Shown here: piece after piece, positions 1 through 64,000 of the stretch
How positions within the stretch are numbered: position 1 is the first letter of the stretch
Layout: every line of letters begins with the position of its first letter
IMG/VR virus record: IMGVR_UViG_3300017917_003583
Coordinates: 1-64,000 of that record
DNA from: a virus
Reading direction: 5' to 3' (one strand)
Length of the DNA stretch: 64,000 nucleotides
Translations under genes and position numbers: made by a program
The notes under the pieces: model-generated
Databases searched by the model: none
Seen by the model: only the letters and a program-made list of their open reading frames with translations
Told to the model about the DNA's origin: nothing

Positions 1-1674
1 AATCTCGTCAAACAGCACAATGCTGAACGGATGCTTGCTGATGTCTGAGATCAGTTTGCCGCCGCCCACGTTGCCATCTTCAAAGCCCACATAGCCCGGG
101 GGAGCACCAATCAAGCTGGCCACGCTGTGCCGCTCTTGGAACTCGCTCATGTCGTATTTGAGCAGTTGCATGTCCAGGTTGGTGGCCAACAAGCGAGCCA
201 GTTCGGTCTTGCCTGTGCCAGTTGGGCCCAGGAACAAGAAGCTGGCCATGGGTCGCGACTCATTGCCAATGCCGGCAAAGTTGATGTAAACACGCTCCAA
301 CACTGCATCCACTGCGGCATCCTGCCCATACAGCCGTTGCTTGATGTTGCTTTCCAGTTCCACGATCTTGGCACTGCGCTCGTTTTGCAGTTTGTCTGTG
401 GGCACGCCTGTGACACGACTCAGTTGTTGCTCGATCATGCCCCGAGTGATGGTGACCAGGCCCGCATCTTTCACGCGCTCTCGGGCGCAGGCAGCATCAA
501 TGAGGTCAATGCTCTTGTCGGGGTTTTTGCGATCATGAATGTAGCGATTGGCTAGATCCACTGCAGCACTCACAGCTTCGGGCTCGATCAACACGTTGTG
601 GAACTGTTCCAGTCTTGGGCTCAGGCCCAGCAGGATCTGCTCGGTGGTTGCTGCATCGGGCTCGTCAATGCTGAGACGATAGAAACGGCGCATGAGCGCA
701 CGGTCTTTTTCAAAGCTCTCGTAGTATTCTTCCCAGGTGGTAGACGCCACGATTTTGAGTGTGCCCTTGGTGATCACTGGCTTGAGCATGTTGGCAAAGT
801 CCAGGCTGGAGTTGGATCCCGAACCCGCGCCGCGCATGGTGTGAGCTTCGTCAATGAACAAGATGCAGTTCTTCTTGGCTTCCAGAGCAGCAATCACCTG
901 TTTGAACTTTTCTTCAAACTCGCCGCGATATTTCGATCCAGCCAGCAAGCTGCCGATTTCCAGGCTCCAGACTTCGTGTCCTTTCAAGAACTCGGGCACC
1001 CGTCCGGCTTGGATTTCTTGCACCAGCCCTTCGATGATGGCAGTCTTGCCCACACCCGGGTCGCCCACCAAGAGCACGTTGCTTTTGAAGCGTCGTGCCA
1101 GGTTGGCCACCATTTCTTCCAGTTCAGTAGCACGACCAATCATGGGTTCGAGTTGCGCCTTGGTCGCACGTTCGGTGAGATTGGTGCAGTACTCGCTCAA
1201 TACTTCGCTGGCTTGGTTGGACGTCATTTTGCCGGTGGCCTCGTGATTGTAATGTTCTTGCCAGAAGTCAATGAATTCATGTTTGCTGACTCCGTGTTTG
1301 AGCAAGAAGTAGTGTGCATGACTGTTGCCTTCGGCCATGATCGACAGGAACAGATCAATGGTGGTCAGTGTTCTGCGGCCAGTAAACACCACCTGAACAT
1401 TGGCTCGGTTGAACACTCGTTCCAGGGCATGTGTCTTTTTTGGTGTGGTGTCAATGTCGGTGTTGATGCTGGCGCTGATGCGATTTAGATACTGGTCAAT
1501 ATCAGCTTCCAACGCGGCGTTGTTGACGCCAAAGTCAGCCAGAGTTTTCTTGAATGGAGGGTGGGTTACCAAACTCAACAGCAGGTGTTCGGTAGTCACA
1601 TATTGGTGATTCCGGTCACGTGCCTGGGTTACACTGTTTTCGATGATGGTTTCAATTTCAGGGCTGACGTTCAT
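1..1674 (-). CDS. clpA: ClpA-like AAA+ unfoldase/chaperone, gene open at window edge (C-terminus beyond position 1)
   Basis: Absent from ORF track because it has no stop inside the window. Minus-strand translation from the ATG at 1674 gives an N-domain, then Walker A GDPGVGKTAI and a second AAA module GPTGTGKTELA, typical of ClpA-class double-ring ATPases. Confidence 0.75.
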   Translation of the reverse strand, partial: MNVSPEIETIIENSVTQARDRNHQYVTTEHLLLSLVTHPPFKKTLADFGVNNAALEADIDQYLNRISASINTDIDTTPKKTHALERVFNRANVQVVFTGRRTLTTIDLFLSIMAEGNSHAHYFLLKHGVSKHEFIDFWQEHYNHEATGKMTSNQASEVLSEYCTNLTERATKAQLEPMIGRATELEEMVANLARRFKSNVLLVGDPGVGKTAIIEGLVQEIQAGRVPEFLKGHEVWSLEIGSLLAGSKYRGEFEEKFKQVIAALEAKKNCILFIDEAHTMRGAGSGSNSSLDFANMLKPVITKGTLKIVASTTWEEYYESFEKDRALMRRFYRLSIDEPDAATTEQILLGLSPRLEQFHNVLIEPEAVSAAVDLANRYIHDRKNPDKSIDLIDAACARERVKDAGLVTITRGMIEQQLSRVTGVPTDKLQNERSAKIVELESNIKQRLYGQDAAVDAVLERVYINFAGIGNESRPMASFLFLGPTGTGKTELARLLATNLDMQLLKYDMSEFQERHSVASLIGAPPGYVGFEDGNVGGGKLISDISKHPFSIVLFDEI

Positions 1675-1734
1675 AAGATCTCCTTGCTGTGATTTTAATA
1701 CTTAACAGCATTCAACGCAAGTGATCTGATAACA

Positions 1735-2520
1735 TTACCGGTGATTTTGCACCGCTTGCAGCAGTTCTGGAGAAATTTGGTCAGGTATGAACGCCTGTAT
1801 CCGAACCATGCAGTCGCCGCGCTGGCCTTTGGTGTCCTGCAGACCCTGTCCTCGCAGTCTCAAAACCTGGGATGGTTGGCATCTAGGTGGAATGGTCACC
1901 ACCAGGTGATTGCCAGTAACGCTGGTCAGCGGCTGTTCGGATCCCAGCAGCAGATCCCAAATGCACACCCGAATTGTTGTGGACAAATTCAGTCCGTCAC
2001 GGTGCCAATCTGGGTTGGGCTTGATTTTGAACTGAGCCACCAGGTCCATGCCACCGGGGGCAATGCCTGGATATTGCACAGCATCGCCGTCATCCACGCC
2101 CATGGGTATTTTTATTTCGGCTGTGGTGGACCCAGCATCAGTTGATACCGAAATGGTTTTGGACACGCCGCGAGCTATGTCTTCAAGTGTGACCCACAAC
2201 AACACCCGCACATGGTTTCTTCTAGGCGGTTGTCTGAATTGGAAGCCGCCGCGCTCGAACATGTTGAATATATCATGTATGTTGCCTGGGCCACCTGCAC
2301 CCCCAAAATTGTGGAAATTGAATGTTTCGGGTGGACGGTCGTATTCGGCTCGTCGCGCAGGATCACTCAACACTGAATAAGCAGTCTGAATTTCCTGGAA
2401 CCGTGCGGTATCACCGCCGCGGTCAGGATGATGCTGACTGGCCAAACGGCGATAGGCCTGCTTGATTTCGTCTGGTGTGGCAGTGCGGCTCACACCCAGG
2501 GTTGCATAGTGGTCACTCAT
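1735..2520 (-). CDS. J-domain (DnaJ-like) co-chaperone
   Basis: N-terminal J domain with HPD motif (YRRLASQHHPDRGGD). The C-terminal part is not a canonical DnaJ. Confidence 0.8.
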   Translation of the reverse strand: MSDHYATLGVSRTATPDEIKQAYRRLASQHHPDRGGDTARFQEIQTAYSVLSDPARRAEYDRPPETFNFHNFGGAGGPGNIHDIFNMFERGGFQFRQPPRRNHVRVLLWVTLEDIARGVSKTISVSTDAGSTTAEIKIPMGVDDGDAVQYPGIAPGGMDLVAQFKIKPNPDWHRDGLNLSTTIRVCIWDLLLGSEQPLTSVTGNHLVVTIPPRCQPSQVLRLRGQGLQDTKGQRGDCMVRIQAFIPDQISPELLQAVQNHR

Positions 2521-2589
2521 GTGTGTATGGACAAAAGAAAACGCCCTGTGTAGTTATACAGGGCGCGAGTGAATGCAAATCAAAGTCAG

Positions 2590-2811
2590 TTACTTTTTGG
2601 GCACCGCAGTGGCGTCCTCTAGTTTCTTGTGCTTTTTCACAGTCATGCAGCGTTGTTTGACTTTGCCGTCCTTTTCCAACACAGGTTGCCCTTGTCGGTC
2701 CTTGACGTCAACACAAACTTTCACAGTCTCTTTGGGTTCGGCTTTGGCGTCTTGTGCCAGTGCAGGTGCAGCCGCAAATGCCAAGGCCAGTGCTAGTACG
2801 AGTGATTTCAT
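2590..2811 (-). CDS. small secreted protein
   Basis: Signal peptide MKSLVLALALAFAAAPALA; GGAGAAACT RBS before the ATG. Confidence 0.5.
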   Translation of the reverse strand: MKSLVLALALAFAAAPALAQDAKAEPKETVKVCVDVKDRQGQPVLEKDGKVKQRCMTVKKHKKLEDATAVPKK

Positions 2812-2820
2812 AGTTTCTCC

Positions 2821-3318
2821 TTAAATTTCTGGGAATTCGGTTTGGCGTGGAGGTGCCTTGCGTCCACCGTATCCTACCTCAACTGCAGCAGGTGCAGGCT
2901 CAGGTGTCCAACTGGGTTGTGGTGCCATGCTAGGTGCAGCAGCGACCGACTGTCGTGGTGCAGGGGCAATCACAGTGGCTGGGGCATTGTCGCTCATCTT
3001 GCCCTTGACATATGCAGTACCGCCGATGAACACAGTGACAATGGTGCCCATGGCAGCCACGTAGGTGGTGGCAATGCCCATGATGGCACTGATTTTCTCC
3101 ACATCCACAAACGGCAACAGCATGAACATCATGAGCGCTACTGGCAGACCCAGGGCAAACCATGCCATGAGTCGTTGCTGATCCTGCAGCTTGTCCATGT
3201 TCTCCAGGGCCATCATGCGTTCGCTGCGGTCCAGTTCATTGTCGGTCACGATCCCGTCACCGTCACTGTCGTATTGATTCCAGTATGAATCGTTTTGTAA
3301 TTGTTTTGGTTTTCCCAT
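2821..3318 (-). CDS. membrane protein with EF-hand-like calcium-binding loop
   Basis: DSDGDGIVTDNELD loop followed by two hydrophobic helices; GGAG RBS. Confidence 0.5.
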   Translation of the reverse strand: MGKPKQLQNDSYWNQYDSDGDGIVTDNELDRSERMMALENMDKLQDQQRLMAWFALGLPVALMMFMLLPFVDVEKISAIMGIATTYVAAMGTIVTVFIGGTAYVKGKMSDNAPATVIAPAPRQSVAAAPSMAPQPSWTPEPAPAAVEVGYGGRKAPPRQTEFPEI

Positions 3319-3339
3319 TGGTTGGCTCCGGCTGTTGTT

Positions 3340-3960
3340 TTAGTGTGTCATCACATGCAGTGCGTGATTGTAGTGTTTGATTCGATCCTCAAGACCAATG
3401 AATCCGCCGTTGATGGCGCGAGTCATGCCTCGAATGTCATCGGCGTCGGCAAAGCGATTGATGTTGTTCTGTTCCCAGAAGAAACATGCACTCTGCGCAG
3501 CACCTTCAAAAGTGCTCAAGTAGTCAGCAGCTTCCTCTACAGGAATACCCAAGCTGCCAGCAAAGAAAGTGTAGTTGTCCTTGCCAGTCAATTGAATCAA
3601 CCCACGCCCGCGATAGCGCCAACCATCGCCCGATGCTTCGTCGCCATTGCCCATGCGATTGGCATACACACGGTTGGCAATCATCTGTGGCTTGCGCTCG
3701 TATTGGCGTGCAATTTCGTCAGTGGGGAAATATTTGGCAAATGTCTTGCGCAGGCTGGCAGCACGATAGTTGAGGTTTTCTTCGATAAAGCGAAACTCAG
3801 CAGACTCATGAGCGCACTGCGCCACAAATGCAGCCACACGGCGTGGCGTGTCAATTCCGTAGTCGGGCAACAGTTGATCCAGTGCTTCGTGCCATTCCTT
3901 CACATACGGATTGCGAGGGATCATTTGTTTGAGTTTGTCTAGTGTGAGTATTGAACTCAT
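3340..3960 (-). CDS. glycoside hydrolase family 19 (chitinase-like) endolysin
   Basis: Motifs AAFVAQCAHES and GRGLIQLTGKDNY. Start reassigned to the internal ATG at 3960 (MSSILTL), which is preceded by an AAGGAG RBS; the longer ORF call reads through the RBS. Confidence 0.75.
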   Translation of the reverse strand: MSSILTLDKLKQMIPRNPYVKEWHEALDQLLPDYGIDTPRRVAAFVAQCAHESAEFRFIEENLNYRAASLRKTFAKYFPTDEIARQYERKPQMIANRVYANRMGNGDEASGDGWRYRGRGLIQLTGKDNYTFFAGSLGIPVEEAADYLSTFEGAAQSACFFWEQNNINRFADADDIRGMTRAINGGFIGLEDRIKHYNHALHVMTH

Positions 3961-3973
3961 GCGGGGCTCCTTG

Positions 3974-4252
3974 TTAATTGTTCTTGCCAACAGAATCGTG
4001 AATGCGCTTTTGGCGTGCATACCAGTCGTTCCAGGCATCTGCACGTATGGCACACTCGTAATACAGTTGATAGTTTTCGGTCACTGATCGTGCCACTTCA
4101 CTCAGAGTGGGCTTTTCGGGCAACTTGCGGAGATCAGGACAGGGTTGTTGAGCCAACTCACCAGGTGGCTCGGGGAATGACGTTTTGACCGGAACAGTGG
4201 TGCTGCATCCAGCCAACAAAGCCAGGCACAGCACGGCGATGGTGTGTTTCAT
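3974..4252 (-). CDS. outer-membrane spanin lipoprotein (Rz1-like, non-embedded)
   Basis: Signal peptide plus lipobox LLAGC; proline-rich; overlaps the upstream gene by 4 nt. Confidence 0.6.
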   Translation of the reverse strand: MKHTIAVLCLALLAGCSTTVPVKTSFPEPPGELAQQPCPDLRKLPEKPTLSEVARSVTENYQLYYECAIRADAWNDWYARQKRIHDSVGKNN

Positions 4253-4725
4253 TTGGCAGGCCTTTCTGCAGCCGAGTTCACAGCTGATACAAATTCAGGG
4301 GGGATTTCGCATGCGCCACCGGGCACAAACTGTGTGTCGTATTTGACCACTTCACGATCAATGTACTTGACCACTTCCTTGCCACGCTCGCGAACCACTT
4401 GAGTCTGTGTGATCACACGCTCTTCGATCACGGTGTTGACCTGTTGGGATTGAGTCTGAGCCGCTGCCAGCTGAGTTTCCAGCTCGGCCACGCGATCGCG
4501 CCAGGACTGCTCGTTGGCTCGAGCTCCGTATGCATACACACCCAGCACCAGCAGCACCACCCCGGCAATTTCCAACACACGGTTGTATCGTGCCAGCATG
4601 GGAATCCAGCGCCAGATCTTGCTCATGGCATACAACACTGCACCAGCGCCCAGCACAGCATAAACCAAGGCAGTTATCCAGAAATCTGATAAGAATTGAA
4701 AAATCCACATGCCAATATTTAGCAT
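4249..4725 (-). CDS. inner-membrane spanin-like protein
   Basis: N-terminal TM helices then a coiled-coil segment (ELETQLAAAQTQSQQ), immediately upstream of the o-spanin. Confidence 0.45.
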   Translation of the reverse strand: MLNIGMWIFQFLSDFWITALVYAVLGAGAVLYAMSKIWRWIPMLARYNRVLEIAGVVLLVLGVYAYGARANEQSWRDRVAELETQLAAAQTQSQQVNTVIEERVITQTQVVRERGKEVVKYIDREVVKYDTQFVPGGACEIPPEFVSAVNSAAERPAK

Positions 4726-4768
4726 GTGGATGGTGGTTTTGATCAGTGCAGTAAACTATGCCGTTTAC

Positions 4769-5374
4769 TCAACGAATTCCTGCGGCGCTCTGCAAAAACT
4801 CAACGTCTTGCTTGACTTCGTGAATTCGCTTTTCGGGCAGGCCAGCGGCAGTGCGCCACTCGTTAAGGTCGTTTTCGGTTTGTGCGCGATATTCTGCAGC
4901 CGACAACGGCACTGTCTTGGCAAACTTTTCTTCACTCCAGGGCCAGGTTCGTTCTTGGTAGTGAACCATCCAGTCACTGGGCTCAAACTCAGTCAGTGTA
5001 CCAAGATCGTCTAGCAGTTGCTGAATGCTCTCGGGAGCAGATTTGCGACGGCGTATTTCCACATACACTAGAAATCGATTGGGCTTGATTTCGCCTGGAC
5101 TGCGATCAGCATCCAGTACAAAGTCATATCCCTTTTCAAACCAACCCACCAGATCCTTGGCCGCTTGCTTGTCGCGAACAAAGAAGCTGATCACAATGAT
5201 GTCTTCGTCCTCGCCCATTTTTGAGCTGAACTCGTCCACGTGAATGGTGGGCTTCATCAAGCCATCAAGGTCTTTGTACTGAAGACCTTCAAGCAATCGG
5301 CGGGAGGCCGGGGACTGGTGCTGTTTGCTGTGCATTTGGTGCCTGCTGAGTGTTCTGATATTCTTCTTTGTCAA
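4769..5374 (-). CDS. hypothetical protein
   Basis: Long ORF. It overlaps the upstream gene by 86 nt and no RBS-supported internal start was found, so the start is unresolved. Confidence 0.4.
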   Translation of the reverse strand: MTKKNIRTLSRHQMHSKQHQSPASRRLLEGLQYKDLDGLMKPTIHVDEFSSKMGEDEDIIVISFFVRDKQAAKDLVGWFEKGYDFVLDADRSPGEIKPNRFLVYVEIRRRKSAPESIQQLLDDLGTLTEFEPSDWMVHYQERTWPWSEEKFAKTVPLSAAEYRAQTENDLNEWRTAAGLPEKRIHEVKQDVEFLQSAAGIR

Positions 5375-5930
5375 GATCCTGCTCGTATGCAGAATCTAGA
5401 TCCTGAAGATCAATGTCCTGATCTTCCATTTCAATACTGCCGGTGCGAATCTCACTCATGAGAGTCTTGGGCATGACTATTTCTACCAGCCAAACGTCAC
5501 GTTCGATCATCTTGGCTTTTTTGGTACCTGCGCGGTAATCGCTGGGATCGTCAATCTTGATTGGGATTTTGATTTTCTGTCGTTTGTAAGTCACATCGCA
5601 ATCAAACGGTAACAAACGACGGGCTCCGCGTGGGTCCGGCATCAACTTGAGCGGCCACATAAAGGTGGCACTGACTCGATACTTGCCAATCTCGGGACCA
5701 GCCACCAGCTCGCCAATTTCCCAGTTGCGGAATGCATAGATGTCCATTTCGTCAAGCACTCGTTCAAAATCCAGCAGTGCACTGAGGCTGCCATCGCTCA
5801 TGTAGATGTTGCGAATGTTGTCGGCCACCTGCCAGTAATCTTCGTGATTCTTGAACAGTTCCTTGTCGTGGATTCCGTGTTTGTTACGTGTTTGCATGAT
5901 GCTGTATTTATTGTCGGTCAAACAAAGCAC
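5289..5930 (-). CDS. hypothetical protein with acidic C-terminal tail
   Basis: 213-aa ORF with acidic stretch EDQDIDLQDLDSAYEQDLDKEE. Confidence 0.45.
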   Translation of the reverse strand: MLCLTDNKYSIMQTRNKHGIHDKELFKNHEDYWQVADNIRNIYMSDGSLSALLDFERVLDEMDIYAFRNWEIGELVAGPEIGKYRVSATFMWPLKLMPDPRGARRLLPFDCDVTYKRQKIKIPIKIDDPSDYRAGTKKAKMIERDVWLVEIVMPKTLMSEIRTGSIEMEDQDIDLQDLDSAYEQDLDKEEYQNTQQAPNAQQTAPVPGLPPIA

Positions 5931-6065
5931 ATACTTTGGTGTTTGCTGGTCTACAGCCTAATACTTATACCGATGCCTGCTGTCGAATAGTCTACATAGA
6001 TATCAAAACTTGTTGCCGTAAATATTTTTGTTCACAGCAGTGAACATCCAAAGGAGACATATACT

Positions 6066-6797
6066 TTGAGTAGAAACAGAGCCGACAAGGCACATCGACG
6101 TATGACACAAGTTGAAAATACCATCAGTTTTGAGCAAGCGGCCAAGCCACAAGCTAGGCGCATTGACTTGGTCCCGAGAACTCGGAATCAGGAACAGCTG
6201 GTATTGGCGCTGCAAGACGCTGAACAACACATTGTGGTCACATATGGACCGGCAGGCACAGGCAAAACATATCTAGCCATGCTGGCGGCCATCAAGGCAC
6301 TTAAACAAGGAGATTGCGAACGAATTATCATGACACGACCTGCTGTGGAAGTCGAGGGCGAACAGCACGGGTTTTTGCCTGGCAACCTGGTTGCCAAGAT
6401 GGAACCTTGGACCCGTCCCTTGCTTGACGTCATGCGCGAATACTATCGACCGCAAGACATTTTGGCCATGATAGAAGACCAAGTTGTGGAAATTGCGCCC
6501 CTGGCATACATGCGCGGCCGCACCTTCAAAAATGCATGGATCATTGCTGACGAGATGCAGAATGCCACCCCAGCACAGGCCAAAATGCTCATGACCCGTA
6601 TCGGTACAAATTCGCGTATTGTGATCACCGGAGATGTCGAGCAGGCCGACCGCCAGAGCGGAGAAAACGGCTTGTTGGATCTGTGCGATCGATTGCAAAA
6701 GACGCCAGTGCATGGCATGGCTCTTTGCCCCATGACCAGCCGAGATGTTCAACGTCACCGAATCATTGGCGACGTGTTAAAACTTTACGCAGACTGA
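6066..6797 (+). CDS. phoH: PhoH-like ATPase
   Basis: Walker A GPAGTGKT and PhoH core. TTG start preceded by AAGGAGA; an alternative ATG lies at 6102. Confidence 0.85.
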   Translation: MSRNRADKAHRRMTQVENTISFEQAAKPQARRIDLVPRTRNQEQLVLALQDAEQHIVVTYGPAGTGKTYLAMLAAIKALKQGDCERIIMTRPAVEVEGEQHGFLPGNLVAKMEPWTRPLLDVMREYYRPQDILAMIEDQVVEIAPLAYMRGRTFKNAWIIADEMQNATPAQAKMLMTRIGTNSRIVITGDVEQADRQSGENGLLDLCDRLQKTPVHGMALCPMTSRDVQRHRIIGDVLKLYAD

Positions 6798-7396
6798 TCG
6801 GAGGTAATCAACTGGTAAATTTCTGACCAATTCTTGACTTTGGGATACGGGCACTCGTGATTCATGTTGTGCCCGTGCTCAATCAAGATGCTGCGGAGTC
6901 CAAGGCTGTGCCCCACATCGGCATTTTCTGTCTTGTCCTCGATCCACCACAAGCCTGAATCACGATATCGGATCAATTCGGGAGTCTTGTCGGCATTGAC
7001 ATCCAAACAAATCACACTCTCAATGGCATTGCCATACAGCTGACGCAGGTTCATTTCCCTCAACTGTTTGACCCTGGGATCCAAGCTCACACTGGTGATC
7101 ACACGGAATCGGTAGCTGTGTTCTTCATACAAGCGACGAACATAGTGCACACTGTCTCGCACAGGGCCCAAGAAGCCAATGGCCGCAGTTTCGTTAAAGA
7201 TCCTGCACAGCTTGCCCACATCGTCGGGCGCCAAATCGTAGTAGTGTTGATGCAGTGCGTAGCTGATCTTGCCAGCTTGATTGAACTCGTAGCCGCGTTC
7301 GCTCATCCAGGCACGGAACGCCCACTCCCAGTCCAGAAGAACGCCATCACCGTCCGTCAAAATAAGTTTGTCTTTCATATTACCCCAGTCTGGCAT
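6785..7396 (-). CDS. HAD-superfamily hydrolase, 5'(3')-deoxyribonucleotidase-like
   Basis: Motif I DGDGVLLDW near the N-terminus; start may be 7378. Confidence 0.6.
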   Translation of the reverse strand: MPDWGNMKDKLILTDGDGVLLDWEWAFRAWMSERGYEFNQAGKISYALHQHYYDLAPDDVGKLCRIFNETAAIGFLGPVRDSVHYVRRLYEEHSYRFRVITSVSLDPRVKQLREMNLRQLYGNAIESVICLDVNADKTPELIRYRDSGLWWIEDKTENADVGHSLGLRSILIEHGHNMNHECPYPKVKNWSEIYQLITSDQSA

Positions 7397-7414
7397 TACT
7401 TTAATAAATAAATT

Positions 7415-8092
7415 ATGTTCAAAGAAAACAAGTATTCGCGCACATACTATAACATAATCAACCGAGCGAAGTCAAGAGTGATACCTAAAGAAATTTATAC
7501 GGAAGCACACCATATCATTCCAAAGTCATTAGGAGGGACTGATGACCGCTCAAATATTGCAGTGCTCACCGCTAGGGAGCATTATATTTGTCATTTGCTT
7601 TTGCCAAAAATGACACAAGGGCCAGCATACCACAAAATGATTCGAGCGCATGTCATAATGTCAGGAAGAAAAATATACGGGTCAAGAGTCTATGCATCCT
7701 ACAGGGAAGAATATTCAAAAATAGCTGGAAAGCCGGGTCCTCTTAACCCGATGTGGGGCGTAGATAGATCCGGCGAAAAAAACACGTTCTATGGAAGAAA
7801 ACACTCTATTGAAACCAAGATGAAAATATCCGAGGGACAGAAAAGAAGAAAGAAAGACCGTCCCGAGACATTTAAATCATATAACCGCACCGACGAGCAT
7901 AAACAAGCGGCAAGTAACAGGGCAAAGGCCCAGGCTGCCAAATACACCTTTGAACATCCAGATCATGGAAGATTCTACGGAACGACAGGCGATCTTGCAA
8001 CCGCCTATCAATTTAGTAAAACGTCAGAGGCATACAAATTAGCCAAGGGCATTTACAAAACCTACAAAGGGTGGAAACTTGTTAAGTTGTAG
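7415..8092 (+). CDS. HNH homing endonuclease with NUMOD-like repeats
   Basis: EAHHIIPKSLGGTDDRSNIAVLTAREHYICH motif; repeated NUMOD3-like GRKHSIETKMKISEG. On the opposite strand to both neighbours. Confidence 0.8.
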   Translation: MFKENKYSRTYYNIINRAKSRVIPKEIYTEAHHIIPKSLGGTDDRSNIAVLTAREHYICHLLLPKMTQGPAYHKMIRAHVIMSGRKIYGSRVYASYREEYSKIAGKPGPLNPMWGVDRSGEKNTFYGRKHSIETKMKISEGQKRRKKDRPETFKSYNRTDEHKQAASNRAKAQAAKYTFEHPDHGRFYGTTGDLATAYQFSKTSEAYKLAKGIYKTYKGWKLVKL

Positions 8093-8519
8093 GATCAGTT
8101 TCATTTGTGCTCTCGGCAGGAACTGGTTGGCCTGCATACATGGCCTGGGCCTGCTCCATGGTGAACTGCCCTGATGTGGTCACCGCTGTGAGAAACTCTT
8201 CTTCCTCGGCAGTGACGGCATCAGATGCGGGCTGATCTGGTGCAGCCTCAGAGGTCACTCGTTCAACTGCAAATCCGTTTTCAGCAAACAGGCGTTGAAT
8301 GATGTGTTCGTAATGCTGCATGTAGTATTCCACAATGCGATGAAAGTCCTTGGGCACAGTGGTGTCGCCCATGCTGGCCTTGATCACTTGCAACCGACGG
8401 AAATCCAAGATCACATTGCAGGTTTGCAAGTCACGTGGCTTGAGGTTGCGGGCCACAGCCATGGCCTCGTCGATTTGGCCATTGGCCTTGCGGTAGTAAG
8501 TCAGCAGCAGGTATCTCAT
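8082..8519 (-). CDS. hypothetical; positional candidate for clamp-loader small subunit (gp62 position)
   Basis: ATGA-coupled immediately downstream of the RFC-like clamp loader, as in T4 gene order 44-62. No sequence motif recognised. Confidence 0.35.
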   Translation of the reverse strand: MRYLLLTYYRKANGQIDEAMAVARNLKPRDLQTCNVILDFRRLQVIKASMGDTTVPKDFHRIVEYYMQHYEHIIQRLFAENGFAVERVTSEAAPDQPASDAVTAEEEEFLTAVTTSGQFTMEQAQAMYAGQPVPAESTNETDPTT

Positions 8520-9439
8520 TGAATGTTTCCTAGTTCGATCAAGGTGGCGCTGAGGTTGATTTCAACATCGGCCACGGCGTTGTTGTTGACCAGACCATTG
8601 CGAATGATCACAATGGCTTGGTCTTGCTTTTCTGGGGTATCTCCCCAAAGGTCAAGATTGTCGTACATCCAGCGAAAGATGTCTTCGGCTTCTTCGGGGC
8701 TGGAGCTTTGGCACAGCAGGGTGCGAGCCTGACGTATCTGGCCACGCTTGAACAAGTCCACACACTCCAACTTCCAGTCCCGTGTGCTCTTGTCAGTGGC
8801 GCTGGGCGGAGCTAGTGATCCCGAAGCTGAGTTAAGTTGCACTAAGTTCAGGCATTTGCGAAGATCGGGATAGGTGGCCTTGACATAGCTGTCCAAAGTA
8901 TCCAGTTCAAATTGCACACCCTCTTCCACCAGCACAGTGGCCACTCGGGCAGTGAACTCGGTATGGTCTGTTTTGACAATGTGAAAGCCCTGGCACCGAC
9001 TGTGGATCGGTGCAATGATCTTGTGTGGGTAGTTGCAGGTGAGAATGAACCGCACCGAGTCTGAGTACTCTTCCATGAGATTACGCAGAGCAGGTTGTAC
9101 CGACTGCGGGTTCATGTAGTCTGCTTCGTCAATCAGCACCACCTTGAACTTGCCAAACGGCATGGTCTGACAGAAGCTGATCAAGCGGTCCACCCACTCA
9201 AGTTTGCGAGCTTCTTTGGAGCCGTTTGCGTACATCACATCGTACTCTTCGATGCCCAACTCGTTGATCAGCAGTTTGGCCAGGGTGGTCTTGCCGGTGC
9301 CGGCACTGCCACTCAGCATCAGGTGTGGGATCGACCCATCACGAATCCAGCTCTGCACCTGTTCGCGCTGCGCATCGTCCACAAACACATAGCCGTCTAC
9401 GGTTTTTGGTCTCCATTTCTCAACCCAGAGTTCTTTCAT
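8516..9439 (-). CDS. clamp loader large subunit (RFC / gp44-like AAA+)
   Basis: Walker A GSAGTGKTT, Walker B LIDEADY, sensor TCN; AAGGA RBS. Confidence 0.8.
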   Translation of the reverse strand: MKELWVEKWRPKTVDGYVFVDDAQREQVQSWIRDGSIPHLMLSGSAGTGKTTLAKLLINELGIEEYDVMYANGSKEARKLEWVDRLISFCQTMPFGKFKVVLIDEADYMNPQSVQPALRNLMEEYSDSVRFILTCNYPHKIIAPIHSRCQGFHIVKTDHTEFTARVATVLVEEGVQFELDTLDSYVKATYPDLRKCLNLVQLNSASGSLAPPSATDKSTRDWKLECVDLFKRGQIRQARTLLCQSSSPEEAEDIFRWMYDNLDLWGDTPEKQDQAIVIIRNGLVNNNAVADVEINLSATLIELGNIQ

Positions 9440-9633
9440 GATTGTCCTTGAGATTTGTCAGTTGATTTGACTTGTTGGGTTTCTTGGTTGTAGCGTGTCA
9501 CACGATCCTGCTCAGAGTCTGACTCGGGCTCGGCTGTGCCAGCACGGTTGCGCCCAAAAATGGCATCCCAGTTTGAAGCAAACTGATCCTGGGTGACCGA
9601 GTACGGACGTGGTCTTGAACCTTTTCCACTCAT
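9436..9633 (-). CDS. hypothetical small protein
   Basis: Internal ATG at 9633 has an AAAGGA RBS; KGSRPRPYSVTQDQFASNWDAIFG. Confidence 0.4.
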   Translation of the reverse strand: MSGKGSRPRPYSVTQDQFASNWDAIFGRNRAGTAEPESDSEQDRVTRYNQETQQVKSTDKSQGQS

Positions 9634-9829
9634 ATGTTCCAATCCTTTCGTGCTTGATCCCACACTCGACGTGGGTTACAGATACACCATGCCCCAATTA
9701 TAAACGGTGCTGCACACAATAGCAACAGCTTTCGGGCAGTTGACAGTTCAATCAGGGGCGGGTGATGTGGGCAGCGGCCTTGACGATGGTCGCAGGCAGC
9801 ACTGGGCTGTTGGCCGCAGGTGCTGCATT

Positions 9830-10054
9830 TTACCGTTTGAGAATATTGATCAGTCGCTGTTGTTCCCATTGTGCTTCATCGTAAAATTCAGGGAGGGAGG
9901 GGTACGCATCATCCAACAGACATTTTAACTGATACAGTTGATACTTGCAATTCATTTGAGTGTATCCGTCGTTGCGTGGATCCTCTATTTCACGGATGCA
10001 ACGACGGATTTCTTGTTCGGCCAAACTGAGATTTGGCGAGCGACCGATGGTCAT
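9830..10054 (-). CDS. hypothetical small protein
   Basis: Start reassigned to MTIGRS at 10054, directly after the GroES-like stop. Confidence 0.35.
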   Translation of the reverse strand: MTIGRSPNLSLAEQEIRRCIREIEDPRNDGYTQMNCKYQLYQLKCLLDDAYPSLPEFYDEAQWEQQRLINILKR

Positions 10055-10055
10055 G

Positions 10056-10460
10056 TTAGTTGTGCAGAAGATGATCGGGTTTTTTCTCGATATGGATGGC
10101 TTCGGAGTGTGTTTCGTCCACCACCGGAGTATCACTAGTCAACAAAACGTCATTAGGGTCAACTCTGCGCAAGGTTCGTTTGCCCGACTCATCTTCGATT
10201 TCGATACCACGAGTCCAGCGACCGTGTGCCACGCAGATCCACTGCCCCACACTGAACTCGGTTTGGTCAGGGCCCACTGCGTAGATTTGCCCCCATCGCG
10301 GACGAATACCAATACTTTTGCCGTTGTCGTTCAGCAGCACGATACCACTGTTGAGTTTGCGCTCGTCGAATACCATTTCTGAAGCCAGCACATGATCGTT
10401 GAGTGGCTTGAGATGTTGTCGGTCGATTCGATGCGGTGCATACTGTGCTTTGGTTTCCAT
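10056..10460 (-). CDS. GroES-family co-chaperonin (T4 gp31-like)
   Basis: LKPLNDHVLAS...SGIVLL...GQIYAVGPD...GQWICVA GroES-fold pattern. Start at METKAQY with AAGAGG RBS. Confidence 0.65.
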   Translation of the reverse strand: METKAQYAPHRIDRQHLKPLNDHVLASEMVFDERKLNSGIVLLNDNGKSIGIRPRWGQIYAVGPDQTEFSVGQWICVAHGRWTRGIEIEDESGKRTLRRVDPNDVLLTSDTPVVDETHSEAIHIEKKPDHLLHN

Positions 10461-10461
10461 A

Positions 10462-10668
10462 TTACCTCTTGGTGTTTTGTGTGTCTTTGTTGTACTGACG
10501 TGCAACCTGTTGATTCTTGGTTGCAATCACTTGATTTTGGTCATCAACCACGTCGCCACGTGCGTTGGTCTTCATGTTGCCCACGGCTCTCACATGTTCG
10601 TTTTGCAAACGCAATGCGCCCATGTCAACACTTTTGCCTTGTGCGGTTCTGTAAACTTGATTGGTCAT
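10462..10668 (-). CDS. hypothetical small protein
   Basis: MTNQVYRTAQ start with GAGGA RBS. Confidence 0.4.
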   Translation of the reverse strand: MTNQVYRTAQGKSVDMGALRLQNEHVRAVGNMKTNARGDVVDDQNQVIATKNQQVARQYNKDTQNTKR

Positions 10669-10690
10669 GATATGATCCTCAAAAACATAT

Positions 10691-11206
10691 TTAACGTAAA
10701 AAGTCACTGGGGTCTAAATCATAGAACAGGCTGTCAACCCGATGAACACCCAGCTTGTACAACACATAACTGGCCACACTGGATCCACGTCCCACTCCCC
10801 AAATGAGTCGATGTTGCTGCATCACATCCACCAGGTACTTGAGATACTGCAACAGAGGAAACAGACCGCGCTCTTGATACATCAACAGTTCTTGACCGCA
10901 ACGTTGCAATTCCGCATCACTGTTGCATTGCGACAGCACATGTTCGGCGATGTCAAGATCGCGGTACTCCTGTGGCATGTGCCAGTGTTGTTGATTTTGG
11001 GCATCAAACTGTTGCACGGTGACATTGGCTGTGTGGGCCAGTTCCAGTGCGGGCATGTGCTTCAGTAGTTCAGCAGCTGGCGACAGGTCCACAGTGGAAT
11101 CAACCAATATGTTGCCCAGTGTGTGCAGTTGTTGATCGCGCATGACCAAATCAACGAGATCACTCTCGCTGAATATCATGCGTCCTAGATCATCTTGTGT
11201 CATCTT
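10691..11206 (-). CDS. hypothetical protein with DnaE-like GRGSSVASYVLYKLGV motif
   Basis: C-terminal motif resembles the conserved G-R-G-S-x-x-G-S-L-V segment of Pol III alpha. Start trimmed to avoid a 190-nt overlap. Confidence 0.35.
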   Translation of the reverse strand, partial: KMTQDDLGRMIFSESDLVDLVMRDQQLHTLGNILVDSTVDLSPAAELLKHMPALELAHTANVTVQQFDAQNQQHWHMPQEYRDLDIAEHVLSQCNSDAELQRCGQELLMYQERGLFPLLQYLKYLVDVMQQHRLIWGVGRGSSVASYVLYKLGVHRVDSLFYDLDPSDFLR

Positions 11207-11789
11207 TGCGGAATGTTCCGTACACCACGTGACCGCTGGACTTTGGTTGTTGCGCCGCAGTCCATTCCAAATCCAACTCTTTCCAGCCGTTGCCTTGCAC
11301 TCGCACCACATTGGAGTCGTGTTCCAGTTCGATATCGTTGTGGCGAGTGTTGCTGTGGTGCCACCAGCCGTCAACATCAAACATGCTGTACTGATCTTCT
11401 TGATCCATGCAATACATCAAATGGTTGCCTATTTCGCTCTTGATGTCAATGCCAGTCACTTGCACACGATCTTCCATGATTGAGTTCAACTTGTGGTACA
11501 GCGCCATACCAACAATTTGATCATGGGGGTCTTCGGGCAGTGTAGTGACATTCACACCCAGCGTGGCAAACAAGTCGCCCACACCAGAATCATTTTGGTT
11601 CACAAACACAGTATTTTCCAAAATGCCATACACAAAAGTGCGAACACGCTCTAGAGCAATGGTTATGTCTTCAGCATTGTGGGTTTTGGTTTCCATGTCC
11701 AACCCCACTGTGTAGCGGTTGAGTTCTAGCATGCCGTCAAGGTATGCACCACCTGGGAACTCGACTTCGTAGCGTAGTCTTGCGTTCAT
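11190..11789 (-). CDS. hypothetical protein
   Basis: 199-aa ORF in the operon. Confidence 0.45.
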   Translation of the reverse strand: MNARLRYEVEFPGGAYLDGMLELNRYTVGLDMETKTHNAEDITIALERVRTFVYGILENTVFVNQNDSGVGDLFATLGVNVTTLPEDPHDQIVGMALYHKLNSIMEDRVQVTGIDIKSEIGNHLMYCMDQEDQYSMFDVDGWWHHSNTRHNDIELEHDSNVVRVQGNGWKELDLEWTAAQQPKSSGHVVYGTFRKDDTR

Positions 11790-12019
11790 TGGATTTTGAT
11801 TTTGTCTTCAAAGTCTCCGCCGCGGCTCTTGTTGTATTGAGCCTGCAGGCGACTTCGATATTTGGTTTGGAAAGTTTCAATGGCCATTCTCAGCTGATTG
11901 GCCAGATGCCCGTTGCCCGAGCGCTGCACGATTGACAGTTTGTTGGTCAAATCGTTGATTCGAGCGAGGAGGTCATCATCGCTCAAATCATCAATGTTAC
12001 TGATTAACGGGTGTTCCAT
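11786..12019 (-). CDS. hypothetical coiled-coil protein
   Basis: 77-aa ORF, ATGA-coupled to the downstream gene. Confidence 0.35.
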   Translation of the reverse strand: MEHPLISNIDDLSDDDLLARINDLTNKLSIVQRSGNGHLANQLRMAIETFQTKYRSRLQAQYNKSRGGDFEDKIKIQ

Positions 12020-12063
12020 GCTTCAATTTTATGCAAATTGTCATGGCCTGTCAAGCGTAACGG

Positions 12064-13011
12064 TTAGGCAGTTGCGCCGCGAACCACAGCAAAGCCCAGC
12101 ACAATGGCTTCGCCCAGGTTGCCAGCTGTGACGTTTCTCACTGTGATCACTGCATTACCAGCACCGCATTGTGGGTTCAGTGTGTATGCACCTGCAGTGC
12201 CGCCTGACACATGATTCAGCACCAAGAGGTCGGTTGCAGCAATGGCGCTGTTGGTTAAGGTAAAGCTCACTGCAGTGCCTGCGTTGAGTGTGGCATTGTT
12301 CATGGTGATTTGTCCACTGGCAGTGTTCAGGGTCACGCCTGTGCTCTTGTCAGTCAACTGTGTCACTGTGCCACCGGCACCGGTACCGTAACCAATTTTG
12401 CTGGTTGCACCAATACTGGTCACGCCATTTGTGAACACGTTGAGTGGTCGATTGAGATCAAATACTGTGACAGTGGTTCCGCCATCGCTGGTGGTGAAGG
12501 CAAACTCATAGGTGCCAGTTGCAGCAAAAGTGATTATACCTGCTGAATAGCCCTGAATACCGGTCACGCCCAGAGTCACCGCTGCAGGCAGGGTCATGGT
12601 CTGACCAGCTATGGCAGCCACCTGCACACACACCCATCCATAGCTGCCATTGGCAGGCCAGTTGGTGAAACTGAGGCTGATGTTGCCTGACATCACAATG
12701 GTTTGATAGTGACCAGCAGCATAATTGATGGCAATTGATCCTGTGGTGGCAACTTGTGCCACTCGGGTCGCACTGAAGTCTTGAATTTTGGCAGCATAAA
12801 TGAGAGCGTCATTCATGTTGTTGTCTAGAGCTTGTCCGGTCAACGGCGCCTTCAAGATCACATTGGTTTGCAGATCATTGATTTCATTCTCTGCATACTC
12901 AAAATTGGTCTTGATGTTGGTGAAGTTGTCACGGAAACCTTGACTGTTGTTGTCCTGTCCTGCGACTGGGTACGCACCGTCAATGTTGTTGGGGTTGATG
13001 TTACTGGCCAT
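12064..13011 (-). CDS. tail fibre protein
   Basis: N-terminal NNSQGFRDNFTNIKTNFEY motif typical of phage fibre N-termini. The C-terminal 130 aa is paralogous to 15932..16534. AAGGA RBS. Confidence 0.7.
   Translation of the reverse strand: MASNINPNNIDGAYPVAGQDNNSQGFRDNFTNIKTNFEYAENEINDLQTNVILKAPLTGQALDNNMNDALIYAAKIQDFSATRVAQVATTGSIAINYAAGHYQTIVMSGNISLSFTNWPANGSYGWVCVQVAAIAGQTMTLPAAVTLGVTGIQGYSAGIITFAATGTYEFAFTTSDGGTTVTVFDLNRPLNVFTNGVTSIGATSKIGYGTGAGGTVTQLTDKSTGVTLNTASGQITMNNATLNAGTAVSFTLTNSAIAATDLLVLNHVSGGTAGAYTLNPQCGAGNAVITVRNVTAGNLGEAIVLGFAVVRGATA
12100..12440. repeat. ~340-bp direct repeat (about 85% identity) with 15960..16300
   Basis: Encodes the shared C-terminal domain of the two tail-fibre paralogs. 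Confidence 0.7.
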
Positions 13012-13027
13012 GTTGGTTGATCCTTGT

Positions 13028-15919
13028 TTATTCCAATATATTCACTCGGGGGAACACGAGATATTTATCATATTCATCACTGGCTGTGTACATATCCACT
13101 GGAGCCACAAACTGTATGCTGTTGTGGTCAAACGTGGTTGCATCCAGTCCAACTACCACAAGATCAAACGCGGCGCCCGAGCCTGAACCTGTGATATTTG
13201 TTCCCGAGATGTTGTAAAACTCAGCACCCAACAGCGGTGCTGGTGCTGTGCCTTGGCAGAATGCTAGATCTATTGATCCTGCCAAGTCCACCGAAGCCAC
13301 AGTGATCACTATGTCGTTGAATACATCTTGACCACCCACTTGGCTGCCCAGAATCCGAATCTGGTCTCCAGGTGCATAACCCACGCCGCCTGACAGGATC
13401 AGTGTGCTGTCGTTGCTGATAGGCAACTGATAGTGGGCTTGACGATCAAATGTGGTGATGCTGGCAGCGGGAGTCCAGGTCTGTGTCTGGGTGTCCCAGT
13501 TAATACTGAGCGAACGATCCAGAACATAGCGGTCCACCTTGAAGTCAATGGAGTTCAATTGCTGTTGATACTGTGTGGAAATGTAGTATGCGATTTGATT
13601 GCTGCGACCTGGTTTGGTGTAGCAAATGACCCAGGCCGGAGTAAAGCCCAGCACCTGACCATTGGGCTGTGTGCTGGTCATCCACAGCGGGAGAGTGCGG
13701 CTGTATTGCCCCACCACATCAATAACCTGATCTCGCATGTTGGGCAAACTGTTGGGGTATACCGAAGAAATTGTTTGGAAAGGGTCTGCTGGATCGGGTA
13801 CTGCATACGGCAGCGCCACAATTTTACTCACGCTGGTGCCGCTGGCGTTGACCAAGTCATCAACAATGCGTGAGTAAACAACTTCATACAACACATCTCC
13901 ATTGGCGTCACGTGCCACAGCAGTTTCGATTCGGCCCAGTGTGAGATTTTTCCAGTAGTGATTGAGGTACAGACTGCTCACATACTCATCAATGGTGGCT
14001 GGGTTCAGCCCGTATGCGTGAAAATAGGAGATTCGACTGGCCACACCAAAGTTGGGATCTTGTGGCCTAAAGATGTAGTCGGGCACAAAGATATCGGTAT
14101 CAGACAGCAACTCCTGCAGCTTGGCCCGGTCGTCAAACGGTGGCATGGCAGTGATGTAGAGATTCTGGAACGGTTTGTTGTACACACGATCCACTCGCAC
14201 AGTGAACGTTTTGCTAGATGACACCACGTTGCGTGTGCCCACCTGAGCCATTACCACTTGCAAGGCTGCGCCTGCTCCACCACCCTGATCAGTTATGGTG
14301 ATGGTTGCCGGTGCTGTATAGCCATACCCACCTTGTGTTACCGGAACGGTGATCAGTTGGCCGCCTGAAATTCCAGGTACGCCGGCAACGGCAGTCACAG
14401 CATCCGCACCCACTGGTGAATCAAATGCAAACGTGGGCGGAGTCAACGCACTGTATCCACTACCGCCATTCTCGACCACAATTCGATCAACTTTGTATAT
14501 GGGCTGTGAGAATTCGGGTGCGTATGCCTCCACAGTGAATGTGAACTCGCTGTCAAATGTGGTGCCCACGCTGTTGAGATTTCGAGTCACCAGCACACTG
14601 GTATCAAATGTGGTGGTGCCGTTGTCCAAGGCAAACGTATCAAAACTCACAGATCCAATCAGTTCACCTGTTGGCAGCAATTCTAGACCTTGTGGCAGTT
14701 GGTTGAATGCACCGGGTGCCAGGCGATACTCAAGCTCAACACCAGCAGACGACTCAGCCGCAACTTGCAGAATACTGTCACTGCCGTTGTCGATGGTTCC
14801 AAGGTGACTGCTGGACAGCCAATTTATGTTTCGATCAACTGCCCCAGTCACGGTCAATGTAAACGGGTATGCTTGACTGACAGATGCTGGATTGGTACTC
14901 TCGCTCACTGTAACAGTGAAGCTGTAGGTTATTTCGGTGTCCAACGGTTGACTGGGAATATATCCGTACAGCCAGCCTGTGGCTGGATCAAGGGTCAAGC
15001 CTGGCGGCAATCCATAGCCTTGATCGACTGCAAGGTTGTACTGCAATGTCTGGCTATCGTAGTCTTGACCTATAAACTGATATGCAAAATAGTTGTCGCT
15101 TCTGACAGATCCCAAGTTGCTGGGTTCGGAGTTGATCAAGAACGGTGCCCGGGCAGTGGTCACATCAGCAGTGACAAATGTGTTGTCGGCAGTGATTTGT
15201 GTGTTGTCCGCAGTGAGCGTGGTCTTGCTGTACACAAACATGGTGAACTGGCGTATGTCACTGCTGACTCCATCAAAGACTTCCAGTGTGAACTGGTAGT
15301 TTTTGCTTTGACTGTTGTTGACAAAATCATAAGGGTCACTGCTATAGGCCTGCCGATCGTAGCCAGAATCGCTGCCCACTGGCACCAACGGCTGGATATA
15401 CCCATACAGTCTGCCGCTGGGAGTCAGTGTGAGACCGCCAGGCAGTTCGCCTGAAATCACGCTGATCACAACAGTTTCGTTGGGATCAAGGTTTGAGTAT
15501 TCGAACACAAAATCAACCTCGCCGCCGTCGTAGTACTGCCCGATCTGCCCTGCTGGGGTAATCCATCGTGGTGTATCAGCTCCGGTAACAGTGATACTGA
15601 AGGTGCGATCTGCCAAACGGTCAACCACAGTTTGTCCGTCTACTACCTGAGTGGTATAAGCTCTCACTGTGAATTTGCTCACAACGTCACGGTTGACCAG
15701 CAGCGGAATCCCCTGTACCTCTATCACACTGGTGGTAGGCACACCGGTAATGGTACCGTATGGGCTGATTTGTACGCCAGCAGGCAGTGTGCCTGAGATC
15801 ACTCGGTAAAACACCGGCGAAGCATCATCGGTGGTGGCCAGTAACGGTTGCTCGTAAAAAACTTGCTCGGGCACTTTGCCCAGGCTTCCTGCAGGTGTCT
15901 GCCAAACTGGTTGTCCCAT
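13028..15919 (-). CDS. large virion structural protein with repeated Ig-like / beta-sandwich modules (963 aa)
   Basis: Repetitive T/S/G-rich beta-strand modules throughout; lies in the fibre operon between two fibre paralogs. Confidence 0.65.
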   Translation of the reverse strand: MGQPVWQTPAGSLGKVPEQVFYEQPLLATTDDASPVFYRVISGTLPAGVQISPYGTITGVPTTSVIEVQGIPLLVNRDVVSKFTVRAYTTQVVDGQTVVDRLADRTFSITVTGADTPRWITPAGQIGQYYDGGEVDFVFEYSNLDPNETVVISVISGELPGGLTLTPSGRLYGYIQPLVPVGSDSGYDRQAYSSDPYDFVNNSQSKNYQFTLEVFDGVSSDIRQFTMFVYSKTTLTADNTQITADNTFVTADVTTARAPFLINSEPSNLGSVRSDNYFAYQFIGQDYDSQTLQYNLAVDQGYGLPPGLTLDPATGWLYGYIPSQPLDTEITYSFTVTVSESTNPASVSQAYPFTLTVTGAVDRNINWLSSSHLGTIDNGSDSILQVAAESSAGVELEYRLAPGAFNQLPQGLELLPTGELIGSVSFDTFALDNGTTTFDTSVLVTRNLNSVGTTFDSEFTFTVEAYAPEFSQPIYKVDRIVVENGGSGYSALTPPTFAFDSPVGADAVTAVAGVPGISGGQLITVPVTQGGYGYTAPATITITDQGGGAGAALQVVMAQVGTRNVVSSSKTFTVRVDRVYNKPFQNLYITAMPPFDDRAKLQELLSDTDIFVPDYIFRPQDPNFGVASRISYFHAYGLNPATIDEYVSSLYLNHYWKNLTLGRIETAVARDANGDVLYEVVYSRIVDDLVNASGTSVSKIVALPYAVPDPADPFQTISSVYPNSLPNMRDQVIDVVGQYSRTLPLWMTSTQPNGQVLGFTPAWVICYTKPGRSNQIAYYISTQYQQQLNSIDFKVDRYVLDRSLSINWDTQTQTWTPAASITTFDRQAHYQLPISNDSTLILSGGVGYAPGDQIRILGSQVGGQDVFNDIVITVASVDLAGSIDLAFCQGTAPAPLLGAEFYNISGTNITGSGSGAAFDLVVVGLDATTFDHNSIQFVAPVDMYTASDEYDKYLVFPRVNILE

Positions 15920-15931
15920 GCTATTGTTCCA

Positions 15932-16534
15932 TTAACTGGTGACTGCTTTTACCACAGCAAAGCCCAACACAATGGCTTCGCCTAGATTTCCAGCTGTGAC
16001 GTTTCTCACAGTGATCACAGCGTTGCCAGCGCCACATTGCGGGTTGATGTTGTAGGCAGCACTGGTTCCGCCTGACACATGATTCATGACCAGTATGTCG
16101 CCTGCAGCAATGGTGCTGTTGGTCAGTGTAAAGCTCACCGCAGCGCCTGCATTGAGTGTGGCGTTGTTCATGGTGATTTGCCCACATGCAGAGTTGAGTG
16201 TTACTCCAGTGCTCTTATCAGTCAGCTGTGTCACTGTGCCGCCAGCGCCGGTGCTGTATCCTATTCCGGCTGTGTTGCTGGAGCTCAACACCCCGACAGT
16301 GGCAGTGACCGAGCTAGAGCTGATCGACACCACGTTGGCTGTGTTGGCCACGCTCACCAGCACCGAACTGTTGGCCAGCACTTTTACATTGCTGGTACCG
16401 TTGGATATGCCTGATGCACCAACCCCGGCATAGAGTTCTGTAAAATTTGCGTTTGTTTTGGTAAACGCTGTTCGCAGCGGGTCGCCAAGTCCGTCATTTG
16501 GGGCGGCGCCAACGTTGATTACTTGTTGAGTCAT
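15932..16534 (-). CDS. tail fibre protein (paralog of 12064..13011)
   Basis: N-terminal GLGDPLRTAFTKTNANFTELY fibre motif. Start moved to MTQQVIN at 16534 with AAGAGGGATAATC RBS. The C-terminus is ~85% identical at nucleotide level to 12064..12460. Confidence 0.7.
   Translation of the reverse strand: MTQQVINVGAAPNDGLGDPLRTAFTKTNANFTELYAGVGASGISNGTSNVKVLANSSVLVSVANTANVVSISSSSVTATVGVLSSSNTAGIGYSTGAGGTVTQLTDKSTGVTLNSACGQITMNNATLNAGAAVSFTLTNSTIAAGDILVMNHVSGGTSAAYNINPQCGAGNAVITVRNVTAGNLGEAIVLGFAVVKAVTS
15960..16300. repeat. second copy of the ~340-bp tail-fibre C-terminal repeat
   Basis: See 12100..12440. Confidence 0.7.
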
Positions 16535-16550
16535 GATTATCCCTCTTGGG

Positions 16551-16601
16551 GTATTTAGCTGGGTTTCTTGCGATGGTGCCTGTAGATTTCGAGCTAAATA
16601 C
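16551..16601. promoter_or_regulatory. perfect 10-bp inverted repeat GTATTTAGCT...AGCTAAATAC in the divergent tail-fibre intergenic region; candidate divergent late promoters (TAAATA core)
   Basis: Each arm places CTAAATAC 17-20 nt upstream of the ATG of the fibre gene it faces (16534 minus, 16621 plus). Confidence 0.4.
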
Positions 16602-16620
16602 ATCAAACTTTGGAGAGTTG

Positions 16621-18418
16621 GATGTCTTACATAATCAATAACAGTCGCGGCGAGCTCTTGGTAGTGGTCGGGGATGGTACCATCAACACCACGGCCACTA
16701 GTCTGAGCCTGATTGGGCAAGGGGTCACAAATTTTGGCACTTCTCAGAACGAAAACTTTGTGTACTTGTTGGAGAATTTCGCAGATTCTGCCCCGCCTTC
16801 TAATGCGTTGACTGGGCAATTGTGGTACGATATCACCAGCGATGTTGTCAAAGCATATGACACAGCCAATGTCTGGGTGGGTCTAGCCACTCAGCCGTAT
16901 GTGCAGGCACAGAAAATCAGTCCAGCTTTTTCGGGTACACCCACAGCACCCACCGCAGCCAACGCCACTAGTGATACACAGATTGCAACCACTGCATTTG
17001 TTCAGAATGTGGTCACAAATCAAGCTGTGTTTGATGCGGCCACTTATGCACCATTGAACAGCGCAAATCTTGTGGGTGTGCCCACAGCGCCCACAGCAGC
17101 ACCAGGCACAGCAACGACCCAGCTGGCCACCACTGCATTTGTGACCAACAGCCCGGCACTGGCCGGCACGCCCACAGCACCCACAGCAGATGTTTCCAGC
17201 AGCAACACTCAAATTGCCACCACTGCGTTTGTGCAGGCACAGAAATTTAGTCCGGTGTTTACAGGAATTCCCACAGCGCCCACAGCAGCCAACACCACCA
17301 ATGACACGCAAATTGCCACCACTGCATTTGTACAGGCACAAAAGAACAACATTGTGCTGACCGGGGTACCCACAGCACCCACAGCAGCCAATGGAACCAG
17401 CAACACACAAATTGCCACCACTGCATTTGTATCCAGCACAGTGGTAGCGGCCACTGCGTCATTGGGCACCATGAGCACACAAAACGCCAACGCAGTCAAC
17501 ATCACTGGTGGATCTATTGCTGTGGCAGCTGGTGGTACCGGTGCAACCACAGCAGCGGGCGCTCGAACCAATCTGGGGCTGGGCACACTGGCAACTCAAA
17601 ACGCCAATGCAGTCACCATCACAGGCGGAGCTATTGTGGGCATCAGTCCCATTGCTGTGAGTGACGGCGGCACAGCAGCCACCACAGCAGCTGGTGCAAG
17701 AACCAACCTGGGGCTGGGATCTATGGCCACGCAAAACGCCAATGCGGTCACCATCACCGGGGGTTCTATCATGAGTACCCCGATCACAGGCAGCTTGTTC
17801 ATCGGCACAGTTACAAATTCTGGCATCATCAACCCCACTATTTCGGGAGGCAGCATCACAGGCATCACTGACTTGGCAATTGCCGATGGTGGCACTGGTG
17901 CTAGTGACCCAGCTGGTGCAAGAAACAATCTAGGCCTGGGCTCCATGTCCACTCAAAATGCCAGCTCGGTCAGTATCACAGGCGGCAGCATCACTGGAAT
18001 CAGTCCCATTGCTGTGGCAGCTGGTGGTACTGGTGCCACCACAGCAGCTGGTGCAAGAAATGCACTAGCGGTGCCAGCAATAGACGGCACCGGTGCATCG
18101 GGAACCTGGCCCATCACCATAACTGGATATGCTGCGGTGTCTTTTGGCTACGGCCAATCATGGCAGGCAGTGGCTAGATCAAGCGGTACCTGGTATCAAA
18201 ATACCACAGACCGACCCATCATGGTGTTTGCTCGCTGGGGCACATTCTTTGGTGATGTAAACTTTTATGTCAACGCATTTGTGCCCAGCTACACTGGTTC
18301 GGTTAACATTCCGTTTGGCGACGGCGACAGCGATGCTGGTTCGTTTGGCATTATTGTTGTGCCGCCAGCACAGTATTACACATGCGACAATTGGGGCGTT
18401 GCCCGGGAGCTTAGATAA
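16621..18418 (+). CDS. tail fibre protein with tandem phage-fibre repeats
   Basis: About 10 repeats of TAPTAA...NDTQIATTAFV / ARTNLGLG type. Start at MSYIINN, 16621. Confidence 0.8.
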
Positions 18419-18795
18419 TGGAAGTTAGTTTTTACCACCCAGAAATTGGTCATTGGCAAGCAATTGAAGAGCCAAGTCAAGAGATCTTAAACAAGTATCC
18501 TCCGGGTACAAAACGCATACCGTTGTGCCCTGGTCCTGGTTACACATTCAATGGTACCAAATGGGTTGCACCAACACAGGCATGGTTAGACGACAATGCC
18601 GCAAAAATTGCAAGGGCCGAGCGCGCCGCTTTGTTGTATCATCATGTGGATCCAGTGGTGTCAAATCCTCTGCGCTGGAACAGCATGACACAGGCCCAGC
18701 GAGATGCATGGGCAGCTTATAGGCAAGCCTTGCTGGACATCAGCCAACAGACAGGATTCCCGCATGAGATTGAATGGCCCACTAAACCAGCTTAA
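18418..18795 (+). CDS. tail fibre assembly chaperone (putative)
   Basis: Small Trp-rich ORF immediately 3' of the fibre gene with a TAATG stop-start overlap. Confidence 0.5.
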   Translation: MEVSFYHPEIGHWQAIEEPSQEILNKYPPGTKRIPLCPGPGYTFNGTKWVAPTQAWLDDNAAKIARAERAALLYHHVDPVVSNPLRWNSMTQAQRDAWAAYRQALLDISQQTGFPHEIEWPTKPA

Positions 18796-18799
18796 CTGA

Positions 18800-19348
18800 T
18801 CAAAGACGTTGTTCGCAAACGTCCCAGTCAATAATACGCCACATGTTGTTGAGGTATTGCTTTTTGTCAGCCTGGTAATCTAGAGCCCAAGCATGCTCCC
18901 ACCAATCAATCAGCATGCAGATGTCGGTGCGTACAGCATGGTTGGCAATGGTTTTGATTTCGCCGCCGGTGCTGAGGTACACCCAGCCTGAGCCTTGAAT
19001 CTTCATGGCAGTTTGTTCAAACTGCTCTTTGAAATCTTCCCAGGTCTTGAAGTTTTTCTCAATCAGCGCGAGTACAGCACCGCGGGGGCGGTTGGAGGCT
19101 TTAGGAGCCCTAAGCTGAGGGAAAAATTTATTGTGCAAAAAACTACCAGCACGATTAAAATCGGCATTGCCTTCTCCAGAGTTGTAGCGTTGGGCATAGC
19201 CCTTGGCCAGATGCTCGTAATGGTAGTCGATGGTGGCTCGACTCATCACAGGTTCTAGATCTCGCTCGCCATAGGGCAAGGGAGTTGTTTCCAGCTTGGC
19301 GGGTCTAGTGCTGGCTTCCACAAGGTTGATAGTATCTCTAATGTCCAT
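18800..19348 (-). CDS. Fe/Mn superoxide dismutase
   Basis: LPYGERDLEP, HHxxH, and C-terminal DWWEHAWALDYQ metal-ligand motif. Confidence 0.85.
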   Translation of the reverse strand: MDIRDTINLVEASTRPAKLETTPLPYGERDLEPVMSRATIDYHYEHLAKGYAQRYNSGEGNADFNRAGSFLHNKFFPQLRAPKASNRPRGAVLALIEKNFKTWEDFKEQFEQTAMKIQGSGWVYLSTGGEIKTIANHAVRTDICMLIDWWEHAWALDYQADKKQYLNNMWRIIDWDVCEQRL

Positions 19349-19356
19349 AGAGATAT

Positions 19357-19575
19357 TTATCGACGTCGAGTGATACGTCCCTTGGTTAGGTCATAGGGGC
19401 TGAATTCCACTTCCACTGTGTCACCCAGCAGGATTTTGATGTTGTGCTGTCGCATGCGCCCGGAAATGATTCCGGTGATCACTGTTTCAGTGTTGTTGAT
19501 TTTGACTTTGAACATGGCGTTGGGCAGCACGTCTACCACAACCCCGTCCATTTTGATTCCATCTTCTTTGGCCAT
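19357..19575 (-). CDS. infA: translation initiation factor IF-1
   Basis: [71 protein letters not shown] matches bacterial IF1 nearly end to end. The upstream extension in the ORF call is discarded. Confidence 0.85.
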
Positions 19576-19585
19576 AGACTGATAC

Positions 19586-19999
19586 TTATGCAAGGTCAAT
19601 TTCAAGGGTGATCTTTTGCAAGCGATCCATTCGGAAACTGCGCCAGCCCCGAGCGTCAAGATCGTATACCACCACGGTATGCAGTTCTTCTCCTGACTTG
19701 GACTTGGCGGACTTTGTGCCCGTATCCGTGGTATCAAACATTTTCTTGGCCACGTCCTCGGGGATCAAGCCCCAGCAGCGAGTGCATCGCATCACACGCT
19801 GGGTGCCGTCGGCCTTGACAAAGGTCACTTGTGCCACAGCGTCGGTGCCCAGGATCTTGGCCACCCAGCCGCGCCAGTTGGCTTGTTCCTCTGGGGTGCA
19901 TTCTTGATAACGTGTGCCTGGTTTGCGGCTCAACAGGCGCAAGAGTTCGGCCTGTTCCCAGGTCACGTGGTCGGGAGTGGGGATGGAGGTATCGTTCAT
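19586..19999 (-). CDS. hypothetical protein
   Basis: ORF with [11 protein letters not shown]; start at MNDTSIP. Confidence 0.4.
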
Positions 20000-20000
20000 G

Positions 20001-20504
20001 TCAGTTGACTCGTTGTAAAGTGGTCCACATGTCAAGTTTTTCCGCTATTGATTGGTAGCGGGCAGTCAGTTGGCGGTTTTCTTCTTGCAAGCGTTCCATG
20101 TTCCGAGTGTGTTCTCGCTGAGCGCTATAGGCCTTGGCTTCGGCTTCGATCAAGCGCTCGCGGGCTTGTGACAGGAACTCGGTGATGGTGAGATTTCGAT
20201 AACCATCCAGCTCGCTTTCCATGGTTTCCATCTCGCGTTCCAGATCTCGATGATTGATCAGGGCTTGATCCAGCTCAAATTCGAGTTCGCGTAGATACTC
20301 GTCAATTGCAATATAGAAGCCATTCTGGTTTCGAATGCCTAGGGTATCGGGATCCATGCCCTGATGGGTCATCAAGTCCATCAATCGGTTCTTGGGACGC
20401 TCAGGGTCAGTCAGCATGGTCAGAAGTCGGGCCACCACTGGGTCAGTGTTGGTCAAGCTCACATAGCGAATGAACTCGTCGTCGCTCAATTGGTCAAGAT
20501 ACAT
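20001..20504 (-). CDS. hypothetical coiled-coil protein
   Basis: Start at MYLDQLSDDE with GGAG RBS. Confidence 0.45.
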   Translation of the reverse strand: MYLDQLSDDEFIRYVSLTNTDPVVARLLTMLTDPERPKNRLMDLMTHQGMDPDTLGIRNQNGFYIAIDEYLRELEFELDQALINHRDLEREMETMESELDGYRNLTITEFLSQARERLIEAEAKAYSAQREHTRNMERLQEENRQLTARYQSIAEKLDMWTTLQRVN

Positions 20505-21018
20505 AAGGTTACTCCAGTACAGCATCAGTTTCTTGCCAGCGCAGTATGGTCAGCGTGGCCAAGTGTTGCGTCACATCAAAACACTGCGATTCCAGTGCAC
20601 ACCAGTCCTCAGCGGGATGTTGTTGTATCCACTCCGACACCGGCCAGCTCACTCGCATGCGAACTCGGTTGGGCTCGGGACTGCCCAGCACAACCACATT
20701 GGGAGTGGTCAACTGGTGTATCATGAGGCTCCATCGATCAAGGACCGGACTGAAAGGCATTGAGTTTGATGGTTGCATTAGAATTTCAGTAGAAAAGCAG
20801 TTCGAGCCGCTTCGTTGTTGAGACGCCATTGGTCGTAGGCCCAGCGTCGGCCCAGGCTGTGTTGTTGCACATATTCATTGACCACGTCAATAAAATGCTG
20901 GTGGGCGCTGGGCAGCGGGCGCCAGCCAATGTCCTGAGCGTCATATTCTTGTGCCCAGGGGCTGTCCTGGAATCTCACCCGCACAGTGAGCTCCTTCCAG
21001 ATCAAGCGATAATGTGAC

Positions 21019-21417
21019 TTATCCACGGCGCATGGTAGAAATGTCGCGAGCTTCTTCATCGCTGAAGATGGGCACCGCATTGCTCTTGTGCATAGTGCCA
21101 ATGCCCTTGACTCTGGTGCCTGTGTATTGCATGGGCTGTTTTGCTGCGACAGCACCAGCATGACCGGTGTCACGACTGGGAATGGCATGCCCAGTGTCAC
21201 GGCCGGTGGGTGTGCTGAGACTGTATTGCAAGGGCTCGGCTGCCATTGCCCTGCGCTGGCGTTTGGCTTCGGCCTCCACGCCCCACTTGGTCTGCAGTTC
21301 CTTCCACGAAGCTTCCAGCTCACGGGCTCGGCGTGCTTCCTCAGCATTGCGGAACTTGACTCGGCCACGCTTGCGGCCCGACAGGCTGAGGCTGGGATGA
21401 GCAAGATGCATGGTCAT
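21019..21417 (-). CDS. hypothetical basic protein
   Basis: AGGAG RBS 7 nt upstream and early promoter P1. Internal direct repeat TGRDTGHA / SRDTGHA. Confidence 0.5.
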   Translation of the reverse strand: MTMHLAHPSLSLSGRKRGRVKFRNAEEARRARELEASWKELQTKWGVEAEAKRQRRAMAAEPLQYSLSTPTGRDTGHAIPSRDTGHAGAVAAKQPMQYTGTRVKGIGTMHKSNAVPIFSDEEARDISTMRRG

Positions 21418-21423
21418 GGTGTG

Positions 21424-21458
21424 CTCCTGAATGTTACGCTATGTTGCTATTATAGCAC
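21424..21458. repeat. degenerate fourth copy of the promoter-leader cassette
   Basis: ctcctgaatgttacgctatgttgctattatagcac. Confidence 0.6.
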
Positions 21459-21477
21459 AAACGGGATTTTTGAACAA
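21449..21477 (-). promoter_or_regulatory. sigma70-type promoter P1 (TTGTTC-17-TATAAT) with degenerate copy of the conserved leader
   Basis: Minus strand TTGTTCaaaaatcccgtttgtgcTATAATagcaacatagcgtaacattcAGGAGcacaccATG. Confidence 0.55.
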
Positions 21478-21478
21478 A

Positions 21479-21877
21479 TCACTTGAAGAATGTCAAGGCC
21501 ATCAGCACCGCTTGCACCACAAAGCCCAGGCCAATGGTGATCAAGTTCAGCATGTCGCGCTGGATGGCAGCTCGCACAAACATCAGCGTGAGTGCAGTCC
21601 ACATCAGCAGCACCATGTCAATGGGCAGCATGATGTCGGTCAAGCCCTTGCTGATGGCCAGGAGACTGGGAATGGTTGCACAGTGCAGGATCATGACCGC
21701 GCACCAGCCCAGGGTTTCAGCAGTGATCACACCAGTGGCAGTGACCCAGCGAGCAAACCGTTCACGCATGCTGTTCACAAATTGAGACACCTGGGCAAGT
21801 TTGGTGGGTTCAGCAGAAGTCACAGCGTCAGTCATGGTGGTCGTTTCGGTTGTGGGTTGAGTTTGTTCGGCGTTCAT
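21479..21877 (-). CDS. holin-like membrane protein (3 TM)
   Basis: Three hydrophobic helices; ATGA-coupled downstream of the SleB-like hydrolase. Confidence 0.45.
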   Translation of the reverse strand: MNAEQTQPTTETTTMTDAVTSAEPTKLAQVSQFVNSMRERFARWVTATGVITAETLGWCAVMILHCATIPSLLAISKGLTDIMLPIDMVLLMWTALTLMFVRAAIQRDMLNLITIGLGFVVQAVLMALTFFK

Positions 21878-22440
21878 GCGTTGTCCTTTTTAGCGGCGTT
21901 GAGGGGTTCGTAAAAGATGTGCACACCCAGCTTGGCCACACGCCGGTAATTCCAGCCCGGATTCACGTAGTCGGCATGGTAGAACAATGCATGCTCCAAG
22001 CTGGGCAAACGAAAGCCTTCCAGCAGCACACGCTTGGCCACTTCGTAGCTTTCGGCATAGGCAGCTTTGTCAATGGGGCGATTGCGGTGTGTGCTGTCGC
22101 AATACCACGAGAACTGGCACACAATGCGTCCGCTCCAGCGGTTCTTTTCGTATACCACGCCGCACACATCTTTGGGGAACTCAGGGTGTCCCACACGGTT
22201 CAAGGTGACCTGGGCAATGCCAGCCTTGCCTTCAAACGGTTCGTGGCCGCCTTCGCGGTAGATGTTGAGCGCCAGGCAATCCAGCTGGCGCTCACGTTCG
22301 CGGGCCGAGACCACTTCGGGCCGATCCAGGCCCAGGGCCGCACTCAGGCGATCAAATTTGATGTCAGTTGTGGCATCGATAGCCACAAACACGCCAAACG
22401 CAGCGGCCACCATGATCAGGGTTCGTATGATTCTTTGCAT
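21874..22440 (-). CDS. SleB-family cell wall hydrolase with N-terminal membrane anchor
   Basis: CLALNIYREGGHEP...GIAQVTLNRV...VCGVVYEKN...QFSWYCD is the Hydrolase_2 / SleB signature. Start at MQRIIRT with GGAGA RBS. Confidence 0.7.
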   Translation of the reverse strand: MQRIIRTLIMVAAAFGVFVAIDATTDIKFDRLSAALGLDRPEVVSARERERQLDCLALNIYREGGHEPFEGKAGIAQVTLNRVGHPEFPKDVCGVVYEKNRWSGRIVCQFSWYCDSTHRNRPIDKAAYAESYEVAKRVLLEGFRLPSLEHALFYHADYVNPGWNYRRVAKLGVHIFYEPLNAAKKDNA

Positions 22441-22568
22441 AATTTCTCCGGTTGTGCTGTTGCACCGGGCAACAGACCTGTTCAAAATTTTGAGCAGAAC
22501 TTTTACTTAGCCTGCAGGGCAAGTGGTTATCTTGCAAGTTTTTAGTGTAGCAGATCTGCCATTATTGG

Positions 22569-22919
22569 TCAAGTGCTGGTGCGTTTGAGGGCAGCCCAGG
22601 CACGACTCTTTTCTCGGCACTCCGCCAGCTTGGCTTCATACTGCTCACGCAGCGCTCGCAGATCCTCCCACTCCTGTTCCATTTGGGCATCGGGCACCAG
22701 GATGGCCAACTGCTCTTGCATGCGAGTCAGGGTTTGGTTGAGGCTCACGCCGTTGACCACGATGTCGGCGTTGGCACCTTCCAGCTGGAATAGACCTGTC
22801 GGCTGTCGCCAGGTGTAGTCACCGACACTGCCATTGGTCACTGTGGTCCAGGCATTGCTGGGGCTGAATGTGCTGGTTATGGGTTGATTTAGAATGTTAT
22901 TGGGATCGTAGATGGACAT
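22569..22919 (-). CDS. hypothetical protein
   Basis: ORF; start reassigned to MSIYDP. Confidence 0.35.
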   Translation of the reverse strand: MSIYDPNNILNQPITSTFSPSNAWTTVTNGSVGDYTWRQPTGLFQLEGANADIVVNGVSLNQTLTRMQEQLAILVPDAQMEQEWEDLRALREQYEAKLAECREKSRAWAALKRTST

Positions 22920-23094
22920 GACGGGTTGCACCAAAACGGTGCTCGATATGCTTCCAGTCCAGGGCCCTGCGATCCAAGGCAGACCGGGATTGGATCACTG
23001 CCTGCGCTCGTTGAAACTTTTGGTCCAACAGGCGTTGACGCAGTTCTGGGGTGAGCACATCTGGCCAGGTATCTGGGTCAGGTGTGAGAGTCAT
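22897..23094 (-). CDS. hypothetical small protein
   Basis: AAGGAG RBS and promoter P2 directly upstream. Confidence 0.5.
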   Translation of the reverse strand: MTLTPDPDTWPDVLTPELRQRLLDQKFQRAQAVIQSRSALDRRALDWKHIEHRFGATRHVHLRSQ

Positions 23095-23112
23095 TGAGTT
23101 CTCCTTGCAAAC

Positions 23113-23142
23113 AGTATAGCATCACCGCCACACAGCTTGCAA
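23113..23142 (-). promoter_or_regulatory. promoter P2 (TTGCAA-18-TATACT)
   Basis: Upstream of 22897..23094 with AAGGAG RBS. Confidence 0.5.
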
Positions 23143-23158
23143 CCAAGGTGGGCAATGA

Positions 23159-23407
23159 TCAGTCGAGGTATATGTGCCTACGCAACCAGGTATCCCACAC
23201 AGTGACCATGCCAAAGCCATGGTTCCATGTGATGCGAAATCGCTCAAAGCTGGGTTGGTCGTGCAACATCATGCGATGGCCCGACACTTGTGCATGATCC
23301 ACACGGTGGTCACGAACCCAGTTTTTCAGCAGCGTTTCTGCCTGACGGTTGTTGTGTAGTGCGACAATGTACAGCGGTTCGGCTGCACGACAGTTGGTTA
23401 TAGTCAT
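23159..23407 (-). CDS. hypothetical small protein
   Basis: 82-aa ORF with a weak RBS. Confidence 0.3.
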   Translation of the reverse strand: MTITNCRAAEPLYIVALHNNRQAETLLKNWVRDHRVDHAQVSGHRMMLHDQPSFERFRITWNHGFGMVTVWDTWLRRHIYLD

Positions 23408-23529
23408 TTTTTCTCAGTGCGGGCTGAGTGCATTGGCATGCAGGTTATTTATACCAGCCCAGGCTCACTGTAGTTATGACAAACGCACGAAAGCGGCACT
23501 CCAGGTGCCGCTTGTGGAGTGGTCAGTGA

Positions 23530-23901
23530 TTAGACCGGGGCAGGACCAGCTTCGGCCAACAGTTGTTCGGCAGTCACGTCCTTGACCTTCTTGGCAGCAG
23601 GCTTGGCCTTGGCGGCGCGCACCTTGACTTCGCCCTTCTTGGCCACCTTGCTCTTTTCAGCCACCTTGTTGGCCACAACGAAGCCGGCGTCACCTTCGGT
23701 GATACCCAGAGTCTGCAGATGCTGCAGTGCGGCCAGTTTGGTCATGGGCTGTGGCAGCTCAACGAGGTTGATCTCGGTGCAGCCGGCCTTGTTCAAGATC
23801 TTGATGCGAGCCACCAAGTCATTGGCGAAGCGGGCCTTGACGGTGCCGTCAGCGTTGCGAGCGGTACCAGCGACAGTGAAGAGTTTTTCAGTTGCGGACA
23901 T
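23530..23901 (-). CDS. Lys/Ala-rich histone H1-like DNA-binding protein
   Basis: C-terminal KVAKKGEVKVRAAKAKPAAKKVK tail; AAAGG RBS; promoter P3 upstream. Confidence 0.5.
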   Translation of the reverse strand: MSATEKLFTVAGTARNADGTVKARFANDLVARIKILNKAGCTEINLVELPQPMTKLAALQHLQTLGITEGDAGFVVANKVAEKSKVAKKGEVKVRAAKAKPAAKKVKDVTAEQLLAEAGPAPV

Positions 23902-23964
23902 GTGTTGCCTTTCAAAAGTTGCCTAACAAAGTTGGAAAAATATGCTGTGTTTTCAGCATGTCTT

Positions 23965-23993
23965 TATTGTAGCACAGATGCCAATATTGGTCA
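23965..23993 (-). promoter_or_regulatory. promoter P3 (TTGACC-17-TACAAT)
   Basis: Drives 23530..23901; transcript would start at an ATGCTG/CAGCAT hairpin. Confidence 0.6.
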
Positions 23994-24037
23994 ACCTGTT
24001 TTTTGCCACAATTTGGGACGAGGTTTGCCATTTTGAC

Positions 24038-24472
24038 TCAGTCAGCATGGCCAATCAGGGCCACTGGTTCGGGTGTGATCACCGTGTGACCCAGGAACTC
24101 AGTGGTGTAAGTGTTGCCGTCTTCGCCCAGCCAGTGGATACGGCCCAGGGCCAGGTTTTGGATGGCTTCGAGGAACAGATCTTCTTGGCCAGTTTTGCTG
24201 TCGTAGTTGACCAGCAAGAGATCGCCATTGGCCGCGTATTGGGTTTCAAAGCCCAGCTGTTCCAGAATGGCCTGTGCATCCCGGCAGGTGTCGGGGTAGT
24301 TCTCGTCCATCCAGGAAAACCAACGACCAGTTTCTGTGCCGCCGCTCCACGATCCACCACACTTCTGGTTGTGGTGTGTGGTGTTCAGCGCACACATGAC
24401 CTGGTATGCAGTTTCGAGATTGGCTGCAGGAATGCGAGCAGTGCTCTTGATTGTGCGAACATTGTAACCCAT
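24038..24472 (-). CDS. hypothetical protein
   Basis: 144-aa ORF. Confidence 0.4.
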   Translation of the reverse strand: MGYNVRTIKSTARIPAANLETAYQVMCALNTTHHNQKCGGSWSGGTETGRWFSWMDENYPDTCRDAQAILEQLGFETQYAANGDLLLVNYDSKTGQEDLFLEAIQNLALGRIHWLGEDGNTYTTEFLGHTVITPEPVALIGHAD

Positions 24473-24481
24473 GATGTTTCC

Positions 24482-24718
24482 TTAATTGGAGTTTTTCAGA
24501 AGCCAAAAACTGGCACGAGCGTCATCAATCACCAGGCAGTCGGTAGAGTATTTGAGTGTGCCATTTCCACGACTGCCGACACGCTGCACACGTATCATTT
24601 TGGGGTTGATTTTGGTCACCATGCCCACTGCCAGGCTGTTGTTGTAGGCATATACTACAACCGATCCCTGCAGCACCGGCTCGCCCAGTCGGTCCAGATG
24701 TTCAGTCGCCTGGGTCAT
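24482..24718 (-). CDS. hypothetical small protein
   Basis: ATGA-coupled to the upstream gene. Confidence 0.4.
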   Translation of the reverse strand: MTQATEHLDRLGEPVLQGSVVVYAYNNSLAVGMVTKINPKMIRVQRVGSRGNGTLKYSTDCLVIDDARASFWLLKNSN

Positions 24719-25281
24719 AGTGCCACACTCAGACCCACAACCACAGTGATCGCCAGGCCAATTGCTGCCATGAGCACACGACCCGTAGTGTAGTCATCAT
24801 CATTTTTTATGACCTTGATTCGGCGACTGGTCCACAGTCCCCACAGTCGAGGCACAGCTTCGTATTCCACGTGTGTGGCAAAAAACGTTTTGTCAAACAT
24901 GATGCGCAAGAACACAGGAACACCCACCAGCAAGATCAAGCTGCCAAAAAACAAGCCCAAGACCTCTTGACCGATCACCTTGTAGACCACGATTGCCACC
25001 ACAACCCGGCCCAGGCCAGTTTGTGCAAACTCGTTGGCTGCCATGCCCACTTCCTTGGCAGCGCCCACCATGGCTTGACCGATCTTGCCACCCAAGTCAG
25101 CCCAGGCTTCGGCTTCTTCACGCACCAACACCGCAGTGTTTGCAGGGTTCTGACTCATTTCAGCCGCTTGTTTTTGCAGTTGGGCCACCTGCTCAGAAGT
25201 GAGACCTTTGGTGTCGATAGTGTTAGCAGTAGCACCAAATGCTGCCGCTGCCAGAGCCAATGCAATCAAAAAACGTTTCAT
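24715..25281 (-). CDS. exported/membrane protein
   Basis: Signal peptide MKRFLIALALAAAAFGATA and a C-terminal TM segment. Confidence 0.5.
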   Translation of the reverse strand: MKRFLIALALAAAAFGATANTIDTKGLTSEQVAQLQKQAAEMSQNPANTAVLVREEAEAWADLGGKIGQAMVGAAKEVGMAANEFAQTGLGRVVVAIVVYKVIGQEVLGLFFGSLILLVGVPVFLRIMFDKTFFATHVEYEAVPRLWGLWTSRRIKVIKNDDDYTTGRVLMAAIGLAITVVVGLSVAL

Positions 25282-25299
25282 GTGATTCTCCAGGTAAAG

Positions 25300-25662
25300 T
25301 TAGACAGGACGGCACTGCAACATCATTGAGATATTTTGCTGGCTCATGCGCACCGTCAGCATGGCTCGGCCATTGCGGGTAAACAACATCATGGCCATGT
25401 TGCCTGTGGCAGCTTCACGGTAGGTCCAGTAGGTGCCATGTTCGCTGAACTGTTCCTGTCCATTGCCAGTGAACGTTTCGGTGGCAGTGATCAAGTTGAA
25501 TGCCGACACTGAGATGGGCAATCGCTTGCTACCCGCCGGCACACGCTCGGGATTGCCGTTGCCGCGCACGATCATTTCCGGTTCACAGACCATCATGTGT
25601 TGCTGGGCTTGTGCAGCGAATGCAATCGCAGCAGTTGCAAGAGCTAACAGGATTCGTTTCAT
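25300..25662 (-). CDS. secreted protein
   Basis: Signal peptide MKRILLALATAAIAFAAQA. Confidence 0.5.
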   Translation of the reverse strand: MKRILLALATAAIAFAAQAQQHMMVCEPEMIVRGNGNPERVPAGSKRLPISVSAFNLITATETFTGNGQEQFSEHGTYWTYREAATGNMAMMLFTRNGRAMLTVRMSQQNISMMLQCRPV

Positions 25663-25675
25663 TTCAATACCTCTT

Positions 25676-25903
25676 TCATTTCCATTCTACACGCTTGTGT
25701 AGTTCTACATTGCCATTGCACATGAAAATCAGAACATCCTGTTCGCCGGGCAATTCAGCTAGATATTCACAGCCTAAGATCATAGCATGAAGATTGTCAC
25801 TTGCTCGTTGTTGGCTCATGTCTTCGATCATGCCTATGATCATCCACCACCAGCCCACAAAGAAAGCGACTGGGATCAAGATCATAGCCGCTTTCTTCAT
25901 CAT
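25676..25903 (-). CDS. small membrane protein
   Basis: Two TM helices. Confidence 0.4.
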   Translation of the reverse strand: MMKKAAMILIPVAFFVGWWWMIIGMIEDMSQQRASDNLHAMILGCEYLAELPGEQDVLIFMCNGNVELHKRVEWK

Positions 25904-25907
25904 GACC

Positions 25908-26783
25908 TCACTTGGGGTTGACGTTCAAGAACGGTACAGTACCATTGGGGGTCATAGTGCTTGGGAGTTCGCCGTTCCAGCGTTCAGCAGTTACCAAGTT
26001 CACCAAGTTGGGGTTCTGTGCCAGAGCCCGACCACGTTGCTGAATAGCTTGTGCTTCGGCTTCACCTTTCAACTTGATAGATTCAGCTTCGGCTTTGGCC
26101 TGTGCCACTTGCGAATCAGCTGCCGCTTGTGCTTGAATCACCTTGATTTCAGCCTGCACCTTTTCACGTTCGGCGTTTTGCTGCACCTTCTGCACTTCAA
26201 CCTCGGCCAACATGCGTTGTTCGATGCTGTTTTCGTATGCTTCCGAGAAGTCAATATTCTCCAGCTGCACACTTTCCACGATCAAGGGCAAGCCAGTCAC
26301 AGCTTTCTGAATCGCCATCTGCACCTCAGCGCTGAGTCGTTCGCGCTCTTGAATTGCAGTTGCAGCGTTGAATCGACCAAACACGTTTTTCACTTCCTCG
26401 GGCACTTGACGATCCAGCAAGCGACTCACAATGCCTGCTTCACCGCCCCAGTCACTGTACACCGCTGTGACCTGATCAGCAGGGATGCGATAGTTCACGC
26501 TCAGTGCCATGGTCGCAGTTTGCTGGTCCTTGCTGTAGGCCATGACTTCGCCCCACACACGAGCCTGAGTCTGCACACTCATTTCCACCACAGTGTCCAC
26601 CAAGGGCAGTTTGAAGCCCAAGCCTGGCTCAGCAGTGCCCACCACCTGACCAGTGCGCAAGATCACGCCTCGCTGACCCTGATCCACAGTGTAGAAACTG
26701 CCACCTGCCACCACAACCACGATCAGTGCAATCAACACACCCACCACGATACTGACCGCTTTGCGAACATCATTCATCATCAT
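25908..26783 (-). CDS. SPFH / band-7 protein (HflC / prohibitin-like)
   Basis: N-terminal TM then an SPFH core (FYTVDQGQRGVILRTGQV...) and a long coiled coil. Start at MMMNDV 26783 with AAGGAGA RBS. Confidence 0.75.
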   Translation of the reverse strand: MMMNDVRKAVSIVVGVLIALIVVVVAGGSFYTVDQGQRGVILRTGQVVGTAEPGLGFKLPLVDTVVEMSVQTQARVWGEVMAYSKDQQTATMALSVNYRIPADQVTAVYSDWGGEAGIVSRLLDRQVPEEVKNVFGRFNAATAIQERERLSAEVQMAIQKAVTGLPLIVESVQLENIDFSEAYENSIEQRMLAEVEVQKVQQNAEREKVQAEIKVIQAQAAADSQVAQAKAEAESIKLKGEAEAQAIQQRGRALAQNPNLVNLVTAERWNGELPSTMTPNGTVPFLNVNPK

Positions 26784-26891
26784 TCTCCTTGGCGTCTGCG
26801 CCATTGAATCGAACCGTTTTAACCACCCACACACCACCGGCAACACACACAGCCGCCAACAGTGCAAGACCAATCAGAGACAAAACAAACA
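26769..26891 (-). CDS. 40-aa transmembrane peptide (possible NfeD-like partner of SPFH)
   Basis: MFVLSLIGLALLAAVCVAGGVWVV; GAGGTGA RBS; stop overlaps the SPFH start. Confidence 0.3.
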
Positions 26892-26905
26892 TTTTGTCAC
26901 CTCAC

Positions 26906-27238
26906 TCAAAACGTCTGCCGGGGTTGGATGCTTGCGACGAACGCACGAACATCCGAGGGCAGTGCATCTTCGGGAACACCAGCTGCCTTGTGCAAGATCA
27001 CGCGAGCCAGCGCAGGCTTCAACGAGTCCTCGGCTTTGATGTATTCCACCTGCAGGGCGCGCAGTTCCTGCGCCATGCCGTCGCGATAGGCTTTGCTGGT
27101 TTCAAACGTTTCACGACGGGTTTGCTCAAAGATGGGACCAAAGATGCGACCCATTGCAGCAGTGTTGGCCATCATGAACCAGCCCACCAACACAATGCCA
27201 AACAACACAGCGATACCAGCAGCAATCGATTTGAACAT
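26906..27238 (-). CDS. small membrane protein
   Basis: N-terminal TM helix; GTGAGG RBS. Confidence 0.45.
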   Translation of the reverse strand: MFKSIAAGIAVLFGIVLVGWFMMANTAAMGRIFGPIFEQTRRETFETSKAYRDGMAQELRALQVEYIKAEDSLKPALARVILHKAAGVPEDALPSDVRAFVASIQPRQTF

Positions 27239-27245
27239 GTTGACC

Positions 27246-27752
27246 TCACTGATCCAGTTTCACAGGGCTGACGATCACGTCAGTTTGCACGAACACGGGC
27301 ACGGGTTTGCCTTTGGCAGCGTCCAAGCACATGACCCAGTTGGCGGTGCTGTTGTCGGGAGTGAACAAGCCGTTGGGTTCAGCCTGGGGCATGATGGCGT
27401 AACCGTAATTGGCGCTCTTTTCATGAATGCGCTGGGGGTTGGTGTAGCCCGTTGCATCGGAAATCGCATAGCCCATGCTGTTGCACAAGAACACCGGGCG
27501 ACCAGTGGTGCGATTCACCGTGTAGGTGTAAGTGACCAAACCGTCCTGATCACGCAGTTCCAGGATCATCTTGAGCAGTTTGCGTTCACGGAAGTTGGTG
27601 ATTGCGGGCATGCCAGTTTGGGCAGTGCCCTCTTGCAGGATGCGTTCCTGTGCTTCGGCCTGCACACGGTCAGCACTCTTGGTCTGTTCAACACAGCCTG
27701 CGGCCAGAGCCAGTGCAGCGATACCCACTGCTAGAGAAAGAACACGTTTCAT
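27246..27752 (-). CDS. lipoprotein
   Basis: Start at MKRVLSL with TAGGAG RBS; lipobox LAAGC; promoter P4 upstream. Confidence 0.6.
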   Translation of the reverse strand: MKRVLSLAVGIAALALAAGCVEQTKSADRVQAEAQERILQEGTAQTGMPAITNFRERKLLKMILELRDQDGLVTYTYTVNRTTGRPVFLCNSMGYAISDATGYTNPQRIHEKSANYGYAIMPQAEPNGLFTPDNSTANWVMCLDAAKGKPVPVFVQTDVIVSPVKLDQ

Positions 27753-27785
27753 CAGAACTCCTAAAGTTGTTGCGCTATAACTGTT

Positions 27786-27814
27786 ATTATAGCACCAAAA
27801 TCTTTTTGTGTCAA
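27786..27814 (-). promoter_or_regulatory. promoter P4 (TTGACA-17-TATAAT)
   Basis: Drives lipoprotein 27246..27752; the -35 abuts a hairpin terminator. Confidence 0.65.
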
Positions 27815-27815
27815 A

Positions 27816-27831
27816 CGGGGCCCAAGCCCCG
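27816..27831 (-). terminator. hairpin terminator (CGGGGC-TTGG-GCCCCG then TTTG)
   Basis: Directly after the 29-aa peptide ORF and directly before the P4 -35. Confidence 0.4.
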
Positions 27832-27835
27832 TTGA

Positions 27836-27925
27836 TCACACCAAGCCGGTCACGAATGCAGCGAAAGTCACTGCCACGCCCAGAGCGAAATACACCACAC
27901 GACCTGCGATTGCCATTTTGTTCAT
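27836..27925 (-). CDS. 29-aa hydrophobic peptide
   Basis: MNKMAIAGRVVYFALGVAVTFAAFVTGLV, TGGAG RBS, promoter P5 upstream and a hairpin terminator downstream. Confidence 0.35.
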   Translation of the reverse strand: MNKMAIAGRVVYFALGVAVTFAAFVTGLV

Positions 27926-27987
27926 GCTGAACTCCAAAGAAAGAAAGTTAAAAAAACGTAGCGACACCGTTCACTACAATTTGTATT

Positions 27988-28016
27988 CTAGCACAACCGG
28001 TATTTTTGTGCAACCG
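27988..28016 (-). promoter_or_regulatory. promoter P5 (TTGCAC-17-TAGAAT)
   Basis: Upstream of the 29-aa peptide. Confidence 0.5.
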
Positions 28017-28035
28017 GCTGTGGCTAGTTTACAAC

Positions 28036-29106
28036 TCAGAACGCATCGTAGAAACGATACTGTTGTTTTGCTTGCACACGAGTCAACGTGACCACAGTGC
28101 CTTGATCCTCGAACACGAACCGGCCAGCCAGTGCATCCACTTTCAGCAGGTTGTGCATGGTCAAGGTCTTGAACACATACTTGGAGTCGTCGTTCTCGGG
28201 TTCGGGATCAAACGACACTTCGATGGGATTGTTGCCCAGGGGGTTGCCCTCAAAGGTGTCCCGGTATTCAATGGTCTTGCCCTGGTGCACCACTTCCATC
28301 TTGTATTCCGTACCACCGTCGAACTCGGCCTTGACGTTGAGCATGCGCAGGGCCTGCTGAGGAGTCTCGTCGTAGCGGTTCATTTCTTCAACCAGTGCTT
28401 TCAGCATGTCGAAGTTGAACTGTGAGAACATGCTGGAGATGGCGCAGATGCGATCAATATGGGTTTTGTTGACCAGATTGTCCTCGCAGTATTCACGGAT
28501 GAACTCAGGAGTCAAGCCAGTGAAGTCCAGCATGTAAAAGATGCGACCTGGGCGGTTGCGCATATGATAGTCCACACGATACTTGTCATTGCAAGTGAGA
28601 ATGAACAGTTTCTTGGTGGGATACACACCGTCCAGCAAAGTTAGGATGGCTTCCTGTTCGTCGCGGTCGTAGACCTTTTCGAATTCATCGAACAGGATCA
28701 CACAGGGCTGATCGATGCTTTGAATGAAGGTATTGAACTTCTCACCATGCCACGGCGCGTTGATCACGATGGTGGGCACATTGTGGTCACGTGCCAACAC
28801 CAAGCTGATGTTCTTGCTCAACAAGGTCTTGCCCGAGCCTTTTTCGCCAGTGAGCATGACACCAGTGCTGGCACTGCGACTCAAGAAGGTGTTGATCACA
28901 CGGTCGGTGTTGCGGAGGCAGTCACCGTACATCTTGGTGGGCAATGCAAACGAATCGATCATTTCCAGATACAACTCGCCGGTCATGTCGTTTTGTTTGA
29001 CCGTGTAGTTGCCTCCAGGCAGTGCATTGTGCAAGTCAATGGCTTCACGACGGGTCACGCGGAAAGTGTTGCCCGATTTCATGAAAAAGCTGTTGCCGTC
29101 AGTCAT
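28036..29106 (-). CDS. AAA+ ATPase (classic-clade)
   Basis: Walker A GEKGSGKTLL, Walker B VILFDEFEK, sensor-1 ILTCN, and Arg-finger region MRNRPGRI. Has its own promoter P6 and AAGGA RBS. Confidence 0.7.
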   Translation of the reverse strand: MTDGNSFFMKSGNTFRVTRREAIDLHNALPGGNYTVKQNDMTGELYLEMIDSFALPTKMYGDCLRNTDRVINTFLSRSASTGVMLTGEKGSGKTLLSKNISLVLARDHNVPTIVINAPWHGEKFNTFIQSIDQPCVILFDEFEKVYDRDEQEAILTLLDGVYPTKKLFILTCNDKYRVDYHMRNRPGRIFYMLDFTGLTPEFIREYCEDNLVNKTHIDRICAISSMFSQFNFDMLKALVEEMNRYDETPQQALRMLNVKAEFDGGTEYKMEVVHQGKTIEYRDTFEGNPLGNNPIEVSFDPEPENDDSKYVFKTLTMHNLLKVDALAGRFVFEDQGTVVTLTRVQAKQQYRFYDAF

Positions 29107-29143
29107 GTGCTGAATCCTTGTGATGTGTTGAAAACAGTGTGTA

Positions 29144-29172
29144 TTGTATAGCGCTTGGGAATATTTGTCAAG
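29144..29172 (-). promoter_or_regulatory. promoter P6 (TTGACA-17-TACAAT)
   Basis: Drives AAA+ ATPase 28036..29106. Confidence 0.65.
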
Positions 29173-29295
29173 TCATGTGCAGTTCAATCAGGTGCACTGC
29201 CAGACTCAACACCACGCCCAGCAAGGCCAGCACGGTCATGGTGTTGATGATGGTCCAGTTTTCAGGCAGTTTAGGTGGTTGCTGTTGTGACATAT

Positions 29296-29318
29296 GAAAA
29301 AGCCCGGTTGCCCGGGCT
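29296..29318 (-). terminator. rho-independent terminator after nadV
   Basis: On the minus strand: AGCCCGG-GCAA-CCGGGCT followed by TTTTT. Confidence 0.6.
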
Positions 29319-29325
29319 GTTGAGT

Positions 29326-30723
29326 TTAACCGCGAGCGTTGGCTCGGACTTGTTCAAACGAGATCTCGTTGTAAAGTTTTCCGTTCTCAAACACCTTCTG
29401 GAGAACATCGACGAATGGGCCAATGCCGCGATCAGTCCAACCGGTAGGTTGATTGACGGCACTAACATATTCGCCCCCACTACTCCAAAGGGTCACTCGG
29501 CCTGCTTTAGATTTCTTACCTGCGTCGGTAATAGGGTCCTTCTGGACATCCACCCAAGTTCCGTTGATACAGGCCGACGACGCCTTCATTGCGAACTTTT
29601 GGGTGTCTCGGTCCACTTGCTGTAGAAGGGCGCCGCCCATACCGAAAGCAATGTTGTCTGCACTCCAGCCCATAGCCATAAAGGCGCCCAGAATGCTGCG
29701 GATAGTGAGTTCATTAACTCCGTCTCCTTGGATGAGTCGAACATTGTTGAGGACACGGAATCCTTTTGAGTTGACGGTGTAGCCAAATTTTTCTCCTAAG
29801 ATTTCAACCAATCGACGGTTAACTTCAACAGGATCACCGGAATCAGGGCGAATAACAACGGTAGCACCACTATCAATAACAAGCTGGCGGAGATCTTCCC
29901 CCCAAAGTTTTGATGCGGCATTGAAAATATCGTAGCTGTCGCTAACCACGGCAACGATGCTACCAGATCGACCAAATTGACGAACCATGTTTTCATAGGC
30001 TTTTACTTCGTTGTCACGACCCCAGCTGGTGATGGTGCTGTGTTCTGCGGCAGGTATTGAGAATCCAGCAATACCAGCATTGTAGTATTCACGAGCAAAG
30101 AGAATACCAGAGATAGTATCAGTGCCCATGAAGTTAACCAAGTGGGCGGCTCCGCCGATACCAGCACTTTCAAGGCTAGAAACACCCCGAGCACCAAAGT
30201 CGTGCAGCTTGAAGTCAATAAGACCAGGATCACCAGTTTTCTCCAGGTATTCAGCAATCACTTGCCGGATTTTCCAACTCTGTGTTGCCACCGTGGTGGG
30301 ATACCAGATGGCACGAAGCAGGGCTGTTTCAAGCCAAGTGGTCAGCCAGAAGCATTCTGGGTCAGTGTTTTCGATTGTGGCCAGCACGTTCTTAACGGGC
30401 ACCACTGTTCCTTCGGGTACTGCTCGGATAACAACTGGAAGAAATCCATTGTGCCGGTCAAGAATGTATTGCCATCCTGCTCGGTTGAAAGGCTCACCGT
30501 GTGCGGTAAGTATTTCATCAGCGACGTCAATGTCAGCCTGGGTGATTGGTTCGAGTAGGTATTCTTTGATAAAGGCCTGGAGTCCAAAGAACACAGTCTT
30601 ATCGTAACGTCCTCCCCGGCTCTCAATATATGAATGGACACCTGTGGTACCTTGTGGCATCTGCTTCCACATACTAACTTTATAACTGTCAGTATTAAGA
30701 ATGATTGATTTTGAAAAAGACAT
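29326..30723 (-). CDS. nadV: nicotinamide phosphoribosyltransferase (Nampt / NadV)
   Basis: SIILNTDSYKVSMW N-terminus and full-length Nampt architecture. ATG at 30723 with AAGGAA RBS; the ORF-track start is an upstream GTG. Confidence 0.85.
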   Translation of the reverse strand: MSFSKSIILNTDSYKVSMWKQMPQGTTGVHSYIESRGGRYDKTVFFGLQAFIKEYLLEPITQADIDVADEILTAHGEPFNRAGWQYILDRHNGFLPVVIRAVPEGTVVPVKNVLATIENTDPECFWLTTWLETALLRAIWYPTTVATQSWKIRQVIAEYLEKTGDPGLIDFKLHDFGARGVSSLESAGIGGAAHLVNFMGTDTISGILFAREYYNAGIAGFSIPAAEHSTITSWGRDNEVKAYENMVRQFGRSGSIVAVVSDSYDIFNAASKLWGEDLRQLVIDSGATVVIRPDSGDPVEVNRRLVEILGEKFGYTVNSKGFRVLNNVRLIQGDGVNELTIRSILGAFMAMGWSADNIAFGMGGALLQQVDRDTQKFAMKASSACINGTWVDVQKDPITDAGKKSKAGRVTLWSSGGEYVSAVNQPTGWTDRGIGPFVDVLQKVFENGKLYNEISFEQVRANARG

Positions 30724-30775
30724 AAAAGTTCCTTTTATATAAAATGCCACCTGTCTATCCAGTGGACTTGTTGTT

Positions 30776-30804
30776 AGTATAGCACAGACTTATTTCTGTG
30801 TCAA
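30776..30804 (-). promoter_or_regulatory. promoter P7 (TTGACA-17-TATACT)
   Basis: Drives nadV; overlaps the 3' end of the HNH gene. Confidence 0.65.
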
Positions 30805-31569
30805 TACCTTACAATTGCCAAAATGCCACCTTGGCATCACAAGCATTGTTCCTTCCTTGCCACAATGTGGGCAAGTTACTTTTTTAGACTTTTCCTCTCG
30901 TAGTTGTTGTCTTTGCTCATCAGTCACTGGAGGTTTTTTACTTGGTTTGCCCAACAACCTTTGCCGCTGAGCTTCTTTTCTCTCATCAGTCCAAGCCCAG
31001 CCGTCGCGCTCTTTCATAGTTTTTTTACGCTGTTCTACAAGTTCTTGCGGTATTGGTTTGCCCTTCCAATATCCTTCTTTCCCTGTGTTTGCTAAACTCA
31101 TTTTAAATTTAGTTTCTTCGCTATGCCACGGTCCGTTTTTCTTTCTGCTTTCGGTTCTGGCTTTCACATGCTCTGGGTCTTGTTTCTTACCTTTAGCTGC
31201 TAACGATTTCTTCTGTTTAGCAACTTCGTCTGTGGAGACTCTGTGAGCGTGTGCTATCCGAAGTTGTTCATAAACTCGATTGGTTACCCGATAACGGGAG
31301 AACGCCTTGTTAGCACATGCCATTTTATATACAGCATGCACCATGCCAGACTCTGGATAAATCTTTGCCAAAAATCTATGAGCCATGAAATGTTCTCGGG
31401 CAGTTAGTGCTATTAGATTTTCGGGGTCGTCGGTCCCCCCAAAGCTCCTTGGAAGAATATGATGGGATTCTGTATAACCGGTAGGATCCCCTAATGCTCG
31501 CCTGTTAGCGATGAGATTCTCATACAATTTTTCGTAGTTCATATCAAGGTCCTTGTATTGATTGGACAT
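30790..31569 (-). CDS. HNH homing endonuclease
   Basis: ESHHILPRSFGGTDDPENLIALTAREHFMAH. ATG at 31569; TTGTATAAATAT lies immediately upstream. Confidence 0.8.
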   Translation of the reverse strand: MSNQYKDLDMNYEKLYENLIANRRALGDPTGYTESHHILPRSFGGTDDPENLIALTAREHFMAHRFLAKIYPESGMVHAVYKMACANKAFSRYRVTNRVYEQLRIAHAHRVSTDEVAKQKKSLAAKGKKQDPEHVKARTESRKKNGPWHSEETKFKMSLANTGKEGYWKGKPIPQELVEQRKKTMKERDGWAWTDERKEAQRQRLLGKPSKKPPVTDEQRQQLREEKSKKVTCPHCGKEGTMLVMPRWHFGNCKVLTQK

Positions 31570-31605
31570 ACTATATTTATACAATGCATGAGAATGCTGC
31601 TGTCT

Positions 31606-32049
31606 TTAACCCATTTCTGCGTCAACTGGTTTGGGCAAATTGCCGGTCTCTATTTTCCCATTTGGATAAAAAATGATATAAGGCGATTTCCGTTTCTTGG
31701 CGTAGGAGCAGGTGTACCAGGTGCCTCCCCGACTCTGCCACTCATCCTGCAGGGGAACCACAATCAACAGTTCAGTGTCCAGCACAATCTGCCGATCCCG
31801 GGCCAGGTAGTTGCGCACCTCTCGGATCTCGTCGCCACCAAAGAATCCCTGTTGTTCAGTCAGCCGTGGTGGGTGACACACAATACGCCAGCCCAGATGC
31901 CGAGCAATGGCAGCCACTTCAACATCCACACCGCGGCAATCGCCATGATGCAGTTCGTGCCCTGAACCCAGGCTCATGAGATACTCAGTGACCTGTTTCA
32001 ATTGCCTATCGTTTGCACCTTCTCGGGTGCCTGTTACTCCCACTCTCAT
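31606..32049 (-). CDS. SLOG-family (DUF2493/YspA-like) Rossmann nucleotide-processing protein
   Basis: VGVTGTREG...HHGDCRGVD pattern. Start at MRVGV, ATGA-coupled to the upstream small gene. Confidence 0.5.
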   Translation of the reverse strand: MRVGVTGTREGANDRQLKQVTEYLMSLGSGHELHHGDCRGVDVEVAAIARHLGWRIVCHPPRLTEQQGFFGGDEIREVRNYLARDRQIVLDTELLIVVPLQDEWQSRGGTWYTCSYAKKRKSPYIIFYPNGKIETGNLPKPVDAEMG

Positions 32050-32267
32050 GCGTTGCCCTTTGCTGGCCGAGCCACGTGGAACCAAGTCAGGTCTTGGGCC
32101 TGGGCAAACCTAAACTCAATGCCGTCCATGACATGATTGGCGCGAAACCGACCAGGCATGTTTTTGTGCAACCAACGGTGTGCATCAAGCGCCCCCTGCC
32201 CGCCCCAATAGAGAAAGGCTCTGTAAGGATAAGCTCGTTCCAGTTGGCGACGTTGACGGCTGTTCAT
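32046..32267 (-). CDS. hypothetical small protein
   Basis: ATGA-coupled upstream of the SLOG gene. C-terminal AQDLTWFHVAR faintly resembles the LRW family. Confidence 0.4.
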   Translation of the reverse strand: MNSRQRRQLERAYPYRAFLYWGGQGALDAHRWLHKNMPGRFRANHVMDGIEFRFAQAQDLTWFHVARPAKGNA

Positions 32268-32477
32268 GCTGCTGACTCCTCTAGGACAGTGACACTGATT
32301 TTCATTTGGCCGGTCTCAATCCGCAGGGATTCTCTTTGCACACTGAGCTGACACCACAGTATATGACCCTTCCACAACGGCTGCACTTGGGCTCTGGGTG
32401 ACCCTGGGCTGCATCAAACAGTTGCTTCGTCCTGTCCGCCGCAGCGCGGGCCCTTGTCATGGCTTGATCCTGGGGTG

Positions 32478-32951
32478 TCATTGCCCAAACTCCACCAGTG
32501 TCACTGTGCCCAGAGTCTCTGCATGCCGCACAGCAAATGCCTCCAACATGGCAATGATGCGTTCGCGATTGCCACCTGCCAAGCCCATGCCAATGTACGG
32601 GAAACCAATTCGAGTGCCCGGGAACTGTTGGGCCAGGGTGTCAAGAATGCGTTGGAAGCCTTCGTATTCAAACAGGTCGTCGGTCTTGCCTGGCCCGTTG
32701 AATCCGATCTGTGTGTATGCATTCACAATGGAAAACAGTTTACCTGGCAACAAGGTGAAAGTTCCAATTTTGCTGCGATCACCCCATTTTGTTTGCTTCA
32801 CGTCCACTTCGTAAGCACCTGGGTAGCGTAGACGAATCTCGCGGGCAATGCCTGACCCCATGGTGTGGAAGCAGTTGCATCCATGCACAATCAGGTTGAA
32901 GTCACCTGCCTGGGCCATGTCAATGAGATTGCCTCGTGCGTGTTTCAACAT
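32478..32951 (-). CDS. macro-domain protein (ADP-ribose binding / hydrolase)
   Basis: NLIVHGCNCFHTMGSGIAREI and GFPYIGMGLAGG glycine-rich macro motifs. Start at MLKHARG. Confidence 0.7.
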   Translation of the reverse strand: MLKHARGNLIDMAQAGDFNLIVHGCNCFHTMGSGIAREIRLRYPGAYEVDVKQTKWGDRSKIGTFTLLPGKLFSIVNAYTQIGFNGPGKTDDLFEYEGFQRILDTLAQQFPGTRIGFPYIGMGLAGGNRERIIAMLEAFAVRHAETLGTVTLVEFGQ

Positions 32952-32952
32952 G

Positions 32953-33213
32953 TTAGTGGTCTCCCCATTGGCTGGTGTTGTGGTCTGCGTTGCTGGGCGC
33001 ACGGTTGTTGGCGGCAAAGGCCAGTGGTTCTTCAACAAAGTTCACAGTGCAGCCAGTTAGATTAACTGTACGGACACTGGAGTGAACCCAGTCCTCGGTG
33101 CTCTCGACCAGTGAGAACGCAATGTTAGCCACTTTGCGACCAGTGTGTGCTTCCATGGCCTCGCGAATGAGATTTTTGAGGTCTTCCTGGTTGAGCTTTG
33201 CGCTCATGTTCAT
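32953..33213 (-). CDS. hypothetical small protein
   Basis: TAACATG-coupled to the macro gene. Start is ATG at 33213 or GTG at 33225. Confidence 0.4.
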   Translation of the reverse strand: MNMSAKLNQEDLKNLIREAMEAHTGRKVANIAFSLVESTEDWVHSSVRTVNLTGCTVNFVEEPLAFAANNRAPSNADHNTSQWGDH

Positions 33214-33237
33214 TTTGATATCCACGGTGTTCTCCTG

Positions 33238-33594
33238 TTAGGAAGTTTTGATGCCCAAGACCTGGCGTTCTTCTGGGGTAAGTTTGGCCAGTGCTGCCTC
33301 TCGCACTTGCTTGAGGCGCTCCTCTTCGCGATGTTTGGCATCCAGAATCTTGTGATCTTTGTGCCACTCGACCACTTGTGCTTTGGTAACACCAGCTTCC
33401 TTGAAGTTGATCCAATCGTAGAAGTCACCCGTCTTGGGGCTCACAGTTTCCACAAGGCTGTCCACATGTTCAAGTGCGGTCAAGGCCTGACACAGCACAC
33501 TCTCAGCAAATGCAATTTGCCGTTTGAGTGCAGGCTGGGTAACATCCCGGTAGTATTGTTCGGGGTGGTCGTCGTAGTAGTCTCTGCAGGGCAT
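33238..33594 (-). CDS. hypothetical protein (paralog of 39041..39412)
   Basis: AAAGGA RBS. C-terminal EAALAKLTPEERQVLGI matches ADALAKLSQEEREELGL of 39041..39412. Confidence 0.5.
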   Translation of the reverse strand: MPCRDYYDDHPEQYYRDVTQPALKRQIAFAESVLCQALTALEHVDSLVETVSPKTGDFYDWINFKEAGVTKAQVVEWHKDHKILDAKHREEERLKQVREAALAKLTPEERQVLGIKTS

Positions 33595-33595
33595 G

Positions 33596-33793
33596 TCAAT
33601 ATCCTTTCACAGTCACCTGATGATTGCATTCAGGACACTCGATGTATTTGATTACATCACGGTCACCAGTGTAGTCGCTGACGGTACGTTCTTTTATGTC
33701 TCTTGGTACATATTGTAACGTACATCCGCAATTTCTGCAAATGGTTTCTTTCACGACACTTTGGTGAGGGGTTCTAGATACAACAGTTACCAC
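33596..33793 (-). CDS. zinc-ribbon protein
   Basis: CRNCGC...CPECNH four-Cys ribbon; GTG start with TAAGGAC RBS. Confidence 0.45.
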   Translation of the reverse strand: MVTVVSRTPHQSVVKETICRNCGCTLQYVPRDIKERTVSDYTGDRDVIKYIECPECNHQVTVKGY

Positions 33794-33802
33794 GGCATGT
33801 CC

Positions 33803-33961
33803 TTAGAAAATGTATCGCATGAGAGCAGCACCGTTTAGGGCACTGGCAAACATGTTGAAATAGTAACCAAACGAGTTTTTGTTGTTTTGGCAGCGGCTGG
33901 CCACTCGCCAGCTGAACACCGCCAATGCCAAGTGCATCAAAATCAACAGTATCGAACTCAT
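33803..33961 (-). CDS. 52-aa membrane protein
   Basis: MSSILLILMHLALAVFSWRV. ATGA-coupled to the upstream gene, and preferred over the overlapping 33774..33980 frame. Confidence 0.35.
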   Translation of the reverse strand: MSSILLILMHLALAVFSWRVASRCQNNKNSFGYYFNMFASALNGAALMRYIF

Positions 33962-34317
33962 TTGAATATACCTGTTTCAAATTGGTTACTGATGTCTACA
34001 ATTTCATCAATGAGATTTTGATGGTTGGTCGGATCGTTCTCATTTTTTAATTTTTCGTGCAATTCAGAATACCTTTTGCTTAACGCACTGAATACGTTTT
34101 TATCTTTTGGTACATGAATCCATATGTATTCCTTCGCATCAATTTCCCAAACTCCGTCTTTTAGATATGGGGCAGACTCAGCACGCCACTCACGTCCCAC
34201 TTGAGTGCCATCATCATCAAACATGATGAAGAAATCGCCAACCGCAATGTCCGCTAATTGAACAGTGATGTGTTCACCACCTTGCCTTTTCTTTATAGTT
34301 CGTGAATTTACGTTCAT
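33958..34317 (-). CDS. hypothetical protein
   Basis: 119-aa ORF. Confidence 0.45.
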   Translation of the reverse strand: MNVNSRTIKKRQGGEHITVQLADIAVGDFFIMFDDDGTQVGREWRAESAPYLKDGVWEIDAKEYIWIHVPKDKNVFSALSKRYSELHEKLKNENDPTNHQNLIDEIVDISNQFETGIFK

Positions 34318-34511
34318 GATTCAACTCCAGAGTGAGTGTGATGATAGTCCATGCGCAGGTCTGACAAGGTCCAGTCTCGATACTGCCACCACGCACTGGT
34401 GCCAACGATCAAACCTTGACAAGCCGCTTCGTTGGTTCGGTGAGTGGCTTCTTCCCGCAAGGTGAGATTGACTTCTCGACCATACAAATGTTCAAACACC
34501 AGTTCTTTCAT
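34314..34511 (-). CDS. hypothetical small protein
   Basis: ATGA-coupled. Confidence 0.4.
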   Translation of the reverse strand: MKELVFEHLYGREVNLTLREEATHRTNEAACQGLIVGTSAWWQYRDWTLSDLRMDYHHTHSGVES

Positions 34512-34744
34512 GATTCAACTCCGAAATGTTGTTTAATCTTTTTATTCACAAAAACATAGTGTTTTGAATCAATCAATCCATCCGCCCATTGCGATCCAAC
34601 ATCAGCGCATTCCTGAACAATCAACTCGGCGAACTTTCTTGCCTTGGCCACACTGGCGTGGTCAGGTGTTATTGCTCCAGATGGCAGAGCATCCCATTGA
34701 ATCAGATCAGCCTGTTTGGCAAGTTCAAAAATTCGGTTGTTCAT
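34508..34744 (-). CDS. small protein, family 2 (MNxRIxEL...FAELIVQEC...KQHFGV)
   Basis: Family signature; TGACATG coupling to natV. Confidence 0.5.
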   Translation of the reverse strand: MNNRIFELAKQADLIQWDALPSGAITPDHASVAKARKFAELIVQECADVGSQWADGLIDSKHYVFVNKKIKQHFGVES

Positions 34745-34745
34745 G

Positions 34746-35765
34746 TCATGCACCAAGAAAGGTCATTAAGATTTCGAAGTGATCGTCAAAGCATTCTTCA
34801 CTCTTGACCTCTGCGATGGGAACCCAACGTGCCTTCTCTGCATCATCCTGACCCCGCACTCGGGGCAGTTCCCCGTCGGGCAGTTGAATGTAGAATGCAT
34901 GGGTTATTGTGCGCCCACGAGCGCTGCGATCCACAGCATCGAACACCCGACTGCGAACAATACTGCCGCGCAGTACAGGAGCAGGGACTTTGATTCCGGT
35001 TTCTTCACGCAGTTCACGAATCGCTGCGGCTTCCACACTTTTGTCAGTGTTGGCATTAACAAATCCTCCAGGTAGTGCCCACAGTCCTCGGCCAGGTTCG
35101 CTGCGGCGTTTGATCATCAATACATGCCCGCTTTGAATAACCACAGCATCCGCAGTGACAAAGATGGGTGGATAGGGCAGGCTTGCGTATTGCTTTTTGT
35201 AGTTGTCAATGAACTCACGTTCACGGATGATCTGCTCGAATTCTTCGCTCTTACGGAACTCCATGAGAAAATCGTAGGTAGTAGGTGGCACCACGTTCTT
35301 GATGAAGTTGCTGTTGAAACTACGCTTGAAGTAAAGACCCCGAATGTCCACAGCACTCAAGGGCTCGATTTCTTCCACGTTGACGGATTCCCACTGGGGG
35401 AACATGTCCAAGTAGAAGCTGGACTCGTCTTTTTTGTAGCCAATGATGGCGTCTTTGCGACCCAGGCAACGATACTTGCTCTGGATGCTCTGCACTCGCA
35501 CAGCCCAAGCCTGGTCGTTGTAGATGGTGTCGGTGTTGGATTCGATATGCACCTGCATGTTCAAGCCAGCAGTGGCACTACGAATCATTTGGCGACGTTC
35601 TTCAAATGTGAACGGGTTCTTGTAAGTGCGGGGCTGATTGGCACTGCCCACGATCACCACAAGATTGTCAGTCAGTGCAGTGCAGCGCTTGATGATTTCC
35701 AAGTGTGCATTGTGCAGGGGTTGGAAGCGTCCGATTAGAACAACGGAGTTATAGGGCTTAGACAT
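34746..35765 (-). CDS. natV: bifunctional NMN adenylyltransferase / Nudix hydrolase (NadM / NatV-type)
   Basis: N-terminal cytidylyltransferase motif VLIGRFQPLHNAH; C-terminal Nudix box GGFVNANTDKSVEAAAIRELREETGI. Start at MSKPYN with AAGGAGA RBS. Confidence 0.8.
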   Translation of the reverse strand: MSKPYNSVVLIGRFQPLHNAHLEIIKRCTALTDNLVVIVGSANQPRTYKNPFTFEERRQMIRSATAGLNMQVHIESNTDTIYNDQAWAVRVQSIQSKYRCLGRKDAIIGYKKDESSFYLDMFPQWESVNVEEIEPLSAVDIRGLYFKRSFNSNFIKNVVPPTTYDFLMEFRKSEEFEQIIREREFIDNYKKQYASLPYPPIFVTADAVVIQSGHVLMIKRRSEPGRGLWALPGGFVNANTDKSVEAAAIRELREETGIKVPAPVLRGSIVRSRVFDAVDRSARGRTITHAFYIQLPDGELPRVRGQDDAEKARWVPIAEVKSEECFDDHFEILMTFLGA

Positions 35766-35943
35766 TTTCAGTCTCCTTAACTGTGTATTCCAAAATTTCA
35801 TCGGCGCTGATGCTTTTATATTTCAAGGCCATCATAGCATACTCGCCGGCAACTTTGCCGGCCCATTGATCTGCGCTCATGCCCAAACTATTGTCATCGG
35901 GCACACTGACCAGAATCTTAACAGAGATTTCAAACTGTTTCAT
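35758..35943 (-). CDS. hypothetical small protein
   Basis: 61-aa ORF. Confidence 0.35.
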   Translation of the reverse strand: MKQFEISVKILVSVPDDNSLGMSADQWAGKVAGEYAMMALKYKSISADEILEYTVKETENV

Positions 35944-36296
35944 TTCATTCCTTCCAGTGCAGCAACTTTTTTGGCCAGGTCTTGTTGAATACGTGCAATC
36001 TCTGCCATGGCCCGTGCCTTGGCTTTTGAAACCAGTTCAGTAGTTTGAACCACTTGGGCTCGAACCTCAACCTCCAGGACTTCGATTCTCACAACATCCC
36101 GCCGCATATAGTCATCGCTGCCAAATGTGGGAATCTTGTCCAACGACTCAAAAGTTTTGAAGCGGTCGAAGAAAGGGCTCCAGTAGGGATAGCCCCCGCT
36201 GTGCGAGTCAGTGTCATAGTAGACACGTTTGCCCCCTTTGTCAACGGCCGACAAAGCATAAGTTTTCTTGATGGTGAATTCGGTAGACTCGCTCAT
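35940..36296 (-). CDS. hypothetical protein
   Basis: ATGA-coupled on both sides. Confidence 0.45.
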   Translation of the reverse strand: MSESTEFTIKKTYALSAVDKGGKRVYYDTDSHSGGYPYWSPFFDRFKTFESLDKIPTFGSDDYMRRDVVRIEVLEVEVRAQVVQTTELVSKAKARAMAEIARIQQDLAKKVAALEGMK

Positions 36297-36670
36297 TGCA
36301 GTTCTCCCAGTTCTTTGCGGGCCTTTTCCAGAGCCGCTTCAAGCTCCCGGACCCGTTGCTCTGCTGCCACACGACGGGCAGTGCTGTCTTTGTCGATTTT
36401 GACAGGAGCGCTCATGAGTCGGATATCGCCGCCTGCGCCCCAAGTCCAAAAGTTGGGCAAGGTCACAGCATAGGTCATAACGTCTTCCAACGTGCCCTCG
36501 AACATGCCTAGTTCGGGTTGATAGTGATGGCCACCAAAGTCACAGTTGGGGTCTTCGCCCAAGACCTTCCAGACACCAGTCTGGCTCATGCTGTACTTTT
36601 TGACCAGTTCGCGGCCACTGTAGGTTTTGAGGTATTGATCCAGGCGTTGCTGGGGTGTAAATTTTGACAT
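36293..36670 (-). CDS. hypothetical protein
   Basis: AAGGAG RBS; C-terminal coiled coil. Confidence 0.5.
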   Translation of the reverse strand: MSKFTPQQRLDQYLKTYSGRELVKKYSMSQTGVWKVLGEDPNCDFGGHHYQPELGMFEGTLEDVMTYAVTLPNFWTWGAGGDIRLMSAPVKIDKDSTARRVAAEQRVRELEAALEKARKELGELQ

Positions 36671-36693
36671 ACAAAACTCCTTTGTATAGTGAA

Positions 36694-36717
36694 AGCTAAG
36701 AGTCTATCTCTTAGCTA
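36694..36717. repeat. 9-bp inverted repeat AGCTAAGAG-tctatc-CTCTTAGCT in an intergenic leader
   Basis: Between 36740 and 36670, just upstream of an AAGGAG RBS. Confidence 0.5.
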
Positions 36718-36739
36718 TATGTCTATTTATCTTAGTGTA

Positions 36740-36937
36740 TCACACACCATTGTTTTTGTCAACAGGGTCCTGGCCACGCATGTCACGTTCTTGGTCGCGC
36801 CGCGCTGAAAATCTGCCCAAAAAGTAGCACAGTGCACCAACTGCTGCCATCCACAGTGCCACCCGGTAATCACCAGTGCGGCCCAGCATGGCAATGGAGC
36901 AGAACGCAATGTAGAATCCAGCAATCCAGTGAATCAT
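36740..36937 (-). CDS. small membrane protein
   Basis: Two TM helices; ATGA-coupled. Confidence 0.4.
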   Translation of the reverse strand: MIHWIAGFYIAFCSIAMLGRTGDYRVALWMAAVGALCYFLGRFSARRDQERDMRGQDPVDKNNGV

Positions 36938-37308
36938 TGCATCACCTGCTCGATCATTTCCAAGATTTGGGTCAGTGCCGCCAACTCGTAGCGCTTCATG
37001 AGATTGGCACAGGCCGAAGTGCTGGCTTCGGGATATCGTGCAGCGTTGCGGATGTTGCTGCTGAGATAGCTGGTCACTTGTTCCAGCGTGACCGCTTGCT
37101 TGGGGTCTTGCTGAGCAACCGCATCACGAATCCGCCGGCATTGCTGCACCAGGGCCGCTGCGGCCATTGCGCTGTCGCCCCACTGAAATGCGTAGACTGG
37201 ATCAATTTCCAGTCCCTTGGCAAACTTGTCCACAGCGCGTTGGTTGGATTCGATTTCAAAATCCAGACGCTTGATCAGTTGTTGCTTGGGGCATGCAGCT
37301 TGGCTCAT
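36934..37308 (-). CDS. hypothetical protein
   Basis: Promoter P8 and AGGAG leader directly upstream. Confidence 0.5.
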   Translation of the reverse strand: MSQAACPKQQLIKRLDFEIESNQRAVDKFAKGLEIDPVYAFQWGDSAMAAAALVQQCRRIRDAVAQQDPKQAVTLEQVTSYLSSNIRNAARYPEASTSACANLMKRYELAALTQILEMIEQVMQ

Positions 37309-37314
37309 ATCCGG

Positions 37315-37350
37315 CTCCTGTTTGTTTACGCTATGTTGATATTATAGCAC
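37315..37350. repeat. 35-bp promoter-leader cassette, copy A
   Basis: ctcctgtttgtttacgctatgttgatattatagcac. Confidence 0.8.
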
Positions 37351-37369
37351 AAGGTGCCATTTTGGTCAA
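37341..37369 (-). promoter_or_regulatory. promoter P8 (TTGACC-17-TATAAT) plus conserved leader
   Basis: Perfect consensus; the leader ATCAACATAGCGTAAACAAACAGGAG is shared with P9 and P10. Confidence 0.7.
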
Positions 37370-37375
37370 ATCTTG

Positions 37376-37780
37376 TCACGAGTCCCGGCCAGTCAAAGTG
37401 TCCAGCATGTGTTGACGTTCACGACGGAATTGACGGACTTTGTATGTCACCAACACGGCCAGACTGTACACTGCCACCACAGTACCGAACACCCAAGACA
37501 CCGTGCCAATTGCGCTGATAAACTGCTCTCGTGGTGCTTCAATTATGACAAAAGTGATTGCGGTGGCCAGCAGCGCCACTAGATATGACAGCACCGAAAT
37601 CACCACCAACTTGGCCCAGCCATCGGCTTGATCATGTTCAAATGCTTCCACGTGATCCTGTGCAAACTCAATGGGCAGTCGAAACACTATGTAAAACACA
37701 GCCACTAGAAAGTTGCTGGCCATGCGCACCGTGTCACGAGCAAACCATTTGACAAAATCTCTCAGTTCAATCAGGGTCAT
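37376..37780 (-). CDS. membrane protein, third of three tandem paralogs
   Basis: Three TM helices; C-terminal VRQFRRERQHMLDTL resembles the endings of the two neighbours. Confidence 0.5.
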   Translation of the reverse strand: MTLIELRDFVKWFARDTVRMASNFLVAVFYIVFRLPIEFAQDHVEAFEHDQADGWAKLVVISVLSYLVALLATAITFVIIEAPREQFISAIGTVSWVFGTVVAVYSLAVLVTYKVRQFRRERQHMLDTLTGRDS

Positions 37781-37795
37781 ATTGTTCTTTCAAAA

Positions 37796-38128
37796 TTATC
37801 GAAGGCGATCCAATGTACGTTGTTTTTCTTTGCGATAGCGTTCTAGTTCAATGTTGAGGCTGACGCCCGCACAACTCACCAACCAGTGAATCAAGCTGAT
37901 CCACAACACCAACACAAAAGACTTGGTGAACCACATGAACACGAAAAATGTGAATATGGTGATCATCCAAAATCCCACAAACCAGCCAGCCAAATGTCCG
38001 TGACGTTTTGTAAACTCACGCAGCTGGCGCCAGGGCCAACTGAAAAAGAGCATCACCGCGTTGACGGGTGCATGTCCGCCCAGCATGCGCCGAGCCAACC
38101 ACTGTAGAAAGTGCCAGTATTCAGTCAT
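37796..38128 (-). CDS. membrane protein, paralog
   Basis: MTEYWHFLQWLARR... ELERYRKEKQRTLDRL. Confidence 0.5.
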   Translation of the reverse strand: MTEYWHFLQWLARRMLGGHAPVNAVMLFFSWPWRQLREFTKRHGHLAGWFVGFWMITIFTFFVFMWFTKSFVLVLWISLIHWLVSCAGVSLNIELERYRKEKQRTLDRLR

Positions 38129-38484
38129 TCGTCACCCCGAATCGTTTGGATCAATTTTTGTTTTTCTTCTCGATAGTGTTCAAGTTCAACACGGATGCTG
38201 ATCACAATGCAACTCACCAGCCATGTTGCTGCCCAGAAAATCAGTTGAGCCGTGGTTTCTTTACTTTGAGTGATGCCAGCAAGGCGCCAAAAAACTGTGA
38301 TGGTCAAAATAGGAAGGGCACAAAACACCGCAAGCCCAACGGTCCAGCCCATCAAGTGGCCTTCTTTTTTGGTTATGTCATATGTCATTGGCCACGTACT
38401 GAACAGTAGGCGCACACCCTTGACAATGACCCCGGAGTAAATTCGTCGTGCCAGCCAGGGCACAAAGTGTAGAATTTCATTCAT
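38125..38484 (-). CDS. membrane protein, paralog
   Basis: MNEILHFVPWLARR... ELEHYREEKQKLIQTI; AAGGAG RBS. Confidence 0.5.
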   Translation of the reverse strand: MNEILHFVPWLARRIYSGVIVKGVRLLFSTWPMTYDITKKEGHLMGWTVGLAVFCALPILTITVFWRLAGITQSKETTAQLIFWAATWLVSCIVISIRVELEHYREEKQKLIQTIRGDE

Positions 38485-38656
38485 CACGGCTCGACTCCTT
38501 GCGCTGGTCCAAATAGTCCAGTATGTAGTCTGATATGCCCACAAACACGGCCTGCAACATCAAGCCTGCGCCCAGCACAGCCCATCCTGCAGTCTGAGTG
38601 AACTCGTGGCCCACTGCCATGGCCACCATGATCAATCCCACAATGTAAAGTGTCAT
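38477..38656 (-). CDS. 59-aa membrane protein
   Basis: Start at MTLYIVGL. Confidence 0.35.
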   Translation of the reverse strand: MTLYIVGLIMVAMAVGHEFTQTAGWAVLGAGLMLQAVFVGISDYILDYLDQRKESSRDE

Positions 38657-38660
38657 GACG

Positions 38661-38942
38661 TCACATCCGCATGATTCGTTGCAGTTCTGTACGAGCCAGG
38701 ACGCAGTTCTCGTCCTCGGCCACAGCTTGGTCAATCAGGTCCAGAGCCAACAGTTCCAGCAAGTTGGCACCATACTGACGATCATCTGGACCCACCGCAT
38801 TGCTCCACTCACGCACCTGTTCGGGAGTTTCCAAGCTCAGCAAAATGCGAATGTCGTTGATCTGGTAGCTGTTGAATCCCAGGCGAGCAAAGTCCAAGTT
38901 CAGCAGTCGGGATTGGTAGGGGTATTTTTTGCCGTCATTCAT
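38661..38942 (-). CDS. hypothetical protein
   Basis: Start at MNDGKKYPYQ with TGGAG RBS. A 23-aa hydrophobic micro-ORF (38963..39032) sits between this gene and 39041. Confidence 0.4.
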   Translation of the reverse strand: MNDGKKYPYQSRLLNLDFARLGFNSYQINDIRILLSLETPEQVREWSNAVGPDDRQYGANLLELLALDLIDQAVAEDENCVLARTELQRIMRM

Positions 38943-39040
38943 GAGTGTGCTCCAGGGTTGATCAATAAGGGTCGCGAACTTGCGACAATGCCGCCACCGC
39001 AATTGCAAACAAAACAATGCCAAATGTCATCATGTGCTCC

Positions 39041-39412
39041 TCACAGTCCCAGTTCTTCGCGCTCTTCCTGGCTCAGTTTGGCCAGTGCATCAGCACGGAG
39101 TTGACGCTTGCGTTCAGCTTCTGCCTCGGCCTCTTCCTTGAGCCACACGCGCCAGTCCAGGCATTCCAAGACTTCATCATTTTCCGTGCTCCACTCGGGG
39201 GTGAGTGTATACGTTTTATAACCGCGCTCGTCACGGTCTTCCAACACAAACCTGCTGTGCTTGACTTCCAGTTCAAAGTTGACCCGGTTGGCACGTTCAA
39301 ACACCGCCATCATGCGATCCGTGTAAGTGGATCGAGCCACAGCTTGTTGAGCCGCTTCGTATGCTTCGCGCTCGGCTGCCAGTTCTGCCTTTGTCTTACG
39401 TGCCATCATCAA
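39041..39412 (-). CDS. hypothetical protein (paralog of 33238..33594)
   Basis: Promoter P9 with identical leader; C-terminal LAKLSQEEREELGL. Confidence 0.5.
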   Translation of the reverse strand: MMMARKTKAELAAEREAYEAAQQAVARSTYTDRMMAVFERANRVNFELEVKHSRFVLEDRDERGYKTYTLTPEWSTENDEVLECLDWRVWLKEEAEAEAERKRQLRADALAKLSQEEREELGL

Positions 39413-39413
39413 C

Positions 39414-39448
39414 TCCTGTTCGTTTACGCTATGTTGATATTATAGCAA
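39414..39448. repeat. 35-bp promoter-leader cassette, copy B
   Basis: Identical except for one nt. Confidence 0.8.
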
Positions 39449-39467
39449 AACGGGCAATTTTGGTCAA
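39439..39467 (-). promoter_or_regulatory. promoter P9 (TTGACC-17-TATAAT) plus conserved leader
   Basis: Copy B of the cassette. Confidence 0.7.
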
Positions 39468-39487
39468 CCGATTGCAGACTCAGCGCC

Positions 39488-39727
39488 TTAAGATTCGCAG
39501 GCTGTAGCAATGCCGTCGCTATAACCCGAGTTATAACCCGCTGCCTCGCCGGCACTCCACCCTTCGTCGTATCCTTGCTGTCGTGCAGCAGCCCAGACCA
39601 ATTCGGCGAACTTGGCTGTCATAATATCGGCCCTCAACGTTCCATTCGCATCACGGGACTGACCTTGACATTTTTCTTGCGCAAACAACATGGCCTGCGT
39701 TTTAAGTTCTTGAATTTTGTCGTTCAT
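39488..39727 (-). CDS. hypothetical small protein (family-2-like N-terminus MNDKIQELKTQA...FAELV)
   Basis: Promoter P10 with identical leader. Confidence 0.5.
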   Translation of the reverse strand: MNDKIQELKTQAMLFAQEKCQGQSRDANGTLRADIMTAKFAELVWAAARQQGYDEGWSAGEAAGYNSGYSDGIATACES

Positions 39728-39733
39728 GATCGG

Positions 39734-39768
39734 CTCCTGTTCGTTTACGCTATGTTGATATTATAGCA
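39734..39768. repeat. 35-bp promoter-leader cassette, copy C
   Basis: Identical except for one nt. Confidence 0.8.
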
Positions 39769-39789
39769 CAGGGAGTGAATTTCGGGCAA
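39760..39789 (-). promoter_or_regulatory. promoter P10 (TTGCCC-18-TATAAT) plus conserved leader
   Basis: Copy C of the cassette. Confidence 0.6.
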
Positions 39790-39792
39790 CCG

Positions 39793-40167
39793 TTAATCGT
39801 CGGATTCCCGCTGAGCCATGGCTTGCTCAAACGAGATGAACAGGTCGTCGCCACCGAACCGCACAAACCACACCGCTTGGCCATCCACCTGTCGCAGGAT
39901 GTAGTCATATTCTTCACGCTGTCCATTCTTCACATAGTCGTCAAAGTTGGCGTAATAGCGGATGTTCAACTCTTCGCCGCGACGGGTGTAGGGGTCACCG
40001 ATGGTGCTGGTGTCGCCCTGAGCAATCAGTTCATCCAGTTTGAATGGGTCGCTGTAGTCGTCCACTAGTTCTTGGCCCACTCCCGCCAAGTAAGAATCCC
40101 AGTGCACATATATTTGTTGAACTGTGCCATCGGCGTATTCCAGTGCAATAGTGCCTCTCGTTGCCAT
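39793..40167 (-). CDS. hypothetical protein
   Basis: Promoter P11 upstream. Confidence 0.5.
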   Translation of the reverse strand: MATRGTIALEYADGTVQQIYVHWDSYLAGVGQELVDDYSDPFKLDELIAQGDTSTIGDPYTRRGEELNIRYYANFDDYVKNGQREEYDYILRQVDGQAVWFVRFGGDDLFISFEQAMAQRESDD

Positions 40168-40199
40168 CGTTTGAACCTCGTAAGTGTTAAGATAACGCT

Positions 40200-40228
40200 A
40201 TTCTACAGCAAGAAGGTATTTTTGTCAA
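40200..40228 (-). promoter_or_regulatory. promoter P11 (TTGACA-17-TAGAAT)
   Basis: Drives 39793..40167. Confidence 0.6.
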
Positions 40229-40276
40229 CTGGGCATTATCATGTAAATATGACAAGCAACTTTTACTGGAACGGCT

Positions 40277-40855
40277 ATGGATAAAACTATACCAGTAGGA
40301 TACTACACCTACGCATACATAAACAAGAAAACAGGATTCCCATACTACATAGGAAAAGGATCAGGAAGGCGGCTATATGTTTCCCACAAAAAACACGGAG
40401 TGACTACTCCGCGGGACATAAACCAAATAGTTGTGTTGGAACAAGGCCTAACCGAAATAGGTGCGCTGGCGTTAGAGCGCAGATATATTCGATGGTATGG
40501 CCGCAAAGATAACGGCACAGGTATACTGCATAACAAAACAGACGGTGGTGACTCAACCATTGGGCATATTAAATCGGCTGGGCAAATCGAAAAACATCGT
40601 GCACAGCTTAAAGGTCGACCATGTTGGACGGACGGAAATAAGACTATTCGACGGTGGGAATGTCCAGGACCTGGATGGGTGCGCGGTAGTTTGCAAGCCG
40701 GAAAGCGTTGGTTTAACAACGGAACCGTAGAGGTATGTTGCCGAGATTGCCCCAAAGGGTGGTCAAAAGGACGGCTATCGACCATGCAAACGCATTTAAA
40801 ATCGATAGCCCTGTCAGGTGGGCAACGGGCCGCCCAAGTTAGATGGGGTAACTGA
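40277..40855 (+). CDS. GIY-YIG homing endonuclease
   Basis: [25 protein letters not shown]...RWYG GIY-YIG core; antisense to the flanking genes. Confidence 0.8.
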
Positions 40856-40863
40856 TTCGTCGG

Positions 40864-41310
40864 TCAATCGCGGCTTTGGGGCGCGGCATCTCGAGTTGGT
40901 CGTCGTCCACGTTCGATCACTTCATCCAACTGTTGGTTGATGATGGTGAACACTTTGTTGCCAATCTCACCTGCGCGTGGGTCTTGGACAATTTGTTGTG
41001 CAGCATAAGCACCTGCCATGGTCCACGCTGTTTTGGTAGATGGAGTCATGATCTGAATCGGACCAATCACCGCTATAGTGACGAGCGCCCATTTGAGCCC
41101 TCGGCGCACAGTGGCCCGCTGACGTAGATAAGCCGAGGTGTTGGTCCCATCGTGTTTTAGATGCCAGCTGCAATTTTCTTCGCCAACCAACACGCTGTAC
41201 CAAATTCCTAAAATTATCAAGGCTATGGCCGCTGCTGCCAGCAGAATGCCCAGGGCCACAGTGAGCTTGCCCAATACACCGATCAAATATACAAAAATTG
41301 CCAGTTCCAT
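40864..41310 (-). CDS. membrane protein
   Basis: Two N-terminal TM helices. Confidence 0.45.
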   Translation of the reverse strand: MELAIFVYLIGVLGKLTVALGILLAAAAIALIILGIWYSVLVGEENCSWHLKHDGTNTSAYLRQRATVRRGLKWALVTIAVIGPIQIMTPSTKTAWTMAGAYAAQQIVQDPRAGEIGNKVFTIINQQLDEVIERGRRPTRDAAPQSRD

Positions 41311-41313
41311 GAT

Positions 41314-41628
41314 TTACTCCTTGGTTTGAGATTGAGATTGAGATTGTTGACGGCGTTTGCGAACGTTGTCTAATACTTGGGTCACCATGCTCGAGGTGTC
41401 AAGATATTTTTTACGGTCGTCCAATCGTTCCTGGACTTGTAGACGTTCTAGCTCATGTTTGTATATGCTCCAGACCACCATACACAAAATCCCAATGACC
41501 AATATTGTCAAAACAATTAATGGATAGAACATGCCCAGCGCAAATAAAGCGATAAAGCCCAAGACATAGGCCAGTATGACTCCGAGACTTTTCGCGGTGT
41601 TGATCAAGGCTTGCTGATGTAGTTTCAT
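41314..41628 (-). CDS. membrane protein with QSQSQSQ tail
   Basis: Three TM helices; the (GAGATT)n repeat encodes QSQSQS. Confidence 0.45.
   Translation of the reverse strand: MKLHQQALINTAKSLGVILAYVLGFIALFALGMFYPLIVLTILVIGILCMVVWSIYKHELERLQVQERLDDRKKYLDTSSMVTQVLDNVRKRRQQSQSQSQTKE
41323..41346. repeat. (GAGATT)4 hexanucleotide microsatellite
   Basis: gagattgagattgagattgagatt, encoding QSQSQS on the minus strand. Confidence 0.8.
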
Positions 41629-41885
41629 GGTTTGACTCCAAAATGTCTCTTGATATCTGTGGCCGCCATATCTGTTGCCGCTTTGAAGTACCCATCGTCA
41701 TCCGATGGCGCACGCCAACCCCTATCCTCAACTACGGCAACACATTCCTGCACAATCAGCTGGGCGAGTTTTTCGTTAATCTCTGCTACACGATAGACCA
41801 TTCGGTCATCAAAAAAGCCAGGACTAAACAAATCCGCAACTTCATTGGCAGCTTGAAGGGCAAGTTCTCTAATTCGTTCGGTCAT
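41625..41885 (-). CDS. small protein, family 2
   Basis: MTERIRELALQA...LAQLIVQEC...IKRHFGVKP. Confidence 0.5.
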   Translation of the reverse strand: MTERIRELALQAANEVADLFSPGFFDDRMVYRVAEINEKLAQLIVQECVAVVEDRGWRAPSDDDGYFKAATDMAATDIKRHFGVKP

Positions 41886-41888
41886 GCG

Positions 41889-42137
41889 TCAACTCCCGGA
41901 TGTTTTTGAATCGTGCAATGGGCCATACCCAAACTCCAACTGCACCCATTGTCGGTCCAGTTCATCGCTCCAGTTCCTGTCGCCGGTGTAGTAGGCACGT
42001 TCTTCAACTTGATCCAGCACTGCCTCCACGACCAACTGGGCGAATTGCTCGATGGCCGCACGTTGAGCGGGCCCAGTAACAAAGAAATTTTCAATGCGTT
42101 CGTTGCATTTCGCCAGTTCTCGGATTCGTTGGTTCAT
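41889..42137 (-). CDS. small protein, family 2
   Basis: MNQRIRELAK...FAQLVVEAV. Confidence 0.5.
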   Translation of the reverse strand: MNQRIRELAKCNERIENFFVTGPAQRAAIEQFAQLVVEAVLDQVEERAYYTGDRNWSDELDRQWVQLEFGYGPLHDSKTSGS

Positions 42138-42140
42138 GTG

Positions 42141-42344
42141 TTACCTTGAATAAATTATCACCACGTGGGTGGCCCAGCTAGGAGCAGGTTGTGATGAATC
42201 CTGAATCAGGATAGAGATATCCATGTCAGTGCCATTGGACCAAAACGCAGTGTCGTAGGCTGGATCAAACAGTTTGGGCCTTTCCCTGAACTGTGTGATT
42301 GAGAACAGGTGTCCCCAAGGATTGTTAGGTTGCATGTTGCTCAT
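42141..42344 (-). CDS. hypothetical small protein
   Basis: 67-aa ORF. Confidence 0.35.
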   Translation of the reverse strand: MSNMQPNNPWGHLFSITQFRERPKLFDPAYDTAFWSNGTDMDISILIQDSSQPAPSWATHVVIIYSR

Positions 42345-42625
42345 GCGTCAACTCCAAAGTGTCTTTTGATTTTGTGCCGAACCACGTCACATGCAGCTTC
42401 ACCTTCGGCGTAGATGGCTTTCTCGTCAAAGTCTGAGGTTGCCCGACGATGTTTCAAATACTCAGCTTGAGTTTCTGCACACAAGCCCATGCACTCTTGT
42501 GCAATCAACTGGGCGAATTTTTCATCAACCAATTCTTGCGGCAACAGTGCATCAGGCGAATACTCAATGTCTTGGCGCACTTGACTTCTCGCCTGTGCCA
42601 AAATCAGTTGAATTCGAGTGTTCAT
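42341..42625 (-). CDS. small protein, family 2
   Basis: MNTRIQLILAQA...FAQLIAQEC...IKRHFGVDA. Confidence 0.5.
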   Translation of the reverse strand: MNTRIQLILAQARSQVRQDIEYSPDALLPQELVDEKFAQLIAQECMGLCAETQAEYLKHRRATSDFDEKAIYAEGEAACDVVRHKIKRHFGVDA

Positions 42626-42771
42626 TCTTTCTTCCCCAAGATACCCTTCAACGTGAGCCCGTCAACAAATCCACGTTTGAACGGCGTGCCGGGTGCCCAA
42701 ATAACGTAGCCAACGGCTAGTCCTTGGACCCACATGAACAACATTAGCCCAGCAACAAAAAGGTCACTCAT
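42622..42771 (-). CDS. 49-aa membrane protein
   Basis: MSDLFVAGLMLFMWVQGLAVGYVIW; ATGA-coupled. Confidence 0.35.
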   Translation of the reverse strand: MSDLFVAGLMLFMWVQGLAVGYVIWAPGTPFKRGFVDGLTLKGILGKKE

Positions 42772-42976
42772 GATTTGACTCCAAAGTGTCGTTTGATTTC
42801 GTCTCGGTAGTCCATCCAGCCGGCGTAGTAGTTGAGGTCCCGGTAGTCCAGTGTGAGTTCGGCGCACTCCTGCACAACCAGCTGGGCAAACTTTTTGGGA
42901 TCAAAGTTGTCATAAACAACACCGTCGCCGCCAAAGACGGCACCAGCCTTGACCAACAGTTGATCAATTCGTTCGT
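42768..42976 (-). CDS. small protein, family 2
   Basis: MNERIDQLLVKA...FAQLVVQEC...IKRHFGVKS. Confidence 0.5.
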
Positions 42977-42981
42977 TCATG

Positions 42982-43620
42982 TTATTCACCAATCATGTCA
43001 CCGAGATAAAGGTTACCGTCTTTGCCCTCGATCACGAGATATCGAACCGCAGTGTCAAACCACGCTGGATCCAGCACAAAGCAACGGACAGACTCGATTT
43101 CGCCAAAGGTCTTTTCGCCCTGCGTGGTTGTAAATCCAGTTTGGGTAGAATACCAATTCATGTCTTTGCCCTGGGGCTTGGCCTTCCATTCACGGATCCA
43201 TTCACCGGGCTTGGACCCTATTTTTTGCAGGTGCTCAATGTATTCAGGATCGTCGTCATCGCCGAACCGTTCTTTCAGAGCATCAAGGTTGTTCTGGAAA
43301 TAGTCAGCCAAGAATTTTTTGCAGTCTGCGGTGGTGATTTTGTTCACGATGTTCACTGTGCGATCCGTTGGTTGAAACACGTCTCGGACCACAGCCCGGG
43401 CCACTGTCATGCCCGCCATTTGGTTGGAGTTGTAGAGCCCAGTGTCTTTTTCTTTCTGGATCACGTCAGCACAGGCATCAACAATGCGCTGGGCAAACCG
43501 TTCCAAGTCCACACCACCTTCAACTACCATGCCAAAGTCACCACGGCTGCGATGCACACACTGGTCCGCCAGTTCACGCAGGCGGGGATTTTGAATCTGA
43601 TCGATAACGGGATTGCTCAT
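42982..43620 (-). CDS. hypothetical protein: family-2-like N-terminal module fused to a ~140-aa C-terminal domain
   Basis: NPRLRELADQ...FAQRIVDACADV followed by an unrelated C-terminal region. Confidence 0.5.
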   Translation of the reverse strand: MSNPVIDQIQNPRLRELADQCVHRSRGDFGMVVEGGVDLERFAQRIVDACADVIQKEKDTGLYNSNQMAGMTVARAVVRDVFQPTDRTVNIVNKITTADCKKFLADYFQNNLDALKERFGDDDDPEYIEHLQKIGSKPGEWIREWKAKPQGKDMNWYSTQTGFTTTQGEKTFGEIESVRCFVLDPAWFDTAVRYLVIEGKDGNLYLGDMIGE

Positions 43621-43823
43621 GATTTGCCCCCAGATGTGATTTCAGGTACGTACACCAAGCCACGAGCAGCGAACTCATTAATATAGCTCTGTGTCATGGC
43701 ATTGGCGTTGTGATACCGACGCCAGGCAGTTTCGCAGTCAAGGGTCAGCGTTGCAATTTGTCGATCCCGAGCCTGCAGTTCTGCAATCAGCTGGTCTCGC
43801 GACAGGTTATCGTACATGCTCAT
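43617..43823 (-). CDS. hypothetical small protein
   Basis: ATGA-coupled. Confidence 0.4.
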   Translation of the reverse strand: MSMYDNLSRDQLIAELQARDRQIATLTLDCETAWRRYHNANAMTQSYINEFAARGLVYVPEITSGGKS

Positions 43824-44179
43824 GGGTTGAGTCCTTGTGGTTGTTCGGCCTGCGCCAGGGCACGTGCCAGTTCGCGGTTACGAAAATCCTGTTCTCGACG
43901 CTCACGGCGCCGGGCATCGCTCACGCGCAACATTCGGTCATAGTCTCGTGCCCATTCAATACCAGCCAGGAACGAGTCCAGTTGCTGCAGGGTGCCCGTG
44001 AAAAACTGAGCATCGCGGGTGTAAATGGGCAGGGCCTCGGTATCCCGTGGCTGGATCGACACCAGGTCATCACCGTCGCCACGACTGTACTTTGGATAAG
44101 CCAGCATAAAGCCCAGTGCAGCCGCACGATTTCGAATGCGGTCTACCATGAGAACAGTGTTGTAACCTGACATGATCAC
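43820..44179 (-). CDS. hypothetical protein
   Basis: 119-aa ORF. Confidence 0.4.
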   Translation of the reverse strand: MIMSGYNTVLMVDRIRNRAAALGFMLAYPKYSRGDGDDLVSIQPRDTEALPIYTRDAQFFTGTLQQLDSFLAGIEWARDYDRMLRVSDARRRERREQDFRNRELARALAQAEQPQGLNP

Positions 44180-44182
44180 TCC

Positions 44183-44566
44183 TTAACGATATCGCTTGGT
44201 CACGCGGTCGTAGCCAATCTTTTCATAAAAGTCCCAGACGCCCCGGCACACAGGCACAGTGTTGGGATCTTCGTCCAGTCGGGTGAGGAAACTTGCAATG
44301 GATTCACCAGATCTGGGTTCGTGAACACTGCAATACTTGACGGTCCGGGCATAAGCCACCCAGTCTCGGTTGAGAGGGTCCTCAGGAAATGCTCGGTTCA
44401 GTTCTCGTGTGCAGAACGCCTGGAACGATACGGCCTGGCGGTAGAAGTCAGGCTCCCCACGTGAGGGCATTTCCACAATGTAGAAGGTGCCGAACGTGTT
44501 GCCCGGCTCGTGAAATTCAATCAGTCGCTGTTTCATTGCCCACCCGAATAGTTGCAAAACAGTCAT
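44183..44566 (-). CDS. hypothetical protein
   Basis: 127-aa ORF. Confidence 0.4.
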   Translation of the reverse strand: MTVLQLFGWAMKQRLIEFHEPGNTFGTFYIVEMPSRGEPDFYRQAVSFQAFCTRELNRAFPEDPLNRDWVAYARTVKYCSVHEPRSGESIASFLTRLDEDPNTVPVCRGVWDFYEKIGYDRVTKRYR

Positions 44567-45053
44567 TGATGGTCAGGGTCTGTTGTTCCAGTTCATCGCG
44601 CACAGTGATCTTGCGTTGCATGATGCCATAACTGGCCATGAAAGGCTTGGCAGCGAACCGCTCCACAACCACACGACGGGCTTCGTTCTTGCTGGCCACA
44701 ATCAGATTGTCGCCCACACGAATCTCGTTGCCATATCGATCATGCGGCACACACAGGTCCATGTAAACATCATCGTAGTTCACACCCTCGGGGGTGATTT
44801 CCACTTTGGGCCGATGCCCACCGTGAACTGGGAGTGGGCGACGGATCACTTGTTGAAGGTCAAACAACCAAATGCCACCGCACAAACCTTGTGCTTGCAC
44901 CCGTTGTTGCCGCTCCATGATCTGCTCGTGGGTGAGCCCTTCAAGACGCCATTGATCAGGATAGTCCTGAACGCCGATTTCGACGCCGTCGGCAACGACG
45001 CCAGCTAGTGGGCCAGACAGGATGCGGTAACGATGGATGTATTTGCGATTCAT
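44517..45053 (-). CDS. hypothetical protein expressed from a leaderless transcript
   Basis: ATG at 45053 lies 6 nt downstream of the P12 -10 element; the ORF-track start at 45071 reads through the promoter. Confidence 0.5.
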   Translation of the reverse strand: MNRKYIHRYRILSGPLAGVVADGVEIGVQDYPDQWRLEGLTHEQIMERQQRVQAQGLCGGIWLFDLQQVIRRPLPVHGGHRPKVEITPEGVNYDDVYMDLCVPHDRYGNEIRVGDNLIVASKNEARRVVVERFAAKPFMASYGIMQRKITVRDELEQQTLTINDCFATIRVGNETATD

Positions 45054-45059
45054 GTGTGT

Positions 45060-45088
45060 ATTGTAGCACAACAGGGATTTTGAGTCAA
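45060..45088 (-). promoter_or_regulatory. promoter P12 (TTGACT-17-TACAAT), leaderless
   Basis: ATG of 44517..45053 is 6 nt after the -10. Confidence 0.6.
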
Positions 45089-45252
45089 CCGCGCGGGCCG
45101 CGTGGGCCGTTGTATCGGTTTTGGTTCTGTTGCTTGTAATACTCGTCCATGGTCCGTTTCCATTGTTCCGGGGTTGGGTCGCTGATCAAACCCTGCGGGC
45201 CTCGGGCACGACGACCACTTTTAAAGTCCCGGTATGCTGTTCTGAAACTCAT
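45085..45252 (-). CDS. 55-aa basic protein (not in ORF track)
   Basis: MSFRTAYRDFKSGRRARGPQGL..., AGGAG RBS 7 nt upstream; stop overlaps the P12 -35. Confidence 0.4.
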   Translation of the reverse strand: MSFRTAYRDFKSGRRARGPQGLISDPTPEQWKRTMDEYYKQQNQNRYNGPRGPRG

Positions 45253-45255
45253 GCG

Positions 45256-45504
45256 TTACTCCTGGATGTCAAACACCTGACGAATTCGACTCTGAACCTG
45301 TTCCGCACCTGCATAGGTGAGGTCAGAAGCCTCGTCCCTGAGCACGTCACGTACACATTCCATGCACTCGTGTGCAATCAACTCAGCAAGTTTTTCCGGG
45401 TCAAGTGTGCCCGGATAGACGTGAGTAGGTTCTCCGTTGAACCCTTGGTCTCGGTGTGGACGTGTTGTAGCCTGTGCAATCAGTTCTTGGATTCGCGGGT
45501 TCAT
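45256..45504 (-). CDS. small protein, family 2
   Basis: MNPRIQELIAQA...LAELIAHEC. Confidence 0.45.
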   Translation of the reverse strand: MNPRIQELIAQATTRPHRDQGFNGEPTHVYPGTLDPEKLAELIAHECMECVRDVLRDEASDLTYAGAEQVQSRIRQVFDIQE

Positions 45505-45505
45505 G

Positions 45506-45706
45506 TCAGTTACCTGCATAGATCGAAACATACCGTTCGCCATCTTCCAAGTCAAATGGGCCGGTGTCCTCAACCTCATCTGTCACATGTGCTGAACTCA
45601 GCTCACCGCAGTCACCTGATGCACCATGCCGATAGAACACTTCCAAGTCACCGTGACCTTGTGCTTCCAGTTCTTGCAATTGTTTGATAAATTTTGACAG
45701 TTTCAT
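45506..45706 (-). CDS. hypothetical small acidic protein
   Basis: Start at MKLSKF. Confidence 0.35.
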   Translation of the reverse strand: MKLSKFIKQLQELEAQGHGDLEVFYRHGASGDCGELSSAHVTDEVEDTGPFDLEDGERYVSIYAGN

Positions 45707-45957
45707 TATTCCACTCCAAACCGTTCTTTGAACGTCTCCACAGCCAGCAATCGACCATTGACCCATCCACGGTTGTATTCACTCAACTCGTCCGGGTGAG
45801 TCATGGCATACTCGGGCGTCATCAGGCTGTTGACACAATCTTGCACCAGCAGCTGGGCAAATTTTTCAAACACCTCGTCGGTGACGTGCAGGTTGCCCTC
45901 GTGTAGTGTGCAAAGATCAAAGGCTTGGATTTGCAGTTCTCGAATTCGTTTGTTCAT
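45706..45957 (-). CDS. small protein, family 2
   Basis: MNKRIRELQIQA...FAQLLVQDC...FKERFGVE. Confidence 0.5.
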   Translation of the reverse strand: MNKRIRELQIQAFDLCTLHEGNLHVTDEVFEKFAQLLVQDCVNSLMTPEYAMTHPDELSEYNRGWVNGRLLAVETFKERFGVE

Positions 45958-46196
45958 GATATACCTCTCAGGAGTTTTAGTTCAGCAACTGAGTCAACAG
46001 GTGCCCGGCCGTGATGCCACTGGGCTTGTAACTGGGCCCATTCTTGTTCAGTGGGTGGACTGATCTGTTGTCTATCGCACACCACACCCACCCATTCCCG
46101 CCACAGTCCACGCTCGATGTGGGGATTTTGCTGTAGATACTGTGCATTCTCCTCTTCGGGAGTGAGGTCCAGGTCGTCGCGTGGGTCATAGTACCG
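45954..46196 (-). CDS. hypothetical small protein
   Basis: Start at MRYYDPRDD. Confidence 0.35.
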   Translation of the reverse strand, partial: RYYDPRDDLDLTPEEENAQYLQQNPHIERGLWREWVGVVCDRQQISPPTEQEWAQLQAQWHHGRAPVDSVAELKLLRGIS

Positions 46197-46560
46197 CATC
46201 ACTGACTCCAAACTTTTCACGCACCGCATGCACAAACATTTGGCACACATCAACTTCTTCAAGTTCGACACTGCTAAACTTGGCATCCGCCAATGCTTCG
46301 TCAATTTTTAGTTGGACCGATTTAACCAATTTAGTTGTCCAGTTTTTGACTGTGCATCCTTTGAGCATTAGCCAGGCTTGTGTTTGTTCGCTGCACCTGG
46401 CATAGAAAAAGTGAGTAGAGCCCGAGCCGTGAGTCCATTTCAGCACAGTGACTCCCTCACTACGTAGGAAGTCAATGGCAGCATCTTGGGTCGCCCAGTG
46501 ATCGGTGTCCCCGTTGAATGACGGCACACCGATCAACAACAAATCCCCAGATGGTTTCAT
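46186..46560 (-). CDS. hypothetical protein with family-2-type C-terminus (VREKFGVSD)
   Basis: 124-aa ORF. Confidence 0.4.
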   Translation of the reverse strand: MKPSGDLLLIGVPSFNGDTDHWATQDAAIDFLRSEGVTVLKWTHGSGSTHFFYARCSEQTQAWLMLKGCTVKNWTTKLVKSVQLKIDEALADAKFSSVELEEVDVCQMFVHAVREKFGVSDAVL

Positions 46561-46808
46561 GGTTCAACTCCGAAATGTTTCATGATGCCATCACGAACAT
46601 AAAACTGCAAGTCGCTGGGCGGAGCGTCAGGTTCTTGATCAAAAATATCAAAACCTTTCTTGGCACACTCCCGAACAAGCAACTCAGCGAAACGGTCCAA
46701 GGTTTCTTGATTGATGATCCAGCCGTTGCATTCTGGACGAACCGGATCGTGGTGACTGACTTGATTGCAGCCAGCTTGCCAGGCAAGTTCATCAACACGT
46801 TGGTTCAT
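46557..46808 (-). CDS. small protein, family 2
   Basis: MNQRVDELAWQA...FAELLVREC...IMKHFGVEP. Confidence 0.5.
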   Translation of the reverse strand: MNQRVDELAWQAGCNQVSHHDPVRPECNGWIINQETLDRFAELLVRECAKKGFDIFDQEPDAPPSDLQFYVRDGIMKHFGVEP

Positions 46809-47083
46809 TATTCCATCCCGTCAATTTCAAAACGCTCAGCCAGTCGGTTGCGCAAGGTCACTTGATACAGGTTCATACTGGTCTTGAACCCTGGAGTCTG
46901 TATGCTGGCATCGGCTTTGAGTTCGTTGCAAGTTTCCTTGCTGGCCCGCGCACATTCACGAACAATTCGCTCAACAAACCCATCCAACTCCGATGCAGTG
47001 AAACAGAACACCGTAGTAGCCTGTGACCCATGTTCGTCAGTGGCACCACTCTGTCTTGCCAAGTCTTGGAATCGCGTGTTCAT
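46808..47083 (-). CDS. small protein, family-2-like
   Basis: MNTRFQDLARQS...FVERIVRECA. Confidence 0.4.
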   Translation of the reverse strand: MNTRFQDLARQSGATDEHGSQATTVFCFTASELDGFVERIVRECARASKETCNELKADASIQTPGFKTSMNLYQVTLRNRLAERFEIDGME

Positions 47084-47295
47084 TGTGAACCCTCCTCTGT
47101 CCAACGGTGGCCACAATCGGCACAAGTGAATTCAGTCCAGTAGCGGTCACTGGAGCGATCATAGTTGCCGGTATCGGCACGGTGTTGCTTTTCAACATTG
47201 GCATGCGGGCACTGTTGTTGTAGAGCGGCGATGCCCTCACGAGCCCGATCAATACGAGCTTGGAGTTGTTGATAACGTTTGCGTATGGTGGCCAT
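47080..47295 (-). CDS. zinc-ribbon protein
   Basis: CPH...CADCGH; ATGA-coupled. Confidence 0.4.
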   Translation of the reverse strand: MATIRKRYQQLQARIDRAREGIAALQQQCPHANVEKQHRADTGNYDRSSDRYWTEFTCADCGHRWTEEGSQ

Positions 47296-47296
47296 G

Positions 47297-47530
47297 TTAT
47301 TCCAGTTCAGGTACTTGGGTCAATTCCACTTCGCGGCGAATGTAGGTGGCGCTTTCCATTTGCAGCACGATACCAGCACTGTGGCGCCATTGTTCTTGAC
47401 TCATGCCCAAATAGCTCAGACCCAAGCAGTGCCAAGCATTGTGCAATTCCGCCAGATTCATGGTGGGTGCAGCCAGCCTGAACTCACGGGCGCGTTGCTT
47501 GAATTCTTCCCAGGTGCATTCCAGCGTCAT
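47297..47530 (-). CDS. hypothetical small protein
   Basis: Promoter P13 upstream. Confidence 0.45.
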   Translation of the reverse strand: MTLECTWEEFKQRAREFRLAAPTMNLAELHNAWHCLGLSYLGMSQEQWRHSAGIVLQMESATYIRREVELTQVPELE

Positions 47531-47559
47531 GATTGACTCCGATATCTAGATGATACCTT

Positions 47560-47589
47560 AGTATAGCACATTGTGGAGATTCTAGTCAA
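47560..47589 (-). promoter_or_regulatory. promoter P13 (TTGACT-18-TATACT)
   Basis: Drives 47297..47530. Confidence 0.55.
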
Positions 47590-47822
47590 CTGCGATTTCG
47601 AAGGGGCCGTTTGGGTGCAAACTCCTGGGCAGCATACCAGCGGCTGAGTTCACGCTGCACCAGCGATGTGAGATCACCGCCGTGATCGTCGGGCACCACA
47701 AATTGATACGGGCAGTGCGCCCAGGTACCAGTCACAGCAAATTCATAAAACCAAGCCCGATGCTGGGCGTCGGCAACATCAAAAACCATCCAGGGACGAC
47801 TGCGAACTTGCAAAATGCTCAT
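47586..47822 (-). CDS. hypothetical small protein
   Basis: 78-aa ORF. Confidence 0.35.
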   Translation of the reverse strand: MSILQVRSRPWMVFDVADAQHRAWFYEFAVTGTWAHCPYQFVVPDDHGGDLTSLVQRELSRWYAAQEFAPKRPLRNRS

Positions 47823-48385
47823 GATCCAATTCCAAAGTATTGATAGTGAGTGTCAAGATTCCAGGTGTCAAAATCAACCGGAGTTCCATCGTGTGTGTGC
47901 ACAGTGATGCCCAGCGAAGCATATCGCTTCCAGAACCAGTAGATGTCTGGTGTGGTACTGCCAAGTTTGGTACTGTTGAGTGTCATGTGTTTGCTCTTGC
48001 TGAGTTGGCAGGTGGGAATGTTCAGTGCCTCGTCCACAGTGATTCGCCCGTACAGCAACAGGTCTCGCGCCACACTGGCTGGGATCACATGCTCGAACTC
48101 CGCTGGGTCAGTGGCGTTGAGGCCTGCTTCACGATAGTGAGCACCAATGTTTTCTTTGATGCTGTAGCCCTGGTATCGACGCAGCAAAAAATCCATGCCG
48201 TCACGAACCAGTCGTGCAGTTTGTCCTTCCACTTGCAGGCGCGCGTACATGGCCATCAGCAGCCGGAGACCACGCGAGCAGAAGCGATAGGTCTCGTCGT
48301 AGCTGGCGCCGCCGCGGCGCACTGGGGTGGGTTTCTTTTGTGCAAACCCACTGACCCTTTCCATCAATGGTTTTGTGTTAGACAT
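47819..48385 (-). CDS. hypothetical protein
   Basis: 188-aa ORF, ATGA-coupled. Confidence 0.45.
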   Translation of the reverse strand: MSNTKPLMERVSGFAQKKPTPVRRGGASYDETYRFCSRGLRLLMAMYARLQVEGQTARLVRDGMDFLLRRYQGYSIKENIGAHYREAGLNATDPAEFEHVIPASVARDLLLYGRITVDEALNIPTCQLSKSKHMTLNSTKLGSTTPDIYWFWKRYASLGITVHTHDGTPVDFDTWNLDTHYQYFGIGS

Positions 48386-49569
48386 CAGAACAAGTCCTTG
48401 ACATCAGGTTGGTACACCGAGAACGGTTGCTTGGGGAATCGGAACCCAGCAGCCTGACGTGGTACCCAAGTCTTGACCAACTGGTGCCAGAAAAACGCCA
48501 GGCCTTGAGGGGTGTTTTTGCTGTTGCGCGGAGCCTCGGGCCACAGATGCTTGGGAATGCCTTTGTTGGCCTTGTTGTAGGCGTTGAGGTTGGCTTGATG
48601 AGCCACTTCCCAGAACACACCTTTGGCATCAAAGTTGGCGTCAAACATGTCGATACAGTGTTGCGCAAGGTCTTGAATTTCAGCGTCGGTGTAGTGAATA
48701 TCTTGCTGTTCACACAGGTTCAGGAATTCCATGATGATGGGAATTTCCTTGGAATTGATGGCTCGTTGCTGCATGCCAACCACATATTGGCCATACACCG
48801 CAAACTGACGCACCACTTCCACACTGGAATCTTCGATCTCGTTGAGACGACTAATGGCGCCCACTTGGTCGGTGTCGTTGAATTTTTCTGCAGTGAGGAA
48901 CAAGCCAGCTGCCGCCAGGTGCTTCCATTTGGCGTGCGCTGCCACCCACTCGGGCTCGGTCACACCGTCAACCTCGACACCGTAGATCATTTGTTGAAAA
49001 ATGTCAATGATGTCCAGGGCCTTTTTGCCAGCATTCTTGCCCACTGTGGTGTTGTTGTTGATGAAGTTGCTGCGAATCTGGGCGCGGCTGAGAATGTTGT
49101 ACACATTGACCGGGACTTCCACGTCCTCAAACTTCATGCCCAGGCCTTGCACCGCAATGAGGTACAATGCCAGGCTGGTGTGTTGCCCGTCCCAGGCGCC
49201 GTAGCCGGTGGGGGTGGCATACACCTGAATCGGCTGTGCCTGATATGCGCGGAAGTTTTCGATAATGGTAATCAACCACTGCAGATTGGGCTCGCGCTGC
49301 ATGGTGGTGTCGATCTGAATGTCCTTGAGCCGGCCCATGATGCTCTTGCACAAGCGAAAGTTGGGATCGGCAATGCTGGTGATGCCGGGGTTGTTTTGTT
49401 TGAACGTTTGCAACGCCTTGGTCAAGCGACTGTGCCAGTTGCGCTGTGCCTGCACAGGCAGCGCTGCCACAGTTTGGTTGAGACGCTGTACCAGGTCCAC
49501 CAGGTTGGAAGAAGTGTTTTGAAAACGAGCGTTGCGCTGATCAGCGTAGGTGGGAATAGCAGTAGCCAT
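48385..49569 (-). CDS. hypothetical protein with DGQHR-like (ParB/DndB-superfamily) motif
   Basis: YATPTGYGAWDGQHTSLALYL; start at MATAIPT; promoter P14 upstream. Confidence 0.4.
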   Translation of the reverse strand: MATAIPTYADQRNARFQNTSSNLVDLVQRLNQTVAALPVQAQRNWHSRLTKALQTFKQNNPGITSIADPNFRLCKSIMGRLKDIQIDTTMQREPNLQWLITIIENFRAYQAQPIQVYATPTGYGAWDGQHTSLALYLIAVQGLGMKFEDVEVPVNVYNILSRAQIRSNFINNNTTVGKNAGKKALDIIDIFQQMIYGVEVDGVTEPEWVAAHAKWKHLAAAGLFLTAEKFNDTDQVGAISRLNEIEDSSVEVVRQFAVYGQYVVGMQQRAINSKEIPIIMEFLNLCEQQDIHYTDAEIQDLAQHCIDMFDANFDAKGVFWEVAHQANLNAYNKANKGIPKHLWPEAPRNSKNTPQGLAFFWHQLVKTWVPRQAAGFRFPKQPFSVYQPDVKDLF

Positions 49570-49660
49570 GTGAGTCTTTCGTTCGTGGCCATCGATCAGT
49601 GTCAACCCCATGTCAACACTGACCTATTGAGGCCAGCCGGTAAACGTTTACCGTATGTGT

Positions 49661-49690
49661 ATTATACGACCAAGCCCGGATTGTGTGCAA
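49661..49690 (-). promoter_or_regulatory. promoter P14 (TTGCAC-18-TATAAT)
   Basis: Drives 48385..49569; the -35 is embedded in a GCCCGG/CCGGGC hairpin. Confidence 0.55.
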
Positions 49691-49716
49691 CCCGGGCCTG
49701 ATCTAGTGTTGTGATT

Positions 49717-50484
49717 TTACAACACACGCACAGCAACTTCTTGGTGGTCGCTGGCATATCCAATGTACTCGTATCGCACCTGGTGTGCTGCACAGTGTTC
49801 CTGCCAAGCACGATACTCATGCTTGCGCCAGGTGGCATGGTTCCAGTACTCGTTGAACAAGATCACAGTGCCCGGAACAATGTGCTGAGCAAACGCATTC
49901 AACACGGTCTGGGTACTGGAGTACAGGTCAGCATCAAGATGCAGCAAGGCAATGGGACGCTTGAGTTCTTGGGCGAACTTTGCTGCGGTGAACTCATCAA
50001 CAGTGGACTGATCCTGTGGCGGACGCGCACCAAACCAACCCTGCACCAAACGACAGTTGGGCTTGACATCGGGCAAGGGCTGCGCAAAGTGACCAGCTGG
50101 CAAGTCGTTGAATGCTTCGGGCAAGCCCTGCCAACTGTCAAAGCCCACAATTTCATGATCAGGCAACCAGTGTGCAAACTGGTTCAGAGTTCGTCCAGTT
50201 GCGGTGCCAAACTCCAGTATCACACCTTGACTCAGCAATTTGGGATCCAGCTGTGTTGTGGTGACCCAGTGATACAAGTCATAGTCGGTCACGCAGTCTC
50301 GCAGATCCTCAAGGTTGTTGTCCACCATGTACTGCCAAGTGGTTTCGGTGCCACGTAGTCGTCCCATGTGCCGAATGTTCATGACATCGGTGTGGTAGCC
50401 AAGGTCTTTGAGTGTTTGGCTATTTTCGCCATACCGCTGGCGCTGCAACTCTCGATCAAGTGCTCGGTGCTCGTTTGGATTCAT
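49717..50484 (-). CDS. class I SAM-dependent methyltransferase (TylF/MycF-like O-methyltransferase fold)
   Basis: ILEFGTATGRT SAM-binding loop, LHLDADLYSST, and ILFNEY. ATG at 50484; the ORF-track start is TTG. Confidence 0.65.
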   Translation of the reverse strand: MNPNEHRALDRELQRQRYGENSQTLKDLGYHTDVMNIRHMGRLRGTETTWQYMVDNNLEDLRDCVTDYDLYHWVTTTQLDPKLLSQGVILEFGTATGRTLNQFAHWLPDHEIVGFDSWQGLPEAFNDLPAGHFAQPLPDVKPNCRLVQGWFGARPPQDQSTVDEFTAAKFAQELKRPIALLHLDADLYSSTQTVLNAFAQHIVPGTVILFNEYWNHATWRKHEYRAWQEHCAAHQVRYEYIGYASDHQEVAVRVL

Positions 50485-50503
50485 AAAAACTTTCAAAATA
50501 ATG

Positions 50504-50737
50504 TCAGGCCCAGGTCAACAAAAAGGCCAATTGGTCGCGTTCATCCTTGAAGTGGAAAGTGTACACCCAAGCGCCTGTAACGGCAGTGCTGGCTTCAGTG
50601 TCCACCTCCCAGCGCCACTCGCCGGTGCATTGCGATTGACACCACGCCAACAAGCGGGACAGTGTGCCATAAGGTTTGCATACCTGTGTTTGATATGCAA
50701 ACACCTCGGTGTCAATTGATTCAGCATGCCAGTGCAT
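50504..50737 (-). CDS. small protein, LRW-family-like outlier
   Basis: LAWCQSQCTGEWRW...DERDQLAFLLTWA resembles the array family; no RBS found. Confidence 0.3.
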   Translation of the reverse strand: MHWHAESIDTEVFAYQTQVCKPYGTLSRLLAWCQSQCTGEWRWEVDTEASTAVTGAWVYTFHFKDERDQLAFLLTWA

Positions 50738-50785
50738 GCATATAATTATGGCTGCGGGGCACAACCATAAAAATATGCCAAGTCA

Positions 50786-51886
50786 TTATAGCAGATCCAC
50801 CCGCTCCCATGGCAAGTGATCTTTGCCAAAGTGACCATAATTGGTGGTCGAGCTGTAGATGGGCCGGAACAGGTTAAAACGCTCGATGATACCCGCTGGT
50901 GTCAGGTCCACAAGGCCAGAAATCTTGTTGGTCAACTGTCTGCTAAGGGCAGCATCGTGAGTTTCTATATAGAAACTCATGGGTTGCTTGACGCCGATTG
51001 CATAGCTGACCTGGCATGTGGCCCAGGGTGCAGCACCACTGGCCACAATGTTCTTGGCAATGTATCGCATCATGTATGCTGCCGAGCGATCCACCTTGGT
51101 GGGATCCTTGCCCGAGAAGGCGCCACCACCATGCGGAGCGTAGCCACCGTAGGTGTCCACAATGATCTTGCGTCCGGTCACACCTGCATCGCCGTCGGGT
51201 CCGCCAATCACAAATCGTCCAGTGGGGTTGATGTAGAACTCGGTGTTGTTATCCACGTATTTCCCGGGCAGGAGAGCACGAATCATGGATTCCACTGCAC
51301 CACGCACCAGTTCAATATCCACGGCGTCACTGTGCTGAGTGCTGCATACCACCTTGGCAATACGCACCGGAACATTGTTGTCATCGTACTCAAACGTGAC
51401 CTGACTCTTGGCGTCTGGGCCCAGCCATTCAACTGTGCCATTGCGTCGCTGGCGAGCCAGCATGTCCACGATTCTGTGGCTCCAGTAGATGGCCGACGGC
51501 ATGTAGTTTTCGGTTTCATTGCAGGCATAGCCAAACATGAGACCTTGATCCCCGGCACCAAAGCTGTCAGTGCCCAGGGCGATGTCAGCAGATTGTCCGT
51601 GCAAGAGATTGGTCAGTTCCAGATTCTGCCAGTGGAATCCCGACTGCTCATATCCAATGCGCCGGACTGTTTCTCGCACGGCAGTTTCGACTTGGTCAAA
51701 ATCCAATGCACCTTTGTACTCTCCAGCCAGGACCACACGGTTGGTGGTCACCAGGGTTTCGCAGGCACACCGGTACGCAGGATTTTGATGCTGCATGACC
51801 AGATCCAACACTGCATCACTGATGGCATCGGCCACTTTGTCTGGGTGTCCTTCGGACACTGATTCTGATGTAAACAAATAACTCAT
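50786..51886 (-). CDS. metK: S-adenosylmethionine synthetase
   Basis: MSYLFTSESVSEGHPDKVADAISDAVLD N-terminus plus GGGAFSGKDPTKVDRS. Start at 51886 with AAAGGAA RBS. Confidence 0.85.
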   Translation of the reverse strand: MSYLFTSESVSEGHPDKVADAISDAVLDLVMQHQNPAYRCACETLVTTNRVVLAGEYKGALDFDQVETAVRETVRRIGYEQSGFHWQNLELTNLLHGQSADIALGTDSFGAGDQGLMFGYACNETENYMPSAIYWSHRIVDMLARQRRNGTVEWLGPDAKSQVTFEYDDNNVPVRIAKVVCSTQHSDAVDIELVRGAVESMIRALLPGKYVDNNTEFYINPTGRFVIGGPDGDAGVTGRKIIVDTYGGYAPHGGGAFSGKDPTKVDRSAAYMMRYIAKNIVASGAAPWATCQVSYAIGVKQPMSFYIETHDAALSRQLTNKISGLVDLTPAGIIERFNLFRPIYSSTTNYGHFGKDHLPWERVDLL

Positions 51887-51932
51887 GGGTTCCTTTTGGT
51901 TGAATTGAATGTTGCTGGCAACATGTGATTTA

Positions 51933-52638
51933 TTATTCCATGCCCAACAGCTGAAGTTTGTGGGCTTCGTAATAGCTGACGCCAGGCTGGCCGGGCATGC
52001 TTGAATGTCTGATCCACTCGGCTTTGACTCGGATGCGATTTGCCCGGTAGATGCTGCTGAGCAATTGAGTATGCTCTGGGCTGGTGCTCTTGACCATGAA
52101 CGGCGCGCCAGTTTCGGTATCACGGTACCAAAACACCGCGGTTTTGCTTTTGGAGGGATGGGTGCGAGTGTTTTTGCGATAGGGGCTGTACCAGGTCACT
52201 GGGGTTAGATCCACAGTGCTGTTGACCAGCAGGGCCGTGAGTGGAGTGCACACTGACATCACATGGTCGATACAGCGGTCTTCGTGATAAAAGTAAGGCA
52301 GCAAAACTGCCATGCCATGATCCACAGGATCCAGGGTCAATTCTTCGTTAAACCAGGCCAGGGCCTTGGTTCTAAACTCACTCAGTGTGTGCCCGCGCAG
52401 AGCTTGAATGGTCCACTTGTCCTGAAAGTAGCGGCGAACCATGTGTGCCACTTCTTCGAGAGTTTTGTCCTTTAGATCTGGCAGTGGTGTGCCCGGGCAG
52501 TTGCCAAGGTATGCTGACACACCGTCGATCATCATGGATTCCATGGTGGTGGAGTTTTTTCTAAACACACTGACGTCGTCATCCAAGTCCGCCGAAGGAT
52601 TCTGGAGCGTGATGGTCAGCTTGGAAAACACAGTGTTC
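51933..52638 (-). CDS. hypothetical protein
   Basis: Start at MNTVFSK. Confidence 0.45.
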
Positions 52639-52644
52639 ATGGCA

Positions 52645-53382
52645 TCAATGGTATAGACTTTGGAAGTAGACTCCAAACAAGCGGAATCCGTTTTGCATTC
52701 TTTTGTTCATGTGGTCCAATCCCGCTTGGTCGCACTGCAGGGTATGGCCAGGCCCATGGTCCATGCGATAGTATCGATGCTGACCTCGTGGCACTTCGTT
52801 GCCCTGGGCATCAACTGGAGTCCACTTGATGTCCGATTCACCTGAATAGAATTTGTCTTCGCGATTGGGATCCAACAAGGTTTCAAACGCCCAGATCATT
52901 TCGCCCAGCACCCAGTCCCAGCGAGCATGGTGGTTGTCGTCAATGTCCCAGTCTTTGGCCTTGGGCGGTGCCGCGGTGCTGCGCAGGTGTTCGGGCACAT
53001 CCGAATCCTCCACAAATGGCGATCCTTGCTTGAGCTGTTGAACCTGCCGCAGCATGGGCAATGTGACCAGAGCCAAGGTGTGATCCATGCTCCAGGTGTC
53101 GCTTCTGCTGATGTGCACATACTGAACTTCGGGATGCACACGATCCCATACCCAGCGGATGGCCTCACACACGGGCGTGAGTCGATCAGCCCAGCGATCC
53201 ACCCACTCGGGGCGTTCCACAAAATGCGATGGCTCGTTGGTCATGGTTCGCAGCGAGTCCATCGCAACCTCCCGGGGGCTCCAGCGGCTGCAACGGCTCC
53301 AGGGTGTCCAGAAAAATATCCGGTCAAGAATGGTGTAGGGCGAGATCCAGTGATCTCTGGGTCCAGAAAGATATACTCGCAT
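52645..53382 (-). CDS. hypothetical protein
   Basis: Start at MRVYLSG; TAATG-coupled. Confidence 0.45.
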   Translation of the reverse strand: MRVYLSGPRDHWISPYTILDRIFFWTPWSRCSRWSPREVAMDSLRTMTNEPSHFVERPEWVDRWADRLTPVCEAIRWVWDRVHPEVQYVHISRSDTWSMDHTLALVTLPMLRQVQQLKQGSPFVEDSDVPEHLRSTAAPPKAKDWDIDDNHHARWDWVLGEMIWAFETLLDPNREDKFYSGESDIKWTPVDAQGNEVPRGQHRYYRMDHGPGHTLQCDQAGLDHMNKRMQNGFRLFGVYFQSLYH

Positions 53383-53591
53383 TACCAGGTGCTCACATCT
53401 GTTATGTCGTAGGTCAAGGTTTGGCTGCCTTGGGTCCATTCCAGCACATGGCCCACGCCAATTCCACTGGAGTGATATTCAGTTATTGTAACTTCTTGTG
53501 CTGGCTGATACAAGTTGTACCACACCACAATCTGTTCGATTTGAGCACGGGTCAGAGTCACCGACGAATTCACTGTTTTTTTAGTTGCCAT
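53382..53591 (-). CDS. hypothetical small protein
   Basis: TGGAGA RBS. Confidence 0.45.
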   Translation of the reverse strand: MATKKTVNSSVTLTRAQIEQIVVWYNLYQPAQEVTITEYHSSGIGVGHVLEWTQGSQTLTYDITDVSTW

Positions 53592-53749
53592 GTGCCGTCT
53601 CCAAGGTCCACCCAGGTCAGCACATCACCCTCCTGCCATCCCTGACTGGCTATCACCTCAGCCGGCAGAGTGATCATGGCATGACCCGATTCGTCATACT
53701 CCACGGTCAGAGTCCAGGAGTTCACACTGTCACTGTCTTGAGTTTCCAT
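53570..53749 (-). CDS. small AbrB/MazE-like (swapped-hairpin) DNA-binding protein, putative
   Basis: GHAMITLPAEVIASQGWQEGDVLTW; AAGGA RBS. Confidence 0.35.
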   Translation of the reverse strand: METQDSDSVNSWTLTVEYDESGHAMITLPAEVIASQGWQEGDVLTWVDLGDGTWQLKKQ

Positions 53750-53876
53750 TCTTGGGTCCTTGTTTCGTGCCCTGCATACCCACGTGGATTGCACACCACA
53801 CGGGTCTGACCAATCATGTAGTCAAAATCCTCATGAGTATGTCCGTGTATAAATAGTATACTGTTGAAGTTGATAT

Positions 53877-54578
53877 ATGTCAAAGAGTATTCGCCCTATC
53901 CATCTCTATATAAAAACCCATAATAAAACAGGGTTAAAATATTTTGGCAAGACTACCAAAGAAAACGCCCACAAGTATCCAGGGTCCGGCAAGCATTGGC
54001 GAGCACATTTAGAAAAACACGGTTACGATTACTCGACAGAAATTGTCGGAACCTATACAGACAAAATCGAGTGCCAGTCCGCTGCTATAGAGTTTAGTGA
54101 GAAAAATAATATTGTGGAATCTGCAGAATGGGCCAACTTAATAGTTGAGAGCTTAGACGGCGGAGACACTAGCAACACTCAGGGCTACAAAGATTCATTT
54201 CATAAAATTATCGAAAATGGAAAAAAATCTAAATGGTGGAATAATGGATCGCATCAAACTTTTTCAGAATTTCCGCCTGACGAAACTTATATTCGAGGAA
54301 GATTGCCATTTAACAATACAGGGGCAAAAATAGGAACAGACGTGCAAAGAGGCAAGATTTGGATCAACAACAGGATAGAAGAACTAATGATAGCACCTGC
54401 AGAAGAAATTCCTCCGGGGTTCTCCCCTGGCAGACTACCGGCGACTGCATTTGCCGGCGGTAGCGGCAGGCATTCGCCCCTGGGGTCAAGATGGTGGAAC
54501 AACGGTGTTGTTAGCAAAATGTCAGTTGCTTGCCCGGGTTCGAATTATGTCCCGGGCAGATTGCGCCGAGCATCTTAA
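53877..54578 (+). CDS. GIY-YIG homing endonuclease
   Basis: IHLYIKTHNKTGLKYFGKTTK...HWRAHLEKHG; exact TATAAATA at 53847..53854 upstream. Confidence 0.8.
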   Translation: MSKSIRPIHLYIKTHNKTGLKYFGKTTKENAHKYPGSGKHWRAHLEKHGYDYSTEIVGTYTDKIECQSAAIEFSEKNNIVESAEWANLIVESLDGGDTSNTQGYKDSFHKIIENGKKSKWWNNGSHQTFSEFPPDETYIRGRLPFNNTGAKIGTDVQRGKIWINNRIEELMIAPAEEIPPGFSPGRLPATAFAGGSGRHSPLGSRWWNNGVVSKMSVACPGSNYVPGRLRRAS

Positions 54579-55537
54579 TCCCACCGGACCCCATCAAACT
54601 TGGCAGGTAGATTATCCAAATCTACTGTTTTGAGTTTGAACGTGCTGGCCGCTTCTTCGTGCCCAATATACCCGCGGGGGTTGCATACCACAAGGGTGTC
54701 ACCAACATAGTAACTGTGTCTGTTGTGCACATGCCCGCATGTCCACAGTCGGATCTGCGGGTGATCCTCAATGAACTGGTCCAAGTTGCTGCTGTAGCCG
54801 CCGTTCATGATGGTGTCATGTGCATAGCGCGGGTGAGTGCTCTGCCGGCTGGGCGCATGATGCCCCACAACCACAAACTTGCGGTCCCAGTGCCCTTCGG
54901 TCATGAGTCGAATGTATTCCAACATGTGTTGATGTTCCAGCATGGCATCGTCGGGCGTGAACTTGGCCGGCCGGGTGCGAAACACTGTGCGGTACCGGTC
55001 AGTCTCGGGCCGTTCCAGCCACTCAGAATCAGTCATGCCCACTGGCTTGTCAATGTTGTCGTAGGTGCGGTAGGACACCATGCGGTTGCTGTTCTTCACG
55101 CACACAAAGTCGTTCATCATTTTGCTCATGTGCTGCAGAGTCAGCGCATCACCGCCGTTCATGTCGGTCCACAGTGTGCCGCCAATGAAGGTCACATCAT
55201 CCAGCACACGGCACTCGCGTTCCAGGATGGACACGTTGTCCAGATAACTCAGCACCGATTTCAAGTGCTGGTGGGTGTGAGCGAAGTCGCCGTTGTAGTG
55301 CTCGTGATTGCCCATGACATAGATCACATGGCCAAACTGTGCCGCGCAGCGCTGCATGAAATCATGATAGCGGTTGCTGCGGTATTCGGGGCCCATGATG
55401 CCGTGTGGGTCCCGCTGTGTGATGTCGACACCAACCAAGATGTCGCCACTCAGCACCAGCACGTCGGCTTGGTCTGTGTTGGTGATTTCCAAATCACCAA
55501 ACTCCAGATGCACGTCACTTGCGATGGAGATTTTCAT
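54575..55537 (-). CDS. calcineurin-like metallophosphoesterase
   Basis: ISIASDVHLEFG, VLVLSGD, GNHEHY, VVGHHAP, and CGHVHNRH metal-ligand motifs. Confidence 0.75.
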   Translation of the reverse strand: MKISIASDVHLEFGDLEITNTDQADVLVLSGDILVGVDITQRDPHGIMGPEYRSNRYHDFMQRCAAQFGHVIYVMGNHEHYNGDFAHTHQHLKSVLSYLDNVSILERECRVLDDVTFIGGTLWTDMNGGDALTLQHMSKMMNDFVCVKNSNRMVSYRTYDNIDKPVGMTDSEWLERPETDRYRTVFRTRPAKFTPDDAMLEHQHMLEYIRLMTEGHWDRKFVVVGHHAPSRQSTHPRYAHDTIMNGGYSSNLDQFIEDHPQIRLWTCGHVHNRHSYYVGDTLVVCNPRGYIGHEEAASTFKLKTVDLDNLPAKFDGVRWD

Positions 55538-55902
55538 TGTGTTTGAGCCTTGGTTTGAGTTTTGAGCCACTCCAGCACATCGGCATCGCCTTCGGTGACC
55601 ACAGCTGCCTGGCCTGGATAGCGTTGTTCAAGATGCTGTTGCAGTTGCGCCAAATCGGCACCCTGGGCCACGAATGTGCCATCGTCCACACGGAAGGTGT
55701 AAAGCACATCATTGTGGCGTTCCAGACGCAGGCGCAGGCGCGTGTCGGCTGCGGGAGCCTTCTCCTCGTCTGCTTCGCCCTTCATGATCGCTGCCAGTTC
55801 GGGTATTTCTCGCAACAGCCGCCGAATTCGCAGCGCCAGCAGGGTGGCATGACCCACGACGCCCGCAATCACACCCAGAGCAAAAACCAAAAACAGTTCC
55901 AT
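55534..55902 (-). CDS. membrane protein
   Basis: N-terminal TM helix; GCGAGG RBS. Confidence 0.4.
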   Translation of the reverse strand: MELFLVFALGVIAGVVGHATLLALRIRRLLREIPELAAIMKGEADEEKAPAADTRLRLRLERHNDVLYTFRVDDGTFVAQGADLAQLQQHLEQRYPGQAAVVTEGDADVLEWLKTQTKAQTQ

Positions 55903-55903
55903 A

Positions 55904-56176
55904 TCAGCCTCGCAGTCGTTCCAAAGAAATAATCCGGCACAGTTCCTGATCAAAATCGTAATCGTCGGGGATCACATACACACGCTCGTCATGCCGATCA
56001 CGAGCACGGTCAAACTGGGTCACTGTGACAATGGTGCCGCCCACAGCTGGTGTCACACGCAGATTCATGCCTGGAGAGTCCCAGCGCAGGACGTCCGTGA
56101 TCTTGGCCCCTCCCGATTTGACATCGGCCTCATTCTGGTGCAGCCGTCGTCGAACATAGTTCCAAAACCACTTCAT
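55904..56176 (-). CDS. hypothetical small protein
   Basis: Start at MKWFWNY; ATGA-coupled. Confidence 0.4.
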   Translation of the reverse strand: MKWFWNYVRRRLHQNEADVKSGGAKITDVLRWDSPGMNLRVTPAVGGTIVTVTQFDRARDRHDERVYVIPDDYDFDQELCRIISLERLRG

Positions 56177-56637
56177 GCTTGTGCCTTTCGTTGTGCCAGA
56201 TACTGTTCCCACTGCACCCACTGGTTTCGCACCCAGAAGCCCCAGTCGCGTGACTTGATGCCGGGCATGAACAGGGTCCAGCATTCCACTCCAGGTTCCA
56301 GCTCAATGCGGTGGAAACTGCGGGCCGAACTGATGCGGAAGCTGCCAGGGCCGCGCCACACCACAGTTTCGGTCATCATTTGACCCTGAGCGTTGAACAC
56401 CGGAATCCACTCCCAGTATCCGCCTCGGAGAATCAAGGTGGCATAGCCCCAGGGATGGTCATGCGGATCGTCGCCGTCGCTCTTGAGAAACTTGTGCAGG
56501 AACACGTTGAACGGGAATGAGTCGCGATTTTTGAGAAACAGGTAGTAGCGCTCCAGATACGGGCGGTCCTCCACCCGATCCATCACAATGCGCTTGCGAC
56601 CATGCCGCTCCAAAAACTTGAGAAACCGTTCAAACAT
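56173..56637 (-). CDS. hypothetical protein, possible cupin-like metal-binding fold
   Basis: DDPHDHPWGY motif; promoter P16 and AAAGGAG RBS. Confidence 0.45.
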   Translation of the reverse strand: MFERFLKFLERHGRKRIVMDRVEDRPYLERYYLFLKNRDSFPFNVFLHKFLKSDGDDPHDHPWGYATLILRGGYWEWIPVFNAQGQMMTETVVWRGPGSFRISSARSFHRIELEPGVECWTLFMPGIKSRDWGFWVRNQWVQWEQYLAQRKAQA

Positions 56638-56657
56638 GCTTTGCTCCTTTGCTGTGT

Positions 56658-56686
56658 ATTGTAGCAGATGGCGCATTTAAAGTCAA
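56658..56686 (-). promoter_or_regulatory. promoter P16 (TTGACT-17-TACAAT)
   Basis: Drives 56173..56637 with AAAGGAG RBS. Confidence 0.65.
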
Positions 56687-56712
56687 CAAAAGACCCGCCA
56701 CTGGGGCGGGTC
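56687..56712 (-). terminator. rho-independent terminator
   Basis: Minus strand GACCCGCC-CCAG-TGGCGGGTC followed by TTTTG; abuts the P16 -35. Confidence 0.5.
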
Positions 56713-56783
56713 TTTGGTAAATAAGGGTGTAGTTCGCGGGCCTCGGAAACCCCAACTACTCTATGATCGAGGAGGATCACAGC

Positions 56784-57434
56784 ATGACTATTTACTACGT
56801 TTACGCCTATCTTCGCAAAGATGGCACACCTTACTACATTGGTAAAGGGCACGGCAACCGTGCCCGGGATTGGCATAAAGGTATTACAGTCCCTGTAGAT
56901 AACGAACGAATAGTTGTATTAGAAACCCATCTTACTGAGCTTGGTGCATTAGCGCTCGAACGTAGATATATTCGTTGGTATGGCCGTAAAGATCAAGGCA
57001 CTGGGATCTTGCGCAACAGAACTGATGGCGGCGAAGGTGCAACAGGCTATAGGCACACCGAAGAAACCAAGAAAAAACTTAGCAATCTTTGGCGCGGAAA
57101 ATCGCATACAGACGAATCAAAAGAAAAAATGAGGGCAGCAGCCAAGAGCAGGCCTGCGCCCTCAATAGAAACACGCCAGAAAATTAGTGCGGCTAACCGA
57201 AAACGCACTCATTCAGTGGAAACTCGTCAAAAGATGAGTGCAATAAAAAAAGGGCAGCCGGGTAAAAACCATTCTCCCGAGACCCGGGCCAAGATGAGTG
57301 CTATTGCAAAACAAAGAACGATGACAGATGCCTGCAAACTGAAAAGAAGCGAAGCAATGAAAGCACATTGGGCCCAAAAGAAAGCCGCCATGATGGCGGC
57401 TTTGACTACACGATCCACAGGACTGGATCAGTGA
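56784..57434 (+). CDS. GIY-YIG homing endonuclease with NUMOD3-like repeats
   Basis: IYYVYAYLRKDGTPYYIGKGHGNR...RWYG. Start at 56784 with GAGGAGGA RBS. Confidence 0.8.
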   Translation: MTIYYVYAYLRKDGTPYYIGKGHGNRARDWHKGITVPVDNERIVVLETHLTELGALALERRYIRWYGRKDQGTGILRNRTDGGEGATGYRHTEETKKKLSNLWRGKSHTDESKEKMRAAAKSRPAPSIETRQKISAANRKRTHSVETRQKMSAIKKGQPGKNHSPETRAKMSAIAKQRTMTDACKLKRSEAMKAHWAQKKAAMMAALTTRSTGLDQ

Positions 57435-57438
57435 TGGT

Positions 57439-57705
57439 TCATGCAAGTCCTAATGCGATGGCCTTGTATCCAGCAGCAATTATGCGACGACTTGGTGTGC
57501 CCAAGCGATACTCGGTCACTTGCACATGGTTGCCGGCCACGCGGGTGTCGGCATACACGGCATATCCGGCATTTCGGATTCTTGACACTTCGGCGCTGAT
57601 GTTCTTGATGCCAAAGCGCTTTTCGGCAGCAGAGGCAGTGATTCGGTCACCGTTGCGCAGAGCGTTGAACAGTCGGAAGGTTTTGGTGTTTTCATTGAAA
57701 CGCAT
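57439..57705 (-). CDS. helix-turn-helix DNA-binding protein
   Basis: RITASAAEKRFGIKNISAEVSRIRNAG HTH; promoter P17 and TAGGAG RBS. Confidence 0.5.
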   Translation of the reverse strand: MRFNENTKTFRLFNALRNGDRITASAAEKRFGIKNISAEVSRIRNAGYAVYADTRVAGNHVQVTEYRLGTPSRRIIAAGYKAIALGLA

Positions 57706-57746
57706 GAGATTCTCCTAAATAGATGCTGTTGCGTCAGCATGAGTGT

Positions 57747-57775
57747 ATTGTAGCAACACTGCGGCACATGTGCAA
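57747..57775 (-). promoter_or_regulatory. promoter P17 (TTGCAC-17-TACAAT)
   Basis: Drives the HTH gene; transcript would start at an ATGCTG/CAGCAT hairpin. Confidence 0.6.
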
Positions 57776-57825
57776 CACTTCTGGCAAAGCAGGTGTGCGA
57801 CATTTGCCGTTTCAGCACACCAAAA

Positions 57826-58053
57826 TCACAACCAGCGCAGAGCAAACATAGTGGCCATTTCGGGCGTGGCGAACTCCAAGGCATATTGGCGGCTGGGCCA
57901 ACTGGGCCAGCGGCGGCAGTGCCAGTCTCGGCGCCAGCGCCATCCCTGCTGATCTGCCCAGTCGACCACTTCGTATCTGGGCTCCAATTGTTCAAACCCT
58001 GTCTCATAGAACAGCAAGGTGTCGCGTTGTTCAGGTGTAAGTTGTATGATCAT
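57826..58053 (-). CDS. LRW-family small protein (array member)
   Basis: Ends ...EMATMFALRWL. Confidence 0.5.
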   Translation of the reverse strand: MIIQLTPEQRDTLLFYETGFEQLEPRYEVVDWADQQGWRWRRDWHCRRWPSWPSRQYALEFATPEMATMFALRWL

Positions 58054-58059
58054 GATAAA

Positions 58060-58839
58060 TCAGCTGCGAGTGAGTCGGTGAATTTCTTGGTCAATGGCAG
58101 ATAGCTGCTGCTGAATCAAGCGGCGAGCAGTGGCCAAGCGCTGTTGTTTGGTCTTTGATCCCATGACCACAACCACAAACTCCTGGCCGCGATAGTTCAG
58201 CAACAAGGCCACACATCGCCCGGCTGCTTGAGTAAATCCTGTTTTGCTGAACAGCACATGGTCTTCATGGTCCAGGAGGTCTCGGTTGGTGTTGAGCAAG
58301 GTCACGCGCTGTCGCGGTGTCTCGATCACTGCAGGCGACAGCACACTGAGTCGAGCCAGTTCAGGATACTGTGCAATGGTCATGACCAAGACCACAACTT
58401 CCGAGGCTGTGCTCACGTTGTTGCGATCCAGACCGCTGGCATCGGCGAATCTAGTGTGAGTCAGGCCCAGTTCCTGCGCTCGGCGGTTCATGGCCTGAAC
58501 AAATGCAGTTCGCCCACCAGGATAATCACGCGCCAGCTGTTCGGCTGCAGCGTTGTCACTCTTGACCAACACACTTGCAAACAGGTCACCGCGTGTGACT
58601 GGGCCGGGGGGCAGTCGTGTGCCACGCGCAGCGGTCATGGGCTGGGCTAGATTGGGATTGTGCTCGTAAGCCACAATGGCAGTCATGATCTTGGTCAGGC
58701 TGGCCATGGGTCGCGGCGGCTGGCTATCACTGCTGTTGACCACAACACCTCGGTTGACACTGTAAACCTGCGTGACTTCGGCAGTGGCGGTTGAACGCCA
58801 CAACATCAACATCGCCAAGATCCATTTGAAAAAATTCAT
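58060..58839 (-). CDS. S11-family D-alanyl-D-alanine carboxypeptidase (PBP5/DacA-like) with signal peptide
   Basis: SLTKIMT (SxxK), SDN, and KTG triad; embedded in the LRW array. Confidence 0.75.
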   Translation of the reverse strand: MNFFKWILAMLMLWRSTATAEVTQVYSVNRGVVVNSSDSQPPRPMASLTKIMTAIVAYEHNPNLAQPMTAARGTRLPPGPVTRGDLFASVLVKSDNAAAEQLARDYPGGRTAFVQAMNRRAQELGLTHTRFADASGLDRNNVSTASEVVVLVMTIAQYPELARLSVLSPAVIETPRQRVTLLNTNRDLLDHEDHVLFSKTGFTQAAGRCVALLLNYRGQEFVVVVMGSKTKQQRLATARRLIQQQLSAIDQEIHRLTRS

Positions 58840-58842
58840 ACA

Positions 58843-59028
58843 TTACCCCCAAGTCAAATGGAACCACACCGCGTCGGATTCCGATAATTCGAAGTATATA
58901 TCGTCGTGACCCAGTGCCCACATGTGCCAGTTGGTATGATCCTGCCATCCCGTGCAATGTTGCTCTATCCAACAGCATTGTTGATGCCAATCGTCACGAG
59001 AAGTGACCGCAACACGAGTCACGTCCAC
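58843..59028 (-). CDS. LRW-family small protein
   Basis: Ends SESDAVWFHLTWG; GTG start inside the upstream GGTGG. Confidence 0.45.
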   Translation of the reverse strand: MDVTRVAVTSRDDWHQQCCWIEQHCTGWQDHTNWHMWALGHDDIYFELSESDAVWFHLTWG

Positions 59029-59249
59029 CTCAGTGAGAACAGCACAGCATCAGACTCGTTGGCAAAGTGGTATTCGTAGCCGCTCTCGCCGTTTTTTCTG
59101 AATCCAGACCAAAAGCAGCACCAGGTGCCCGACCTGTTGCCTGTGATTTGCCACTCAACGCCGAAATTTTCTCTGCACCATGTCATGACTTGAGCTTGAT
59201 ATTGGGCGTGACAATAGCCCATCGTCACTAGGTACGGAAATTTTTTCAT
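59019..59249 (-). CDS. LRW-family small protein
   Basis: MKKFPY...WCRENFG...ESDAVLFSLRWT. Confidence 0.5.
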   Translation of the reverse strand: MKKFPYLVTMGYCHAQYQAQVMTWCRENFGVEWQITGNRSGTWCCFWSGFRKNGESGYEYHFANESDAVLFSLRWT

Positions 59250-59467
59250 TGTGACCACCTCAACATGAACCAGGTGTGCTGTGCTTCTGTTTCGAACCGC
59301 ACTGCATAAACCAATCCGTCTTGATCCATGCACAGATGCAGCCCAAACTCTTGCTCAAGTTCTTGACTCACAGTGGCGCTCCAGCTCAAGTTGTGTTTTT
59401 GGCGCAGCCACCCAATGGCTTGACGAAGTGCACGATGCATGCTGTTGACTGGAATCTCAGGTGTCAT
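59246..59467 (-). CDS. LRW-family small protein
   Basis: Ends EAQHTWFMLRWSQ; ATGA overlaps on both sides. Confidence 0.5.
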   Translation of the reverse strand: MTPEIPVNSMHRALRQAIGWLRQKHNLSWSATVSQELEQEFGLHLCMDQDGLVYAVRFETEAQHTWFMLRWSQ

Positions 59468-59730
59468 GATGCCATTATCTCAAAAAGTGTGGCCCACTGA
59501 GTATCAGGTTCCATGTGAAAACTTGTGCCCCATGCTAGCCATACTCGACGTTTGTAGGCTTTTTTCAACCAAACAGTTTTGCCTGTTATGGTTTTGTGTG
59601 GCAGCAAAGCAAATGCCTCACGCCAGGGATAACAGTCATGACCGTCTTCAATCACCGTGAGCTTGAGCTGACCTGGGCTATAAACATTGTACCGTTGTTG
59701 CATGCGTCGGGCAAAACCATTGTAACTCAT
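59464..59730 (-). CDS. LRW-family-related small protein
   Basis: MSYNGFARR...; divergent ending LFEIMAS; ATGA-coupled. Confidence 0.45.
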   Translation of the reverse strand: MSYNGFARRMQQRYNVYSPGQLKLTVIEDGHDCYPWREAFALLPHKTITGKTVWLKKAYKRRVWLAWGTSFHMEPDTQWATLFEIMAS

Positions 59731-59900
59731 GACCACCTCAACAAGTAAAGAGTATAAACATCTTCGTTCATCCAAAAATTATCGCCGAGGCCTTCACCCC
59801 ATCGGTCCCCATTGACACCAAAATTTTTTACTAGCCAAAGTTTAATTTCTAACTTACGATTCCAGTTCCAAAATTCTGTTGCAATTTTATGTCGTTTCAT
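59727..59900 (-). CDS. LRW-family small protein (57 aa, not in ORF track)
   Basis: MKRHKIATEFWNW...NEDVYTLYLLRWS. Confidence 0.45.
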   Translation of the reverse strand: MKRHKIATEFWNWNRKLEIKLWLVKNFGVNGDRWGEGLGDNFWMNEDVYTLYLLRWS

Positions 59901-60121
59901 GACCACCTCAATGAGAACGCCACAGCATCTTTTTCATCACCAAACAAGTAGTCAATGTGTGTGGTAAGGACCCAACCTCCCTGGACTTTGGTAAGGCCTC
60001 CCTCGTTGAAGTTTCGTTCATTGGTAATGTAGCTGGGACAGTTTTTTACAGCCCATGACAGATGGCTCTGGTCTTCGGGATTGTATGGCCACTTGTATGG
60101 CAAGGTCACTCTAAAGCTCAT
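59897..60121 (-). CDS. LRW-family small protein
   Basis: Ends EKDAVAFSLRWS. Confidence 0.5.
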   Translation of the reverse strand: MSFRVTLPYKWPYNPEDQSHLSWAVKNCPSYITNERNFNEGGLTKVQGGWVLTTHIDYLFGDEKDAVAFSLRWS

Positions 60122-60300
60122 AGCCACCTCAACGCAAACAGTGTGTAGATTTCTTCTTGCATGTACAGTTCCACAAAATCATAACCAAGTGCCACCCGCC
60201 ATTGGGCACCTTCAGGGCCAAAGTTGCCGGTCAGCCAGTTGACTGCCTCGCCCGCACGATCGGGCGCCCATCGTTCTAGATCAACTCTTTGCCATGCCAT
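60118..60300 (-). CDS. LRW-family small protein
   Basis: MAWQRVD...EEIYTLFALRWL. Confidence 0.5.
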   Translation of the reverse strand: MAWQRVDLERWAPDRAGEAVNWLTGNFGPEGAQWRVALGYDFVELYMQEEIYTLFALRWL

Positions 60301-60716
60301 CACAGCCACCTCAATGCAAACAGTGTGTAATCGCGGGGGTTTTCAAATGCCGCAAAAATGTAGTCCCAGCCGCCCAGTTCATTCATTACCCACTCGTTGT
60401 TGGTAGATGGTTCGTTGATGGCTCGAAGAATATCAAATCTCACACGGCCTTGGCAGTTGGCATCTGCCCACTCCTGCAGCCGGTCAAAGCCAGATTGATG
60501 CACGTCCCAATCATAAGCCACGTGCTGGTAATCTTCAAAGCAATGAAATACTGGGTAGCCGTGATAGAAATCACGGACTTGTGTGGCACTGTAATTTACT
60601 CTGGGATCGTAGTGACGATGGTATTGCTTCCAACTGACACACCCGTGCCGGCGCAAGAAGCGACGATCTTGCATGAATCGAATTCGCCGGCGCAGCGTCT
60701 GAACCCAGGTAACCAC
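60300..60716 (-). CDS. LRW-family protein (138 aa)
   Basis: Ends NPRDYTLFALRWL; GTG start. Confidence 0.45.
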   Translation of the reverse strand: MVTWVQTLRRRIRFMQDRRFLRRHGCVSWKQYHRHYDPRVNYSATQVRDFYHGYPVFHCFEDYQHVAYDWDVHQSGFDRLQEWADANCQGRVRFDILRAINEPSTNNEWVMNELGGWDYIFAAFENPRDYTLFALRWL

Positions 60717-60719
60717 AGG

Positions 60720-61046
60720 TCATGCTCCCCAACGCAGTCGATACCATTCATAGTCCTGTGCATCGCGAAACTTGATCTGGCAGCGAGTGGTGAAGCTATA
60801 TGTCCAGCGACTCCATGCATCAGGTCGTAGGGGTTCAGGTCCAAATGTTTCTTTACACCACTCCAGCCGGGCAATGTCATCGCTATAGGGGCCGGGGGCA
60901 AGATCAACAGTGAACCACTGCCGACTGAACTTGTATTTGTTTTTGGGTTGATGTTTGCGCGCCGGTCTCATGATCAATTGGTCAGGCATGTTGCTTTCAT
61001 TGCAAAGGTTGGTGTAAAACAGTTGATGCTGTTTGAGTGAGTTCAT
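60720..61046 (-). CDS. LRW-family protein on a leaderless transcript
   Basis: LEWCKETFGPEP...DAQDYEWYRLRWGA; ATG lies 6 nt from the P18 -10. Confidence 0.5.
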   Translation of the reverse strand: MNSLKQHQLFYTNLCNESNMPDQLIMRPARKHQPKNKYKFSRQWFTVDLAPGPYSDDIARLEWCKETFGPEPLRPDAWSRWTYSFTTRCQIKFRDAQDYEWYRLRWGA

Positions 61047-61052
61047 GTTTGT

Positions 61053-61081
61053 ATTGTAAGCGATACGGGATTATACGTCAA
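61053..61081 (-). promoter_or_regulatory. promoter P18 (TTGACG-17-TACAAT), leaderless
   Basis: ATG of 60720..61046 is 6 nt after the -10. Confidence 0.6.
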
Positions 61082-61325
61082 CGCCCTGACTCCAGCGCAA
61101 GGCACACATCAGGGCATCGTGTTCTTCCAGAAACCAAACGTGAATCACGCTGCGGTGGCCGTTCACAGTAACTAGATATGAGTACCTGCCCGGCAGATAG
61201 TTGGTCTGCTGGTCCAACCAATCAATCACGGCGCGCAGGGCTTGTGTACTGTCGTCCCAATTTAGAAAGCCCAGCTGCCGATGGACGGGTATGTGCACCA
61301 CATGATTGTGATTTTCGGGAATCAT
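61071..61325 (-). CDS. LRW-family small protein
   Basis: MIPENHN...EEHDALMCALRWSQGVDV; the ORF-track start is trimmed. Confidence 0.45.
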   Translation of the reverse strand: MIPENHNHVVHIPVHRQLGFLNWDDSTQALRAVIDWLDQQTNYLPGRYSYLVTVNGHRSVIHVWFLEEHDALMCALRWSQGVDV

Positions 61326-61516
61326 GTCCACCTCAAACTGAACATCAAGGCATGCTGTGAGTCTTTGAAGTAGTAGGTTACCCGCGCCCAGGTCTTGACC
61401 ACATACCAGTCTCGGCTCAAAACACCCACGTTGTCGTTCAGCCAAGATTTGATTTCGGCATCTGCACCAGTGGGATGTACTTGGTAAGGCCAAATTTGTT
61501 GATTCAATACTCTCAT
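61322..61516 (-). CDS. LRW-family small protein
   Basis: MRVLNQQ...DSQHALMFSLRWT. Confidence 0.5.
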   Translation of the reverse strand: MRVLNQQIWPYQVHPTGADAEIKSWLNDNVGVLSRDWYVVKTWARVTYYFKDSQHALMFSLRWT

Positions 61517-61680
61517 GACCACCTCAGCGAATACATCACAAACGCCTGTTCATCTTTGAAATACATGTAGCCACGACGATGCCACCAGTTACCACCCACA
61601 ACATCCTTGCAAATATGGGTGCGACACCACGCGACTCTGTCCGAGGTATTGCCAACATGAATCTTTTTGAAGAATCTCAT
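61513..61680 (-). CDS. LRW-family small protein (55 aa, not in ORF track)
   Basis: MRFFKKIH...DEQAFVMYSLRWS. Confidence 0.45.
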   Translation of the reverse strand: MRFFKKIHVGNTSDRVAWCRTHICKDVVGGNWWHRRGYMYFKDEQAFVMYSLRWS

Positions 61681-61892
61681 GACCACCTCAGCACAAACAA
61701 TGTCACATCCTCTTCACGATACAGCACAAAATTGGTCCATGCGTGAAGGTCTTCCCAGTTCCAACGGCCGTCAAAGTTAGCTCGGCACCATTCACGGATC
61801 TCCCGAACACGGTCGGGATTGTCGCGGCGACTGTAGGGCACCTTGCAGAGCCAAAACTCCTCGGTCCAACCAAGTTTGACTTCTACGGTCAT
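61677..61892 (-). CDS. LRW-family small protein
   Basis: MTVEVKLGW...REWCRANFDGRW...EEDVTLFVLRWS. Confidence 0.5.
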   Translation of the reverse strand: MTVEVKLGWTEEFWLCKVPYSRRDNPDRVREIREWCRANFDGRWNWEDLHAWTNFVLYREEDVTLFVLRWS

Positions 61893-62137
61893 GTCCACCT
61901 CAACAAAAATGCAGTCAGGTCAGCATCATTGCGAAACCAAAAGCAACAGTCATTCAAGTACCACCGTTCGGCCACGGTAGAAAACATATCACCTGGCTCA
62001 CCAAACGCGACGATGCACCAAGATTCCATTGCAGCCCAGGTGTTTTGATTTTCAGTAATACTCCAACTGGTGAGGTAGGGTTGTACCGTCTGGTACCTAC
62101 AACCATGCCACTGTCTTTCAACTATGTTGGCTTTCAT
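61889..62137 (-). CDS. LRW-family small protein
   Basis: MKANIVERQW...ESWCIVAFGEPG...NDADLTAFLLRWT. Confidence 0.5.
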   Translation of the reverse strand: MKANIVERQWHGCRYQTVQPYLTSWSITENQNTWAAMESWCIVAFGEPGDMFSTVAERWYLNDCCFWFRNDADLTAFLLRWT

Positions 62138-62367
62138 GTCCACCTCAACTGAAACAACACAACATCTGCTTCATCATGAAACCAAATCTCGCCCCAGCGA
62201 ATCTGGTCACGCCATCTGGTGTCACTTGGTTCACCATATGTGGCTCGACACCAGTCTTTTAGTTCTCGCAGAAGATCAAACTTGGGGTAGTCAAACGCCA
62301 CAATCCAACCCGATGCCGGCCCCCAATGCGCAGATCGTGTGTTGGTGTGATACACATGTAGGTACAT
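62134..62367 (-). CDS. LRW-family small protein
   Basis: KDWCRATYGEPSDTRW...DEADVVLFQLRWT. Confidence 0.5.
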   Translation of the reverse strand: MYLHVYHTNTRSAHWGPASGWIVAFDYPKFDLLRELKDWCRATYGEPSDTRWRDQIRWGEIWFHDEADVVLFQLRWT

Positions 62368-62371
62368 GCCT

Positions 62372-62650
62372 TCACCATCGCAGCAAAAACAACGAGGCTT
62401 TCTCGGGTTCAGTGAACCACAGATAGTCGCCCAAAAGCATGACGTTATCGTCTCCTACGTTTTCAAGTAGCCAATTCCAAACCTGTGGATTGACGTCCAC
62501 GGGGATGGTGACTCGGGTATAGCCAGCCAGTTTCAACTCACGATTGATATTGAATCGATTGCACGGTAGCAACACCTCGGAGGCAGACAGGCCACGCATG
62601 CGGGCTCGATATGTTTCATGCGCTTGATCTACAAACAGGCGCACTGGCAT
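62372..62650 (-). CDS. LRW-family small protein
   Basis: MPVRLF...EPEKASLFLLRW. Confidence 0.45.
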   Translation of the reverse strand: MPVRLFVDQAHETYRARMRGLSASEVLLPCNRFNINRELKLAGYTRVTIPVDVNPQVWNWLLENVGDDNVMLLGDYLWFTEPEKASLFLLRW

Positions 62651-62652
62651 TT

Positions 62653-62883
62653 TCAGTACGTCAACGCAAACCATACAGCATCCTTTTCATGTTCAAACCA
62701 AACAGTGCGACTGCCGTAGTAGAGATAGAATCGGCCAGTGCTGGGATTGTTTTGCAATCGACGTTTGAGTTCGGAATAACTGATGTCCCAGGTTGGGTGC
62801 CTGGCGTAGTCGGGTGCCTGTCTCCTGGTGACTGGAAACCAACGCTCTTGCCGAATTCGTTTGTCCTTGTTCCAGTATTTCAT
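62653..62883 (-). CDS. LRW-family small protein, first of array
   Basis: MKYWNKDK...EKDAVWFALTY; ATGA-coupled to the SWIM gene. Confidence 0.45.
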   Translation of the reverse strand: MKYWNKDKRIRQERWFPVTRRQAPDYARHPTWDISYSELKRRLQNNPSTGRFYLYYGSRTVWFEHEKDAVWFALTY

Positions 62884-63239
62884 GATTGTTTGATTTCTTC
62901 CACATGACGGCACTGCCCACGGAACCGCCATCCTGAACATGTGCAGTTCCACTCACCACGATCTTCAGTGACTTTGTATTGATCGCCACGCGATCCTTTC
63001 ACATACCAAACCCGGCCCTGGGGCTCGGATTCTGCTGCTGCGGTGGGCCACTGCACAGGGTTGATCACAAACTTACGGCCGCGCAAGTCGATGCGAATGG
63101 GATTGCGAAACACTTGAGTTTGGCCGCGTCCGCCATGTGAGCGGAATGCATACATCTTGGTCTTGGCATCGTCCAGGAGATACACTCCGTTGGCAGACTT
63201 GGCATCTGCATACTCAGTGGTTTCGGCAAACCATTTCAT
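62880..63239 (-). CDS. hypothetical protein with SWIM-type zinc finger
   Basis: CTCSGWRFRGQCRH. Confidence 0.45.
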   Translation of the reverse strand: MKWFAETTEYADAKSANGVYLLDDAKTKMYAFRSHGGRGQTQVFRNPIRIDLRGRKFVINPVQWPTAAAESEPQGRVWYVKGSRGDQYKVTEDRGEWNCTCSGWRFRGQCRHVEEIKQS

Positions 63240-63592
63240 GCTGGCACACCTCGTTGTTCAATCAGCTGGCGCATGCGGGCCAGTTCGGCGTCTGCTTCGG
63301 CCAGCACAGTGATCAACTGATCTTCCACTGTGCCGTCGGTGAGAACAGTGCGGGCATCCTCGTACAAACATCCGCCCAGGTGTTTGCAACCAACTTCGTG
63401 ACCACCAAACATGGCACGAACACGCAACATGAACCAGTCGTATTTGCCCGAGTCGATGTCTGCGTAGAGGTCAGCACGGTCATCAAAACACTCTCTGAGC
63501 GAATCCCAAGGGTCAATGTCCTCGTGGGTTTTGTCTACAATGATCACAAAGCCATTGCGCTCAAATCGGGCCAGTTCTTCGTAGTGTCGCAT
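63236..63592 (-). CDS. hypothetical protein
   Basis: 118-aa ORF, ATGA-coupled. Confidence 0.45.
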   Translation of the reverse strand: MRHYEELARFERNGFVIIVDKTHEDIDPWDSLRECFDDRADLYADIDSGKYDWFMLRVRAMFGGHEVGCKHLGGCLYEDARTVLTDGTVEDQLITVLAEADAELARMRQLIEQRGVPA

Positions 63593-63619
63593 GGTGGATC
63601 CTTGACGTGTGCGGATGGA

Positions 63620-64000
63620 TTACTTGACCAAGGCGTAGGGACGGTTGAATCGACCAATGTTGATGTCGATGTAGTGCGATTTGTGGAAGTAGTCGGTCTG
63701 GATGTCGCTGTGATCAAAGTAAGCAGGGCCTTTCAGCGCCTGCACTGCCTGGTCCAGGAACTCCTTGGCCTTGCCGCTGAAGTGCTCGTGACACCAGTAG
63801 GTGTTGACATCAATGTGGTCCCGGGCCGGGTTGATATGGCGCGCACCCGACGGGTCACGCTCTTTGATCATTTGGTTGAAGTTGCCAATGAAGTCGATCT
63901 TGCCTTGGCTGATGGTCAGGACCAGGGTGCTGTGATTGCGCACACTCAAGGTGCCTTTCAAGCCATACTTGGTCAGCAAGGCCTTGATCACCGGTGCTGC
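63620..64000 (-). CDS. hypothetical protein, reading frame stays open to the window end (N-terminus may lie outside)
   Basis: ORF 63620..63991 continues upstream in frame through 64000. Confidence 0.4.
   Translation of the reverse strand, partial: AAPVIKALLTKYGLKGTLSVRNHSTLVLTISQGKIDFIGNFNQMIKERDPSGARHINPARDHIDVNTYWCHEHFSGKAKEFLDQAVQALKGPAYFDHSDIQTDYFHKSHYIDINIGRFNRPYALVK

Follow-up and report, generated by a model that had tools for sequence, protein, structure and literature searches.

Why would one segment of a phage genome encode three different peptidoglycan-active enzymes? The stretch analysed here (the window, 64,000 nt) is a portion of the genome of an uncultured jumbo myovirus, a distant relative of Pseudomonas phage PA5oct, and the genomes of its relatives span roughly 200–360 kb. 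The first-pass annotation had placed a GH19 endolysin, a SleB-family hydrolase and an S11 DD-carboxypeptidase in it, and we found all three genes where it had located them, with their catalytic residues intact. A Pfam scan of approximately 45 proteins from the window found no fourth wall enzyme. The number of enzymes, which had made the locus appear notable, is ordinary in giant phages, because five wall-degrading proteins are predicted in PA5oct (PMC7318152). Moreover, the trio recurs on related jumbo-phage contigs of 200–364 kb; one 364-kb contig holds all three genes and four others hold pairs. We lean towards regarding them as part of a clade-conserved set of envelope-directed genes rather than as three redundant endolysins. 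Two parts of this set are under-described, namely the viral S11 clade and the module of the SleB-type enzyme with its membrane partner. All features given with coordinates below lie on the minus strand. Signal peptides and transmembrane (TM) helices were called from hydropathy only for all window proteins, and the timing of all wall enzymes was deduced from promoter motifs only.

The GH19 region alone resembles a complete lysis system that depends on a holin. Positions 2590-4725 form a canonical lysis cassette, in which a terminator closes a set of genes for a soluble muramidase of the GH19 type, a two-component spanin, a candidate holin with two TM helices and a small secreted protein. The SPN1S-like endolysin (3340..3960, 206 aa) matched PHROG 181 (E 1.6e-77) and the solved phage endolysins 9eoi, 9ms6 and 4ok7 (E 9e-41 to 4e-26), with which it shares the conserved E52/E61 pair; its score against Pfam Glyco_hydro_19 stayed below threshold (16.7 bits, cut-off 25.5). 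Its likely start is ATG 3960, which has an AAGGAG ribosome-binding site and replaced a candidate start at 4053. As the protein features neither a TM helix nor an export signal, it would accumulate in the cytoplasm and have to wait there until a holin acts. The o-spanin (3974..4252), the outer-membrane lipoprotein subunit, matched Pfam LysC/Rz1 (8.5e-8, 32.5 bits, cut-off 27), contains the lipobox LLAGC and was found in 70 of 80 GH19 loci. An ATGA overlap joins it to the i-spanin (4249..4725), for which we found weak matches to the Rz-like PHROGs 2536, 312 and 4952, and full-length homologues in 59 of the 80 loci. Once the holin and endolysin have acted, the spanin pair would breach the outer membrane. 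Between the endolysin and a 73-aa gene lies the best holin candidate (2821..3318, 165 aa), called from hydropathy and its slot position. It has two TM helices and a Pro/Ala-rich tail, and its acidic N-terminal domain includes an EF-hand-like loop (EF-hand matches were all below threshold). Its sequence is poorly conserved, and in relatives another TM protein, which has a low-complexity tail, takes the slot. The last cassette gene (2590..2811) encodes a small Lys-rich protein of 73 aa with the N-terminal signal peptide MKSLVLALALAFAAAPALA, a possible periplasmic lysis regulator, with a homologue at the same position in 52/80 GH19 loci. Directly 3' of it, an intrinsic-terminator-like hairpin (2541..2566; 9-bp GC-rich stem, T run) closes the transcription unit. 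The cassette, spanins and 73-aa gene included, is conserved across 80 viral loci.

In analogy to lambda-type cassettes (SPN1S endolysin 4ok7, Rz/Rz1), a soluble endolysin, a TM protein encoded next to it, an i-spanin and a lipobox o-spanin share a single terminated transcription unit. Unlike lambda Rz/Rz1, however, the spanin genes are not embedded and overlap by 4 nt only, and the i-spanin has, unusually, two N-terminal hydrophobic segments. The secreted 73-aa gene is an addition to the lambda-type arrangement, and the gene order is swapped versus close relatives. The earlier view that only one of the three enzymes is needed for lysis from within agrees with this layout: spanins, TM protein and terminator all sit beside the soluble endolysin, and the SleB-type and S11 enzymes are located elsewhere and carry export signals. 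Cassette expression is probably late, since positions 1-7000 contain no sigma70-type site and the cassette comes after homologues of virion-protein genes. In collinear relatives, no promoter was found before the endolysin, and a late-type GATAAATAC motif lies upstream of the virion-protein homologue that heads the operon.

The second enzyme (21874..22440, 188 aa) is a membrane-anchored, SleB-type glycan-cleaving protein. It matched Pfam Hydrolase_2 (E 2.4e-21) and, like other hydrolases of this family, has the conserved YxE glutamate, E63 aligning to the glutamate in the YGE motif of SleB. It differs from spore SleB in that it lacks a peptidoglycan-binding domain and scores 47.5 bits against an equivalog cut-off of 236.5. 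Residues 4-22 form its N-terminal TM helix, which is found in nearly all of its at least 599 IMG/VR relatives. In cultured relatives, the enzyme has cleavable signals and its gene lies among replication genes. A homologue of equal length and 30% identity, PA5oct gp368 (RefSeq gp117), is a presumed endolysin (PMC7318152); its N-terminus is weakly SAR-like, whereas the window enzyme has a hydrophobic signal anchor. The first-pass annotation had assigned the gene to an early region. In agreement with this, it has its own strict-class sigma70-type promoter (22544..22572, TTGACC-17-TACACT with TG), a type absent from the GH19 cassette; such sites number 24 in the window, all on the minus strand, versus 1.3 expected. 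Among relatives, however, such a promoter precedes the gene in just 15/77 cases, an approximately twofold enrichment. The promoter evidence for early or middle expression would be strong in the window and weaker in relatives.

The SleB-type gene belongs to a conserved three-gene module (21019-22440). Its ATGA overlap with a 132-aa ORF (21479..21877), as annotated before, can be read directly in the sequence, and that ORF encodes an unannotated membrane protein with three hydrophobic helices, identified as partner by hydropathy and linkage. The family of this 3-TM protein comprises at least 2836 clusters, has no Pfam entry, and keeps W58, H65, P70, D87 and G118 invariant. Starting from the 3-TM protein, we found the SleB gene directly upstream in 80/80 viral loci; from the SleB side, the pair was recovered in 52/80. 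The window-type SleB gene is always followed by this partner, whereas PA5oct lacks it. The third gene (21019..21417) encodes a basic 132-aa protein without TM helix that matched phrog_27048 (6e-28); it is present in 77 of the 80 loci retrieved via the 3-TM protein and has its own -10-like TGTGCTATAATA upstream. The 3-TM partner might be holin-like or a regulator. As in SemiSWEET and PQ-loop proteins, its three TM helices cover about 85 residues and TM1 has an invariant proline in its C-terminal half, and SemiSWEET was the sole PDB fold that Foldseek returned for its model (target-normalised TM-score about 0.6), although this likeness is not significant (E 0.35 or worse, model pLDDT 66). Furthermore, it lacks the PQ motif, and profile matches vanish with a deeper alignment.

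Superinfection exclusion had been named among the candidate roles. The pair rather resembles a lysis-type enzyme with a membrane partner, and the question arises whether both proteins constitute a second, lineage-ancestral lysis system in which a tethered endolysin accumulates inactive. As infection ends, a pinholin-, holin- or releasin-like 3-TM trigger would then depolarise the membrane or free the enzyme, and may as a holin release the soluble GH19 enzyme, too. We consider this possible but doubtful. Phage 21 uses a SAR endolysin with a pinholin. As in that system and in Mu gp22/gp25 (PMC9239132), an N-terminally tethered, presumably Sec-inserted muralytic enzyme is encoded beside a small membrane protein, and the short cytoplasmic N-terminus, basic in 44/48 relatives, recalls SAR endolysins and Mu gp22, which is released via the releasin gp25. 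Obligate adjacency and translational coupling also speak for a joint lysis function, as does the RefSeq label of SleB-type homologues, which is endolysin. The homologue in PA5oct, which is missing from virions, has been proposed to be the endolysin (PMC7318152), and the 3-TM partner has a single cultured homologue, encoded in phage Melnitz two genes past a soluble GH108 endolysin; both findings favour a true lysis role. As the sequence of the holin candidate in the GH19 cassette is not conserved, the 3-TM protein could serve both enzymes as their actual holin. However, the SleB anchors are Leu-rich in relatives (median Gly/Ala/Ser/Thr fraction 0.22) and in most of them not SAR-like. The partner, with three TM helices, resembles neither pinholins nor DUF2730 and matched no holin or releasin family. 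Its predicted topology, a long cytoplasmic N-terminus and no charged C-terminal tail, is unlike class I holins, and the invariant polar residues within its helices give the impression of a stronger constraint than expected of holins. Finally, the module promoter is sigma70-type rather than late-type, and spanins are absent from the module.

The third enzyme (58060..58839, 259 aa) had been annotated as a signal-peptide DD-carboxypeptidase. Signal peptide and S11 family hold: the start at 58839 yields a signal-peptide-like N-terminus with a GGGGG ribosome-binding site, and the protein matched Pfam Peptidase_S11 (119.7 bits, 1.9e-34). Yet a PBP5-type carboxypeptidase identity had to be dropped, as NF008668 (E 1e-40) and the PDB matches 6azi and 6muq point to PBP7/PbpG, the low-molecular-weight class C DD-endopeptidases of Proteobacteria, as its closest relatives. 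Like these, it consists of one S11 catalytic domain, lacks the C-terminal domain of PBP5 and has a Sec signal peptide and SxxK, SxN and KTG motifs. These motifs (S47-x-x-K50, S94-D-N96, K199-T-G201) are invariant among homologues; loss of the SxxK serine had beforehand been named as a finding that would overturn the first reading, and the serine is conserved. The score of the viral protein, 139.9 bits, falls short of the equivalog cut-off, which is 294. The former contrast between a remodelling enzyme and a lysin is unsafe, because a PBP7-like protein would be of the cross-link-cleaving type. In contrast to bacterial PBP7, to which they are 31-40% identical, the viral proteins form a separate monophyletic clade on at least 536 IMG/VR contigs, apparently a large, undescribed viral branch of penicillin-binding proteins.

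The enzyme identities, their catalytic residues, the hydrophobic segments for export or anchoring, the linkage of the genes and their conservation among viral contigs are established; from these we infer how the enzymes are exported, when they are made, that they act on the host wall and what the 3-TM protein does. On balance, we think it somewhat probable that the SleB-type and S11 enzymes reach the sacculus without a holin and process it from the periplasm before or during lysis. The Sec system would insert the SleB-type enzyme such that its catalytic domain lies in the periplasm and its ordinary hydrophobic anchor serves as tether, ATGA coupling would fix its ratio to the 3-TM protein, and the latter might gate or partner the tethered glycan-cleaving enzyme. 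The S11 protein would be Sec-secreted in soluble form and could cut D-Ala-mDAP cross-links. Both enzymes might loosen or process the sacculus from the periplasmic side. As a counterpoint, periplasmic enzyme activity that sets in well ahead of lysis could harm the phage.

Export of both enzymes independently of a holin would also suit a role in superinfection exclusion, receptor remodelling or defence evasion, as the first-pass annotation had suggested, by which de-crosslinking and cutting of the wall would alter the shape or surface of the infected cell and block later adsorption or injection, or avoid triggering wall-sensing defences. We judge this improbable. To our knowledge, no phage exclusion system works by wall de-crosslinking or cutting. 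The secreted DD-endopeptidases of Bdellovibrio, which we take to be Bd0816 and Bd3459, are presumably PBP4-like rather than PBP7-like. They remove cross-links from the wall of the prey and keep a second predator out, and like them the S11 protein is invader-encoded, secreted and predicted to act on the victim wall from the periplasm before final destruction (PMC3276566, PMC4686830). Bdellovibrio, however, is a bacterial predator, the likeness would be functional only, and it is this single analogy that makes exclusion conceivable. The SleB module is near-universal in the clade and not patchy like typical exclusion genes.

The S11 gene, in contrast, occupies a patchy and mobile position, which would suit exclusion: it differs in location among collinear relatives. 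Unlike bacterial PBP7/PbpG genes, it is carried by a jumbo phage of lytic type, where it is embedded in an array of accessory genes, all of them small. This array (57826..62686) has about 16 ORFs with the C-terminal motif ...F.LRW[ST], none with a Pfam or PHROG match, and LRW-family ORFs flank the S11 gene on each side, as the first-pass annotation had seen. A GIY-YIG homing endonuclease gene lies two genes away. Such surroundings might suggest a recently captured host gene, a passenger without phage function; we regard this as very improbable, as the at least 536 carrying contigs, the monophyly of the viral copies and their identity of at most 40% to the best of the 565 bacterial relatives found argue against it. 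In addition, all three catalytic motifs are present in 85/85 viral copies, most of them with a signal peptide. LRW-family ORFs occur within 1.5 kb of the S11 gene in 19/84 related loci, and sigma70-type promoters are not enriched upstream of it in relatives (10/84). In the window, no strong terminator was found between the S11 gene and the nearest good upstream sigma70-type promoter (TTGACG-17-TACAAT, 10/12), which lies inside the LRW array at 61053..61081.

In the usual textbook account, phage lysis takes a single holin, a single endolysin and a single spanin. The uncultured jumbo-phage clade studied here adds two exported wall enzymes to this set, each represented by hundreds to thousands of viral sequences, namely what appears to be a viral branch of the penicillin-binding DD-endopeptidases and a tethered SleB-type enzyme tightly linked to an unannotated family of proteins with three transmembrane (TM) helices. 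The first-pass annotation had located three peptidoglycan-active enzymes in the window, and profile matches together with conserved catalytic-motif residues bear out all three. Their co-occurrence is a trait of the clade and not a peculiarity of the window. One 364-kb contig carries the whole trio (S11 and SleB-type genes in locus L049, the GH19-type gene in locus L296), four further contigs carry pairs of the three, and five wall-degrading proteins were predicted for Pseudomonas jumbo phage PA5oct (PMC7318152). The earlier interpretation, that only one enzyme is needed for lysis from within, holds in so far as the GH19-type cassette is a canonical lysis system and the other two enzymes carry export signals; the multiplicity that it singled out is, however, ordinary.

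The 64-kb window has a G+C content of 51%, holds nearly all genes on the minus strand and yielded no tRNA genes. It also codes for NAMPT, a NadR-like enzyme, tail-fibre proteins and numerous small ORFs. With megablast, 40 kb of the window gave no DNA-level match to cultured phages. PA5oct (Arenbergviridae) is the closest cultured relative, with 52% identity between the clamp loaders and partial synteny that covers the clamp loader, PhoH, two virion-protein homologues and DnaJ. All relatives that are much closer are IMG/VR contigs (up to 364 kb in length), apparently of freshwater origin. In the 190 kb of PA5oct examined, both the GH19 cassette and the S11 gene are absent, and no 3-TM gene follows its SleB homologue; PA5oct is hence a poor model for expression timing. 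The main text of the PA5oct paper assigns its SleB gene to no temporal class.

The lysis cassette runs on the minus strand in the order i-spanin, o-spanin, endolysin, a 165-aa protein with two TM helices (2821..3318), a 73-aa secreted protein (2590..2811) and a strong terminator. The endolysin (3340..3960) matches endolysin PHROG 181 (E 1.6e-77) and solved phage endolysins, SPN1S among them, contains no hydrophobic segment and conserves a Glu-8x-Glu pair, E52/E61, which we take to be the catalytic Glu pair of GH19. Because it scores 16.7 bits against the Pfam GH19 model (PF00182), below the cut-off of 25.5, we use "GH19-type" for a family-level resemblance and not for curated membership; the earlier GH19 label stands for the SPN1S-type homology and the Glu pair, but not for Pfam membership. 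Two-component spanins are characterized by a lipobox and Rz1/LysC similarity in the o-spanin, an N-terminal TM helix and a periplasmic coiled region in the i-spanin, and adjacency of the genes, and the two genes of the window fit this type. The o-spanin has the lipobox LLAGC and reaches 32.5 bits with the LysC/Rz1 profile (cut-off 27), the i-spanin weakly matches Rz-like PHROGs, and the two genes overlap by ATGA, which confirms the separate o-spanin and i-spanin reported earlier. Of 80 related viral loci around the endolysin, 70 also contain the o-spanin, 59 the i-spanin, 52 the 73-aa gene and 51 DnaJ. The sequence of the 2-TM protein is not conserved, and in relatives its slot is held by a TM protein whose low-complexity tail is similar. 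Sequence variability at a fixed slot is expected for holins. TM proteins of this slot matched no solved protein, e.g., the T4 holin T domain. An endolysin that is soluble, as this GH19-type enzyme is, depends on a holin and on spanins; the cassette hence represents a canonical lysis system, in which the endolysin would reach the wall via the holin and act together with the spanins.

Several features of the cassette deserve separate mention. The i-spanin ORF (4249-4731) has two hydrophobic segments (residues 12-31 and 50-68), which is atypical compared with the usual one, and relatives keep this long form. A 13-bp hairpin followed by a T run (4731-4703) extends across the i-spanin start codon and contains GCTAAATAT, a late-type motif. 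In its cytoplasmic N-terminal domain, the holin candidate (2821-3318) carries a loop, DSDGDGIVTDNELD, that resembles a calcium-binding EF-hand; its matches to calbindin and calmodulin stay below threshold (E 0.015-0.1). Spanins precede the endolysin in the window and its closest relatives (loci L253, L255 and L263), and the endolysin precedes the spanins in more distant loci (L087, L060, L061, L072 and L070); L255 and L263 have additional genes between the endolysin and the 73-aa gene. We also considered the cassette as an insertion relative to PA5oct and dropped this idea, as its position is conserved within the window's own clade.

In collinear relatives, the operon is headed by a virion-protein homologue that is preceded by the motif GATAAATAC and a ribosome-binding site, and no promoter lies directly before the endolysin. 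The same late-type nTAAATA motif also precedes the tail-fibre genes of the window (16552, 16600 and 13062), and sigma70-type sites are absent from positions 1-7000. From the late-type motif at the head of the operon in relatives, the missing endolysin promoter and the missing sigma70-type sites we infer that the GH19 cassette is probably expressed late. Elsewhere, the window contains 24 sites of the sigma70 type, TTGAC(A/C)-N17-TGCTA(T/C)AAT, against 1.3 expected, all on the minus strand and none on the plus strand (e.g., 22544-22572, 23966-23994, 27786, 29143, 39439, 45060 and 56658-56686); most of them are located 7-65 nt ahead of a start codon. One of these 24 is a strict promoter of the SleB module itself. 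In relatives, such promoters are only about twofold enriched directly upstream of SleB, and directly upstream of S11 they are not enriched (10/84, background 0.10).

The SleB-type gene (21874..22440, minus strand) matches Pfam Hydrolase_2 (PF07486) with an E-value of 2.4e-21 and 76.7 bits against a cut-off of 27. Its E63 aligns with the Glu of the YGE motif in structures 4f55 and 4fet, presumably the catalytic residue (Glu157 in B. cereus SleB). The enzyme differs from the spore cortex-lytic SleB proper (TIGR02869), as it reaches 47.5 bits where the equivalog cut-off is 236.5 and gives no match to the peptidoglycan-binding domain found at the N terminus of SleB. In agreement with the first-pass annotation, it has an N-terminal TM helix, and an ATGA overlap joins its gene to a 132-aa ORF (21479..21877) whose product has three TM helices. 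SAR domains have a Gly/Ala/Ser/Thr fraction of 0.5-0.6. In the anchor of the window enzyme this fraction is 0.33, with a median of 0.22 in 48 relatives; judged by composition, the anchor hence seems to be an ordinary Leu-rich TM helix and not the Gly/Ala-rich type of a SAR endolysin. The cultured phages ACP17 and X1 encode a homologous enzyme with a cleavable signal peptide, located among replication genes.

The association of the tethered enzyme with the 3-TM protein is widely conserved. In 48 viral loci inspected from the SleB side, nearly all enzymes have the N-terminal TM helix, and nearly all are followed, at −20 to +12 nt, by a 3-TM ORF of about 100-120 aa; tblastn detected the partner in 52 of 80 SleB loci. 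Starting from the 3-TM protein, SleB was directly upstream in 80/80 loci, and phrog_27048, the third gene of the module (21019..21417), came next in 77/80. A scan of viral contigs with the single sequence gave no relatives of the 3-TM protein, but a profile scan recovered them, and the family now comprises at least 2836 clusters with invariant W58, H65, P70, D87 and G118. It contains no Pfam domain, and the window protein matched no holin family in Pfam, PHROG or NCBIfam. The pair reaches contigs of up to 697 kb; it was seen on the phage-like contig L170 (JGI 3300077578, Ga0643544_0000002, 697,313 bp), which also encodes ribosomal L12, eIF-1a, Gad2 and HNH proteins and shares its sample with the S11-bearing phage contig L001.

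Could the SleB-type enzyme and its partner be a second true lysis pair, one with a tethered endolysin? The 3-TM genes adjoin muralytic genes of two unrelated folds, and the arrangement would be analogous to SAR/pinholin pairs or to the Mu gp22/releasin pair (PMC9239132), in which case the 3-TM protein might be a true holin. However, the anchor composition departs from that of SAR endolysins, and releasin (DUF2730, Mu gp25) has a single N-terminal TM helix and a cytoplasmic domain, whereas the partner has three TM helices and 17 family members gave no Pfam match at E-values up to 1. We regard a second lysis pair as the main alternative to the role favoured below, though as less likely. The sole cultured 3-TM homologue, from the T4-like Methylophilales phage Melnitz, is encoded two genes downstream of a soluble GH108 endolysin and 3.2 kb upstream of a SleB-like gene, and Melnitz could be an experimental system for the family. 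The Melnitz locus (L334, MZ577097.1 38005-42741) holds the GH108 endolysin, the 3-TM homologue, a 218-aa lipoprotein and the SleB-like hydrolase within 4.7 kb.

Structure prediction for the 3-TM protein with AlphaFold from 16 sequences was unusable (pLDDT 56), and we worked with a model of pLDDT 66. All 13 PDB matches of this model in Foldseek were SemiSWEETs, the best with a TM-score of 0.62 and a nonsignificant E-value of 0.35; matches in BFVD were PQ-loop proteins, again with nonsignificant E-values. SemiSWEET profile matches at E ~0.3 were not reproduced with a deeper 81-sequence profile, and we have hence not filed the partner as a SemiSWEET. PQ-loop proteins carry the PQ motif in TM1; in the partner, P70 is invariant, but the next residue is Ser.

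The S11 gene (58060..58839, minus strand) matches Peptidase_S11 (MEROPS S11, PF00768) with an E-value of 1.9e-34 and 119.7 bits (cut-off 27.6). It starts at an upstream ATG (58839) with a GGGGG ribosome-binding site and encodes a signal peptide that resembles those of its homologues. The motif residues S47/K50 (SxxK), S94-N96 (SxN) and K199-G201 (KTG) are invariant in 19 homologues, and all three motifs are present in 85/85 viral copies, so that the SxxK serine, on which the first-pass assignment had been made to depend, is conserved. At least 67 of the 85 have a classical signal peptide. The earlier naming as a DD-carboxypeptidase, in contrast, has to be revised. Judged by its nearest families, the PBP7/PbpG DD-endopeptidases (NF008668, 6azi and 6muq), the protein is PBP7-like; NF008668 is the best-matching family at 139.9 bits, but this is below its equivalog cut-off of 294, and the protein is not an equivalog. 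PBP7/PbpG enzymes cut D-Ala-mDAP cross-links of the sacculus and bind beta-lactams. DD-carboxypeptidases of the PBP5/6 type have a C-terminal PBP5_C beta-sandwich and membrane anchor after the S11 domain, whereas in the 259-aa protein only the S11 domain was found, and it scores 38-56 bits with the DacA, DacC and DacD models (cut-offs 610-765). Many viral S11 C termini (e.g., homologues P0004, P0018 and P0037) have a Trp-containing amphipathic stretch such as DISLWQRIMERIFGK, absent from the window's protein; it can be likened to the C-terminal membrane-associating helix of PBP5/6.

Two contigs, one from a JGI metagenome (65,493 bp) and one from Logan (9.6 kb), encode an identical S11 protein. 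Identity to the 120 best database homologues is 40-57%, the four homologue contigs inspected all have phage-like context, and at least 536 IMG/VR contigs carry a relative. Among 565 bacterial relatives found, proteobacterial PBP7 is best, at 31-40% identity. Neighbour-joining groups the 85 viral copies into a single clade that includes no bacterial protein, although the viral and bacterial sets were both selected by similarity to the viral alignment. Against cultured phages, tblastn gave no more than 34% identity; most records listed are unannotated metagenome-derived "Bacteriophage sp.", and a few are pbpG/dacD-annotated "Acinetobacter phage" assemblies or Stx2/E. coli phage records. We assume that these lie outside the viral clade. 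Descriptions of phage S11 or PBP7 proteins were absent from the searchable literature, which is no proof of novelty.

The place of the S11 gene varies among collinear relatives, i.e., beside the clamp loader in five loci and beside the SleB module in L020. The window has the gene inside an array of LRW-family ORFs, some 36 kb past the SleB module, where collinearity no longer holds. That it is a passenger gene is contradicted by clade structure and motif conservation. The LRW family comprises about 16 small ORFs (55-140 aa; 57826-62686 and 50504-50782, minus strand) with the C-terminal pattern ...F.F..E.DA..F.LRW[ST] and no Pfam or PHROG match. In related viral contigs, LRW ORFs are strongly enriched beside S11; they occur within 1.5 kb of it in 19/84 loci, with 80 matches in 1.3 Mb versus 2 in 0.77 Mb of SleB loci.

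Since the SleB-type and S11 enzymes carry their own export signals, they would reach the sacculus without the holin. We lean slightly toward a role of both in periplasmic processing or loosening of the wall, in which the tethered enzyme would be partnered by the 3-TM protein. Superinfection exclusion or evasion of defences, as suggested in the first-pass annotation, seems unlikely; it is conceivable through the analogy to DD-endopeptidases of Bdellovibrio (PMC3276566, PMC4686830). More elaborately, the phage might run a holin-independent peptidoglycan-processing pathway in the host periplasm that reshapes the wall instead of lysing it. A secreted viral PBP7-type endopeptidase would de-crosslink the sacculus, an inner-membrane-tethered SleB-type enzyme would cut glycan, and an obligatory 3-TM protein, with a putative SemiSWEET/PQ-loop-like fold, would move the released sugars or act as a small channel. 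Over a long jumbo-phage infection, this could serve to remodel the wall of the cell, enlarge it or mine it, comparable to what Bdellovibrio does to its prey. We consider this reading improbable.

If the enzymes indeed act before lysis, phages would remodel the host wall mid-infection, a new kind of host takeover, and would offer a source of novel wall-active enzymes and possibly a new family of holins or channels. Should they be only accessory lysins, which would be unsurprising, annotation would still profit, as phrog_27048 and the 3-TM proteins would be placed in a context. We see worthwhile leads in the viral S11 clade and in the SleB/3-TM/phrog_27048 module.

Further genes of the window concern the envelope, metabolism and mobility. 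Seven consecutive genes (24715-27752, minus strand) whose products all carry an N-terminal signal peptide or TM helix form a second envelope-directed cluster; among them are the genes for an SPFH/Band 7 protein (25908-26780; E 1.6e-34 in Pfam) and for a lipoprotein (27246-27752; LAAGC). Host-like metabolic genes encode an Fe/Mn superoxide dismutase (18800-19348), an ATPase and NAMPT (28036-30723), a NadR-like adenylyltransferase/Nudix protein (34746-35765) and, with a weak match, a Macro-domain protein (32478-32951). Three genes are homing-endonuclease-like (56784-57434, plus strand; 53877-54578, plus strand; 30790-31542, minus strand), two of them on the strand opposite to their neighbours. 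TATAAATA precedes both 53877-54578 and 30790-31542. The gene at 56784-57434 has a GIY-YIG motif and is two genes away from the S11 gene, whose place shifts among relatives.

Follow-up and report, generated by a model that had tools for sequence, protein, structure and literature searches.

Probable host sigma70-type early promoters of an uncultured jumbo phage, four of them apparently copies of one portable expression cassette

Why should a phage repeat, almost letter for letter, not only a promoter but also the nucleotides that would be transcribed first from it? The question is raised by a stretch of 64,000 nucleotides from an IMG/VR virus record, which we call the window. It appears to come from an uncultured jumbo phage, a myovirus and distant kin of Pseudomonas phage PA5oct: the clamp loader encoded in the window has 52.5% amino acid identity to that of PA5oct, and sequence comparison finds no nucleotide similarity between the two. 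The window contains genes for NAMPT, NMNAT-NUDIX and SAM synthetase, together with many ORFans, and would be an early-gene region, in which small ORFans and auxiliary metabolic genes are crowded together, all on the minus strand. Every promoter, cassette and leader whose coordinates follow lies on that strand.

The pattern TTGACN-N17/18-TAYAMT has 13 matches in the window, between 22544 and 61081, 13 out of 13 on the minus strand; the expectation from shuffled sequences is 0.17 +/- 0.45, and no shuffle reaches 13. Sites that agree with TTGACA-17/18-TATAAT in at least 10 of 12 positions number 20, again all 20 on the minus strand. An earlier, sequence-only reading had counted 17 near-consensus sigma70 promoters, and this is the number obtained when the 13 strict matches are joined by four sites with one weaker hexamer each, at 39789 (TTGCCC), 40228 (TAGAAT), 49689 (TGCACA) and 21477 (TTGTTC). 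Its statement that several are perfect TTGACA/TTGACC-17-TATAAT elements is also borne out: one site agrees in 12 out of 12 positions (27786-27814), and two read TTGACC-17-TATAAT (37341-37369 and 39439-39467). The sites are mostly found in the gaps separating minus-strand ORFs; a match at 36216-36244, probably spurious, falls within an ORF. When the sites are aligned, most have in common an extended -10 TGn (TGTGC-TAyAAT) and a spacer that begins A-rich, for a consensus of TTGAC(a/c)-aAAAt...TGTGC-TAyAAT with a 17-nt spacer.

Individual promoters include TTGACA-17-TATACT at 53855..53883, TTGACT-18-TGC-TATACT at 47560..47589, TTGACA-17-TACAAT at 29143..29171, upstream of an AAA ATPase gene, and TTGACC-17-TGC-TACACT at 22544..22572, with a leader of about 100 nt. 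At 23942..23994, the element TTGACC-17-TGC-TACAAT is directly followed by a terminator-like hairpin (23959-23942). The promoter TTGACA-17-TAGAAT, at 40200..40228 upstream of a phrog_1987 gene, has a counterpart in 7 related phages, its position unchanged; more generally, orthologous genes in 5-7 related phages keep a promoter, or a terminator and promoter, at the same place. In a sample of 338 kb of loci picked by their NAMPT protein alone, 99 out of 103 promoter-like sites have the orientation of the gene strand.

These sites are best read as host sigma70-type early promoters, and it is from the DNA that we infer polymerase use, early timing and start point alike. That they are strong promoters of the host RNA polymerase, as first proposed, is supported by canonical hexamers, 17-nt spacing, TGn, orientation in the coding direction only, location in intergenic gaps, positional conservation and the analogy with PA5oct. 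Transcription of PA5oct depends on the host RNA polymerase, and 32 intergenic promoters are described for it, with TTGAC and TATAATA motifs around transcription start sites (PMC7318152). The nearest cultured lineage, as judged by the clamp loader, would thus resemble our phage in its use of the host polymerase and in its type of promoter; a difference is that the part of that report available to us mentions no repeated leader (PMC7318152). The host housekeeping polymerase would then transcribe the early region of the window from about 17 strong promoters, probably starting at an A 7 nt past the -10.

Some of the promoters seem to dispense with a leader altogether. Among 57 promoter-like sites, 12 have an ATG exactly 7 nt past the -10 (P about 8e-11); of these 12, 7 open ORFs of at least 70 amino acids. 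The design, devoid of a Shine-Dalgarno sequence, precedes 3 ORFs in the window and at least 4 in its relatives. Two examples are TTGACG-17-TACAAT at 61044..61081, with a 12-bp stem-loop just upstream and a predicted leaderless ORF of 108 amino acids, and TTGACT-17-TGC-TACAAT at 45051..45088, where the ORF has 178 amino acids; in both, the ATG is 7 nt past the -10. The lambda cI mRNA made from P_RM is leaderless, and there too the start codon coincides with the transcription start; lambda, however, offers a single regulatory case, and here the design recurs in early regions of lytic phages.

Other promoters adjoin hairpins, which the sequence-only reading took for compact terminator-promoter junctions at three places. 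One of them is canonical: at 56658..56715, upstream of a cysteine-dioxygenase-like gene, the promoter TTGACT-17-TGC-TACAAT is preceded by a terminator (56689-56715) that has 11 pairs in its stem, 7 being G-C, and a T-run that extends into the -35. This architecture recurs before the orthologous gene in five related phages, with different stem sequences. The other two are stem-loops devoid of a T-run. The perfect promoter TTGACA-17-TGC-TATAAT (27786..27832 with its abutting hairpin, 27832-27815) has a 7-bp G+C-rich hairpin adjoining the -35, with only TTT afterwards; at 49661..49699, the -35 of the weaker promoter TGCACA-17-TATAAT is enclosed in a 12-bp hairpin (49672-49699, z = -4.5), with a further hairpin in the leader.

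Structured leaders are also found before the NAD-salvage genes of the phage, where a covarying two-hairpin leader was observed. The element at 36668..36762 heads an operon that ends in the NMNAT-NUDIX gene: its promoter, TTGACA-17-TACACT (36762-36734), is followed by a hairpin with an AUAGA loop (36714-36696), then by a second hairpin, of 9 bp, in which the Shine-Dalgarno sequence and AUG are enclosed (36688-36668). The NAMPT leader (whole element 30720..30804) repeats the arrangement, with the promoter TTGACA-17-TGC-TATACT at 30804-30776, a (G)AUAGA-loop hairpin at 30765-30747 and a 9-bp Shine-Dalgarno/AUG hairpin at 30740-30720.

We now turn to the repeated promoters. The best reading is that four of the roughly 17 repeat a single portable expression cassette, about 62 bp long. 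In putative order, it comprises a -35 and a spacer, then TGC-TATAAT with a discriminator of 6 nt, and finally a leader of 20 nt that opens 5'-AUAGCGUAA(A)C and closes AGGAG, the start codon standing 6-7 nt further. The sequence TATAATATCAACATAGCGTAAACRAACAGGAG occurs exactly at 37315-37346, 39413-39444 and 39734-39765, with 0 occurrences expected; the identical 35-bp unit that had been ascribed to three promoters, namely a shared upstream TGC, TATAAT and a 26-nt leader, is indeed exact in all three. Copy 1 (39725..39789) consists of a -35 TTGCCC (39789-39784), an 18-nt spacer, TGC-TATAAT (-10 at 39765-39760), the discriminator ATCAAC and the leader ATAGCGTAAACGAACAGGAG, which runs to 39734; the ATG at 39727 opens a 79-aa ORFan. 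Copy 2 (39404..39467) reads TTGACC-17-TGC-TATAAT (-10 at 39444-39439) with the same leader, to 39413, and probably uses the ATG at 39406, before an ORFan of about 121 amino acids. Copy 3 (37306..37369) reads TTGACC-17-TGC-TATAAT (-10 at 37346-37341), with an A at the polymorphic position of the leader and the ATG of a 124-aa ORF at 37308. The fourth, degenerate copy already reported is real, in the form TTGTTC-17-TATAAT-AGCAACATAGCGTAAC-ATTCAGGAG at 21424-21477, with a weak -35; its whole extent is 21415..21477, with TGC before the -10, leader AGCAAC-ATAGCGTAAC-ATTCAGGAG and the ATG at 21417 of a 132-aa ORF (phrog_27048). Rich in A, the leader is predicted to lack structure: it folds worse than its shuffled versions (z +0.2 to +1.2).

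Related copies of the cassette number 12, over the window and the comparison loci, from related metagenomic contigs, L001, L002, L004, L005 and L008. The window and L001 have in common a module composed of a cassette, a 79-aa gene and a cassette: identity is 95.6% and 93% for the two cassettes and 64% for the enclosed gene, and the flanks, at about 30%, are unrelated. A search of IMG/VR by the leader alone, whose pattern fixed 17 of 20 positions so that leader invariance in this data set is partly due to its collection, returned 81 stretches in 70 unique contexts. In 68 of the 70, exactly 6 nt separate TATAAT from the leader, which starts at nucleotide 7, and TTGACx precedes TATAAT by another 17 nt; at least 12 forms of the discriminator occur, the proteins encoded downstream make up 30 clusters, and the G+C content of the loci ranges from 0.37 to 0.52. 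In an unbiased sample this leader, that of family A, is rare: 1 of 103 promoter-like sites. A second standard leader, that of family B (AUUGAUUGAUUAAAGGAG), behaves alike in at least 82 unique contexts. No match to either cassette consensus was found in cultured phage records.

It had been proposed that the repeats reflect either duplication of a module or selection on the 5' UTR, and both seem to hold. Each type of spacer is passed on with its type of leader, which gives the copies a common origin; conservation, also across genomes, is far stronger in the leader than in the spacer or the discriminator, and this indicates purifying selection.

What, then, could the cassette be for? It would provide any ORF placed behind it with strong transcription and with a ribosome-binding site that is open and efficient and, as a conserved repeat scattered in a variable region, it would offer homology for recombination. 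Comparison with a close relative, L002, which is 92-98% identical to the window, bears on the second role. Homology is lost at the ATG at 45053, the promoters being different there (L002 has another promoter and leader before the same gene), and is regained within cassette copy 3, at about 37369; in between, 6.8 kb of the window correspond to a rIIA-rIIB block in L002. Two synteny breakpoints are thus at or inside promoters, and the spacer of L002 at the position of copy 3 resembles that of copy 1 in the window. A third breakpoint, at 44189, comes after a stop codon, and the window has no promoter there; three further single-gene indels lie away from promoters, at repeated Shine-Dalgarno/ATGA junctions (GGAGTTGAATCATGA), so that the cassettes would be only one among several recombination substrates. 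We infer both the translational and the recombinational role from these comparisons.

A similar design is known from T4-like phages: promoter-early stem-loops, or PeSL elements, have been described in RB49/phi1, T4/PST and KVP40/nt-1 (PMC2839356, PMC4122927). As far as the accessible parts of these reports describe them, they too are repeated intergenic cassettes that lead from a near-consensus sigma70 promoter to a Shine-Dalgarno sequence and start codon, cluster in variable regions ahead of ORFans, mark boundaries of insertion, deletion or replacement between close relatives, and enclose single genes between two copies. The differences are that the four cassettes of the window have neither a stable stem-loop nor an AT-rich, UP-like tract upstream of the -35 (an adjacent hairpin is found only at 5-6 promoters outside them); that they are best conserved in the transcribed leader from +1, a feature not highlighted for PeSLs in those parts; that their leader is common to many phages of differing G+C content, where PeSLs are specific to a phage pair; and that the jumbo phage is only distant kin of T4.

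In early promoters of T4 the consensus extends past the two hexamers, and in T5 P_N25 the downstream region affects promoter clearance. Ours would resemble these T-even and T5 promoters in host polymerase, extended -10 and conservation past the hexamers, including the initially transcribed region; the sequences are unrelated, and the AT-rich tract is missing here.

The constancy of the leader invites other explanations. Many different sequences could yield an unstructured, A-rich leader, and efficient translation by itself therefore leaves the near-invariance of 20 nt in genomes of 37-52% G+C unexplained, as does any generic requirement. It is conceivable, if rather doubtful, that the leader is recognised, at the 5' end of the mRNA, by a specific factor, a reading compatible with the main one: the factor, of phage or host, could be a regulator of translation that binds RNA, an endoribonuclease, a small RNA, or a pathway of decay or protection that depends on the 5' end, and all leader-bearing genes would then form one co-regulated early cohort. 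The start of the conserved block at the predicted +1 in nearly all contexts, with discriminator and spacer free to vary, points this way, as do its presence before 30 protein families and the parallel behaviour of family B. However, no candidate binding protein was found, nor a RegA-like gene near the clamp-loader genes; the window has no antisense copy of the leader and Rfam no match to it; joint inheritance of promoter and leader could equally fix their spacing; and the contexts were gathered through the leader itself. Recent duplication or gene conversion, with a functionless leader too young to have decayed, agrees with the shared descent of the copies and with a clearly recombinogenic lineage, but is quite unlikely: spacer and discriminator have diverged within the copies and the leader has not, cassettes shared with L001 stay at 93-96% when the enclosed gene is down to 64%, the G/A variant of the leader is common to copies in different genomes and not homogenised within one, and the data point toward leaders unchanged at distances that saturate synonymous sites.

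The segment from -10 to +1 might instead be a DNA operator, through which a dimeric repressor would close the promoters at the early-to-middle switch. Family B does have a perfect 12-bp palindrome, AATACATGTATT, across -10 and +1, and family A an inverted repeat, GCTAT-N9-ATAGC (GCTATA-N7-TATAGC in L008). But the family B palindrome is imposed by the search pattern and disrupted in ACTTGT variants, and the arms of family A are just 5 bp, with a spacing that changes, the discriminator also varying and the transcribed part remaining constant; we consider an operator improbable. Least plausible of all are promoters of a phage-encoded RNA polymerase or sigma factor, even if a 35-bp exact repeat that continues past +1 recalls the exact repeats of about 23 bp in T7-like promoters of single-subunit polymerases: here the canonical -35 and -10, their 17-nt spacing and TGn are conserved and the bases between vary, no RNA polymerase gene was found among the scanned ORFs of the window, and PA5oct, the nearest cultured relative, uses the host enzyme.

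We therefore return to the reading that we hold at a probability of roughly 75%: the sites would be host sigma70-type early promoters, of which a subset are PeSL-like portable cassettes with roles in both expression and recombination. Beyond what had been noted before are the probable role in recombination at breakpoints, the spread of the leader over a whole uncultured clade and the leaderless class of promoters. Recombination mediated by the cassettes would swap, insert or delete gene modules, whether inside one phage or between relatives, as for PeSL elements. The cassettes are a known design in a new lineage, set apart by the missing stem-loop and AT-rich tract and by the unusually conserved 5' end of the mRNA.

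Nearly all credible ORFs of the window, as positioned by a simple and crude ORF calling, lie on the minus strand. The genes at 1-21 kb serve replication, virion structure and lysis (clamp loader, DNA polymerase fragment, virion proteins, endolysin), and from 21 kb to the window end runs a dense series of small ORFans. This ORFan-rich part also encodes a NAMPT (29326-30723), an NMNAT-NUDIX fusion (34746-35765), a SAM synthetase, a Band-7 protein, an AAA ATPase and a cysteine-dioxygenase-like protein. The window holds no tRNAs and, at gathering thresholds, gives zero Rfam matches over its whole length; Rfam E-value scans of 30650-30850 and 36600-39850 returned chance-level matches only. Megablast found no DNA match to 36000-42000 among cultured phages, and the clamp loader shares 52.5% identity with its counterpart in PA5oct, a Pseudomonas jumbo phage, other jumbo phages being less similar: judged by these comparisons, the window is a fragment of an uncultured jumbo phage. 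A JGI contig of 65,493 bp encodes a protein identical to the window's, and a 1.4-kb Logan contig from SRR5831666 matches the window at 100% identity. The NAMPT is 77-86% identical inside its clade, which has no close member in culture, and at most 60% identical to that of any cultured phage. Metagenomic loci that carry a second cassette family, called family B below, hold homologues of many window genes at 30-79% identity, and thus form one large clade with it.

The sequence-only reading had reported 17 near-consensus promoters, and this count holds. The pattern TTGACN-17/18-TAYAMT is matched 13 times, always on the minus strand, against 0.17 expected, and the total of 17 is reached by adding four sites with one weaker hexamer each, at 39789, 40228, 49689 and 21477. 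In a scan of the window, all 20 sites with at least 10 of 12 hexamer matches are on the minus strand. The sites have the sigma70-type arrangement, a TTGACA-like -35 and a TATAAT-like -10 separated by 17 ± 1 nt, and 12 of the 17 carry TG in a TGn directly 5' of the -10. Their alignment gives TTGAC(a/c), an A-rich start of the spacer, TGTGC abutting TAyAAT, then an A after the -10; the TGTGC is a canonical TGn extended -10. Most sites are housed in intergenic gaps between minus-strand ORFs. Sigma70-type early promoters are expected in a phage, and the promoters themselves are ordinary.

Comparison with relatives supports the view that these sites are real promoters. Homologues of the gene at 39793-40167 have TTGACA-17-TATAAT at the same position in each of seven related phages, and homologues of the gene at 56173-56637 are accompanied, in five phages, by a terminator hairpin and a promoter laid out as at 56658-56715, with stem sequences that differ from the window's. 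Loci picked solely for encoding a NAMPT relative, 338 kb in all, contain 103 unique sites with 11 or more of 12 matches, and 99 of these are in gene-strand orientation. Between the window and L002, a close relative that is 92-98% identical, the promoter and leader at 36734 are identical over 95 nt, and the adjoining coding sequence is substituted. Among cultured phages PA5oct is the nearest lineage; its transcription needs the host RNA polymerase, and 32 intergenic TTGAC/TATAATA promoters are reported around its transcription start sites (PMC7318152).

It had also been proposed that three promoters overlap terminators. One of these junctions is canonical: at 56689-56715, a hairpin of 11 bp, seven of them G-C, is followed by TTTTGTT, and the T-run extends into the -35. 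The other two, at 27815-27832 and 49672-49699, are stable hairpins without a T-run, so that a G+C-rich hairpin with a direct T-run is found at only one of the three overlaps. Elsewhere, the promoter at 23966 (23942-23994, minus strand) has a terminator-like hairpin, ATGCTG-AAAACA-CAGCAT, and a T-run directly 3', which could be an attenuator or mark a very short transcript. A leader of about 100 nt, with hairpins, separates the promoter at 22544 (22440-22572, minus strand) from the next ORF.

Over 57 promoter-like sites of the window and related loci, the spacing between the -10 and the first ATG has two modes: the ATG lies exactly at +7 from the -10 in 12 of them (P about 8e-11), and at +32/33 in 18. 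Since the conserved leader block described below also begins 7 nt after the -10 (68 of 70 contexts), two independent patterns indicate that the A 7 nt downstream of the -10 is the probable start of transcription. Seven of the 12 ATGs at +7 open ORFs of 70-275 aa without a Shine-Dalgarno sequence, a design that, as far as sequence can tell, is that of leaderless mRNAs and constitutes a second promoter class. The window has such sites on the minus strand at 61044-61081 (ATG 61046), 45051-45088 (ATG 45053) and 12017-12054 (ATG 12019), each with its ATG 7 nt after the -10. The same design is present in three related metagenomic loci, L001, L005 and L008, and one ATG at +7, in L008, is the start called independently by JGI. 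The gene that opens at 45053 has an orthologue in L002, where a family B promoter with a leader takes the place of the leaderless one.

We now turn to the repeated cassette, which we call cassette A, or family A. A 32-nt stretch of TATAAT and leader recurs exactly in three cassettes (39725-39789, 39404-39467 and 37306-37369, minus strand), or 35 bp with the common TGC, in agreement with the three identical copies initially noticed; the fourth, degenerate copy is also present at 21424-21477, where the -35 is weak (TTGTTC) and the leader has diverged. In all copies an AGGAG is followed 6-7 nt later by an ATG. Outside the stretch from -35 to Shine-Dalgarno sequence, the three identical copies have no sequence in common, upstream or downstream: the repeat is therefore an expression module, and not a gene duplication. 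L001 and the window have DNA in common over a single module, in which two cassettes (1 and 2) enclose a gene for 79 aa. Homology begins 2 nt upstream of the first -35 and stops at the ATG that follows cassette 2. The cassettes are 95.6% and 93% identical, the gene between them is 64% identical, and for the flanks the figure is about 30%.

Relatives were derived only from IMG/VR and exact-protein look-ups. The IMG/VR search found related cassette copies in two contigs of sample 3300017917, and protein look-ups gave more; the cassette patterns had 0 matches in the metagenome_contigs and genome_contigs collections, and the consensus sequences of cassette A and family B had no blastn match among cultured phages. 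In family A the spacer gAAATTCaCcCCTGTGC goes with a leader AUAGCG..., and in family B the spacer ATAAATCnGTTTGGGcA goes with AUUGAUUG...; spacer type and leader type are thus co-inherited, and the copies share descent.

Among copies, the spacer and the 6-nt discriminator diverge and the leader does not. A search of IMG/VR with a leader-only pattern, ATAGCGTAAMMRAACAGGAG, from which promoter bases were left out, returned 81 stretches in 70 unique contexts, a set in which the invariance of the leader is partly imposed by the pattern. In 68 of the 70, exactly 6 nt separate the leader from a TATAAT on its 5' side, and a TTGACx stands 17 nt before that hexamer. At least 12 different discriminators occur, the proteins encoded downstream make up 30 clusters, and the G+C of the loci ranges from 0.37 to 0.52. 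The leaders fold worse than shuffled versions (z +0.2 to +1.2). A leader that stays in place while the discriminator varies, and that has no excess fold, argues that the conserved unit is an unstructured 5' UTR starting at the predicted +1. In the unbiased sample anchored on NAMPT, A-type leaders are rare (1 of 103 sites); many other leaders there resemble one another only in style, with an AUA start, an A/C-rich composition and a Shine-Dalgarno end.

Family B, of the form TTGACA-ATAAATCnGTTTGGGcA-TATAAT-ACATGT-ATTGATTGATTAAAGGAG, does not occur in the window. L001, L002 and L006 carry it, and a 19-nt pattern from it matched at least 120 IMG/VR stretches (L015-L134). Among the matches listed, contigs reach 362 kb. 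The 82 unique copies among them have kept the -35, a good part of the spacer and the remaining leader, none of which is in the search pattern; their loci have a G+C of 30-52%, the proteins downstream form 35 clusters, and a T-run, the tail of a terminator, precedes about a third of the copies. The sequence AATACATGTATT, a perfect 12-bp palindrome over the -10 and +1 of family B, is fixed by that pattern, and ACTTGT variants break it.

In the comparison of the window with L002, some boundaries of a replaced segment fall at promoters. Homology ends exactly at ATG 45053, where the leaderless promoter of the window faces the family B promoter and leader of L002, in front of a gene whose product is 96.6% identical in amino acids. 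A second break follows the stop codon of the next gene, at 44189, and homology restarts inside cassette copy 3. The L002 spacer at the point of resumption is closer to copy 1 of the window than to copy 3, with 91.5% identity to 39731-39789. Between the breaks, 6.8 kb of small genes in the window correspond to an rIIA-rIIB block with its own promoter in L002. Two of the three boundaries of this large replacement, in one close genome pair, are thus at or inside promoters, and the module common to the window and L001 is bounded by cassettes. The L002 pattern is that described for the PeSL elements (promoter-early stem-loops) of T4-like phages (PMC2839356; PMC4122927).

The association between cassettes and rearrangements is not exclusive. 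Three single-gene indels relative to L002, at 33.6-34.5 kb, fall exactly at a repeated Shine-Dalgarno/ATGA junction, GGAGTTGAATCATGA. This translational-coupling junction has 8 copies against 0.19 expected, on the minus strand at 34314-34328, 34508-34522, 41882, 42341, 42768, 45703, 46557 and 47819; short junction repeats are therefore a second recombination substrate. Between 59 and 62 kb (59019-62175), a second junction family, GAGGTGGTCATGA, occurs 11 times.

Other repeats were seen in the same DNA. A 37-nt motif, family D12, with coding strand GAAAAATTCGCCCAGTTGATTGCACAAGAGTGCATGG, recurs in six small minus-strand ORFs (34603, 41738, 42487, 42860, 45360 and 45831), which suggests a family of small paralogous early proteins. 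At 37376-38544 (minus strand), three adjacent small ORFs of 134, 110 and 139 aa are apparent tandem paralogues, each with apparent hydrophobic segments and a C-terminal ...(E/Q)(R/H)YR(K/E)EKQ... motif. A 598-aa ORF at 16622-18418, among the few on the plus strand, contains tandem repeats of about 99 nt (D2, D4, D7). A 300-nt direct repeat with 83% identity (12083-12382 and 15951-16250) lies in genes 12064-13011 and 15932-16534, which flank a 963-aa Ig-domain protein. Finally, the T4 late-promoter motif TATAAATA has 3 copies against 0.26 expected, at 23446, 31574 (minus) and 53848 (plus); none of the three copies in the window is tied to a gene start.

How far, then, are the cassettes PeSLs? 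They resemble them as repeated intergenic motifs with a strong sigma70-like early promoter (repeat families D6, D8, D9), ending 3' in a Shine-Dalgarno sequence and a start codon, and located in a variable region ahead of ORFans of no known function. A position at rearrangement boundaries, seen at two of three boundaries in one close genome pair, may be a further resemblance. Unlike PeSLs, the four repeated cassettes have no stable stem-loop (z -0.7 to +0.3 against shuffled sequences) and only a 5-bp GCTAT/ATAGC repeat; hairpins adjoining promoters occur only at 61053, 56658, 49661, 30776, 29143 and 27786. There is no AT-rich tract 5' of the -35, mean A+T from -60 to -36 being 0.43 against 0.487 for the window. 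The most conserved part is the leader anchored at the predicted +1, and the cassettes are common to many genomes, in a jumbo-phage lineage far from T4. Given the lack of a terminator, the anchored leader, the many genomes and the distance from T4, we file them as a variant that would work like PeSLs.

Two of the 17 promoters, at 30776 and 36734, both with a TAyACT -10, precede structured leaders, at 30720-30765 and 36668-36714 (minus strand), each with two hairpins; such leaders are also found in L135-L214, L033 and L079. A generic search for ATAGA-loop hairpins gave mostly chance 5-bp stems, and orthologue-anchored alignments and a covariance model were used instead, on a set of 80 IMG/VR loci with NAMPT identity of 77-86%. 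The hairpin CC-N4-G-AUAGA-C-N4-GG is present in 40 of 65 unique NAMPT upstream regions. In an alignment of 29 sequences, 86.7% of cells are paired, six of seven pairs are changed on both sides, and the G-AUAGA-C loop is invariant; covariation is 0.526, against 0.148 in shuffled alignments (0/500 as high) and at most 0.112 with partners slid. The second hairpin, of 5-7 bp with a GAG/GAA loop, takes in the Shine-Dalgarno sequence and extends as far as the AUG. All 57 unique NAMPT upstream ends fit it, and over 32 distinct segments 90.2% of cells are paired, with covariation of 0.609 against 0.162 (0/500).

When the window is scanned with the covariance model of the first hairpin, there are two matches and no more: the NAMPT leader and, independently of it, the leader at 36689-36721 (E = 3e-4), which heads the operon containing the NMNAT-NUDIX gene. 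Among 129 window ORFs, 9-bp Shine-Dalgarno/AUG hairpins occur only at these two NAD-salvage units. NMNAT-NUDIX homologues in related loci have the GAUAGAC loop too, with G(U/C)AGU in a more distant subgroup; the relatives' NMNAT-NUDIX leaders have TAAATA(A/G)A after the -10 as well. In the Ralstonia phage RsoM2USA the Shine-Dalgarno hairpin is present and the AUAGA hairpin absent. The two-hairpin leader has no Rfam match. NAMPT and NMNAT form NARP2, a PRPP-consuming NAD+ reconstitution pathway, and the KVP40 NARP2 operon is toxic in E. coli (bioRxiv 10.1101/2024.02.11.579819): both are reasons for tight control. The two-hairpin leader is thus a candidate cis-regulatory RNA of a costly counter-defence pathway, and the presence of this covarying leader on both NARP2-type units suggests that the cost of counter-defence is managed at the RNA level.

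The initial observation is confirmed and its interpretation supported; what we infer on the function of promoters, cassette and leader is drawn from sequence and comparison. The repeated cassette is a PeSL-like variant; what stands out is its clade-wide leader anchored at the predicted +1, together with the leaderless class. It is possible, with a probability of roughly one in four, that the standardised, +1-anchored 5' UTRs are functional RNA modules, 5' ends read by a factor that would control the stability or translation of a whole cohort of early genes with no other relation to one another. The putative modules would be AUAGCGUAA(A)C(A/G)AACAGGAG in family A and AUUGAUUGAUUAAAGGAG in family B, and their reader, on this same tentative footing, a phage or host factor. 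Several candidate relations of the leader were considered. With up to 3 mismatches allowed, the window matches it on the minus strand only, which leaves no antisense partner; there is no RegA-like translational repressor near the clamp-loader genes; the leader matches no Rfam family, and a literature search found no paper containing the cassette or leader sequences. A resemblance to 16S rRNA around CGTAAACGA was judged to be at chance level. HRRASWW is the start-site context of NAD capping, and cassette A does not fit it.

If the reading as RNA modules is true, the cassette would carry regulon membership, along with a promoter, with each shuffled gene. The 20-nt unstructured leader precedes dozens of genes that are unrelated to one another, in genomes that differ in base composition. 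This makes it a concrete lead, either to a portable part for high expression or to a post-transcriptional control of early genes that has gone unrecognised. Gene shuffling by promoter cassettes, known from T4-like phages, appears to occur too in a large clade of uncultured jumbo phages.
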